39,139 nt of DNA, from the sequence record SRR20825019_1774; one strand, given 5' to 3'. Positions 1-39,139 of the stretch are shown in pieces. The notes under the pieces are model-generated. The model saw only the letters and a list, made by a program, of their open reading frames with translations. It ran no database searches and had not been told where the DNA came from. Within the stretch, counting starts at the first letter, position 1, and each line of letters begins with the position of its first letter. The translations under genes were made by a program, and so were the position numbers.

Positions 1-24
1 GGGGGGGGGGGGGGGGGGGGGGGG
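1..24. repeat. Poly-G homopolymer at contig start
   Basis: 24 consecutive G. It lies in what appears to be an intron of the GNAT gene (acceptor ctcctgcag ending at 53). Confidence 0.9.
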
Positions 25-53
25 CAGTAGGGCTCACCTGTTCTCTCCTGCAG

Positions 54-489
54 TGCAGAAGCACTTTGTGGAGACGCCCGGAAAAATGTTCTTCGTCTGC
101 TATGATGTAGAGACGTGAGTGAACCCTGCAGGAGTGCACTTGTGGTTGGCTGACCTCCTCGGGCCAGGGACGAGGTGGTGGGGTGTGTGGGGCTGGACAA
201 GCATTCGGACACCTGTGGGGAGCTTACGTGCATGAGTGTGTCGGAAAACCACAGACGACGGGGTATTGGCGCCATGCTGACACGGGCTCTGGAGGACCAC
301 GCACGGTCAATCGGCTACAAGGAAGTCATGCTTGGCACACTGAATATCTTCACGGCGGCTAGGGGGCTGTACGAGAAGCAGGGGTATGCGCTACAGAAGA
401 TGTTCGAGCCGGAGCAACCGGAATTTCGGGACAAGTTTCTGCAGTTCAAAGGAAAGATATGTCACTACACAAAGCAGTTGCCCAGATAG
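54..489 (+). CDS. GNAT-family N-acetyltransferase (NAT8/camello-like), 5'-partial, at least 2 exons
   Basis: Exon 54-114, intron 115-167 (gtgagt...gctgac...ccag), exon 168-489. Translation VVGCVGL...ELTCMSVSENHRRRGIGAML contains acetyl-CoA motif A (RxxGxG) and the motif-B-like AARGLYEKQGY. Confidence 0.85.
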
Positions 490-517
490 TAAATTCGCAA
501 GAAAACATGTCGAGGGT

Positions 518-2570
518 TTACGGGAAAATGCCGGTGATTTCGTGGGACTGGTGGATCTTCTCCATCGAGATCTTGTAGGACGCCTCGCGCATGGACATCT
601 CGGGCTGCAAAACACGAGTCAGGACGGGCGAATATGATAGGGACGTTGGCGGCCTGTACTCACGTCGGCAGCCTGGGCATCCTTGATGGCAGCGTAGGCA
701 GTGATCATAGCGTCCTCGAGGGAGGACCGGATGATGTCCAGCTCGTCGGCGCCACGTACAATGAGGGCGCGGTCGTACTCATTGAGGGGACGCTGGATGC
801 AGTCCTCCATTGCCTCGACCAGGGACTTGTTGGAGCCTTCCTCGTGGCGCTTAGTCTGTGGGACCGGTCAGCGTCACATCAGAACCAGAACAATGCAGGC
901 ACGGGGCGCCGCCTACTCACCAGGCGGCCATAGCGGACATGGGCAAGGTTCTTAAGCCACTCAAAGTACGCCGCAATGGCGGCACCACCAGCAAGGAACA
1001 CATCAGGAACAATCACCACACCCTTCTTCTCGAGGATGACCTCGGCGTTGGCAGACACGGGGCCGTGGGAAGCCTCACCGATGATCTTGGCGCAGACGCT
1101 ATGGGCATTGTCTGTGCGGATCACACGCTCGAGGGCGCAGGGCACCAAAATATCACAGGGCAGCTCCAACGCCTGCGGAGCAAGGGAAGAGAGGTGTTAG
1201 CTCAGCAGTGGGCCCCGGTACGCCGCAAAAGAGTTCCGCTCACCATCTGGGGCTTGTGGAATGAGGCAGTTCCTGGCATACCGGCAAGCTTGCCGGTTGC
1301 GTTCTTGTGCTTCCAGCACTCGTCGGGGTCCAGGCCGGAGTGGGCATAGCCCGCGGGCTTGCAGATTCCGCCGCTCTGGTCGGCAATACCAATGATTTGG
1401 CAGCCGTTTTGGTGCATCAGCTTCGCCGTCCTGTATCCCACCTTGCCAAACCCAAGGATGACCACCGTCTTTCCGGCCAGGCCGGGCGAGAGGCCGGTCT
1501 TCTGCAGCACCGACTCGTCGCTGAGGACCTCCTGCATCCCAAACAAGACTCCCAGGCCGGGCGCGTTATCACCGCCCTGGATTCCGTTCTGACGGGAAAT
1601 CTTGCCCACGGCAGAGCCGGAGGCATTCAGGTCTGTCATGTTGAAAGCGGTGTAGGTATCTGCGATCCACACCATCTCACTAGGACCAGTCTGGAAGTCG
1701 GGGGTGGCCTGAGGAAGGAGCGTCAGAGTTTAGCAACACCTTGGCCACCAACGAATACACTTACAATAGCCACGCCGGGGCCGTGCATTCCCTTTTTCAC
1801 CAGCTCAGAAGTAAAACGACGAACGATGTGCTCGCGGTGGAACCGGGTCCTGTTGGCAACCTCGGCCTTGATGCCCGCAGCACCACCTGCAACTCGTCAG
1901 CACAGCTAGCCAACCCAGCGTGACCATGGGCCATGGCCATGGCGTTCGTCCCCGCCTACCTCCGAACGGAAGATTGAAAAGAGCGCACTTGATGGTGTTC
2001 AACGCGGCGAGGGCGGTGATCTCGTCCTGATCTACTCCGGAGCTGATCCGGAAGGAGGTCAAAACAGGCTGCCTATGGCGGCTGTGCTGCACCTGGAACG
2101 CCTCCAGGCACTCCATATCCAGGTCGTCTCCCTGCACAAGCCGCATTAACACCATGCAGGTGGCACGAGTCCAACGACCCACCTTATCCAAGGGGAACAC
2201 GACTCGATATATGGACTGGGGCTCCTGCAGCATTTTCCATACGGACGCAGGGGTTGAGGAACACTCGGCGCCATCCTCGATGAACCTACGCACGCTCTGC
2301 CAGAACTCATTCCCGCCTTTCCTGAAGAGGGGACCCAGCTTCTGGGGAGCGGTTTGATCGACAAGCTCTTCCTTCGGGATTGGCTTGGAGCGCTTGCCTG
2401 CATTAGTTGCAAGGTCAGAAATAGGCCCAAACAATACGAGCGGGATGCGCACTTTCAGTTGTGCGGGATGCCACCTGGGTAAGCATGGACGGGTTTGCAG
2501 CGGACAAGCTCTTAGCGGACTGAAGAGCGAGGCCGGCCCCATTCTTACGGATCAGCTGCTGAACCAACAT
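518..2570 (-). CDS. Glutamate dehydrogenase-like protein (GLUD/ELFV family), about 8 exons, probable mitochondrial presequence, active-site residues substituted
   Basis: Spliced exons give QHSRHRQP...KCALFNLPFGG, PDFQTGPSEMVWIADTY, GKTVVILGFGKVG, ELPCDILVPCALE, YFEWLKNLAHVRYGRL, GADELDIIRSSLEDAM, all colinear with animal/ciliate-type GDH. ATG at 2570 begins MLVQQLIRKNGAGLALQSAKSLS (no acidic residues). Stop TAA at 518-520. Confidence 0.85.
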
Positions 2571-3611
2571 GGTGACAACAAAATGATCTGTTCAACCACG
2601 ACGCCTAAGAATATTCACAGCGCCTTATGCGGCTTGCATTTATAGCCTTGCAAGTGGGACAAGCTTGCTTGGCACGGAGGAATCAGCGTGACGAGGCACA
2701 GCAGCCTGCATGCTGCTCGCGCACCTAAGGCCTTGCGGGGCCGGTGGCCGTGCCCCACCAACTGGTAAGGGACTTGACCGCGCGGCACGCGGCGGAGGCG
2801 GGCCCCGAGTCGGTCTTGCGATGGTGTGTGCCGAGTCAGTCGGCCGAGCACGTCACTCCGCATCATCGGTCGAGCACGGGCGAGTCGGGGACTGGTGGCC
2901 GCCGGCCAGTGCGGCGGCCCACGGCCCGGGCGGCGTCACCGGTGAGGGCCGATCTCACCTGAGATCATCAGACGTTGAGGATGGCCACGGCCATCCTCGA
3001 CATTTGAAACTTGACCTAATCCCAATCATCATCAGGCGGGCCGCCGTTCCGCCACCAATACTTGGATCAGTAGCACGCAAACGGTCGCCCGCCCCCCACC
3101 CCACATGCCGCAGCAATTGTACAGTAATTGTAATTGTGACTTCGACCATACACCATGCACCAGAAGGCTGGTAGGGTGGGGCTGTGACGTAGCATAGACG
3201 TCCTTGTGGTTTCCGTTGCCAGTCTCGACTCTTGCCAGGAACCAAATCGGTTGGCCCCCCCACCCGGTGACGCCCCGCTTCAGACCATTGCCACAACTGC
3301 GGTTTGCTCGGGGCCTGCCGCTCCAGTCGCCGTCCGTGCGACCGGACGAGAGTCATCAGCCACCCCGGTAGTAGCCTTGGAGCGGTCATTGGCACCCGGC
3401 TCCGTTTCCGCCAAGGCAAAGGGCCAACGGTGTGAACCCTGACACAAGAACGAAGAATGGTTCGGGAAACCAGTCGCAGGTGTGTGCTTTTTAGAGTGGC
3501 TGGCAGCAGTGCACCACACGCCTTGCAAATAAGAGTGCCCACCCATCAAGGTATGCATATCAGCGAATAGGAGCACAGGGAGCCAGTGCGAGCCGTCCTG
3601 TGCGCCGCAAG
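2571..3611. promoter_or_regulatory. GC/CpG-rich divergent intergenic island (GDH-like / PAS gene)
   Basis: Head-to-head genes, GC-rich block ~2730-2950, CCAAT at 3022 and 3055, inverted repeat gatctca-cc-tgagatc at 2951-2966. May contain unrecognised 5' exons of the PAS gene. Confidence 0.55.
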
Positions 3612-6600
3612 ATGAAAAAGACTAACAAGGAACCAGATAAAGGCAAGGGAAAGGTGTCCTTGCAGACGGAAGATGCACAGGCCACTTTGTTCGGAACGCT
3701 TTTGCAGTCATACCGACAGGCTATAGTTATCATAGACAGCCGGGGAGTCATGATCGTAGTTTCACAGTCCGCGTGCGAAATGTTTGGTTACGAAGAGGAT
3801 TATCTACTCGGGAAGAACGTGACTGAGATCATGCCAGAGCGCTTCGCGCCCGACCACACCTCGTTCATTCAAGCATATTTGCAAACTGGTATTAAGAAGG
3901 TCATCGGGATGCAGCGGGTGATTCCCGCTCTCCGTGTCGGCGAGGAAGAGTTCCCTGTACAGATAGCGCTCTCCGAGATGGTGATAGACGATGAGCACTA
4001 CTTCTGCTCCATATTAACAGATGTGACCGAGCGCGTGCGTGAGGAAGAACGCCTCGCGCTGAGCGAGGAAAAGGCAAAGTCCATAACGGACGTTGTCAGG
4101 GACGGTATGAAAACCTCTTGGGTGACTAGGATTGTTAGGAAACTGGCTCACTTCGACTTGCAGGTATCGTGACGTGCAACTTTAAGGGTATTATCAATGG
4201 GATGAACTCCTCTGCCGAGGCGATGTTCGGGATTGAGCGGGAGGACGCTATCGGGCAGAATGTGAAAGTTTTCATGCACGATGAAGACGCCAAAGTGCAC
4301 GACGAAATGCTAGCGAGGTACCGACAGACCGGTAAGAAGGTTCGCATCGACCACCTGACGGCTATCCGGGCGAAGCGAATGGACGGGGAGGAGTTTCAGG
4401 CGGAGATTCGAGTAACTGAAGGCCTCGTTTCTGGTAGTGTGGTTTATATGGCGCACATTCATGAGTGCACCACTCAAATCCTCGAGGAGGAACAGGCCAA
4501 AAATCACGAGACCACGATGGAGCATATCATTGACTCGATTGCCGATGGAATTGTGACGATCGATGAGTACGGAATCATTCAGTACGCGAATCGTGCCGCT
4601 CTCAGCATGTTCCAGTTCCAGAGCGAGCACGCGATGCTGAAGAGAAACGTGAAGATCCTGATGCCTAACCCGTACCGCGACGATCACGATCTCTACCTGG
4701 AAGCCTACCGGCGAACGGGGGAAGCCAAGGTGATTGGGCAGAAAAGGGGACGCGACGTTCAGGGTATCCGCACCGACCATACCGTCTTCCCCCTGAGAAT
4801 TACGATAACAGAGGTATACGTCGGGGGAGTGCGCTTGTTTTCGGCTACGTTGCATGACACCACCGAGCAAAAGAAGAAGTTTGAGGCCATCTGTAAGAGC
4901 GAGGACAAGATACGTGGCTTGATAGAAAACAACGCCGATTGCATCGTGACCATCAACGAGCGGGGGGAGGTTGATGCGATGAACGATGCCGGCCTGCAAA
5001 TGTTTGGGTACACACTCTCGTATCTGCGCGGCAAGAACGTGAGCATTCTCGCTCCGGAACCTTATCGATCAGAACACGATGAGTACTTGGAGGCGTACCT
5101 CCGCACTGGTGTGAGGAAGGTTATTGGCCTGAGCCGTGCCGCCGAGGTGGCGGCCATCCGGAAGAATGGCGAGACGTTCCCCATCGAGATTGCAGTCAGC
5201 GAGGCAGTCGTGGGATCGCAGCGCTATTTTACCGCGATCATCCGCGACATTACTGATCGAATTTTGCGGGAAACGGAGTTGAAGCGCTCCGAGGAGCGCG
5301 TGCGATCATTTTTTGACACTGCCGCGGACGGCATGATGAGCATCGATGAGTACGGTGTTGTGGTCGCCGCGAACAAGTCAGTGACGCGAGTGTTCCAGTT
5401 TGAGGCATCCGAAATCATCGGAAACAACGTGTCCATGCTGATGCCATCCCCATACCGCGAGGAGCACGACTCGTATGTCCGCCGGTACGCCACGACAAGA
5501 AAGGCCACGGTGATGGGCATGGGGGCACAGGAGGTTACCGGGATGCGCAAGGATGGAAGCGTGTTCCCGCTGCAGCTTACGCTATCGGAGGCAATCGTTG
5601 GGTCCCAGACGCTGTACACCGGCATACTCCGAGATATCACTGATAGGAAGATTCAAGAGGAGGAGCTACGGGCTGCAGAAGAAAAGGTGAAGGCCATTCT
5701 GGACACTGCCTGTGATGGAGTGGTCGTCATGGACCCCTCGGGCATTATTGAGACGTTTAATGCGGCCGCGGAGACCATGTGGGGCTATGCCTCGCATGAG
5801 GTGATCGGGAAGAATGTGAACATGCTGATGCCTGAACCGTATGCTTCCAACCACGACTCATACCTGAATGCATACGCCATGACTGGAGAGAGAAAGGTGA
5901 TAGGTTTCAACAGGCAGGTTTCGGCTTGTCGGAAGTCCGGCGAGGTATTTCCGGTGGAGATTGGCGTGGCAGAGGTGCATGCGGGATCGCGCAAGGTTTT
6001 CACTGGAATAGTGCGTGACATTTTGGCCAAGGTGCAGCTCGAAGAGGAGCTTGCGAAGCGTGAGAACCGCCTCCGGGGTGTGATTGAGAGTGCCTCGGAT
6101 GGCGTCGTGGTGATTGATGATATGGGCGAGATAATGTCTTTCAACCATGCAGCCGAGAAAATGTTTGACCGGTTAGAGCCCGACACGACCGGGCAGAATG
6201 TGCGCATTCTGATGCCGTCGCCTTATGATAGTCAGCATGACGGTTACCTTAAAGCGTATCGGACCACCGGTATTCGCAAGATCATTGGGAATACACGCGA
6301 GCTGATTGCAAGGCGCTCGGACTCCAGCGTGTTCCCCGTGGAGGTGTCTGTCTCCGAGTCGATTGTGGGTAGCACCCGGCAGTTCACTGGAATAATCCGC
6401 GATATAACAGAGCGAAAGCACGCTGAGGAGAAGCTTAGAAAAAGTGAGGAGCGGATGAAGCTCATGATGGAGAACGCCATTGATGGTGTAATTTCTATTG
6501 ACGAGACTGGCACCGTTGTCGCTGCGAACCCCGCTGCCAACAAAATATTCGGGTATTCTCGGGGTGATCTGGACGGTGAAAACGTCAATATCCTCATGGG

Positions 6601-7867
6601 CGAGCCCCACCGTGGCAAGCACAATTCTTACATCAAGCGGTACGTGCAGACGGGCATCAGGCATATATTAGGGAAGAAGATGAATGAGGTGCGCGGGCTT
6701 AAGCGGGATAACACCGAGTTCGATCTTGCCTTGTCAGTATCAGAATCCACCGTTGGGTCGAGCCGCGTGTTTACTGGGATTGTCCGTGACATCACAGAAG
6801 CAAAGCAGAATGAAATGCGCGTAAAGGCCCGTGAAGAAAAAGTGAGGTCTCTCTTTGACGAAGCGCTGAAGGGTGTTATAGTGACGGACAACGTTGGTAC
6901 GATTCAAGAAGTGAACGCGTACCTGTGCAAGGTGCTGGAATACACCCCAACAGAATTGATCGGACAGAACGTTTCCATCCTGATGCCATCCCATATTGCG
7001 GAGGTCCACACACAGTTTATGGAGGCGTACACGGAGTCTGGCATTGCTCGCAGATCGGGAAAGGTAACGATGGTCACAGCTATAACTTCAAAGGGAAAAC
7101 CCAAGGACATGGAGATTGGGTTGTCAGACCTCGGCGCCAAGGCCAACTTTGTTGGCATTATGCGGGATGTCACAGTGCGTGTGAAGCATGAAGTGCCGAT
7201 CAGCATGGAGGTTCGCCTCGTGCACAAACCTCGGCCGGTCATCGAGGAAGGAGAAGTTCACTTTTCTGGAAGTGAGACTCTCTTTGAGAGCTCCCTTCCC
7301 GGAAAGTCATTGGACGGGCGGAGCGTCCGTCTGCCCCGCAAAGTCAATATGGTGCTGTCCCTCGATGATCTTCAAACATGGTCTGGATACGCGAACATTG
7401 ATGAGTCCGACCCCTTGGACAATCTGAACAACATCCTCCCCCCTGGTGTGTCAGCGGTGGAGAGAATCGCTGAAGGAGAAAAAGCCCGTGACAATAAGCC
7501 GCTGTTTGCACACGGTTCGGGCAGGAGCGAAGGGACGACGACGCACCGATCAGGGGCTGGCTCCAGTAGGGCTGCACCTGTAGTGACCATGAATCGGGGG
7601 TCGGTGTCGACCTGGAATGCGCCTGGCGGTGCGGAACAGAGTATGATGAGACAGCCCGTCGGTAGTGGCCTCGACAAGTACATGCCCGCGTACACACGTG
7701 AGTCATCAGTCAGGAGTGGCAGTGTCCTGAGGGCCCCGAAGTCGTCGCGGATTATCTCCGAGCCGTCCACCTTCAACGTAGCTAGCGCGCCACCGCCTGC
7801 GGCGAGCCAGCAGCCAAGCGTGTCCACTGGCTCCTATATGCATGGGGTGCCGAATCCCAAGCCCTGA
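3612..7867 (+). CDS. Multi-PAS protein with nine tandem FixL-like (heme-type) PAS/PAC domains and a low-complexity tail, ~1398 aa
   Basis: Exon 3612-4104, intron 4105-4163 (gtatga...ttgcag), exon 4164-7867. Nine repeats of DG(I/V)xxID..G...NVxxLMPxP....H..Y...Y..TG....IG...RDIT. The start could extend upstream. Confidence 0.9.
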
Positions 7868-7896
7868 GTAGCTGTGCATGGAGGTTTTAGAACGAC

Positions 7897-10800
7897 CTAG
7901 TTGATAATGGGCGCCATCTCATCGGGTTGGATGTGGGCCCGAGCCGTGTTTCTGGGATACAACACCAGACTGCAGTGCATTGACTCAATAAAGATATCCT
8001 TTGAAGTACACAATTCTAGTTTAGTCTTATGTACGTGCAGTGTGCCACACGTTGCTTTGCTGCGACGGGCGTAGCTTCCTTCCGCCCCTCGGTCTTCCAC
8101 CGCGAGGCCGGTCCGTCTTCATTCCCACTGATGGAGGATATGCCATGTGTGATGGCTCCTTCCGTACTGGCTTCCTGTATACCACTTCGGTCTGTTTCGG
8201 ACGCAAACGCTTCTTATCATATATAAGTTTCGTATTTGCCAGTAGCAACTCCCTCGCGGACAGCATGGGAGGAAGCCGCTTACTTCTGACCAACCTTCGT
8301 TTCACGACCTTACGACGGCCCTTGAGGTAGTCGACCACGTGGCCTGGGAGGTGCATGCCCTGGTAGTACACCAGGTGCTCTTCCTCGTGACCCGGATCCT
8401 GACCAACCTCGGGCTCCTCGGCAATCTCCTCTAGATTCAGCGGTTGTACCCCGGGAGGCGGCGCCTTCTTTCCTGCCGGACGATCGCCTTTACCTTGGGC
8501 TTTGGCTTTGGGAATCTCCTCCTGGATCTCCTCCTGCACTTCCTCAGCCTCAGTGTTCTCAGGCGCCCTCGCTGCCTTCTTCAGGCTTTTGTAGTCGCCC
8601 AAGAGCGATTCCAGGGCAGATGACATGTCGGATTCCCCTAAGGTCGTGCGAGGGGCATCCATGTCGATGTCTGTCGTCAAGGCCTCCTCCACCTCAGGAC
8701 CGGCAGCTGTTTGCCACTGCCTAAACTCCGGCAGGTCAATTATGCCGTCCTGATTATCATCATACCTATCGAATATGGCCGCAACGTCTTCTTCGGCATG
8801 CGGAAGGCCAGATTTTGCAAGGAACGCGCCTACGTCAGCTCTGTCCAGGCCTCCCTTCCCCACCTTGTCGAGCTCCCAAAACGTCTCCTCTATTGCATCC
8901 ACGGGCTTTCTCTCTGATGTCTCATCGTCCTCGGGTATTCCCACCGTGGCTGTCCCTCGGGTGAGTGCCACCGAGGGCCGATGACTGCGGACTCCCAAGT
9001 CCGATAATGAACCCTTCCGAGATATCGCCTCCTGCGATTGTAGCGCCATAAGGATCATCATGTCCTTCTGGGCGATACTGTTCGACCGCTTAACCCGCCC
9101 CGTGCCCGGGCCAGCTCCACCAACGCCCCCATTTGCGGAACTCTCTTGAAGATCAACCTGACTCATCTCCACGGATGGCTCCATCGACCCTAAGGTCATA
9201 CCAGACTCTTCGCCATTCACGCGCCGTTGTAGCTTCGCTAGCAACGCACTTCGATTCGCCATCATGTTGGCCTCCCTCGCGGCCTGCCGCTCCTTGTTTC
9301 GTGCCTGCATGATCATAAGCAGCATCTTCTGTCTCTTGGCGTTTTGTTCACGTGCCTCGGCCTCTTTCGCCTCCTTGCGTGCCGACTCGCGCTTCACAAA
9401 TAGCCACCTTTCCTCACGTTGCTTCCTCTGCTCACGGATGTACATCTGTTGCTCGTAATCGATCTGCTTTGCACTCATCTCCGCGGCGGCATTATCTACG
9501 TCCAACGACTCCTGGGACTGTGGGGCAACCTCCCGCCCGGTTGACACGAAGGTGTACGACGGGCCGCACGCCACAATCATCGGCTCTAGACCAAGCAAGT
9601 TGTCCACGACATGAGGAAACATCTTAGATTCAGGAGCCGCACCGGAGACCCCGAGCTGACCCTGTTCGCCCAACCCCCAGGTGTTGACAAAGGAGTGGCC
9701 TTCGTCATTCTCAGTGATTGCCGCGCTGTGCCATTGACCACATGACACATCCACGACCTTGCCGTCCGTGAAGTAAGCGACATGAACAGGGACCTTCTTG
9801 GTCGCAGTGCTGCCGTGACCAAGCTGGCCGAGGTGCCCGAGTCCCCAGGAATACACCTGATTGTCTGCCGTCAGAGCAACATTGTGGGCGAATCCACAAG
9901 AAATTTTCATGACGAATACTCCAAGGTCCTCGAAAGTGTCCACCCTGTGAAAATCATTAGCACGCCAGACGACAATGGGACACGCTGCCGTCTTTCTTAC
10001 CTGCATGGACTTGTCTTCATCTCCAGGCTGTTGATGCCCAGCCTCCCATCGTCGCCCAGACCCCACGAGTACACAAATCCTGCCACTGTCACCACCACAG
10101 TGTGGTGGGCACCAGTTGCAATATCAACAACACGGGCGTCAGAAAGGTCGTCCACCTCCATGGGTGTGGGCATGCTCTCCAGATTCCCATGGCCAAGCGC
10201 ACCGACACGTCCATTGCCCCAGGTGAACACCTTCGTCACCTCGTTTCCAGCCACCGCAACAACACAGGTCGTGTGCTCCTCGCCACATGCCACGGCCACA
10301 ACTTTCTGGCCTTTCAACGCCTCAACCATTCGAGGCGCATACTCATTCTGCTGCTTTCCATGACCCAGCTTAAAGTTTGCGCCGGATCCCCAGGTGAATA
10401 ACTGTCCGCTGTCGGTGGCAGCAGCCACGTGATCGCTGCGGGTGCTAATCTTTACAACCATTCTCCGTGAAAGACTGGAAATGGATTCTGGTTCGAACGA
10501 CAACGTCCGCTCCTCTCCGCATCCAAGCTCGCCCGACTTGCCCTTGCCCCAAGACAACAGATCCCCAGTTTCCTTCAATACAACGACAAACGTGTATCCA
10601 CAAGCAACGTTTCTGAACGAAAAGGGTTTGGAACCGAACTCGATTTTCATCGGACGGGCAGAGAACTTGTCGTGGGGGCCATTGCCGCGACCCAGTTGGC
10701 CGTACATTCCTGTTCCGCACGAGAATAGTGACAGCGGAAGTATGCCGCGGGCACCCATCGCCTTCTCCCTTTCCTTGGTCTTTGTGTCCCGCATCTGTTC

Positions 10801-11904
10801 CCTTCGTACCTGCACCGCCTCTCCGTCAGCCGTCTTAGCCCCCATGGACGTGTGGCGCCCTTTCCGAGTCGGGCTACTTGGACCAACAACTTCGATGGCC
10901 AGCTTCAACGTGTCCATGCTGGTGTCAACATTGAATTCTCGAAGCAGCGTCTTGGCTTGCTCCTTCTTTAGGGGCGGCGACATCGGCTTCGAGGCATCCA
11001 CAACGACGTCACCCTCGCTCTCCTCATCACTTTCATATGAGCTGGAATACTCATCTTCCGCAGATAACTCCGGATTAGGGGGCGGTTCTTCGGCATTCGT
11101 CTCGCCGGTGGGCTCTTCCTCCCCTATTGCCTCGGGCACCACAGACACGGCATCATCTTGTGCCGTGGCCCCCTCAGTCATTGAAGAATCCCGAACGCTG
11201 TCCCCATCAGTTGCTACGTCATCCGTCGGTGCCTCGGAAGGTGCCTCCTCGGTCCCCTTCCTCTTGCGTTCTGCTAGTCCAAGCTTCTCGCGCATTTGCT
11301 CCCGGCGACTCTTTTTGGGCAAACTCTTCTCCCTTTCCTTCTGTGCAGCTAGTTGAAGCTCTGCCTCCCTCCAGGTCCGCACAGATCGCCCAAGTTTCAT
11401 CACCTTCTTGCCTCCTTCCTGAAACCTTTTCTTCTTTTTTTCTATCTCGCGCTTGCTCTGCGCATACCACTCAAGCACTTCCTCGAAGCTAAGCTGCCCA
11501 TCCTCATCCCAGTCACGTTGCGTCAATATCTGCACCGCGTCATTGTAGTCATGTGCCTTTCCCATTGCCTTCAGCATATTTCGAAGCTCATTTATCTCAA
11601 TCTTGCCGCTCTTGTCAACATCGAACTCCTCAAAGACTGCCTTCACGGCCTCGACCTCTTCGCTAGGAACGAGATGTGAACGCCGTCTGCTCATCTTCCT
11701 CTCTCGTGCACCCCGGGGGCTCTTAATGTCTTCATCGCCTTCCACATCTTTCCGCCGTCTCCGCGGCGTTACATCGCCCGAATAGGCGGCCGACGTTGAC
11801 ACTATTGGCCTGACCGTTCTGCCCGGTAGGTTAGCTGTGTTCTCTGGGGGCAGTGAAGAAGGCGGCTGGGGTTGCCGATTCGGCAAAGACGCTTCGTTGG
11901 TCAT
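7897..11904 (-). CDS. EF-hand + RCC1-repeat + coiled-coil + EF-hand protein, 3 exons
   Basis: Introns 9945-10000 and 7999-8050 join the 635-aa and 679-aa ORFs and a short last exon. EF loops DVDKSGKIEINE, DWDEDGQLSFEE, DKVGKGGLDRAD, DDNQDGIIDLPE. RCC1 blades such as VACGEEHT...VFTWGNGRVGALGHG and VYSWGLGHLGQLGHG. Confidence 0.85.
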
Positions 11905-12900
11905 TGGAACCTCGTTGACAGCAGAAAGCGCCTTCTCCTAGACAAGTTCCTTGGTGCGAGCCCTATCCCTGCTGCCTGTGGGCATGCGGAGGGGACACAT
12001 ATATAATCGCCCGTGCCGCACACTGTGAACTGAAGGTTTGCCATGCTTGAGGACTTCCCAGGCATCGACACTAGTCTCTGCCGTTGTCTGCGGCCGGCGG
12101 GACGACTGAGAGGGGGTTTGGGCGCGGGGTCGTCATCTGACTGACGCAATGGTGCTATTGTGGCCGGGCCGGGCTGGCCGGGCTGGGCCGCACAGAGATG
12201 CCCGAACCGCCTACAGGATGCCGAGTGGGCGGCCTCACGTCGGGCCGCCACGTGCCTGTCTCGTCTCCCATTCGGGCTCACTAGGGCGGATTACTTCCAC
12301 CCCCAGCCGGAAACTTTCAGTGTGATTGGAATCATCGCAACAGGCCGGGTGCGGGGGTGGGTTAGGCAGTTACGGACTGGATTGGTTGGCTGATCAGGGG
12401 CCAACCGCCAGTTGATATTTGTTGGTTGGTATGTATCAACAAAAATTGTACGGCTCCTCGGGGCGGTGCGAGGTGCCGTTTGAGGGGGCCCGCACTCCTC
12501 ATTGATCGTCTCCAGTGCGCCGAGGGCCTTCGGGCTGGCGCCGCTCGCGGGCCGGTCGCCAGAGCGGACGCCGGTGTCCCGGGGCGCGCGGCCAGGCGCG
12601 GTCATCGAGCGAGTCGAGCGGGTGAGCCTCGAGAGTGATGAGCCTCCTGAGTTTGTGCGGCTACGACCCGAGGGACCGGCACTGCCGCGGTGAGCCCCGG
12701 CCTGCGCCAGACTCCGTCGCAAGACCGGACGCCCAGGGTCGCGGGGTGTAAGCGGACCCTCCCACTCACGCCCCACATAGACTCGTGAACCCGAACCGTT
12801 CACCCTGAGGCTTCCTCTGAACAATCCGATCACTGCTAATCAAAATGCCATAAACTTTTGATTTTACAGTGAAAGTGGACTTTACAACTCTGCATATAGT
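11905..12900. promoter_or_regulatory. GC-rich divergent island (RCC1/EF gene / thiolase)
   Basis: Two GC-rich blocks flank an AT-richer core at ~12410-12450. ATTGG at 12325 and 12381. Confidence 0.55.
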
Positions 12901-14348
12901 ATGTCCTTCATTGTTGGTGCTAAGCGTACTCCCTTCGGAGCGTTCGGAGGAAAGCTTAAGAGCTGGACCGCGACCCAGCTCCAGGTGCACGCCTCCAAGG
13001 CGGCCCTCGCCCAGGCTGAGGTGAGTTTGAGAATTATTTGGAATTCGGGAAGTAACACTCGTCCAGGTTGACCCGAAGCTTGTTGACTCTGTCACCATTG
13101 GTAACGTGGCGCAGACTGCGACTGATGCCATCTATCTATCACGCCACACTGCTTTGTACTCCGGTGTCCCAATTGAAACCCCAGCACTGACTGTTAACCG
13201 TCTCTGCGGGTCTGGGTTCCAGTCTGTGGTTACTGCTGCCCAGGAGATCAAGCTTGGTGATGCTAGCATCTGCCTCACTGGTGGAACGGAGAACATGAGC
13301 CAGGCGCCCTTTGCCCTCCGCGATGTGCGCTGGGGAACTAAGTTTGGCACTGACCTGAAGGGCGAGGATACTCTGTGGTCAGCCCTCACCGACTCTTACT
13401 GCAAGATGCCAATGGCTATCACCGCTGAGAACCTCGCGGAGAAGTACGGCATCTCACGTGCCGAGTGCGACGAGTTCGCATACCGCAGCCAGCAGAACTG
13501 GCAGAACGCGCAGAAGGCTGGCAGGTTCAACTCAGAGATGGCCCCCATCACCCTCAAGGTAATTCTGGTGTGGGACCGTGCTTTCATGCCAGCGCAACGC
13601 AACGAACTCACACTTTTCTAGGGTCGCAAGGGGGAAGAGGTATTCGACTATGACGAGCATGCTCGCCCCGATGTCAGCGTGGAGAAGATGGGCAAACTTC
13701 CCCCAGTTTTCAAGAAGGACGGCGTGGTTTCTGCTGGAAACGCCTCAGGTTAGGTGGAGAAGCACTGTGCTGTACAGAATATTGATAGGGAGCAGGGATT
13801 TGCGATGGTGCCGCTGCGTTGATTGTGGCTGGGGAGGCAGCTATCAAGGAGCACAATCTCAAGCCCATCGCCCGCGTGGTGGCTTATGGTATTGCTGGTG
13901 TGGATCCGTCCATTATGGGAATTGGCCCTGTTCCGGCCATCCAGATGGCTTTGAAGAATGCTGGGTATTGCAACCAGTCCCGATGGGATGCAGCGGAAAT
14001 CTGACGCGACGTTGCGTAGGCTTACATTGGACCAGATGGACATTGTGGAGATCAATGAGGCATTCGCTCCCCAGGCCATGTCCTGCGTCAGAGAACTCGG
14101 CATTGATATGGACAAGTTCAATTTGTGCGGTGGCGCCATTGCCCTCGGTATGTTGGTCGGGTTGATGGACAAAGTGTTAAGGTGCCTTGCTGATGTTGTT
14201 GGCAGGACATCCCCTCGGTGCCTCGGGGGCCCGTATCACTGGTCATATTGCCCACCAGCTCAAGGACCAAGGCCTCAAGTACGGCGTGGGTGCCGCCTGC
14301 ATTGGTGGCGGCCAGGGCATTGCCATCATTCTCGAGAACGCGGCATAA
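12901..14348 (+). CDS. ACAA2: 3-ketoacyl-CoA thiolase, mitochondrial ACAA2-type, 6 exons
   Basis: [17 protein letters not shown] start. Catalytic motifs [26 protein letters not shown]. Introns 13021-13066, 13559-13621, 13749-13795, 13965-14019, 14148-14205. Stop TAA 14346-14348. Confidence 0.92.
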
Positions 14349-14565
14349 GCCTGTGTCATTCGATAAAGAAGTCCTCACATCCAACTCTTTCAATTTACTT
14401 AATATTTACAACTTCATCAATTCAGGTGGTCGATAAACAATTGTCAAACCATAGATGCGACACGCACGAGTAGGTGAGGCAGCGACAGGGAAACAGACGA
14501 CAGAGCGATAGCCAAGGCCTCTCGCATGAAGCGCACTCTTCGCATACGAACACAAGAGTCGGACA

Positions 14566-17454
14566 TTACTTCAACGACTGCACGATGCGCAGAACAATCT
14601 TGAGGGCGGTCGCATTGTTGCTCTGGCCAACCTTGTCCTGCATCAACTCCACCACCTTCTCCTCAAGACCCGCTAATACAGCCTCGAGATGACCCTGGAT
14701 CTGCTCATCCTTGGGATTCAACGCCAGGATTGCCTCCTGCAGCCACTCCAACTTCAATGTCGTGTCCACCTCAAGCATGACGCCCAGCTGCTGGATAAGA
14801 GCAACAACAATGGTGTTCTCCACCTTCGGGGGCTGTGAGAACACTGTTGCAGCGTCCACAAGGCCAAGGGTCTTGACCACCAGATCGATATCTGTGGCCG
14901 AGAGGGCCTGCATAAAGGCATCCTGGTATTCCTCCTCTTCGATTAGCTCCTTGATCTTGGGGAAAAGATCGTCGCTCTGGGCGGCGGCGGCAGGAAGGGC
15001 CTGACCACTGGCAATCGAATTCAACCTCTCTGAGCACGCCTTCATCTCCTCCATAGCAGAAGCAAACTTGCTGGACGCCTCCGCCATAGCACGGACGGCA
15101 TCGTGGACGCCATCGTTCCTCTTCTGATCAATGCGCTGAACATCACGCCTCAACTCCTGCATGTGGTCGTTGATCGGGTCCTTGAAGCGCTCCTGCAGGC
15201 CCTTGTCAAAGGTGCTCGAGATTTGACTGAACATCTTCTGGCACGAAGCCTCGAAACCGGGCAGCACCTGGTCCTGGAAGCAGGAGCGGAAAGCCTCCAC
15301 GGCCGGCTCCTTCAAAGAAGCGGAATCAGCAGAACCGCCATTGGGAACTGATCCGTTGCCCAAGCCCTTAATGCTCTCTGCCAAGTTCTGGCCAACACTT
15401 GCCTCGATTGCCTTTGTAGACTTCACGACAGTCTGGGCAAGCTCCTTCTGAGAGGCACGAATGGGCTTGAGGGACGTTTCCAGAAGCGGCTCCAGGGCCG
15501 TGGCCACCTCGCGACGAACAATATCTTCGATCTTGGGCTGCATGCTCTCCGACACCTTCTTGGCGACAAGAGTGGCCAGGGACTCCTCCCTAGCCATACG
15601 ATCCTTCTCACTACGGGCAAGGATGTGCTTCAACAGTTGGTCGACCTTAGACAACAATCCGTTTTCAATACGCTTCCAGTCCACACCAGAAGCCACAGAG
15701 TATGTCCTCTCCTCCGATGTCGATGATGATCCCTCCTTGCGAGCGGCTTCCTCACGCTTACGCCTACGCTCTTCCTTGGCGGCCTTGTCAACGTCGCTCT
15801 CAACTGTGCCTGACGAGGAAGTGGAAGCGGTGGCAGGAGCAGATGCAGGGCGCTCCTCCTCCTTCTTCTTCAAGATCGACACCGCGGGGGCAGCAGTCGG
15901 AGCCGGAGAGACCTTGCCGGACTTCTTGTCCCTAGAAGGAGCTGCCTTTTCGGGAGCGGCAGGCTGGGAGACTGGTGCAGTCGCCGGCTTCGATGCAGGT
16001 GTAGGAGAGATGCGCACATTCTTGGCAGCAGCGGTGGCGGGAGCAGACACAGCACCGCCAGCACCCGACGACTCCCCACCCTCGATATGATACAACTGGA
16101 TGGCCTCGCTCTGGATAGCAAAGAGATCAAATGCAATGCTAGGGTTATCACTGTGCGCGACGTTAAAGGACAAGATTGGGCCGTTCGGGGCCGAATGCGA
16201 GCATCCCCGAGCAAAACGGAACCCGGACGGCCCGTTCTCAAGCGTGAAGAGATGAATGACCGGGCCGCTGATCTCGTTGTTCATGGACGTATCACAGATA
16301 ATCAAATGCCTTGACTTCGGATCAACTTCGATGTTGGTCCTCATGGAACGAACAAAGTCACCGCCAAACTGGACGGTCTGCAACAACTTTCCTTCCAGGG
16401 TCCACAACTTGAACTCACGTCCGTTCTCGTCTGTTGTGACAAACAACTCATCAGAACCAGCCTGTGGAGATACATTTGAGTTCACTGCGCGACCAAACGA
16501 CAGAACGCTGTGAATGGAGCTGAGGTGGGCAGGGAATTGAGTAACAAGCTTCGACGAAATTGACGATACCGCGAACACGCGCACATCGCCATTCTCGGCA
16601 CCGATTATAACCTTGGTTCCGTCACCCGAGAAGCAAACACTTGTGACCTTCTCCCGAAGAGTAGCAACCACAATAGATTCGGCACTATCCCACAACGATA
16701 CCTCATTTTCTGTGTCCACCGTCACAAAGCAGTCCTCATTGGTTGGGTGGAAGGTCACAAGGGAGAAGTAAGCATTTTCACCACCATGGTTAACTTCCAA
16801 CTCAATGTCCTCAGATATGGTAGTCTGGTCCTCGCTCAACTCCAACGACCACACGATGAGCGCCCCATCCTGACTGACGCTCGCGAGCATATTGCTATTC
16901 TCAGAAGCAAAGCTAACGTCGACAATGGTTCCAGTGTGCTTCTTCAGCAAAGTGCGTGCCTCGGATTTCTTGCTTAGCACTCGCATGATAGATCCATTAC
17001 CGGGATTGTTGAAGCTCTTAGGCGGGCCATTTATCACATACACGATAAAATTCTCGTTCACAGCAATGAGGCGGCCGTTGTAGTAGTCATAGTTGTATAC
17101 AAACTGGGTGATGGGAGTTTGCTCGGTGTACGTGGCAGCGCCTGGACTGTACGTCACGTTCTTCCCGTCACCAAGATTCACAAAGCGAGAGAGTCTCTCA
17201 TCGGCATGAGATTCTTCAACCACAGGGGATGCGGAAGGCTTCTCCGCTTCCATTACAGCAGCGCCACTCAGCTGCCGTTTCAGCAAGTCTGCGAATCCAA
17301 CAACTGGCTTATCGTCACCCCCACCACTTGATGAGGTTGGTCCACCTCCGCTGCCCTGAAGCATAGCCAGAAGCGAGTTACCAGTGGGGGCTTCAGCAGC
17401 TGCCGGGGCAGTTGCAGCCTGAGCGAACTTATTAAAGTCAAAACCGTCAGACAT
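14566..17454 (-). CDS. EDC4: Enhancer of mRNA decapping 4 (Ge-1/VARICOSE), intronless
   Basis: N-terminal WD40 region (GRLIAVNENFIVY...RTLLKKHTGTIVDVSFA...LASVSQDG), Ala/Ser/Pro linker, coiled coil with FRSCFQDQVLPGFEASCQKMFSQI, and C-terminal AFMQALSATD...LIQQLG...KLEWLQEA typical of Ge-1. ATG 17454 (MSDGFDF). Confidence 0.88.
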   Translation of the reverse strand: MSDGFDFNKFAQAATAPAAAEAPTGNSLLAMLQGSGGGPTSSSGGGDDKPVVGFADLLKRQLSGAAVMEAEKPSASPVVEESHADERLSRFVNLGDGKNVTYSPGAATYTEQTPITQFVYNYDYYNGRLIAVNENFIVYVINGPPKSFNNPGNGSIMRVLSKKSEARTLLKKHTGTIVDVSFASENSNMLASVSQDGALIVWSLELSEDQTTISEDIELEVNHGGENAYFSLVTFHPTNEDCFVTVDTENEVSLWDSAESIVVATLREKVTSVCFSGDGTKVIIGAENGDVRVFAVSSISSKLVTQFPAHLSSIHSVLSFGRAVNSNVSPQAGSDELFVTTDENGREFKLWTLEGKLLQTVQFGGDFVRSMRTNIEVDPKSRHLIICDTSMNNEISGPVIHLFTLENGPSGFRFARGCSHSAPNGPILSFNVAHSDNPSIAFDLFAIQSEAIQLYHIEGGESSGAGGAVSAPATAAAKNVRISPTPASKPATAPVSQPAAPEKAAPSRDKKSGKVSPAPTAAPAVSILKKKEEERPASAPATASTSSSGTVESDVDKAAKEERRRKREEAARKEGSSSTSEERTYSVASGVDWKRIENGLLSKVDQLLKHILARSEKDRMAREESLATLVAKKVSESMQPKIEDIVRREVATALEPLLETSLKPIRASQKELAQTVVKSTKAIEASVGQNLAESIKGLGNGSVPNGGSADSASLKEPAVEAFRSCFQDQVLPGFEASCQKMFSQISSTFDKGLQERFKDPINDHMQELRRDVQRIDQKRNDGVHDAVRAMAEASSKFASAMEEMKACSERLNSIASGQALPAAAAQSDDLFPKIKELIEEEEYQDAFMQALSATDIDLVVKTLGLVDAATVFSQPPKVENTIVVALIQQLGVMLEVDTTLKLEWLQEAILALNPKDEQIQGHLEAVLAGLEEKVVELMQDKVGQSNNATALKIVLRIVQSLK

Positions 17455-17880
17455 CAGGAACGAGAGCCGGCTACACTTCAAACTCGGAAAACATGATTTA
17501 TGTTCAAGCAGGTAATTATATTGGAGCGGTCGTCCTATCATACACCAGCCTCAGCCCGAGCTCTTCGCCTCTGTTTCTGGTGTTCACCACATTGGCCGTG
17601 AGTGAGTGTAGAGCGCACAGGCAGGATATGAGCGCGTTCAAGCACGCGATACAAAGGCATTGCCATGCTACCGACAGGTTGGGTCAAGGCTGACCTGACG
17701 AGTGCCACCGGGGCACAGCACGGGGTGATGAGGAGGGGTGCCGGTGGCGGCCGGCGCCGGCGGCCGTGACCGTGAGGCGGGGGCAGCGGCAGGTCGAACA
17801 AGGGGCTAATTTTATTTGACACATGTCCATTGACCAAGGAGCGCGATCGTTATACATTGTGTTTTCATTATTGGCGGAGT

Positions 17881-17997
17881 GGTTCTGATAATATCGGAAC
17901 CTTCCTCCGACGATTTCTGTCCGGGTCAGGCGCTTGTACGCATGAGTGATGGCAGGGGGGTCCTGACTGCTGCCGACGGGACCCCATCATCATGACC
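17881..17997. ncRNA. Candidate structured RNA (hairpins on +, box C/D signature on -)
   Basis: Hairpins at 17881-17901 and 17941-17994. On the minus strand ATGATGA (17993-17987) and CTGA (17929-17926). No target identified. Confidence 0.25.
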
Positions 17998-18265
17998 ACT
18001 GCCAACTGGTGGCACTGCTGCGGGCTCCACACCCTGTCAACATGGTGGCTGACCTCACATTTCCTGTTGCTGCCGAGGTGGATGAGAAAACTGGCCTCTG
18101 GGCCAAGTTCGTTCTCCGCTCACCTCTCCTTCGCCGTCTGTCACAGCGTAAATATGTCACCCTACACACAATGCTGTCGTGTATCCCATTGTGCTTGGTT
18201 GATATAACAGGTGTGAACATGATGGACGGGAGTGAGATATGGGCTAACTGGTCATGATTTTTAGA

Positions 18266-19129
18266 ATGGTGTGCCTCCAGAAACGCCTTGCCGCGAGCAT
18301 CCTTAAGTGTGGAGCCAGGAAGATCTGGCTTGACCCCAACGAGATGAACGACATCTCCATGGCCAACTCCCGTAAGTACTCGCCTTGTGAAGGGTTGACT
18401 TTGGTGTGGCTCGGTTGGGGGATGGAATGCGATGGATTTGGGTCGTATGGAATGGGAGTGCGTTGAGTTGCTTAATAGAGTGGTGAACGGGTAGCCTCGG
18501 GGATACATTGGTCTTGTTGCAGAGTTGTAGATTACTTACAGTTCAAACAGGCCAGAACGTCCGTTCCCTCGTCAAGGATGGTTTCGTTATCAAGAAGCCG
18601 GTGAAGATCCACTCCCGTGACCGCACCCGCCGTCGCCTTGCCGCTAAGAGGAAGGGCCGCCACACCGGTGCCGGTAAGCGCCACGGTACCTCCGAGGCCC
18701 GTCTCCCCACCAAGGTCTTGTGGATGCGGCGCCTTCGCGTGCTCCGCCGCCTTCTCCGCAAGTACCGCGACCAGAAGAAGATTGACAACCATCTCTACCA
18801 CGAGTTGTACGTCAAGTCCAAGGGTAACGTGTTCAAGAACAAGCGTACCCTCGTCGAGTACATCCACAGGGCTAAGTTCGAGCGTGCCCGTGAGAAGGCC
18901 CTTGCCGAGCAGGCCGAGATCCGCCGCACCAAGAACAAGGTTGCCCGTGAGCGCAAGCTTGAGCGCTTGGCTGCTCGCCGTGCTGACGCTTATGCCGTGA
19001 CCAAGGAGGAGCCTGAGAAGAAGTGTAAGTCGTAGTTTGGATGGGTCTGTTTGTTGAGATCTAATAGTTCTTTTAGCCGAGGGTGGTGACAAGAAGAAGT
19101 CTAAGCCCAGGAAGAAGTCCGACAACTAA
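18266..19129 (+). CDS. RPL19: 60S ribosomal protein eL19, 3 coding exons
   Basis: [26 protein letters not shown]...[13 protein letters not shown]...[12 protein letters not shown]. Introns 18372-18550 and 19025-19076, plus a probable 5'-UTR intron 18148-18264. Strong high-expression codon bias. Confidence 0.97.
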
Positions 19130-19444
19130 ATCCTTTTCTGGGATGGTCCCTCTATGATTTAAACGTTTACGACTAGAAGAGGGACTGAGGAGGCAGGCAA
19201 TAACTGCATTCTTAGTAAATCGACCGGCACAATCTATAGTGGTTTCTGCTTTGATAATGTCGTTTAGGTGTTGAAAGTAACGATGCAACACTTCTTCGTC
19301 TGAAGGACTGCTTGCCTTGAAGCCATGTCCACAAACATGGCATAGAGTACCAGCCAGCACAAGTCATATGCCTGGTAGTACCTGTCACTAGCTGGTGTTG
19401 CATCTAAAAATGGCGCGATAATGACCCTGGGAGGCCTAATCATA

Positions 19445-20152
19445 TCAACTTTCTCGTTCTTGTACAGAAGATGTTGAGAGCGCTATTGAGTTCCTGTTCC
19501 CTCCACCATCCAATGCCCCCGATGATGCGTAAGATATGCTCGCCACATAAATATTGAAGTCTTCCCTGTTCTGGCCCTGTCCACCCCCAGATGGTGGCGT
19601 GGGAGATGTAGTTGGGATCGGGGGAGTATAGGTTTGTTGTGGTGGGAATCTTCCTTGAGTATTCGGATATCTATATTCAGGAATCAGTTCACTCCACAAC
19701 TGTGTTAAGCAGCTATACTTACGGCATAGAGTAGTATTGACTGTTGCCGTAGTCAACTGAAATAAAGGCACCGTTAGCGACAACTACATTGCGTTAGGGA
19801 AAAGCCGCTCACTGGGTTCAGTTTGATTTAGAATTGGCCTCGCCTGCCGAGCCGGCGGCCGATTTCCTCCGTCCATTCCCATACACAAGATTTGGGCGCA
19901 TTTGAATGCAAAAGCAAGTATGCAAACTCCTATGCCTAAAACCACAGTAATGCAAGGCTGCACTGAAGGTCAGCACGAGTCTGAAACTTTCATAGGACCA
20001 CTTACGCAGCAAAAGAGCAAACTCATAAATACGAAACCCACTTGCTCGTCGTCGTCGTCGTTGCCATAGCTTGCCAAGGTTGGCGCGACAGATGATATGA
20101 TAAGCAAGACAATCAGAAAAGTGGAGATAACTCTTCCAGTCCTAGTCCCCAT
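19445..20152 (-). CDS. Small membrane protein: signal/TM segment, Cys-rich TM, Pro/Tyr-rich tail; about 4 exons
   Basis: By-eye splicing gives MGTRTGRVISTFLIVLLIISSVAPTLASYGNDDDDEQVGFVFMSLLFCC|PCITVVLGIGVCILAFAFKC...NQTEP|IDYGNSQYYSMP|YPNTQGRFPPQQTYTPP..., using GT-AG introns with branch points in frame. Alternative ATG at 20221. The 3' end is uncertain. Confidence 0.55.
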
Positions 20153-20934
20153 ATTAAGTTCACTCAGCCGCGCCACTGTTGTACGCAGAAAGTGATATAT
20201 TTCTTCCCGAGTTTCTCGCATGGCTACAAAGAACAGTCAGGAACCCAGTGAACACCACCCGTCCGTCGTCAGCCTGACAGGCAGGCGTTGAGCCTTCATC
20301 CTCGGACGCTCTGAGCAGGGCCCCGGCGCGGCCGGGCCGCCGGTCACCCATGACGGGCGGCCATCGGATGGGGGGACAACGCGCGAGGGGCCGCCCGCTC
20401 AGCTGGGGGGCCGCCCGAACCGGCGCCGGATTGGAACGGCCGTGCCGGGGTGGCAGGATGCAGCCGGGCGGAACTTCGTAGATGATGAATACGACTCCTG
20501 ACTCGATCCGGATCGGTCTATCTCGTCCAATCTGGCGGACGGGCCGGCCTGGCGTCGGCGGTGTTGCTCCGGTTTGGGGCAGTTTCGAACCAATATATTC
20601 TTTGTTTGTTGTGCCTTTGGGCCTTGAGTGGCGGACCCCGCGGCCCCGGGTCGTGGAGATGGCGACGGAGCAGTCGCACATCGGCCCGGCCAAAAGACGG
20701 ATGACATTCCACCCACCTCGCCGACTACTGGCAAAACCACAACTTGAACGCGGACTAAGGAAAGCTGCAGCACTCCGATACGCTGTCGGAGACTGCCAAG
20801 CTTCTCCTATTGACACACTTGAAATGAAAGACGGCGTGCCTTCTCTTCACTACAAGGGAAGAGTGCTGTGAAAATCATAGTCTCATCTAAATCGAATAAT
20901 GCAAAACCGCATGGCTTAGTTGCATGACTTCAGT

Positions 20935-23900
20935 ATGTCTCAGATAGCGAAGCTCCGCTCCACTGAACTTGAGTTCGAAGGACATTTCTTCCCTCTGCGC
21001 GATGGTACGTTGTAGGTGTTCACAACAGTAACAGTGTTTTAAAGAGATTCACAGGAATCAAGAATGCCGACCAAAGTTGTTTTATTTCTTTGCATGAGAA
21101 GTGCAGCCAATCGTTGGAGTTCTGTAGATTGTTTGCGCAACCAAAGTATAGAGGTCTAGAAATCATCGGTGATATCCTCTATGTGTGGTGAGTTTGCTGG
21201 TACTTTTAAAGGACTCTAGAACATTTGCTCATGGGGGTGCGGCCAGTGGTCAGATTGCTCTTGAGGAGCCTGAACCCGATCCTGGGGAGGCGAGGCTATC
21301 CAGGCGTGAAAAGTACACCCAAAGGTTCGTTGACGGACACGGCTAACAAGCTGGAGTTCTAATAGTTCTATAAATAGAAATATGAGTTTGCGTGATGCAT
21401 TCAAGCCGACTGGCCCTTCACGCAAGTATTTCAACTCTTCAACCTGGCGTTCTTCAACTGGTAGTATAGTAAGGCGCACTAGCATGTCGGGTTTATGGGG
21501 AAGTCAAATAGGGGAGTCAACTCATGGGTCCGTACTTGGGGTAACAGCGGATGACTCAGGGCAAGACTATCATGTCGATATATGGGTATGCTGAGAATAA
21601 GGCCAGTACGAAATCTACTAAACCAACACTTTTTCATTTTCTTGTTTTCAGAAACATGAAGGCCTGTCGTATCCACGAGTTCTCGATGAGGTTCACTGGT
21701 GTGTGTCGATTCTGACGTACATTATGCGCGTCAATAGCGCTCGAGACTCGGCCCTTGCGAGGTCACCACATGGTGAGTGAAGTCTAAGTAACATCATGAT
21801 TGGATACTGACTTTCTTTGCAGCTTTGGACGGTATTGGCATGGCTCTGCGATTAAGTGACCCAAGAATTAAGCGGGCAGCACTGCGATGCTTCGTTGTTG
21901 CGGGCAGAGATCACCAGAACATTCAGCCCATGTGCAAGGTAATGTTCTGTCATTACTTCCACAGATCCTTCAGCATTTAATAAGGACCTGCTGGCATATC
22001 TGATACATGAATGTCACAGAATGGTGGTCTTGACAGCATTGTCGATGCTTCCTGCGCGGACGATGCAGATATGTGCCTCTTGGGAATCAAGGCACTGGGA
22101 GTCTTGGCGAGGTTGGGATCTTATCAAAGTGAGCTTGTCGCCAAAATGGATCTGTCAAGTGTTGTAGCAATGTGCGAAGCACCAATCGGTAACTAACATC
22201 AATTATCCGCCATTTCCACACTGAAGTTTTTCTTCGTCTTACAGAGGAGGAACAAGAAAGCAAGGTTGATCACGATATCCGATGTGCGTCCGTCGTTTTC
22301 ATGTCAAGGGTCATCAAGGAGAATCCCATGCACACACAAGAAATGGCCGACTCCAAGCTAGTTCTAGAGTCCATTCTTTCGTTGATTAATGTCAACTTAG
22401 ATGGCGAGACAGTGGAAGCTGCACTCTCCTCGTTGGCTGATCTAGCTTGTATAGAAGGTACGTGCATACGGATGTCATCGATGCTCTCCCTGATCTGGGA
22501 TCGATGATCCAGGATTCGATGAGAAATTCGATGATATTACAAGAAGCTCCGCAGATCGAAGCGAATTCTTTGCCCAATTGATAGGAATAATTCGACTGTG
22601 CAGTGGCATCGAGGCAGAAGAAACACATGGAACGAGCGATCTTTCGCAGGTAGGATGCCGAGTGGATAAAGTAGGGTGAAAGGTTATCGCAAAAAGTTGA
22701 TTCATAACTGAATAGTGGGGAGGCGCGTTTCGATCTTTCTTTGGGTTAGCACAGGGATCAGACACTTTTCCAATTATATCTGGGTGCCTTCGAGTCCTTG
22801 GAACGCTGACAATGCCCGAAAACCATCACTCTGACTTCTTCCGCCGTAATGCCTTATGTTTAGTCAATGCCAAGGCGATGCGGTCAAGTTTCTCAGAGAT
22901 TTTGGCATGTGTATATGATCTGGACTCTGAAATATCACGGCTAGCGGTGAGTTCCCTTTGCATGTGAACCCTGTGAACAGCTCATATGACTGTTTAAAGG
23001 ACGGAACTAACAGCGTCGCTTCAGATTGCTGTTATCCATAACTGCGCCGTGTTGTGCCCCCTCCATCTTCTGGCCTACAGTTCCGATTTTTCGTCTTTCT
23101 CCCTGAAACGCATAGACCTTCACGAATTGTTGACTCATTCCCCGGTCTTTGCGCTTTCGTATGCGATTCTGCGAGGGTAAGTGATTGGCGATGAGGGCTT
23201 TAATCGGTGGTTTTAGCCTTAAAGCGTACACATCATCCCATATCTAACAAGTGATCATACTAGTCTAGAAGACGATGTGCGCTTAAAGGTTGGAATTCTC
23301 GCGATGGGCATACTAGCAAAATATATAGACGGTCAACAGCAAATAAGAGATGTGTTCATATGCACAGGTACCGCTCACCGCCAACACAATACAGAAGAGC
23401 GGGGAATGCGTTTCTAATTATATTTGTTGACCAAGCAGGATCTGGTGGGCCAGCAAGAAAATACATCAAAAGCCATGATCCTCGATATAAGACTGACTCA
23501 ACAGGGCGATCTTCAAACAGAGAGTGGTTCGCCCAGCAAATGAGAACAACTGGTGACGACTTTTCGTTAGTTAAAGTTATTGTCTCCTTTCTATCTCTGG
23601 ATCAAGAGACGATGCCGGGAGCAAGCATATCGATGGAAATGAGAACATCAATGTTAAGCTTGTGCGCGGCATTAGCTAGCTACGAGGTATGATCCATTTT
23701 CGATATTTCGATCGACCCTAGAGTTTTGGTTGTTGGACATTCAATTCATTGCACCCTCATTGTGTATATTTTCTTGAAGCACTTGAGAAGTTTCATGCTC
23801 AATTGTTCCTCAGGTTCTGTACATTGAGCACCTTTTGTTGAAGGATCAACTTCGTTCTAGATCCCTAACCGTTTCCAAGGAAAATGAATTATACAGCCGC

Positions 23901-24490
23901 GACGCTCTTGCAAAGCTCCTCCGAGATGAATGCATGCACATGGATGACCAATTCTACAATGATACTATAATGACGCAATTCTCGACTGCCCTTCCTTACG
24001 GTACATCTAAAATGACAGTAGTCCGCAGCCAACTCGATGTTTTTGAAGGATCAGATATTCCTCGAGGTATAGGATATCATGCACAATATTATTTGCCAAC
24101 GATGTATTGCGATTTTATGAATTTAACTCCTCTGACAGAAACACTACAAGACGAATCTATTGGTAGCAATCCCCTGTTAAAAACGGGCACTCTAAAGGGC
24201 ATTTTAGTATGTTTATCTACACTGGGGGATTCTTCACTATCGAGGATACGGAATCCACAGAGTAAGATTTGAGGAGACATGTTAGCCCTGATTCACTAAG
24301 ATAATCGCGTACAGCGCGGAAGGCAGGATTATCCATGAGAGCAAGCGGACTTCACTACTTGGCGATGGCGTGTCACCTTAGTCCCAGTGTGTGCAGATCG
24401 CTAGGAGCAAACCCTGTGCTGTACACTGCCGTAATTGATTACATGCAACGTTGTGGAATGGACGAAGCAGTAATAAATCGCCACCTATGA
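20935..24490 (+). CDS. Multi-exon uncharacterised helical/armadillo-like repeat protein
   Basis: Chain of short exons bounded by GT..CTRAY..YAG introns. Segments such as GGLDSIVDASCADDADMCLLGIKALGVLARL and VLESILSLINVNLDGETVEAALSSLADLA resemble ARM repeats. Some junctions are unresolved and the gene may extend toward ~24830. Confidence 0.6.
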
Positions 24491-24918
24491 AGAGTATAGC
24501 ACAGTCATCATCTGTGAGTTTCCTTGACCCCCTTAGTTAGTATCTGTAAACACTATTCCTTCAATTATGGCACTGCTTTTCGGTTTAATAATTAATTTCT
24601 TGGTATATGGTCTGTGAAGTAAGCATGCGTGTTGTTAACAGTGTGAACAATGTCGTTGCATTAAAACGAATGTGAGTCTACCTACATGGACTAATGCACA
24701 TGAGAGAAATGTATTCCCCGCTATGGATGGGACTCTACTATTTCACTGACGCTGCAACTATAATGACATGTCAGGGTGTCGTTTACTGTAGATACGCTTC
24801 AACACAGTTGAGGCGAACTTAAGCACAAGCTAGATCAGTGCACATAACAGGAAGACATTTCAACTATTTCATGTTCCTGTTACTCCCTGTGAAACACCAC
24901 AGGAATCCCCGGGAATAT

Positions 24919-26058
24919 TCACATAATATCACGGGTCTGTTCCCACACAGTGAGGGCGTTGTCTACAGCCTGGTCCATGTTGAAGTATTTGTACGAGGCA
25001 AGTCGACCAACAAAGATCACATCACTCTCCTGTTCGGCATACTGCCTGTACTTCTCATATAATGCCTTGTTTGCGTCATTGGGAACAGGGTAGTAAGGGT
25101 CACCGTCGCTCGTGGTTGTTTCAACTGATATCACCGTGTGATCGGATTTCTGATTCAGGAAGTGTTTGTATTCCACGATACGAGTGAACTCCACCTCAGA
25201 GCCGGGGTAGTTTACAACAGAATTCTCTTGGAAGTACTCTTTGTTCATGAAGGTGTCCCACTTGAAGTTGATGGATCGATACTCAAGCTTCGGGAGACCC
25301 TTATCCGCAAAATATTTATCGATAGGACCGGTGAAGTAGATCTTATTACACTTAAGTTTCGAACGTACAGCAAAAAAGTCTACACTGGTGACAACTGTAA
25401 TATTGGGATGGTTAAGCATGTTCTCAAATATCCTAGTGTAGCCATTTGTAGGCAACGCTTGATGCTTGTCACCAAAATATCTGTCATCGAAATTGTTACG
25501 AACTGGAATGCGCTCAAGAACGCTGGCATCCAATTCACGAGGATGCTTGTCCCATTGCTTAATTGTGTACGTTTCGAAAATCAATTTGAAGAGAGTCTCT
25601 CCAACGCGCGCTTTGGCAGCCTCTTCGCCGTTCTTCGCTGCGCCTCCTTCGGGCTTGACTTGATTGGTCGATAGCCACTCGTTCATTTGCTCTTCATTTT
25701 CAATGTTGAGATCGAATAGCTTATTCACGGTGGTGATATTGACAGGTACTGGAACCAGCTTCCCTTCAACCTTTCCAACAACCTTGTGCTCATATGGCGT
25801 CCACTCCGTGAACTGTTGCAAATACTCCCACACTTTGTCGATATTGGTGTGGAACAAGTGAGCCCCATATTTTGACACGCGAATGCCAGTGGTTTCATCG
25901 ATATGATCATAACAGTTACCTCCTATGTGGTCCCGGGACTCTAGCACTAGAACGCGTTTACCATCGATGTTGGCGCTCCTTTCAGCGATGACACTCCCGG
26001 AGAGACCAGCCCCAACGCACACAACGTCATAGTCTTCGTACAGCTTCGGATTGTCCAT
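24919..26058 (-). CDS. glf: UDP-galactopyranose mutase, prokaryote-type, intronless, 379 aa
   Basis: FAD motif VGAGLSG, HIGGNCYD, YGAHLFHT, YTIKQW, RIPVR, YTGPID-like FTGPID, LEYRS, TRIVEYKHF, PYYPV, GRLASYKYFNMDQAV. Confidence 0.95.
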   Translation of the reverse strand: MDNPKLYEDYDVVCVGAGLSGSVIAERSANIDGKRVLVLESRDHIGGNCYDHIDETTGIRVSKYGAHLFHTNIDKVWEYLQQFTEWTPYEHKVVGKVEGKLVPVPVNITTVNKLFDLNIENEEQMNEWLSTNQVKPEGGAAKNGEEAAKARVGETLFKLIFETYTIKQWDKHPRELDASVLERIPVRNNFDDRYFGDKHQALPTNGYTRIFENMLNHPNITVVTSVDFFAVRSKLKCNKIYFTGPIDKYFADKGLPKLEYRSINFKWDTFMNKEYFQENSVVNYPGSEVEFTRIVEYKHFLNQKSDHTVISVETTTSDGDPYYPVPNDANKALYEKYRQYAEQESDVIFVGRLASYKYFNMDQAVDNALTVWEQTRDIM

Positions 26059-27103
26059 TTACTTGACTGAGTGTCTAGTATATCTATTACGAATATCCTG
26101 GTGGGTTCGATATTTTTGTAGAGTACGCTGGTTGTTCGATAGTCCTGTCGGCGACGAACTGAACGCTGGAACGAACTGAGCGTCGCAAGCACTCATCAGG
26201 CTGTCGCGTTCCATGGCGGTGCGTGGGCATGGCCGAAGCGCCACTGGCAGCGTCCCCTCCGCATTGTGGTCTGACCGGCGTAGTTTGTGCCTGGCACCGG
26301 CCGATGCCAACTTGAAGCTCCCCGGTCACTCACTTGAAGCCTGACACGAGAGTAGCGGGGTGCCTCGGTCGGCCACGGACCGGACTCGTCTCGTTGAGGC
26401 GGTGGATTGCCTCACAGCCAGTGATGACCAGTCTGTTGCCGCGGCTATGGGCTTGCCGGACCCGGTATGTCCGAGGTCCCGACTGAGACCGTCACTCGCC
26501 TCACGTGGCAGTGGTGCTTGGGGGCGCCCGTACTACACGCGTCACGTCACGATCGCAGCGCAGTAGGACCATCCCGGGACAGCCGCCCCCCGCCTCATCA
26601 AACATCATCAAGGCCGCCGCGTCGCCACCATATGAAGCGCGAATGTGGAGAATCGATATCCGATGATATCTAATTAAACCGTTGATGGTTCCTTGCGCCC
26701 TCGAAACAAAGGCCGTGGATTCGGATTCCCGCACTCTCATGGCGCTTCATCGACAGGAGGTGGCGGGCGTGCCATCTTCCCCGGGGGTCGGCGCCACGTC
26801 GGGTTGTCTCACCCGCTGCCGGGCAGGCCACTGGGGCGGCCAGGGGCCGGGCGGCCGCGGCCGTTCAGGGGCGGCCACCGGGCCGGTCACCACGGGGAGG
26901 ATCTGATTGGATCCTCGTCACGAGCCCAGTGGCGCGGCGCGACCCAGTCCGGTGGGACCGACCGTCGAGTCGCCCTGACCCTGATGGTTTGCTGAGGCGC
27001 GGTTAAACCAAGTCACATCATGGGTTGATATATATTCTGCTCTTCTTCGTTGTCCAGTGAACAGGGTCTTGGACAACGCCCGTAAAAGGCACCAGCGTCA
27101 GCC

Positions 27104-28468
27104 ATGGCGTCGGCGTTCGGTCTTTTGAAGGCCGGTGGTGCGGACACCAAACACTATGATGTCCTGGGGGTACCAAAGACTGCCACAATAGACGAAATCA
27201 AGAAGGCTTACCGGAAGATGGCATTGAAGTACCATCCCGATAAGAATATGGATCCCGAGGCGGGAGACAAGTTCAAGGACGTGACTATTGCCCACGAAAT
27301 CCTCACCGACGAAAAGAAAAGACATATATATGACAAATACGGAGATGAGGGTCTGAAAATCTTGGAAGGGGGTCAAGTTTTTGCTGGACTAGATGAAATG
27401 ATTGCCATCATAACGAGTCCAGTGCTCTTTGCAACCTTTTTTTGTTGCATATTTTTTGGACTGCTTCCATTGACAATACTTTTCCCCTTGTTGCTGATTT
27501 TGAAACTTGATGGAGTTATGGGCAACGTTAGTTGGGGAGTTGTTTTTTTGCCGGTTTGGTTTTTCAATATTCTTTGGATGCTATACATTTTTTGCATTCC
27601 GATTCTTGCACTCCAAATCGAGAAGTTAGGATTAAGGATTTTGAACGCGGTTCGAAAGGGGGTAGAGTTTTTCTTTTTCATGGTTTTTGAGATCCTATTC
27701 GTAATATGGCTGGACGGAACCGTTTCATCAATGAAGTTTGTGTACGTGTACATACCTCTATTCTTTTATGAGATGATTCGATTGATGGTGAATTGTGGGG
27801 CGGTTTATCCTATCATAGCCGCCCGGGAAGAAGGTCAATTTGTGTTGAAGTTATGCAATTACTTTTTGACGAAGCATTTGCACTGGATTCTTCGGAATGT
27901 CTTCTTCATTTTGATGGTGATACGCTTGGATGTGGCAAGGTTTTCCTGGTTTGTGGTGTTCATACCTGTAATGTTCGGGGGATTGCTATGGGCTTGCAAC
28001 CAGTTCCTGAGGATGTGCATCAACCCTCCTGCCGAGGAAGGTGAAGAAAATTTCAGAAAATGTGAGATGGCAAGCCTAGCAGGATGCCTGTTCTTTATTT
28101 TGGTCATACCTTTTGAGATGACTGTATTACTCTTTGCGGGATACTTGGATTTTAGAGAATATTCGTCTGCGATATTCTTTATCCCCTTATTCCTTTTGGT
28201 TATTCTTGGGTTCTTTGTTTGTATATTTGCATGCTGCGGGAGCGGAGTTTGTTGCTGCTTTGCTGTCCGATCGTTCCAAAAGGAGGCAGATCGCGCAGCA
28301 CAGGAAGGTGCTGGGGAGGGAAGTGATGTTGATCCAAATTATAGTGACATTGAGACGGATGCGTGCATCCCGCATTCAGCTGAAGAACGAGGTATTGATC
28401 GAAAGGCACAAAATGCCATTCTCAAGGCCATACCTCTTACACTGGATGCTGATATGATAGATTATTGA
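27104..28468 (+). CDS. J-domain protein fused to a polytopic TMEM185/Tmemb_185A-like membrane region, intronless
   Basis: HYDVLGV...[18 protein letters not shown]-domain with HPD. About 8 hydrophobic helices with repeated [10 protein letters not shown] / FVYVYIPLF / SWFVVFIPV / SAIFFIPLF motifs. Cys-rich segment after the last helix. Confidence 0.85.
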
Positions 28469-28542
28469 TAACTTTTTAAAGTTGATTCCCCATGGTGAGG
28501 TGATGTGTTTTACTACTCATTGCATTCTACTACCAATCCTAT

Positions 28543-29655
28543 TTATCTCTTTAGTTGCCTTCTTTGCTGTTCAATTTGTATCCGAATCCGTATTGACCGA
28601 AGTGTTAAACCGCAAATCGTACTGATAAACCCAGCGAGTCCAACCAACCAGTTCGGAAGGGGGTATCTGGGATGGGCAAAATGAAAAGCAAGAATACTAT
28701 CCGTCAAATTTGCAATAGTTTTCAGGGTCCAAACACGACGGGCCAGACGGAAGCGGCGAGACCCTAGTAGACACGTCAGTATCCTTACCAGCCGGGTGAT
28801 TGCTCATCCTGTCATACCTTGGCGGGCCTTTCTCTGAATATCTAGCCCCAGCTCCTCGGTAAAGCAGTCACCCAGGTCATCATCACATTCCTTCCTTATT
28901 TGAGAATATTTTGCCCTACGCACGTGTAAGAACCTTCATAGCCTTTCCTATTACGTAAACATACTGGGCCTTTTTATACCGATACCGATCAAGGATCAAG
29001 TCCAGTACAATGTAGACTCCCCACAAGTAACAACTGCCCCGCGACACCGCGTACGCACTTGATTGAGACAAGGGAAGCAGTCCCATCACATCGGCAGCAC
29101 AATACGTGTTGTCCATAGGGTAGTAAGCAAACATGAGGGCATTCTGCCAAGTAGATATCGTTCTGGTACCCCTGTTATTCACAATAGAGTTCCAGCGACC
29201 CAAAACATACCTTTCGAACTGGTCTTCGCACTTCAGTGCGGTAAGCATACCCTCCACAGTCTCTGGAATGCCAACAAGTCGAAGCATTGTCCTTGCGTTC
29301 ACCAGGGATGTGATGCCTTTCGTAAGGTGTGTATTCAGACCCTTCGGAGCCCCAGCAGCCTTGAGAATCTCGACAGCAATTAATGCCCCATACCCGCACA
29401 CACGGAAACCCGAGTCTATGCCGCTTCTAGTATTCAAGATTTGCATAGCAGTCTGTGCGAGTACTAGAGTCAGTTTTTATGCAATCTCCCAGCACACAGG
29501 CAGACCTCAAGTGTGGCTTGAGGCAGCTTTGCTAGTCTTGATCGTTTTTCTGCATCCGAGCTGGAAGGATTCCTGCCACTCGACCCGGATGCTGCTCCAC
29601 CCTTCGCTATTTTCTCATAACCAAACGGGACAGGGGAAGGCCTTGCGCTCACCAT
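28543..29655 (-). CDS. PEX11: Peroxisomal biogenesis factor 11 family protein, 4 exons
   Basis: Spliced product ...LNTRSGIDSGFRVCGYG...SLVNARTMLRLVG...YYPMDN...SRGSCYLWGVYIVLDL...NLTDSILAFHF...LPNWLVGLAGFISTICG matches the PEX11 layout. Stop TAA 28543-28545. Confidence 0.75.
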
Positions 29656-30771
29656 ACCTGTGCACGTTTGTCACGGTTGATTTTTCGGCTTTATATATGG
29701 CAAGGTGCAGAAAACTCCGAGAGTGGCCTGACTTTTGTTCATCGACCCACAAGCCCAGCAGCCTGAACCGTCGTACTTCCGAGTCAAAATGGCTCTTGCC
29801 TGGTCCCTCTAGCCTCGGCCGGCAGTTCGTCTCCGGCGGCTGGCGGAGTGAGACATGCGTCATCGCCCACTGAACAGTGTTTGTCGTCGCGGTCCCCGGT
29901 CAGTTTGGCAGGGTGGTGGGTGGCTGGATGCCAGGAGTGCACCGCAACTACACTCGTTTCACTCTTGGTAGGCCGCCTCACTCCAGTCACCGCCCTCACA
30001 GGGCTTGCTGGCCCGGCTCGCCAGTCAGTCAGTCCTTGGTCCCGCACCGGCACTGTGGGGCCCACCGGGGCCGGGCCATCAGCCGGGGCCGGCACCGGTC
30101 GCGAGGCGCCGCCGCGGGCCGCGCGCGCCGGGTGCGCCCCGGCGGCGGGCGGGCGGCCCGGGCCGTGGCACCTGACCGGCACTGGCACGCCCGCGCGCGG
30201 GCCGGCCTCGCACTGGGCCCGCCGGCGGGCCCAAGGCCCGGGCCGCGCCGCAGGGCCGCCGGCCGGGCCAGTGGTGCCGGGCCGGCGGCCGCGGCCGGCG
30301 GGTCGAGCGTTATCTCCTTCCGATCTCGATCTCGAGATTGAGTGTCCGTTGCTCAGCAACGCCTGAGTGTCACCCGGCAAGGCCGGGAGGATCACCCTGC
30401 TCACAGCGGCCGCGGGGCGCGCCGCTCAGCCGGCGCCGGCGATCACTCGGCACCCGCGCGCTGCGAAATCCTCGACTCGGAGGCGGCTCCGGGCAACCAA
30501 CACTGAGTGGGCCGCGCGTCACGCCACCGGCCCGGGAGTAGGGCGGCGATGCGTTGCCGGGGGAGTTCGCGTCGCCGATCGTCCCACCCGGCGGCCGAAG
30601 GAGGCCGCCGCGGGGCCCGGCCCGTTCGTTCAAGGGTGGTCTGGATCGGGGCCGTGTCACGACCAGTGAAGGGATCACCGCCTTAGTCTAGTGTCTACTA
30701 CTCTGCATGCCCTGTCAGACATGTATCATTATATATTCTGGATTTTGAGGTGTACTAGTGCCTTAAGGGTC
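29656..30771. promoter_or_regulatory. Extremely GC-rich divergent island (PEX11 / MORN gene)
   Basis: 30060-30300 is almost entirely G/C. Short core at 30305-30360 with GATCTC repeats and the palindrome GTTGCTCAGCAAC. Second GC block 30370-30660. Confidence 0.6.
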
Positions 30772-32568
30772 ATGACACCTGCAAGTCTTGCGCGAAGTCA
30801 AAAACTACCGGAGCGGAGGGACAATGGACCCGTCACCGTAAGTACTGCAGATGGTAGGAAATACAAGGGCACCGTGAATAAGTCTGGTGCATTTCATGGT
30901 AAAGGCACTCTGACTTATAGCGAGAACGAGAGGTATGAAGGCGAGTTCAAGAACGGGTTGCGTCATGGTACTGGCACTCTCACCATTGTCGGGGAGGAAA
31001 ACAAGGAAGGAAAATACGTTGGAGACTTCTCAATGGATGCTGCTAGTGGGAAGGGCGTTTGCTTCTGCCCAGATGGGACAAAGTTTGAAGGAAACGTCGA
31101 TAATAATGCGTTTAACGGACAGGGTTCTGTGTCATATCCTTCCGGAAGCGAGTATATCGGGCAATTTTCACAGGGATTAAAGTGTGGTCATGGCAAGTTT
31201 ACTGGGGCCAATAGCGAAGTCTACAGTGGACAGTACTATGACGGTAGGAAAAGCGGAATAGGGACATTGTATTTGCCTTCCGGGGATGTATATGAAGGAC
31301 AATGGCACTCTGGATACCAAGTCGGGATGGGGACATTGACATACTCGGATGGGTGCAAGTATCACGGGGAGTTTAGAAACGGCGCCATGCACGGTGAGGG
31401 AACATACACCTTCACTAATGGAGAAAAGTATACTGGAGAATGGAGGAATGGCGAAATGGCCGGCCAGGGAAAGTATATGCATAATGGAAATGAAAAATAT
31501 TTTGGACATTTCAGAGAGAATGCTAGAAATGGTGATGGAGAGTATACATTCGCAAGCGGCGCTACATACACGGGTCAATGGAGGCAAGGGAAAATATCTG
31601 GGCAGGGTGTGTTCAGAACAAATCGGAAGCCAAAACAAGGCAACGACGTTTCCGATACCATAACACGAAATGCTGCTGTAACCGAATATGAGGGGGAATG
31701 GCTCGAAGGTCGTCTTTGTGGCCGAGCTCAGATATTGTTTGGCAACAGAACTTCTCTTGCAGGGACCTTCTTGGAGGGGCGACCATCCGGTATCGTAGAG
31801 ATGTCGTTTAGAAACGGAGATAAATTCGTGGGAGAGATGAGCCCGATGCAGGCGTGGCTTTATGGGCGTTATGAGTACAACAATGGCAGTCGTTTTGATG
31901 GATGCTTGAAAGGTGGTCGGCCTCATGGCTATGGGACGTTAACCAACGCTTGCGGCGATGTGTTCACTGGTGAATTTAAGAATGGAGATAAGGAAGGACG
32001 CGGTGAGATGATCTATGCGAATGGTGCATCCTATAGTGGACAATGGAAGTCTGGTTTGTATGACGGATCCGGCGTATTCACATTCCCAGATCGCGTTAGT
32101 GCAAGCACCACGGATGACTCGGTTCATCCATCGGAGATAGGACCAGATGTATACGACGGCCAGTGGGCAGGGAGCAAGAAACATGGTTATGGGACATACA
32201 CCTTCAATCGCACTGACGGAACGACCGAGCGATACGAGGGATACTGGGAGAATGACGCCATGCATGGAGAGGGTCTGTACATCTATAGTGACAAAGGGTC
32301 GCTTCGCGGTAAGTGGGTTTACGGCGAAAAACACGGGACCGCTGTGTACACAACACCCAAGAATGTTCAGTATCAAGAACTGTGGAAGAATGGCAGTCGC
32401 GTCAAGGCCGTCAAGATGGAAACCCCTGTGAATGTTTCACCACCGGAGCCCCCTGTTCCAGGAGCGGAAAAGCCATCACCACGTGCATCTACTGCGCCAA
32501 CTAAGGGTCACGATAGCGAGAGTCTACCGTCAGCGAGGAGAAGGCATCATCAACGGAAGAAGAGCTAA
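30772..32568 (+). CDS. MORN-repeat protein (roughly 20 repeats), intronless, no catalytic domain seen
   Basis: Repeated YEGEFKNGLRHGTG / YTGEWRNGEMAGQG / YEGYWENDAMHGEG units. ATG 30772 chosen within ORF 30691-32568. Confidence 0.9.
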   Translation: MTPASLARSQKLPERRDNGPVTVSTADGRKYKGTVNKSGAFHGKGTLTYSENERYEGEFKNGLRHGTGTLTIVGEENKEGKYVGDFSMDAASGKGVCFCPDGTKFEGNVDNNAFNGQGSVSYPSGSEYIGQFSQGLKCGHGKFTGANSEVYSGQYYDGRKSGIGTLYLPSGDVYEGQWHSGYQVGMGTLTYSDGCKYHGEFRNGAMHGEGTYTFTNGEKYTGEWRNGEMAGQGKYMHNGNEKYFGHFRENARNGDGEYTFASGATYTGQWRQGKISGQGVFRTNRKPKQGNDVSDTITRNAAVTEYEGEWLEGRLCGRAQILFGNRTSLAGTFLEGRPSGIVEMSFRNGDKFVGEMSPMQAWLYGRYEYNNGSRFDGCLKGGRPHGYGTLTNACGDVFTGEFKNGDKEGRGEMIYANGASYSGQWKSGLYDGSGVFTFPDRVSASTTDDSVHPSEIGPDVYDGQWAGSKKHGYGTYTFNRTDGTTERYEGYWENDAMHGEGLYIYSDKGSLRGKWVYGEKHGTAVYTTPKNVQYQELWKNGSRVKAVKMETPVNVSPPEPPVPGAEKPSPRASTAPTKGHDSESLPSARRRHHQRKKS

Positions 32569-32700
32569 GTGTTATGACATGGCAGGGTCTCAAGTGTCTT
32601 CCTCGAAGAGTCGAAGTGCGGGATATGCTCTTATCTCGAATACCTAGTAATATACAAAGGAGAAAACTTCAAAAACAATAGAGTCGCAGTGTCAGTAGGT

Positions 32701-33831
32701 TTAGAATTTGTGCAGCTTGGTAACAATACCAACACGCACGCTCTGATCGAAGGATCCATATACACAGAGACCTTCCTTATTCGGGTGCCAGTCAAAGCAG
32801 CAGATAGGCTGCGAAGAGATGGGCTTGCGATTCAACAGCTCCACTTCCCCTGCGACACCCTTAACCTCCCCTTCGAATGTTGATATCCGCCTCTGCTCCG
32901 GATAGTTGTATTTGTACAAGTTCAAAGAACCATCACCGCCACCGATCATAAATAGATCTCGGTTCTGAGGAAGATGCTTCCCAACCCAGATAGTGGTACC
33001 CTGCACCTTAGACTTGGCAATGGTGCAGGCGAAGCCTTCTTCCTTGTGCAATGTTCTCAAGTCATAGACTCGGAACCTGTTCTCCAAGGTGGTGGCCACA
33101 AACTTATTCATCTCGATATTCTTTCGATCGAACTCAAGAGCACACACTCCATTCTTAACATTTTGTTCCCACTTGATCTTGTTTGTACGGAGGTCGAACA
33201 TTTTGATGTCTCCGTTGTCATACCCGGCAAGCAAACACCGCTCGTCTTGGTTGTAGGAGTTACCAAAGGACACCGCCCAGCAGTCTCGGGCCTCTCCTGC
33301 TTCAGGCTCGTAGGAGGCTACTGGTTTCTCTTTCTGACGTACATCCCAAACGCGAACACACCCATCCCGACTACCAGTGGCAATTTCTGGCGCACCATAC
33401 CCTAAAACTCCGCCACATCCATCAATAGTGTTGATGATTTGTTTGTGGGCTTTCACGTTGTATACGGGAGTATCAAGGCGTTCAATATCCCAGGTGTTCA
33501 GGCGGCCTTCAAAGTCACCAGTAGCTAGGTGCCTCTCCTCGAGTGGAGAGTGTCCGAAAGTGCAGCATTTGAAGGATGCGTGCTTCTCAGACTCAGTAAT
33601 AAGCTCTATGTCGCCATGATTAAGCTGATAGATCTGAATTGCACCGGTGCCGCGAGCATGGCAGCCTACAAGTGCAAACCTGGCGCTGGAAGGAACCCAC
33701 TTTGTGTCATATACTGTCAAAGACAAAGGCTTGTGGATGTGGTCCACGATCTGGGGGGCATCCTTCAGATCAACACCAATGGGGTTAGGGGCGGGAAGCT
33801 CCTCGTTCGAACCAATAACTCCGTGTTCCAT
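32701..33831 (-). CDS. WDR92: WD repeat protein 92 (DNAAF10/Monad), dynein assembly cofactor, intronless
   Basis: PQIVDHIHK...YDTKWVPSSARF...HARGTG, RHLATGDFEG, GAPEIATGSRDGCVRVWDVRQ, AGYDNGDIKMFDLR, FDRKNIEMNK, HLPQNRDLF, FDQSVRVGIVTKL. Confidence 0.93.
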   Translation of the reverse strand: MEHGVIGSNEELPAPNPIGVDLKDAPQIVDHIHKPLSLTVYDTKWVPSSARFALVGCHARGTGAIQIYQLNHGDIELITESEKHASFKCCTFGHSPLEERHLATGDFEGRLNTWDIERLDTPVYNVKAHKQIINTIDGCGGVLGYGAPEIATGSRDGCVRVWDVRQKEKPVASYEPEAGEARDCWAVSFGNSYNQDERCLLAGYDNGDIKMFDLRTNKIKWEQNVKNGVCALEFDRKNIEMNKFVATTLENRFRVYDLRTLHKEEGFACTIAKSKVQGTTIWVGKHLPQNRDLFMIGGGDGSLNLYKYNYPEQRRISTFEGEVKGVAGEVELLNRKPISSQPICCFDWHPNKEGLCVYGSFDQSVRVGIVTKLHKF

Positions 33832-34626
33832 GTTTGAATACTTATTAGTCTGTCTCAAACTGCATATACATATCAATTGTGGCGCTAAAGTGTGGTGGGT
33901 GGGATGGAGCCCAGCCGGCAAGTGGGCTTCATGAAAGAAGATAGGCCTTGTGACTCGTAAGAGACTTGGGCAGGCGGGAGAGAGGGGCCGTGTGGGCGTC
34001 GTGGTGGCTGCTGGCGGAGCAGCCAAGGGACTATCCTGTCACCACCACCAGTGGTCGCGTACCCTTGTTGTGACAACGCAGCCTACCCCCCGGTCCCGTC
34101 CGGGTTGGCTGACATGGCGCCAGGACATGCCATCCTTCCTGATTGCGCACGCCACGAATCACGCAGTTTGAGTCCTCTGCTCTATGCGTGTTCCAGTCGA
34201 CCCGGGAAGTGATTGGGGCTCAGATGGAATGGCGGGTTTGCTCTATCATTTTCGCAATCCCCATCAAAGCCCAACTGAACCAAAATTTGAAAATTTAATT
34301 TGGGCTGTCGTTGATTGCCTACCCTCTACTTATACTTGAGGAGGGCTTCGTCGTTCAGCACAGTGAAGGCGGCGGGGACGTCACTCCAACACGAGGGCAG
34401 AGACGCGCCGGGGCCCCCCGAGTTCAGCCGTCAACCGGCCAGGGCCGCTCGTGAACGGGAGCGGGGGGCCTTGCTTTCCCACATCGCGTCACCAGGTCTG
34501 TCGGGGCCCTCACCCCGAACCTGAGGCGCGCCTCACTTCTGGACTTCTGGGCCACACCGCCATTCCAGCGTACTTGCTGAAGTACAAATGTGCCAAATTA
34601 TATTGGGGAAGTGAACCCTTGGAATC

Positions 34627-35843
34627 ATGGACTCGTCTATTGCGCAGAGGTCCTTTGAGTTTGCAAACAATATTCAGGAAGTTGATAATATATTCAAGTA
34701 TGATCACGCGGCCCAGCAGCAGCAGCTTAGTGCTAAGCCGTGGAGGACAGAGTAAGTTACACCAAAGCCACGTTACATCAAAACCACAACTTAGTGCTGA
34801 CCGCGTCGCAGCCCCAACTACTTCAAGCACGTGAAGGTATCTGCCATCGCATTGCTCAAGATGGTCATGCACGCTCGCTCAGGAGGGGATATTGAGGTCA
34901 TGGGAATCATGCAAGGAAAGATAGATGGTGACACAATGATCGTCATGGATGCGTATGCGCTCCCCGTAGAGGGTACAGAGACTCGCGTAAACGCTGCCTC
35001 CGAGGCTTACGAGTATATGGTCGAGTATGCTACACAGATGAAAAAGGTATCACTTCTCTTTTCTAGATGGCAGGCTGTGAAGTGACGAATGTTTTTTTAA
35101 AGGTTGGCCGGCTTGAAAATGTTTTAGGATGGTACCACAGTCATCCTGGCTATGGGTGCTGGCTCTCTGGCATTGATGTGTCTACACAAGAGTTGAACCA
35201 GCAGTATACTGAGCCTTTCCTTGCCGTAGTGGTAATTTCGTTGGTGGTAGCTTGAAAACTGGTTCCTAAACTTCTTTGCAGATTGACCCTACCCGCACCG
35301 CCGCCGCGGGCAAGGTTGAAATTGGCGCCTTCAGAACATATCCTACTGACTACACACCTCCTGATGAGTCCCCATCGGAGTACCAAACTATTCCCATGGA
35401 CAAGATCGAGGACTTTGGCGTGCACTGCAAGAGGTACTATCCTCTGGACATTACGTACTTCAAGTCTTCATTGGATACCCACATGCTCAATCTCTTGTGG
35501 AACCGATACTGGGTGAACACTTTGTCATCTTCACCCATGTTGGCGGTGAGCATGATAGACCTCGTAACTTCAATTTGTGAAAATGGGGCTGACTGCTGTA
35601 CAGAATCGGGCGTATACCAGTGGTCAGGTATGCGACCTTGCGGAAAAATTGGAGCAGGCCGAGGGCCAGATGGCACATACTAGAGGGATATCGGGGGGAT
35701 ACTTTGGGTTGGATAAGAAGAAGGAGGATTCACAGTTGACCAAGATCAATAGGGATAGCACAAAAATTGCTATTGAGCAGATGCATGGTCTCATGGCACA
35801 GGTGATCAAGAGTGCTCTGTTTTCGTCTGAAACCAAGCCATAA
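34627..35843 (+). CDS. COPS5: COP9 signalosome subunit 5 (JAMM isopeptidase), 5 exons
   Basis: [60 protein letters not shown] (JAMM). Introns 34752-34811, 35047-35102, 35232-35281, 35546-35603. Confidence 0.97.
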
Positions 35844-35956
35844 GAAACTGGCATGTATCGTTTTACCTTGTTTCAATCCGGGCACATGGCAGTCCTAGGC
35901 GCCACGTTCCGCCGTTGTTGTGAGTATAACAAAGGCACCACAACTTGCTTCGTTGT

Positions 35957-38697
35957 CTACTTCTTCTTCCCCACACGTTCGTGTTTCTTGCTTTCTGTTT
36001 TCCCTAGACCGGCATACTTCTTACTATCATTAGTGCTCATCTGAAAGCGGTCTCAGATACAGTTCATATTAACATGCTAGGCACGTACCTTGGTGCGATC
36101 TCGACATCCCTTGCCACCCTCCCAATGCGCCGAGGACGTGTCCGCGGTCAATGCCGCCCCACAAACACACGGCTTATTCGAGAAGTTTTGCTCTCGCGAA
36201 CAGAATCCACATATCATGCTGTTGGCATAGGCCATTTCGTGCTCACCCGCGACCTTTTCGTCATGGCACACATCACAAGGGTACGCCGCCCCGCAGCATG
36301 GGAATCGTAGCCATCTATGGCTCTTTTTGTAGTGCTGGCAAGATCCTTTGTCTGGCAGAGGCTGGCCTACAACAATACCTTCATCCTTTCTGATTTGCGC
36401 ACGCTTTCTTGCTGCCGCCTTTGCGCTTTCTACGCGCTCCTCCTTTCCGCTTGTTCCTGCCCCCGCCTTTTGCTGGATGAAGGATATTCCATCGTAAACA
36501 AATGTAATCGGTTTGTGACAGGTGTGGCATCGGGCCTGTTGCATCTTGCATAAATACCGCGAAGCCTAGGCCCCCCAGGGTCACTCACCTCATGCATCTT
36601 ACCACGCTGGACTTTCTTCAGCATAACGCGTTCAGAGCACTCAAAGCATGAAGCCTCAAAATCCGATGGTCGCACATCAAGGACAGAAAGGCCAACTACA
36701 TCGAGGTACCCGCCTATAGCAGAAAACTCATGAAGTGCTTCCATGCGAGCCTCGACCACAACTTGTGTGTAGCACCCAGGGCATAGTTCTACATCACACA
36801 GACATGTGAGGACAATCAAGTGAGGCATGATCCAGGTTTCTCACCCTTGAACTCATCCTCTTGGGTGACCTTAACCTCTACTCGCGCACTGCATTTGTGA
36901 CAAGACATTGTGAGGCGAAGACGCTTCGGCATAACGATTCCAGCACCAGTCATATTCAACCCTTCAAGCTTGAATTGAGTACCCTTCGCCAGAGCAATCT
37001 TCTTTTGAGGCTGAGCCTCTCGAGCTCTATCTGCAATGGGAGGCGCGGCGGAAGCATGTCCGGCCGCCAAAGCCTGCTGACCTGACGGGACAACCTGAAC
37101 TCCTGCTCGCGACAACTCAAATTGCTGGGTTACTCTCCTAAAGGCCATCTAGTTAGCTAGAATATTCGGGGAAGTGGGCTCCTAGGTTTGCTTACTTGTC
37201 TACAAGCAAACTCTCCAAATTGTTGTCCAAGTATTTGAGCAGCGGCTTCATCATGATCTTTGAATGTGGTCAGCATTCGCCCAAGCAATGAAGGCAAGTC
37301 ACATCACCAACCTTCCCCGCCATTTCAACTGCCTTGGCATTCATTGCACGCTCAACATTCCTGCAGAGAAACATAAGCATCAGACAGAGAAGGACAACGA
37401 TATCTGGGAAATATTACTTGCACAAATTCTCAGGAATGTCGGCGATATCCGGATCTTCATAATTGATAATCTCAAATCCACAAGGCTCCTCAGGGTATTT
37501 TGCTGGTATAGTTATTCGCACGTAGACGAGCTCCACATCGAAGGGGAAATCGGGATCTGACGGCTTAAATGCGATCCTGATCACTTTAGGGGGGCCATCC
37601 TTGATCAGTTTATACGATTGAGCGAACCTGCGTTTGACTTGGCCAAACTCCATGTCTGGTGTGACTTCTGGCGCCGCAGCTGCTGCGCGAGTCACTGTCG
37701 CCATGTTTCGGATCTGCGGGGTAGCTGACACGGGCCGCGTTTCACTAGAAGGCTGGTCAGTGTTCGCCTCGGCTTCTGGAGCGGACTGTGGACGGTTTCC
37801 TTTTTGCGATTCCTCATCTTCTGCATTCCCGGAGCCCTTATCCCGGTCAGATCCACCTTTTTTGCCACTTTTCCCCTTTTTATCGCCTTTTTCTTTCTTT
37901 TCACGGCGTGCTCTCTGTGGCTTCTCCTTCTTGCCAACTCCGCCACCACTACCTGCTGCTTCACTCGGTGCAAGTGTTGTCTCGTCAACATCTCCATCAA
38001 CACCATGCTTCGCATGCCCTTTGCCTTTGCCGCCACTAAGCGACAGCTTCGACAACTGTTCGTTTATGACCTGGGAGAGGTCACCATCAGGGTGGTGGTT
38101 TTGCACGATGACATCCATGAGTTTTGCCCGCAGGCTTTTGGCATTCCGTCCCGCTGGAAAAGGATCAACAATACTTAAGGCGTGATGCTTGCTATATGCC
38201 CTTACCTGGCTTGAAAACTCTCTTTTCCCAAAGGTCAGCTGCACGGAAAGCATTCCTGGTGTTTCCCCGATTCACCCGCACTACACGTCACAATGTCATT
38301 CCCTGGCCGAGAATCTTCAACGAGAGTCATGCTCACGTACATAACGGCACATAGTCGGATATCATTAAGCGGACGAAGTGATCAGGCCAATGGCTGGACT
38401 CCTCTCGGAATGCCGCATGTTGTGCGGCTGTTGGCTTATCACTAGCGGTCCCACCATCCTGCTTGCTGTTTTCCTTTAGTTTTTTTTCTTTTGAGTCTGG
38501 CTCCGAAGGTGTTTTATCCCCTAAAGGGTCGTGGGAGAACCTGATCTCGGTGGTGAGACTCTGTCGCGAAAATAATTCACCAACACAACGCGCAACCTGC
38601 ACTTGTCTCCAAACCTACAACCTTCTTCGGAGGCGAAGAACTTGCAAGGCTTCTGCTTGCTTCCTTGACTACTTGTTTGAGTTTTCCCCTCTTCCAT
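35957..38697 (-). CDS. Multi-exon protein with N-terminal CCCH zinc finger, RWD-like region, CxxC pairs and C-terminal CHY zinc finger
   Basis: KPCKFFASEEGCRFGDKCR(F)SH, PSDPDFPFDVE...IPAKYP, CHKC/CPGC/CFEC/CHTC, GSCQHYKKSHRWLRFPCCGAAYPCDVCHDE...MICGFCSREQ. Ends DSKKYAGLGKTESKKHERVGKKK* at 35957. Alternative ATG 38748. Confidence 0.8.
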
Positions 38698-39121
38698 TAC
38701 AAAATCTTGCAAGAAGTTTGGTTCAGTATCATAGCTTGACCTATTCATTTAATTAAGGTTACATGTCTGGCAAGACCGCTGTCGGTCCCCCGCGTTGGCC
38801 GGGTCTCGGAGGTGGCCGCAGCCGCGGGCCGGAGCGGGCCCGCGACGGGCGGTGACCGCCGGCGGCGGCCCGCGGGAGCGGTCGCCGCGACCGCCGTGGC
38901 ACCTGACTCGGATCCGGAAGTCTCCGGGGGCCGGCCGCCGGGGCGCCGCGGCGCCGCCGCCGCGGAGACTCCGTCCGATCCGATCATCAGCATCGCCGTC
39001 AGGCATGATCGGATTCGGATCATTCATCAGTTGATACCGTATTGACTCGATAGTCATGTGAGTGCGCCGTCCGGCTCACCGGAGTGAGTGGCCGGGCTGC
39101 GCCAGCGAACCCCCGGCCCCG
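38698..39121. promoter_or_regulatory. GC-rich island upstream of the CHY gene, truncated by the contig end
   Basis: Same composition as the other divergent islands, with a GATC-rich core at ~38975-39050. Confidence 0.5.
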
Positions 39122-39139
39122 CCCCCCCCCCCCCCCCCC
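39122..39139. repeat. Poly-C homopolymer at contig end
   Basis: 18 consecutive C. Confidence 0.9.

Follow-up and report, generated by a model that had tools for sequence, protein, structure and literature searches.

Genes of the locus

The window, which is the whole 39,139-nt stretch of DNA analysed, carries 16 protein-coding genes in a strand order of plus and minus repeated eight times, so that all 15 adjacent gene pairs lie on opposite strands. The genes and the spacers between divergent neighbours are listed in Table 1. With 16 genes in 39 kb and introns mostly of 48-60 nt, the DNA has the character of a compact eukaryotic genome. Pfam matches to single-exon translations support the assigned strand of 14 genes, and the remaining two, the small membrane protein (TM) and the gene formerly labelled 'ARM', are backed by spliced contigs of the public run X1. 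The RNA contigs of X1 were placed over positions 17500-37499 only, and the introns of the GDH, thiolase, PAS and RCC1 genes are models.

Table 1. Genes and divergent spacers of the window, with supporting matches, X1 contigs and TATA-like boxes
Feature	Position	Strand	Structure	Evidence and signals
GNAT acetyltransferase	86..489	+	model	Pfam Acetyltransf_1 E 1.8e-16 at 154-486
Glutamate/ELFV dehydrogenase (GDH)	518..2570	-	model, ~6 short introns	Pfam ELFV_dehydrog_N 1808-2551 -, ELFV_dehydrog 1205-1729 - and 882-1196 -; TATAAAT 74 nt upstream of ATG
S1 (GDH/PAS)	2571..3611	.	1041 bp, GC 0.61	central AT patch near 3114-3173
Multi-PAS-domain protein	3612..7867	+	1398 aa model, single intron 4105-4163	Pfam PAS E 3e-107, 8 stretches at 4139-7864 +; extra PAS domain at 3495-4169 +
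RCC1-repeat / EF-hand protein	8027..11904	-	1273 aa model, intron 9945-10000	Pfam RCC1 and EF-hand; TATATAT 101 nt upstream of ATG
S2 (RCC1/thiolase)	11905..12900	.	996 bp, GC 0.62	AT patch near 12391-12450
Thiolase	12901..14348	+	391 aa model, 5 short introns	Pfam Thiolase_N E 2.6e-53 at 13031-13618 +, Thiolase_C at 13955-14470 +
EDC4 (enhancer of mRNA decapping 4)	14566..17454	-	intronless; alternative ATG 17541	Pfam EDC4_C and Ge1_WD40 (span 14569-17550 -); AATATAA 68 nt upstream of ATG 17454
S3 (EDC4/RPL19)	17455..18265	.	811 bp, GC ~0.56	AT patch near 17806-17865
Ribosomal protein L19e (RPL19)	18266..19129	+	210 aa; introns 18372-18550, 19025-19076 (from X1 loose contig ends)	Pfam Ribosomal_L19e_C E 3e-34 (RPL19e match 18487-19032 +)
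Small membrane protein (TM)	19445..20152	-	183 aa; three CT..AC introns, 19671-19722, 19757-19812, 19958-20005	773-nt spliced X1 contig; AATATAT 32 nt upstream of contig end
S4 (TM/'ARM')	20153..20934	.	782 bp, GC 0.59	AT patch near 20559-20618
Intron-rich gene without known family ('ARM')	20935..24490	+	894-aa model, ~15 introns	GT..AG introns in X1
UDP-galactopyranose mutase (UGM)	24919..26058	-	intronless	Pfam GLF E 7e-73 (24922-26058); X1 contig 24788-26084
S5 (UGM/DnaJ)	26059..27103	.	1045 bp, GC 0.62	AT patch near 26627-26686
DnaJ-domain protein	27104..28468	+	intronless	Pfam DnaJ E 5.5e-26 (27086-28465); X1 contig 27059-28487; TATATAT 30 nt upstream of contig end
PEX11	28543..29655	-	302 aa, four introns (CT..AC in X1)	Pfam PEX11 28919-29476; TATATAA 32 nt upstream of contig end
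S6 (PEX11/MORN)	29656..30771	.	1116 bp, GC 0.70	AT-richer patch near 30309-30368; CCGGGCCGG-type microrepeat
MORN-repeat protein	30772..32568	+	intronless	Pfam MORN E 1.3e-78, 12 stretches (30670-32565); X1 contig 31440-32655; TATATAT 42 nt upstream of ATG 30772
WDR92 / DNAAF10	32701..33831	-	intronless	Pfam WD40 (32704-34038); X1 contig 32685-33839
S7 (WDR92/CSN5)	33832..34626	.	795 bp, GC 0.57	AT patch near 34242-34301
CSN5 (COP9 signalosome subunit 5)	34627..35843	+	four GT..AG introns in X1	Pfam JAB in exons 34813-35046 and 35103-35231, CSN5_C at 35604-35840
CHY-zinc-finger protein	35957..38697	-	~9 introns; finger near C-terminus	Pfam zf-CHY 36080-36565; CT..AC intron 36041-36088 in X1
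S8 (GC-rich island start)	38698..39139	.	GC 0.73, cut by window end	

An earlier note on this DNA had claimed alternation across all 16 genes, the UGM gene included, and had named two gene models as weak points; the claim was borne out, and both models held. The TM gene is a spliced minus-strand gene, the longest ORF of its X1 contig running exactly from 20152 to 19445 and encoding 183 aa with hydrophobic segments. The region 20935-24490, suspected of being two genes, is one gene with a spliced ORF of 894 aa that runs without a break. Removal of six introns from 20854-22188 leaves seven exons that equal exactly the 976 aligned letters of a 979-nt X1 contig, so that the contig spans the only candidate break, at 21980/22011. 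The label 'ARM' was not upheld, as five of five exon ORFs tested gave no Pfam match.

The RCC1 and CHY genes are likewise single genes. In the former, Pfam RCC1 and EF-hand matches occur in both ORFs (8030-10123 and 10000-11937, minus strand), which are linked by a canonical 56-nt intron; in the latter, canonical introns at 37138-37195, 37258-37311 and 37361-37417 connect the upstream exons in frame. The four plus-strand introns of CSN5 and the final intron of CHY, on the minus strand, occur in one X1 contig, so that the convergent CSN5 and CHY mRNAs overlap in sequence. Some gene ends were corrected: RPL19 begins at the ATG at 18266, PEX11 stops at 28543, the MORN gene more likely starts at the ATG at 30772, and the 5' end of GNAT, whose Pfam match spans profile positions 42-116 only, is probably cut off by the window edge, where the sequence opens with a run of 24 G. 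A 5' UTR exon of RPL19 and its 54-nt intron sit inside spacer S3.

The UGM protein is 57-63 % identical to the 120 best matches listed, Bacteroidetes and diatom proteins included, and by its sequence classes as bacterial type. WDR92 is 50-64 % identical to the 120 best matches listed, which come from many eukaryote groups, and those listed with a protein name are all WDR92/DNAAF10 or WD40 proteins. The closest homologues of EDC4 are vertebrate EDC4 proteins, at 23-28 % identity.

Search for missed genes

No additional gene, tRNA or Rfam RNA was found in the window, and the check for missed or split genes that might break the alternation, by Pfam, Rfam, tRNA search and spliced contigs, brought up none. 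Rfam gave no hits at the gathering score or at E <= 0.1, and no tRNAs were predicted. All 14 spacer ORFs were without a Pfam match: two in S1 (2692-3171 + and 2958-3545 -, of lengths within the simulations), three in S2, two in S3 (17993-18535 - and 17687-17986 -), one in S4 (20163-20846 -, 228 aa), two in S5, three in S6 and one in S7 (33961-34209 +). ORFs were not longer than in Markov simulations in seven of the eight spacers, and codon-position GC structure was absent. An ORF as long as that in S4 occurred in just 3 % of simulations, and its GC content by codon position is flat (0.61, 0.64, 0.61).

Spacer classes and promoter signals

The spacers form two classes without overlap. Convergent genes are separated, stop to stop, by 28-428 bp of GC content 0.35-0.50, and divergent genes, ATG to ATG, by 782-1116 bp of GC content 0.56-0.73 (S3 would shrink to 724 bp with the alternative EDC4 ATG), in agreement with the range of ~780-1120 bp given in the earlier note. 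Across the entire sequence, the 200-bp windows with a GC content of at least 0.66 fall inside divergent spacers without exception (23/23). In each of the seven complete GC-rich islands the 60-mer of lowest GC content (0.32-0.52) lies at relative position 0.47-0.61 and is bordered on each side by 100-mers of GC content 0.65-0.93. All seven are thus mirror-symmetric, with two GC blocks around a central AT-richer patch (P = 8e-5, for an interval of 0.45-0.62 picked after the data were seen). The island that begins past the last gene, S8, predicts a 17th gene on the plus strand beyond the window.

A directional TATA-like box lies at most 150 nt upstream of the ATG, at the outer island edge, in 8/16 genes (binomial P 6e-6, against 7.4 % of random 150-nt windows), with a pattern that was defined ad hoc and is without a match in the other eight. 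In TM, DnaJ, PEX11 and MORN the box precedes the X1 contig end by 29-41 nt, and in CSN5 by 13 nt, contig ends being distinct from mapped transcription starts. The distances between paired contig ends are 684, 974, ~1104 and 771 bp. Relative to the rest of the sequence, the islands show a 5-8 times higher density of the hexamers TCACTC and CACTCA, which number 28 where second-order shuffles give 14.8 +/- 4.7.

The boxes at the edges, the contig-end distances and the two GC blocks fit two promoters placed back to back, and the islands look like pairs of unidirectional promoters, whose halves would work independently, and not like one shared bidirectional core. Of the bidirectional promoter architecture proposed earlier, the head-to-head and tail-to-tail tiling and the uniform GC-rich divergent spacers stand, while a single common initiation region is not borne out by the edge boxes and the paired GC blocks.

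Probability of the alternation

The alternation is non-random. Under independent orientation the 15 switches have a probability of 0.5^15 = 3.05e-5, in line with the ~3e-5 given earlier, and at a switch rate of 0.62 the probability is 7.7e-4. If the window, a single one from one genome, is a fair sample, the switch rate has a one-sided 95 % lower bound of 0.82. By the likelihood ratio, a switch rate of 0.9 is favoured ~270-fold over 0.62 and ~6,700-fold over 0.5; in an illustrative Bayesian calculation, genomes with at least 80 % switches receive posteriors of 0.96, 0.71 and 0.19 from priors of 2 %, 0.2 % and 0.02 %. Most probably the pattern stems from a strong bias in gene orientation in the genome or region, above the 60-65 % of brown algae, and it may extend genome-wide. 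Since about three such runs per 10,000 genes are expected at a rate of 0.62, a window that was flagged for its pattern is no proof of the near-obligate rule.

Interpretation

The explanation we favour, with somewhat better than even confidence, has tail-to-tail gene pairs tiling the locus of a very gene-dense eukaryote, each gene having its own core promoter. Every gene would have a directional core promoter, often of TATA type, and upstream of it a few hundred bp of GC-rich sequence; two such halves around the central AT-richer patch would make up an island of 0.78-1.12 kb, a mirror-symmetric double promoter. Neighbouring 3' ends meet within the 28-428 bp of AT-richer DNA, with overlap in at least one pair. 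Because the genes alternate, no promoter would lie downstream of a neighbour's terminator, so that read-through would never enter a promoter and the 3' spacers would be free to shrink almost to nothing. The pattern would also be self-preserving: inversions or translocations with breakpoints confined to the islands retain the alternation, and a break within a tiny convergent spacer would harm 3' ends. Interference avoidance and self-preservation are arguments by reasoning.

It is unlikely, though it deserves weight, that the run arose by chance in a genome that is random or mildly biased (50-65 % opposite-strand neighbours, the range of most eukaryotes or of brown algae) and was noticed as striking, the spacer classes then reflecting only that promoters need more space than terminators. 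Runs of this length are expected 0.15, 0.9 and 2.9 times per 10,000 genes at switch rates of 0.5, 0.57 and 0.62, and thus exist somewhere in mildly biased genomes. According to the available text of PMC2871058, co-directional pairs make up about 50 % in most of 64 eukaryotes, a few being 'less random', and it is common for divergent spacers to exceed convergent ones, with fungal means of 1343 and 688 bp. When genomes above 80 % switches are given a prior of 0.02 %, the mild-bias class leads with a posterior of 0.74. The likelihood ratios nevertheless argue against chance, and choice among many windows leaves these ratios between genome classes unchanged; moreover, none of the 15 junctions sets a terminator against a promoter, and S8 predicts that the pattern continues.

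Unlikely, too, and credited a little less than a chance run, are true shared bidirectional promoters, in which the island would be one regulatory unit, the central patch or TCACTC-type motifs, or both, would drive both genes, and pairing would be retained since both genes rely on a common element. The central patch, read above as the border of two promoters, might just as well be a regulatory element common to both genes, which would favour such a unit; the single symmetric plan of all seven complete islands and the density of the hexamers point the same way. Three of the four contig-end distances are below 1 kb, the usual operational limit (PMC2648788, available text), and Ectocarpus divergent pairs are described with common nucleosome-depleted regions in the accessible part of bioRxiv 10.1101/2024.02.19.579948. 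Against this stand the directional boxes, which lie 0.68-1.1 kb apart on the outer edges and at a canonical distance from contig ends, the presence of two GC blocks per island and not one, the modest hexamer enrichment (z about 2.8), and the lack of an evident functional tie in GDH/PAS, RCC1/thiolase, EDC4/RPL19, TM/'ARM', UGM/DnaJ, PEX11/MORN and WDR92/CSN5.

An annotation artefact, with missed or fused genes hiding tandem neighbours, is very improbable: the first 17.5 kb are without transcript support, the length of the S4 ORF is rare in simulations, and a simple gene finder with strict intron settings broke 20935-24490 and the CHY gene apart, but the contig across 21980/22011, the in-frame CHY introns of 54-58 nt, the 56-nt intron between RCC1 halves that both carry RCC1 repeats, the flat codon-position GC and missing Pfam match of the S4 ORF, and the empty Pfam, Rfam and tRNA searches of the spacers all speak against it.

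Comparison with known systems

The locus shares with Ectocarpus and other brown algae the placement of neighbours on opposite strands, an excess of which Cock et al. reportedly found in Ectocarpus in 2010. In the available text of bioRxiv 10.1101/2024.02.19.579948, the figure for brown algae reaches at most 'greater than 60%', and divergent pairs are associated with common promoter chromatin. Brown algae have large intron-rich genomes, long 3' UTRs and short divergent spacers, whereas the locus has 15/15 opposite-strand neighbours in one window, long GC-rich divergent spacers and tiny convergent ones.

Animal bidirectional promoters are typically TATA-poor, with initiation zones close or overlapping, whereas the locus has TATA-like boxes at the island edges and starts 0.7-1.1 kb apart. 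The likeness lies in a GC-rich spacer of up to ~1 kb common to a head-to-head pair; in mammals and other animals such genes have transcription starts less than 1 kb apart, as the accessible text of PMC2648788 and PMC2670823 puts it. They make up a minority of junctions, as in Amphimedon, with 22 % of regions head-to-head and 57 % head-to-tail (PMC4773876, available text), whereas every junction of the locus is head-to-head or tail-to-tail.

Compact protist and fungal genomes that depart from the usual 50 % of co-directional neighbours resemble the locus in this respect, and the main text on them suggests nothing near complete alternation. The chromerids Chromera and Vitrella have head-to-head arrangements above chance among close gene pairs, and Vitrella is compact, with a median intergenic distance of 92 bp; the available text of PMC4501334 reports the excess alone, with data not shown, and no long alternating runs. 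The locus is a striking extreme of an already known tendency to opposite-strand neighbours, and a genome-wide opposite-strand rate of at least 80 %, if true, would be a new extreme.

Gene content and strand order

The window spans 39,139 bp and comes from a gene-dense eukaryote; its GC content is 0.43-0.68 per kb. Pfam searches run on single-exon translations upheld the names and strands of 14 of the 16 genes, which are listed in the table together with the spacer features described below. Contigs of X1, the one public sequencing run found to contain this DNA, were aligned over 17500-37499 of the window and gave 29 joints (15 shown), each skipping 48-60 nt with the ends GT..AG or CT..AC. The extracted intron stretches follow the consensus GTAAGT/GTATGT ... 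CTAAC/CTGAC ... YAG, and because of these spliced joints and this consensus we take X1 to be spliced RNA, that is, a transcript assembly. A simple gene finder drew genes too long when introns were penalised lightly and cut two genes apart under a strict penalty; its models were used solely alongside the Pfam and contig evidence.

Two gene models had been named in the earlier note as weak points of the strand pattern, and both held. The gene for a small membrane protein (TM) is real: a 773-nt contig covers it and is spliced at three minus-strand introns; when spliced, its longest ORF runs from 20152 to 19445, exactly the ends first proposed, and encodes 183 aa with hydrophobic segments. The gene that follows it is a single gene and not two, as a spliced 979-nt contig, which starts at 20854 and has its last aligned piece extending to 22188, spans the break that the gene finder had proposed at 21980/22011. 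Three observed and three predicted introns (66, 50 and 81 nt) cross the 5' part of this gene and leave seven exons, whose summed length is exactly the 976 letters aligned; the predicted 81-nt intron takes out a stop codon, after which a continuous 894-aa ORF reaches 24490. Its provisional name 'ARM' found no support, Pfam being blank for all five exon ORFs tested. The zf-CHY gene (CHY) is one gene, with its upstream exons linked in frame by three canonical introns of 54-58 nt, and the parts of the RCC1 gene are linked by a 56-nt intron. The GNAT gene matched its Pfam profile over the C-terminal two thirds only and adjoins a run of 24 G at window 1-24, which is probably an artefact of sequencing or of the contig end; the gene is therefore probably truncated, with its 5' part missing.

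Genes missed by the earlier note could have broken the pattern, and none were found. Over the window, Rfam gave no match at gathering score or at E <= 0.1, ARAGORN detected no tRNA, and Pfam gave no match to any of 14 ORFs of 82-228 aa in the divergent spacers. The longest ORF was not above first-order Markov simulations in seven of the eight spacers. The exception is a 228-aa ORF in S4, the TM/'ARM' spacer, a length reached in only 3% of simulations; its codon-position GC is flat (0.61, 0.64, 0.61), and a dip at position 2 was clear in six of the eight real genes or exons checked. X1 cover is absent from the interior of S4-S7 and from S3 up to 18166, a gap that proves nothing on emptiness. 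From the gene checks and this search, the order is therefore plus-minus repeated eight times, strictly as first described, with all 15 neighbouring pairs on opposite strands and no tandem pair anywhere in the window.

Genes and spacer features of the window
Feature	Position	Strand	Evidence or location
GNAT		+	Pfam
ELFV/glutamate dehydrogenase (GDH)		-	Pfam
Nine-PAS-domain protein	3612-7867	+	Pfam
RCC1 + EF-hand		-	Pfam
Thiolase		+	Pfam
EDC4		-	Pfam
RPL19e		+	Pfam
TM	19445-20152	-	X1 contig
'ARM'	20935-24490	+	X1 contig
UDP-galactopyranose mutase (UGM)	24919-26058	-	Pfam
DnaJ		+	Pfam
PEX11		-	Pfam
MORN		+	Pfam
WD40		-	Pfam; WDR92/DNAAF10 by homologue search
JAB + CSN5_C (CSN5)		+	Pfam
zf-CHY		-	Pfam
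Central AT-richer 60-mer	3114-3173		S1, GDH/PAS
Central AT-richer 60-mer	12391-12450		S2, RCC1/thiolase
Central AT-richer 60-mer	17806-17865		S3, EDC4/RPL19
Central AT-richer 60-mer	20559-20618		S4, TM/'ARM'
Central AT-richer 60-mer	26627-26686		S5, UGM/DnaJ
Central AT-richer 60-mer	30309-30368		S6, PEX11/MORN
Central AT-richer 60-mer	34242-34301		S7, WDR92/CSN5
TCACTC/CACTCA example	17599-17609		Divergent spacer
TCACTC/CACTCA example	26326-26333		Divergent spacer
TCACTC/CACTCA example	30339-30370		Divergent spacer
Microrepeat	12161-12188		GC block of island
Microrepeat	30238-30301		GC block of island
Microrepeat	38934-38965		GC block of island

Individual genes and their relatives

The PAS gene encodes 1398 aa that are almost all PAS domains, eight stretches lying in the main exon and one in the first. 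RPL19 has a 5'UTR intron at 18209-18262 and a coding intron at 18372-18550, the latter being 179 nt or three times the usual 48-60 nt. Introns of ribosomal-protein genes often host snoRNAs; Rfam found nothing in those of RPL19. One X1 contig fits the DnaJ gene from 27191 on and carries before that point 92 unlike letters that match nowhere in the window, which could reflect a paralogue, an allele or a chimeric contig. The UGM gene is intronless and encodes an enzyme of the short, bacterial kind; an AT-rich box of its own lies upstream, and X1 provides a contig over it. Identity was 57-63% over the best 120 UGM matches listed, which include Bacteroidetes and diatom proteins and among which there is no closer relative. 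For WDR92 it was 50-64% over the best 120 matches listed, from many groups, and for EDC4 it was 23-28% to vertebrate proteins. The homologue searches with these three proteins yielded no close relative and no self hit, and a metagenome scan with EDC4 returned only two distant relatives (L001 and L002, 21-26% identity) and none from the organism itself or a close relative. Gene GC shifts at about 19300, the RPL19/TM boundary, from 0.54-0.59 on the left to 0.43-0.50 on the right, as if two compositional domains met within a locus of uniform organisation.

Structure of the spacers

The divergent ATG-to-ATG gaps of the seven complete spacers measure 1041, 996, 811, 782, 1045, 1116 and 795 bp, a range of 782-1116 bp that agrees with the approximately 780-1120 bp of the earlier note, and have a GC content of 0.56-0.70. 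An eighth island (S8), ended by the window edge, has a GC content of 0.73. The convergent stop-to-stop gaps measure 28, 159, 217, 315, 428, 74, 132 and 113 bp, with a GC content of 0.35-0.50. A GC of >= 0.66 is reached by 23 windows of 200 bp, every one of them inside a divergent spacer. In each of the seven complete islands the 60-mer of lowest GC (0.32-0.52) lies at 0.47-0.61 of the island length. A 100-mer of GC 0.65-0.93 stands on either side of it, and AT content rises again in the outermost tenths. This central patch may mark a boundary or act as an element common to both sides. Some of the patches hold short palindromes, such as GTTGATA...TATCAAC in S2 and the GATATC repeats in S5.

The hexamers TCACTC and CACTCA, with their complements, each occur 14 times in the 7 kb of spacers, the remaining 32 kb having 8 and 12; their density in the islands is 5-8 times that elsewhere, with a z of only about 2.8 against second-order shuffles, and they are a candidate promoter motif with modest support. 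BLAST among the spacers returned GC-rich low-complexity and palindromic matches only. Three islands have short microrepeats of the GGCCGGGC/CCGGGCCGG type within their GC blocks. A reading of the spacers as CpG islands was dropped, the CpG observed/expected ratio of 0.75-1.15 in the islands giving a weak contrast with the 0.67-1.09 of the genes.

Promoter arrangement

A TATA-like box was found within 150 nt of the ATG, at the outer island edge, in 8 of the 16 genes, whereas 7.4% of 150-nt windows placed at random contain one (P 6e-6). In TM, DnaJ, PEX11 and MORN this box is located 29-41 nt upstream of the point where the covering contig ends, the canonical distance from TATA box to start; the box of CSN5 lies 13 nt upstream of the contig end. 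With an operational bidirectional pair taken as head-to-head opposite-strand neighbours whose transcription starts are at most 1000 bp apart, the head-to-head arrangement was found in seven complete pairs; one further island is cut off by the window edge. In the four pairs fully covered by X1 the outer contig ends, which are not mapped starts, lie 684 (S4), 974 (S5), about 1104 (S6) and 771 bp (S7) apart, below 1 kb in three of the four. The depth of X1 contigs differs between pair members, although depth cannot rank expression.

Judged from sequence, these features point to two directional promoters set back to back, rather than one shared initiation zone. Of the bidirectional promoter architecture put forward in the earlier note, the alternation and the shared islands stand; a single shared promoter is the less likely reading, given the edge TATA-like boxes and the two GC blocks per island. 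The mammalian type of bidirectional promoter is TATA-poor, has a CpG-island core and initiates divergently from closely spaced sites, whereas here half of the genes have a TATA-like box, CpG contrast is weak and the starts would be 0.7-1.1 kb apart. The strict symmetry of the islands lends some weight to a genuinely shared bidirectional unit centred on the AT-richer patch, but such a unit is unlikely in view of the separate boxes at both edges and the paired GC blocks.

In the back-to-back arrangement each promoter would consist of a TATA or AT box at the island edge and a GC block, the two halves being parted by the central AT-richer patch, and thus every promoter would sit in a divergent spacer and every 3' end in a convergent one. 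It can be argued, though not as a result, that such a layout would keep read-through out of every promoter and would let 3' spacers shrink. By the same kind of argument it would preserve itself, because only breaks inside islands keep both the genes and the alternation intact. At the convergent side, one X1 contig has four plus-strand CSN5 introns and the last minus-strand CHY intron all spliced out, and because a single contig bears spliced introns of both strands, the convergent CSN5 and CHY mRNAs overlap across their 113-bp spacer (window 35844-36235).

Significance of the strand order

The probability of 15 switches in 15 pairs is 3.05e-5 at a switch rate (the fraction of adjacent genes on opposite strands) of 0.5 and 7.7e-4 at 0.62, the brown-algal level, and the one-sided 95% lower bound of the rate is 0.82 if the window is a fair sample. 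By the binomial test described in the methods of bioRxiv 10.1101/2024.02.19.579948, the within-window opposite-strand proportion is significantly greater than 0.5, as in genomes of the Ectocarpus type; a further mark of that type is that spacers are shorter in divergent than in tandem pairs, of which the window contains none. Among 10,000 genes, 0.15 runs of this length would be expected at a rate of 0.5 and 2.9 at 0.62, so that a rule cannot be proved from a single flagged window. Picking this window out of many leaves the likelihood ratios for different kinds of genome unchanged, and they strongly favour a high-switch genome, for which the posterior is 0.96, 0.71 and 0.19 at illustrative priors of 2%, 0.2% and 0.02%. 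We consider the chance that the genome or region has at least 80% opposite-strand neighbours to be just short of even. It is possible, if somewhat doubtful, that the genome or large parts of it are tiled nearly without exception by tail-to-tail pairs between mirror-symmetric double-promoter islands, at least 80% of neighbours being on opposite strands, under a near-obligate and self-preserving rule to which incoming genes, the bacterial-type UGM for example, would have to conform.

If nearly every gene alternates, the organism would offer a natural experiment on how genome architecture responds to transcriptional interference and to the sharing of terminators and promoters, and on rearrangement constraint and the accommodation of foreign genes; if the genome-wide rate is ordinary, the window is a mere curiosity. 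With its order of TATA edge, GC block, central AT patch, second GC block and second TATA edge, the uniform layout of the islands would provide compact, well-delimited promoter modules that could serve experimental dissection and two-gene expression in this organism.

Comparison with other genomes

In most eukaryotes neighbouring genes are oriented almost at random, and even the strongest biases on record are only slightly above 60% opposite-strand. In a survey of 64 eukaryotes, co-directional neighbours make up about 50% in the majority of species, and a few species are described as 'less random' (PMC2871058); the junctions of Amphimedon are 22% head-to-head, 21% tail-to-tail and 57% head-to-tail (PMC4773876). 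A head-to-head excess among close neighbours is described in chromerids (PMC4501334), and a 'strong tendency' to opposite-strand neighbours in Ectocarpus and related brown algae (bioRxiv 10.1101/2024.02.19.579948). Full-text literature searches found no report of near-complete alternation, and per-species supplementary tables (PMC2871058 Table S1, Phaeoexplorer Table S1) may hold higher values. The brown algae have 60-65% opposite-strand neighbours, and the figure of at least 80% considered here would, if genome-wide, go far beyond them. From this comparison the kind of arrangement is therefore a known one; what would be new is its degree, if general, together with the mirror-symmetric layout of the islands.

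What the first reader, a model, noticed from the sequence alone, without database searches (positions are those of the whole stretch)
3612..7867. Soluble protein of nine tandem FixL-type heme-PAS domains with no output domain
Seen: nine PAS/PAC units joined by short helical linkers. All nine keep a His at the FixL proximal heme-ligand position (MPERFAPDH, MHDEDAKVH, MPNPYRDDH, APEPYRSEH, MPSPYREEH, MPEPYASNH, MPSPYDSQH, MGEPHRGKH, MPSHIAEVH). There is no TM helix, and no kinase, cyclase or EAL domain is recognisable in the ~220-aa tail. Known: FixL PAS domains bind heme and sense O2, normally coupled to an effector. The green-algal FixL-like proteins I recall are membrane-associated. Inference: a multi-heme O2/NO/CO sensor scaffold or gas-buffering protein in a protist, acting in trans.
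Basis: partly seen in the sequence, partly recalled or inferred. Interest (0 to 1): 0.85.

Follow-up and report, generated by a model that had tools for sequence, protein, structure and literature searches.

The report
Nine-fold FixL-type PAS array protein
A eukaryotic gene encodes a soluble protein made of nine oxygen-sensor-type (FixL-like) PAS domains in a row and no recognisable enzyme part, an unusual and untested layout for a possible gas or redox sensor.

Summary
Window 3612-7867 (+) is one two-exon gene with a 59-nt GT..AG intron at 4105-4163. A contig of a public run skips exactly that intron. It encodes 1398 aa: nine PAS domains and a 224-aa low-complexity tail.

A profile of the nine domains matches the B. 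japonicum FixL heme domain without gaps (E=1e-37). A model of domain 6 superposes on FixL (TM 0.93). All nine keep the proximal His. Only five keep the O2-binding distal Arg.

I found no TM helix, no kinase, cyclase or EAL domain, and no such exon anywhere in the 39-kb window.

No ortholog exists among 1.84 billion representatives. Output-less or odd arrays of His-bearing FixL-type PAS domains are not unique, though:
- 29 giant proteins carry 13 such repeats, and the family includes one from Bodo saltans.
- A diatom-linked cluster joins 8 PAS domains to a cyclase.

This gene's domains are closest to bacterial tandem FixL-PAS kinases (45-53% identity).

Best reading: a kinase-less, probably multi-heme gas/redox sensor acting through partners. 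Heme binding is inferred only. Verdict: new variant of a known kind; interest 0.6.

The parts
3612..4104 (+). Exon 1: start codon, 20-aa charged N-terminus, PAS domain 1, linker and the first 16 residues of PAS domain 2
   Evidence: ORF. First ATG after the in-frame stop at 3492. Splice model. PAS_9 E=3e-11.
4105..4163 (+). 59-nt GT..AG intron inside PAS domain 2
   Evidence: The only donor/acceptor pair tried that restores the frame. The pattern is unique in the window. A contig of run X1 skips exactly these 59 nt.
4164..7867 (+). Exon 2: rest of PAS2, PAS3-PAS9, tail and stop codon (7865-7867)
   Evidence: Contigs are continuous over 4163-7970 with no joint or indel.
3672..4046 (+). PAS domain 1 (aa 21-145): His kept, Arg220-equivalent kept, Ala at the Arg206 position
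   Evidence: 162 bits to the nine-domain profile. Pocket table.
4056..4489 (+). PAS domain 2 (aa 149-273, interrupted by the intron): His kept, Arg220 position is Thr, Ile215 position is Arg, Arg206 kept; divergent
   Evidence: Longest branch in the domain tree.
4499..4882 (+). PAS domain 3 (aa 277-404): His and distal Arg kept
4892..5272 (+). PAS domain 4 (aa 408-534): His and distal Arg kept
5282..5659 (+). PAS domain 5 (aa 538-663): His kept, Arg220 position is Ala, Arg206 kept, Met at His+16 and His+18
5669..6043 (+). PAS domain 6 (aa 667-791): His and distal Arg kept; this is the domain that was modelled
   Evidence: AF2 pLDDT 82. FixL 8js5 TM 0.93, rmsd 1.3 A.
6053..6427 (+). PAS domain 7 (aa 795-919): His and distal Arg kept
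6437..6814 (+). PAS domain 8 (aa 923-1048): His kept, Arg220 position is Met, Arg206 and His214 kept
6824..7192 (+). PAS domain 9 (aa 1052-1174): His kept, Arg220 position is Thr, Ile215 position is Arg, Phe232 position is Lys; the most degenerate pocket
7193..7864 (+). 224-aa Ser/Pro/Gly-rich tail with no recognisable domain
   Evidence: Composition. Pfam none at E<=10. Atlas none. Frame supported. Faint PAS-like stretch.
7868..7994 (+). Probable 3' UTR: contigs end at 7970 (X1) and 7994 (X2)
   Evidence: The next contig starts at 8024 and belongs to the convergent neighbour gene.

Best explanation
This is an expressed nuclear gene of a eukaryote. It encodes a soluble 1398-aa protein with nine FixL/DosP-class PAS domains. 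The domains are joined by linkers of constant length, and a disordered-looking tail follows them.

The array most likely descends from a bacterial-type tandem FixL-PAS histidine kinase that lost its kinase half (inferred).

Most or all domains probably bind heme b through the conserved F-helix His (inferred from sequence and model). They would fall into at least two pocket types:
- Five domains (D1, D3, D4, D6, D7) have the O2-stabilising distal Arg.
- Four (D2, D5, D8, D9) lack it. These would bind O2 weakly and respond rather to CO, NO or redox state, or be six-coordinate.

Having no enzymatic output, the protein would signal in trans (inferred). Ligand- or redox-driven changes in the PAS cores would pass along the conserved DIT-type junctions and helical linkers. 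This would alter the shape or oligomeric state of the rod and the availability of the tail for partner proteins.
For: Shown:
- Gene structure and a spliced contig.
- Nine domains.
- The domain profile matches the BjFixL heme domain at E=1.1e-37, gapless over 121 residues. The top 7 PDB sequences are all FixL and the next 6 are DosP/EcDOS.
- The NCBIfam FixL model is matched in 8 stretches, in its PAS part only.
- The D6 model superposes on FixL at TM 0.93. The 20 best fold matches are all FixL heme domains.
- His200-equivalent is kept in 9 of 9 domains and Tyr207 in 9 of 9. Positions 236 and 238 are hydrophobic in 9 of 9. Arg220 is kept in 5 of 9. This holds although the domains are only 21-48% identical to each other.
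- Roles of these FixL residues come from passages of PMC10765370.
- In a published survey, the F-alpha His is the criterion for heme binding in the FixL/DosP cluster (bioRxiv 10.1101/2023.04.23.537977, passages).
- D3-D8 are 45-53% identical to domains of bacterial tandem FixL-PAS kinases. They are 32-46% identical to the Bodo and diatom arrays.
- No output domain and no TM helix.
- Linker spacing from the DIT-type motif to the next domain is nearly constant.
- Constraint: the 1398-codon frame is intact. Of 12 differences between the contigs and the window, 6 are synonymous against 23% expected (p=0.04), and the other 6 are conservative.
Against: - No heme, ligand or partner has been measured.
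- The pockets of D2 and D9 carry Arg at a distal hydrophobic position and may not hold heme.
- Ala replaces the Arg206-equivalent in 6 of 9 domains. In BjFixL the R206A change weakens signalling (PMC10765370 passage).
- The domain tree is poorly resolved: it is a quick search, and 41 of 71 inner branches are open. Bacterial descent therefore rests mainly on identity and score.
- The run holding the spliced contig is not on record as RNA.
- The 5' end is not covered by any contig.
- The synonymous excess rests on 12 sites.
Confidence: 0.5

Rival explanations
1. Heme or gas store, or a detoxifying protein rather than a sensor. Nine hemes per chain would buffer O2, hold spare heme, or turn over NO or peroxide. 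Tandem repetition would then simply raise capacity.
For: - There is no output domain.
- Heme density would be high if all nine His bind.
- Arrays of 8-13 such domains recur in other eukaryote-linked proteins. That fits a dosage or capacity role.
Against: - Linker length is constant and DIT-type junctions are kept, as in signalling PAS proteins. The role of that motif is recalled from the PAS-kinase literature.
- Pocket types are heterogeneous.
- FixL-type pockets have low O2 affinity and autoxidise (recalled), which makes them poor stores.
Confidence: 0.17
2. A PAS scaffold that no longer uses heme. The domains would serve as protein-interaction or other small-ligand modules, and the His would be a retained ancestral residue.
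For: - In the published survey only about 60% of the FixL/DosP cluster keep the His, so the fold tolerates other uses (passage).
- D2 and D9 have disrupted pockets.
- According to the same paper, eukaryotic PASK PAS domains from this cluster lost heme binding.
Against: - The His is kept in 9 of 9 domains that are only 21-48% identical to each other.
- Tyr207 and the distal hydrophobic positions are conserved.
- Without selection for heme these should have drifted.
Confidence: 0.15
3. Incomplete gene model. An unseen 5' exon or an alternative transcript would add a membrane anchor or an effector, making this a conventional sensor.
For: - Contigs do not cover 3300-3956, so the 5' end is unverified.
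- The more distant array proteins have long N-terminal parts with TM and TPR regions.
Against: - An in-frame stop lies at 3492, upstream of the ATG.
- The 1.07 kb up to the divergent GDH-like gene holds no ORF with a Pfam match.
- 0 of 1105 tblastn HSPs from 120 homologs lie outside the PAS region of the 39-kb window.
- Contigs stop 103-127 nt after the stop codon, and a convergent gene follows.
- Domain 1 starts 20 aa after the ATG with a normal N-cap.
Confidence: 0.1
4. A decaying relic of a transferred bacterial kinase gene with no present function.
For: - The kinase half is missing.
- The terminal domains D1, D2 and D9 are the most divergent.
- The tail holds a faint PAS-like stretch with the His position replaced: hhalign E=0.042, and 6 of 1000 shuffles reach its score.
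Against: - The frame is open for 1398 codons.
- An intron has been acquired and is removed in a contig.
- Synonymous differences are in excess and the replacements are conservative.
- Pocket residues are conserved across old duplicates.
Confidence: 0.06

Closest known systems
Heme-binding PAS domain of rhizobial FixL (B. japonicum, PDB 1DP6/1DRM/8JS5; S. meliloti, PDB 1D06)
   Same: Same fold and same sequence class. Profile E=1e-37, 41-47% identity, TM 0.93. Proximal His kept in all nine domains, distal Arg in five, distal hydrophobic residues largely kept.
   Different: FixL has one heme-PAS domain fused to HisKA/HATPase and signals to FixJ. Here there are nine domains and no kinase. The Arg206-equivalent is Ala in six domains.
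E. coli DosP/EcDOS heme-PAS (PDB 1V9Y, 9CDR)
   Same: Second-best solved relatives (E about 1e-22; TM 0.8). Heme-PAS with a His proximal ligand.
   Different: DosP carries GGDEF/EAL output. Its distal Met ligand (recalled) has a possible counterpart only in D5, where Met sits at His+18.
Uncharacterised bacterial histidine kinases with 3-5 tandem FixL-type PAS domains (e.g. P0004, P0005, P0010 'Humisphaera sp.', P0018 'Fimbriimonadaceae')
   Same: Closest sequences: 140-158 bits per domain to the nine-domain profile. 45-53% identity to D3-D8. Same linker spacing.
   Different: They end in HisKA + HATPase_c, some also with REC (Pfam columns). Their internal repeats are near-identical, with branch lengths 0.03-0.3. 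The nine domains here are old and divergent, with branch lengths 0.85-3.5.
Giant proteins with 13 C-terminal FixL-type PAS repeats (29 representatives of 2299-4495 aa). The Bodo saltans protein CUG33156.1 (P0274, 10 repeats) clusters at 90% identity with a 3539-aa member.
   Same: Long arrays of His-bearing FixL-type PAS domains in eukaryote-linked proteins with no known enzymatic output. His kept in 13 of 13 repeats in each of the 29.
   Different: They carry about 1800 aa of N-terminal sequence with a TPR_TmcB match in the two examined. TM segments are seen in P0002 and P0003. They score 75-97 bits per domain. The domains of P0001 and P0012 form a separate cluster in the domain tree. They are not orthologs.
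Diatom-linked cluster P0280 (member named from Conticribra weissflogii): 8 FixL-type PAS domains plus a class III cyclase domain
   Same: Eukaryotic multi-heme-PAS array; 7 of 8 domains keep the His.
   Different: It has a C-terminal adenylate/guanylate cyclase domain (E=5e-53). Identity to the domains here is 30-40%.
Chlamydomonas FixL-like proteins FXL1/FXL5 (recalled: Murthy et al., FEBS Lett 2012; not in the searched library)
   Same: Eukaryotic FixL-type PAS domains reported to bind heme and O2 (recalled).
   Different: Recalled as having one or two PAS domains with membrane segments.
Effector-less 'short' PAS/LOV proteins such as PpSB1-LOV (PDB 5J3W)
   Same: PAS sensors without a fused output that act through dimer rearrangement. 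They are distant fold matches.
   Different: Single flavin-binding domain, bacterial. The resemblance is in mode of action only.

Membership tests
FixL/DosP-class heme-binding PAS domain | PAS fold with significant sequence similarity to solved heme-PAS domains | tested here: met
   Profile of nine domains against 1dp6: E=1.1e-37, gapless over 121 residues. D6 model against 8js5: TM 0.93, rmsd 1.3 A.
FixL/DosP-class heme-binding PAS domain | Proximal His on the F-alpha helix (BjFixL His200) | tested here: met
   9 of 9 domains; it is an invariant column. Role from a PMC10765370 passage.
FixL/DosP-class heme-binding PAS domain | Distal Arg that hydrogen-bonds bound O2 (BjFixL Arg220) | tested here: inconclusive
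   Kept in 5 of 9 (D1, D3, D4, D6, D7). Thr, Ala, Met and Thr in D2, D5, D8 and D9. Among 1214 other His-bearing domains, 921 keep it.
FixL/DosP-class heme-binding PAS domain | Hydrophobic distal pocket (BjFixL Ile215, Leu236, Ile238) | tested here: met
   Positions 236 and 238 are hydrophobic in 9 of 9. Position 215 is hydrophobic in 7 of 9, with Arg in D2 and D9.
FixL/DosP-class heme-binding PAS domain | Heme b actually bound, with reversible O2/CO/NO binding | not testable with these tools
   Needs spectroscopy of expressed protein.
FixL sensor histidine kinase (FixL/FixJ two-component system) | HisKA and HATPase_c domains C-terminal to the heme-PAS | tested here: not met
   No such Pfam family. 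The NCBIfam FixL equivalog scores 699 bits, below its cut-off of 850, and only its PAS part is matched. No kinase-like HSP anywhere in the window.
13-repeat giant PAS-array proteins (Bodo saltans type) | About 1800-aa N-terminal part with TPR_TmcB match and TM segment, then 13 repeats ending at the C-terminus | tested here: not met
   Nine repeats, a 20-aa N-terminus, no TM helix, a 224-aa tail. The domains of P0001 and P0012 cluster apart from 8 of the 9 domains here.
Chlamydomonas FXL proteins | One or two heme-PAS domains with membrane segments (recalled) | not tested

The most novel reading that the evidence does not exclude
The protein is a new kind of eukaryotic heme sensor. It would be a cytosolic rod of nine heme-PAS units with deliberately different pockets. 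Five would be Arg220-type O2 binders. D2, D5 and D8, every third domain, carry Arg206 but no distal Arg, and D5 and D8 carry Met near the iron. Their different affinities for O2, NO, CO and redox state would be summed along the helical linkers into a graded, multi-input read-out. Partners would read that output on the disordered tail. Together with the 13-repeat proteins of Bodo-like protists, it would define an unrecognised class of 'PAS-array' gas sensors in protists.
Probability: 0.12. Interest if true: 0.85.

Novelty: new variant of a known kind. Interest (0 to 1): 0.6.

Why it matters
As I recall the field, characterised heme-PAS sensors have one or two heme domains fused to an enzyme. 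That statement comes from memory, not from a call.

A soluble eukaryotic protein with nine such domains and no enzyme would raise two questions. How is a heme signal read without a fused output? What is gained by stringing many non-identical heme pockets together?

The survey done here adds a second point. Long arrays of His-bearing FixL-type PAS domains are common in unannotated, eukaryote-linked proteins. Six literature searches found no paper about them. O2/NO sensing in protists may therefore rest on a protein class that nobody has studied.

The gene is short, has a single intron and can be cut into soluble 125-aa units, so the key claims are cheap to test.

Tried and rejected
- Whole-genome search: no genome is held for this window.
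A parallel call failed on a formal error. I did not try it again.
- Rfam on the whole window: 0 matches.
- RNA evidence: no RNA holder is listed. The two holders are of unrecorded kind and come from one sample. Bins 3300-3955 have no contig cover, which says nothing about the 5' end.
- Tail structure: single-sequence AF2 of D9 plus tail gave pLDDT 36 even over the PAS part, so it is uninformative.
- Tail identity: Pfam at E<=10 found nothing. The Atlas had no usable hit.
- Dimer test: complex prediction with two copies of D5-D6 and four hemes returned 'no answer' (score 0.01, mark 0.42). It is neither support nor evidence against.
- First di-domain alignment (A2): it was staggered because the pieces overlapped. 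I discarded it and replaced it with A3.
- Triplication idea (units D1-3, D4-6, D7-9): from the identity matrix I worked out by hand that same-phase pairs average 33.7% identity and all 36 pairs average 34.4%. That gives no support.
- Arg206/Arg220 complementarity as a general rule: not seen in 1214 other His-bearing domains (odds ratio 0.95, p=0.77).
- Host lineage: the UDP-galactopyranose mutase ORF is about 60% identical both to Bacteroidota and to diatom proteins. A thiolase exon is 62-71% identical to myxobacterial, animal, Capsaspora, Corallochytrium and Stereomyxa proteins. Lineage stays unresolved.
- Context of the PAS-only 12-domain protein P0259: the genome-contig scan found only a 38%-identical fragment in a Natronospirillum MAG. 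Its origin is unknown.
- Bacterial promoter/terminator scan: counts are near the shuffle mean and the scan is irrelevant for a eukaryote.
- Careful tree search: it did not finish in 300 s, so only the quick tree was used.
- First codon-usage run: the reference frame was wrong. I repeated it correctly.
- Supplementary files of papers were closed. Data S3/S9 of the PAS survey may list related eukaryotic proteins.
Full report
OBSERVATION

The region 3612-7867 (+) holds two table-11 ORFs in different frames, 3600..4172 and 4169..7867. I tried every GT donor at 4100-4111 against every AG acceptor at 4158-4169. Only one pair, 4105..4163 (59 nt), gives a single open frame. That frame runs from ATG 3612 to the stop at 7865-7867 and encodes 1398 aa.

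Several points support this intron:
- The junction falls inside the second PAS domain and restores its normal N-terminal strand.
- The donor/acceptor pattern occurs once in the window, where 0.02 matches are expected by chance.
- The neighbouring RCC1-like gene has a 56-nt GT..AG intron.
- A 1299-nt contig of public run X1 skips exactly these 59 nt.

Contigs of X1 and X2 cover 3957-7970 and 6381-7994 with no other joint or indel. They end 103-127 nt after the stop codon. The next contig starts at 8024, in the convergent neighbour.

The kind of these runs is not on record. Loose contig ends resemble, from my recollection, a template-switch oligo and a Nextera adapter. A cDNA library is therefore likely but not proven. 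Positions 3300-3956 have no cover, so the 5' end is unverified. An in-frame stop lies at 3492.

ANATOMY

A profile built from the nine units finds nine domains of 148-178 bits: aa 21-145, 149-273, 277-404, 408-534, 538-663, 667-791, 795-919, 923-1048 and 1052-1174. The spacing from the C-terminal D-I/V-T-type motif to the next domain is nearly constant.

Pfam reports PAS families only. Two other rows are noise: MoaE with no stretch passing, and TniB below its cut-off.

The last 224 aa are rich in Ser, Pro and Gly.
- They match no Pfam family at E<=10.
- They give no Atlas hit.
- Codon usage and stop counts support the frame in all three thirds.

No 19-residue window exceeds a Kyte-Doolittle mean of 1.5, so there is no TM helix. 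The N-terminus is charged.

None of 1105 tblastn HSPs from the 120 best homologs lies outside the PAS region of the 39-kb window. Most of those homologs carry HisKA/HATPase, REC, GGDEF or cyclase domains. The two ORFs in the 1.07-kb upstream spacer have no Pfam match.

The neighbours mark a eukaryotic chromosome:
- GDH-like fragments
- RCC1 + EF-hand
- EDC4
- thiolase
- UDP-galactopyranose mutase
- DnaJ
- PEX11
- MORN
- WD40
- CHY zinc finger

The host lineage stayed unresolved.

WHAT THE DOMAINS ARE

- The long ORF matches the S. meliloti FixL heme domain at E=6e-32.
- The nine-domain profile matches the B. japonicum FixL heme domain at E=1.1e-37, without gaps, over 121 residues. All 7 best PDB sequences are FixL, and the next 6 are DosP/EcDOS.
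- The NCBIfam FixL model is hit in 8 stretches, but only in its PAS part and below its cut-off (699 against 850 bits).
- An AF2 model of domain 6 (pLDDT 82) superposes on FixL 8js5 at TM 0.93 and rmsd 1.3 A. The 20 best fold matches are FixL heme domains.

I mapped the columns to BjFixL numbering through. The residue roles come from passages of PMC10765370. The results, all:
- Proximal His200: kept in 9 of 9.
- Tyr207: kept in 9 of 9.
- Positions 236 and 238: hydrophobic in 9 of 9.
- Position 215: hydrophobic in 7 of 9, with Arg in D2 and D9.
- Distal Arg220: kept in D1, D3, D4, D6 and D7. Replaced by Thr, Ala, Met and Thr in D2, D5, D8 and D9.
- Arg206: Ala in six domains, Arg only in D2, D5 and D8.

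The nine domains are only 21-48% identical to one another. The invariant His is therefore unlikely to be mere recent copying.

The complementary Arg206/Arg220 pattern and its every-third-domain spacing are unexplained. The complementarity does not hold in 1214 other His-bearing domains. A triplication origin is also not supported. From the matrix I worked out by hand that same-phase pairs average 33.7% identity and all pairs average 34.4%.

RELATIVES

No ortholog exists in either protein collection.
- The best full-length matches are about 30% identical arrays.
- Among 1.84 billion representatives, 307,772 proteins match the domain profile at E<=0.001. None reaches the roughly 9 x 150 bits that an ortholog would give.

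The closest domains are bacterial. Histidine kinases with 3-5 tandem FixL-type PAS domains score 140-158 bits per domain. They are 45-53% identical to D3-D8.

A quick, poorly resolved domain tree was built from 74 rows, and 41 of its 71 inner branches are open. It puts 8 of the 9 domains on the bacterial side, together with a eukaryotic hybrid kinase (P0044). Long-branched D2 falls with the arrays P0001 and P0012.

Those more distant arrays belong to a large, apparently undescribed family.
- Of the 141 new representatives examined, 29 (2299-4495 aa) carry 13 C-terminal repeats, all with the His.
- The two that I scanned have an N-terminal TPR_TmcB match.
- A related 10-repeat representative (P0274) is a Bodo saltans protein annotated 'methyl-accepting chemotaxis protein, putative'. 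Its cluster mate is 3539 aa long.
- A diatom-linked cluster has 8 such domains plus a class III cyclase.
- P0259 is a 1657-aa protein made of 12 PAS domains only. Its origin is unknown.

Six literature searches found no paper on such arrays. The Chlamydomonas FXL paper that I recall is not in the library.

[quoted passage not shown] It uses the F-alpha His as the criterion for heme binding in this cluster (bioRxiv 10.1101/2023.04.23.537977, passages).

MECHANISM

Shown: an intact, apparently transcribed and spliced gene for a soluble nine-fold FixL-class PAS array without an output domain.

There is weak evidence of constraint. Of 12 differences between the contigs and the window, 6 are synonymous where 23% are expected (p=0.04). 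The other 6 are conservative.

Inferred:
- The array descends from a bacterial-type tandem heme-PAS kinase that lost its kinase.
- Most domains bind heme b through the His.
- Five bind O2 in the FixL manner. Four have altered pockets that would favour other ligands, redox sensing or six-coordination.
- The signal is read in trans by partners, through changes in the linked PAS rod and the tail.

I give this combined reading 0.5. The rivals:
- A storage or detoxifying role: 0.17.
- A heme-less scaffold: 0.15.
- An incomplete 5' gene model: 0.10.
- A decaying relic: 0.06.

A faint PAS-like stretch in the tail, with the His position replaced, hints that a tenth domain has decayed. hhalign gives E=0.042, and 6 of 1000 shuffles reach its HMM score.

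VERDICT

The protein is a member of the FixL/DosP heme-PAS domain class by sequence and fold. It is not a FixL kinase, and it is not an ortholog of the other eukaryotic arrays.

Novelty: new variant of a known kind. Interest: 0.6.

Noticed in passing
Proteins P0241-P0273 (and P0001-P0003); not in the window: A large family of giant proteins. 29 representatives of 2299-4495 aa have exactly 13 C-terminal FixL-type PAS repeats, all keeping the proximal His. The two scanned have an N-terminal TPR_TmcB match. The family is linked to Bodo saltans through a related 10-repeat representative, CUG33156.1 (P0274), which is annotated as a chemotaxis protein and has a 3539-aa cluster mate. I found no paper on them.
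   Followed up: partly
Protein P0280 and its cluster (member named from Conticribra weissflogii); not in the window: A diatom-linked protein with 8 FixL-type PAS domains, 7 of them with the His, fused to a class III adenylate/guanylate cyclase domain.
   Followed up: partly
window 7577-7702 (+), aa about 1303-1344 of the tail: A faint resemblance to the strand-to-F-helix part of a PAS domain, with Leu at the His position. hhalign gives E=0.042 (probability 1.2%), and 6 of 1000 shuffles reach its HMM score. It may be a decayed tenth domain.
   Followed up: partly
window 4056-4489, 5282-5659, 6437-6814 (domains 2, 5, 8): Every third domain has Arg at the FixL Arg206 position and lacks the distal Arg220. 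The five Arg220 domains all have Ala at position 206. The pattern is absent from 1214 other domains and unexplained. D5 has Met at His+16 and His+18, and D8 has Met at the Arg220 position.
   Followed up: partly
window 9946-10001 (-): A 56-nt GT..AG intron in the neighbouring RCC1 + EF-hand gene (ORFs 8027-10066 and 9997-11904). The two introns seen in this window are both very short, 56 and 59 nt.
   Followed up: partly
window 24919-26058 (-): A single-exon UDP-galactopyranose mutase of the bacterial type. It is about 60% identical both to Bacteroidota and to diatom proteins, so it may be another bacterial-derived gene in this eukaryote.
   Followed up: partly
window 19001-29000: G+C content drops to 0.43-0.47 in many 1-kb bins, against 0.52-0.62 elsewhere, with single bins at 0.62 and 0.68. 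This compositional mosaic is unexplained.
   Followed up: no
window 6381 (+): The X2 contig starts here, preceded by letters that I recall as a template-switch oligo. This suggests an internal cDNA 5' end or a shorter transcript covering PAS8, PAS9 and the tail. X2 depth there is 38.5 against 9.55 in X1.
   Followed up: no
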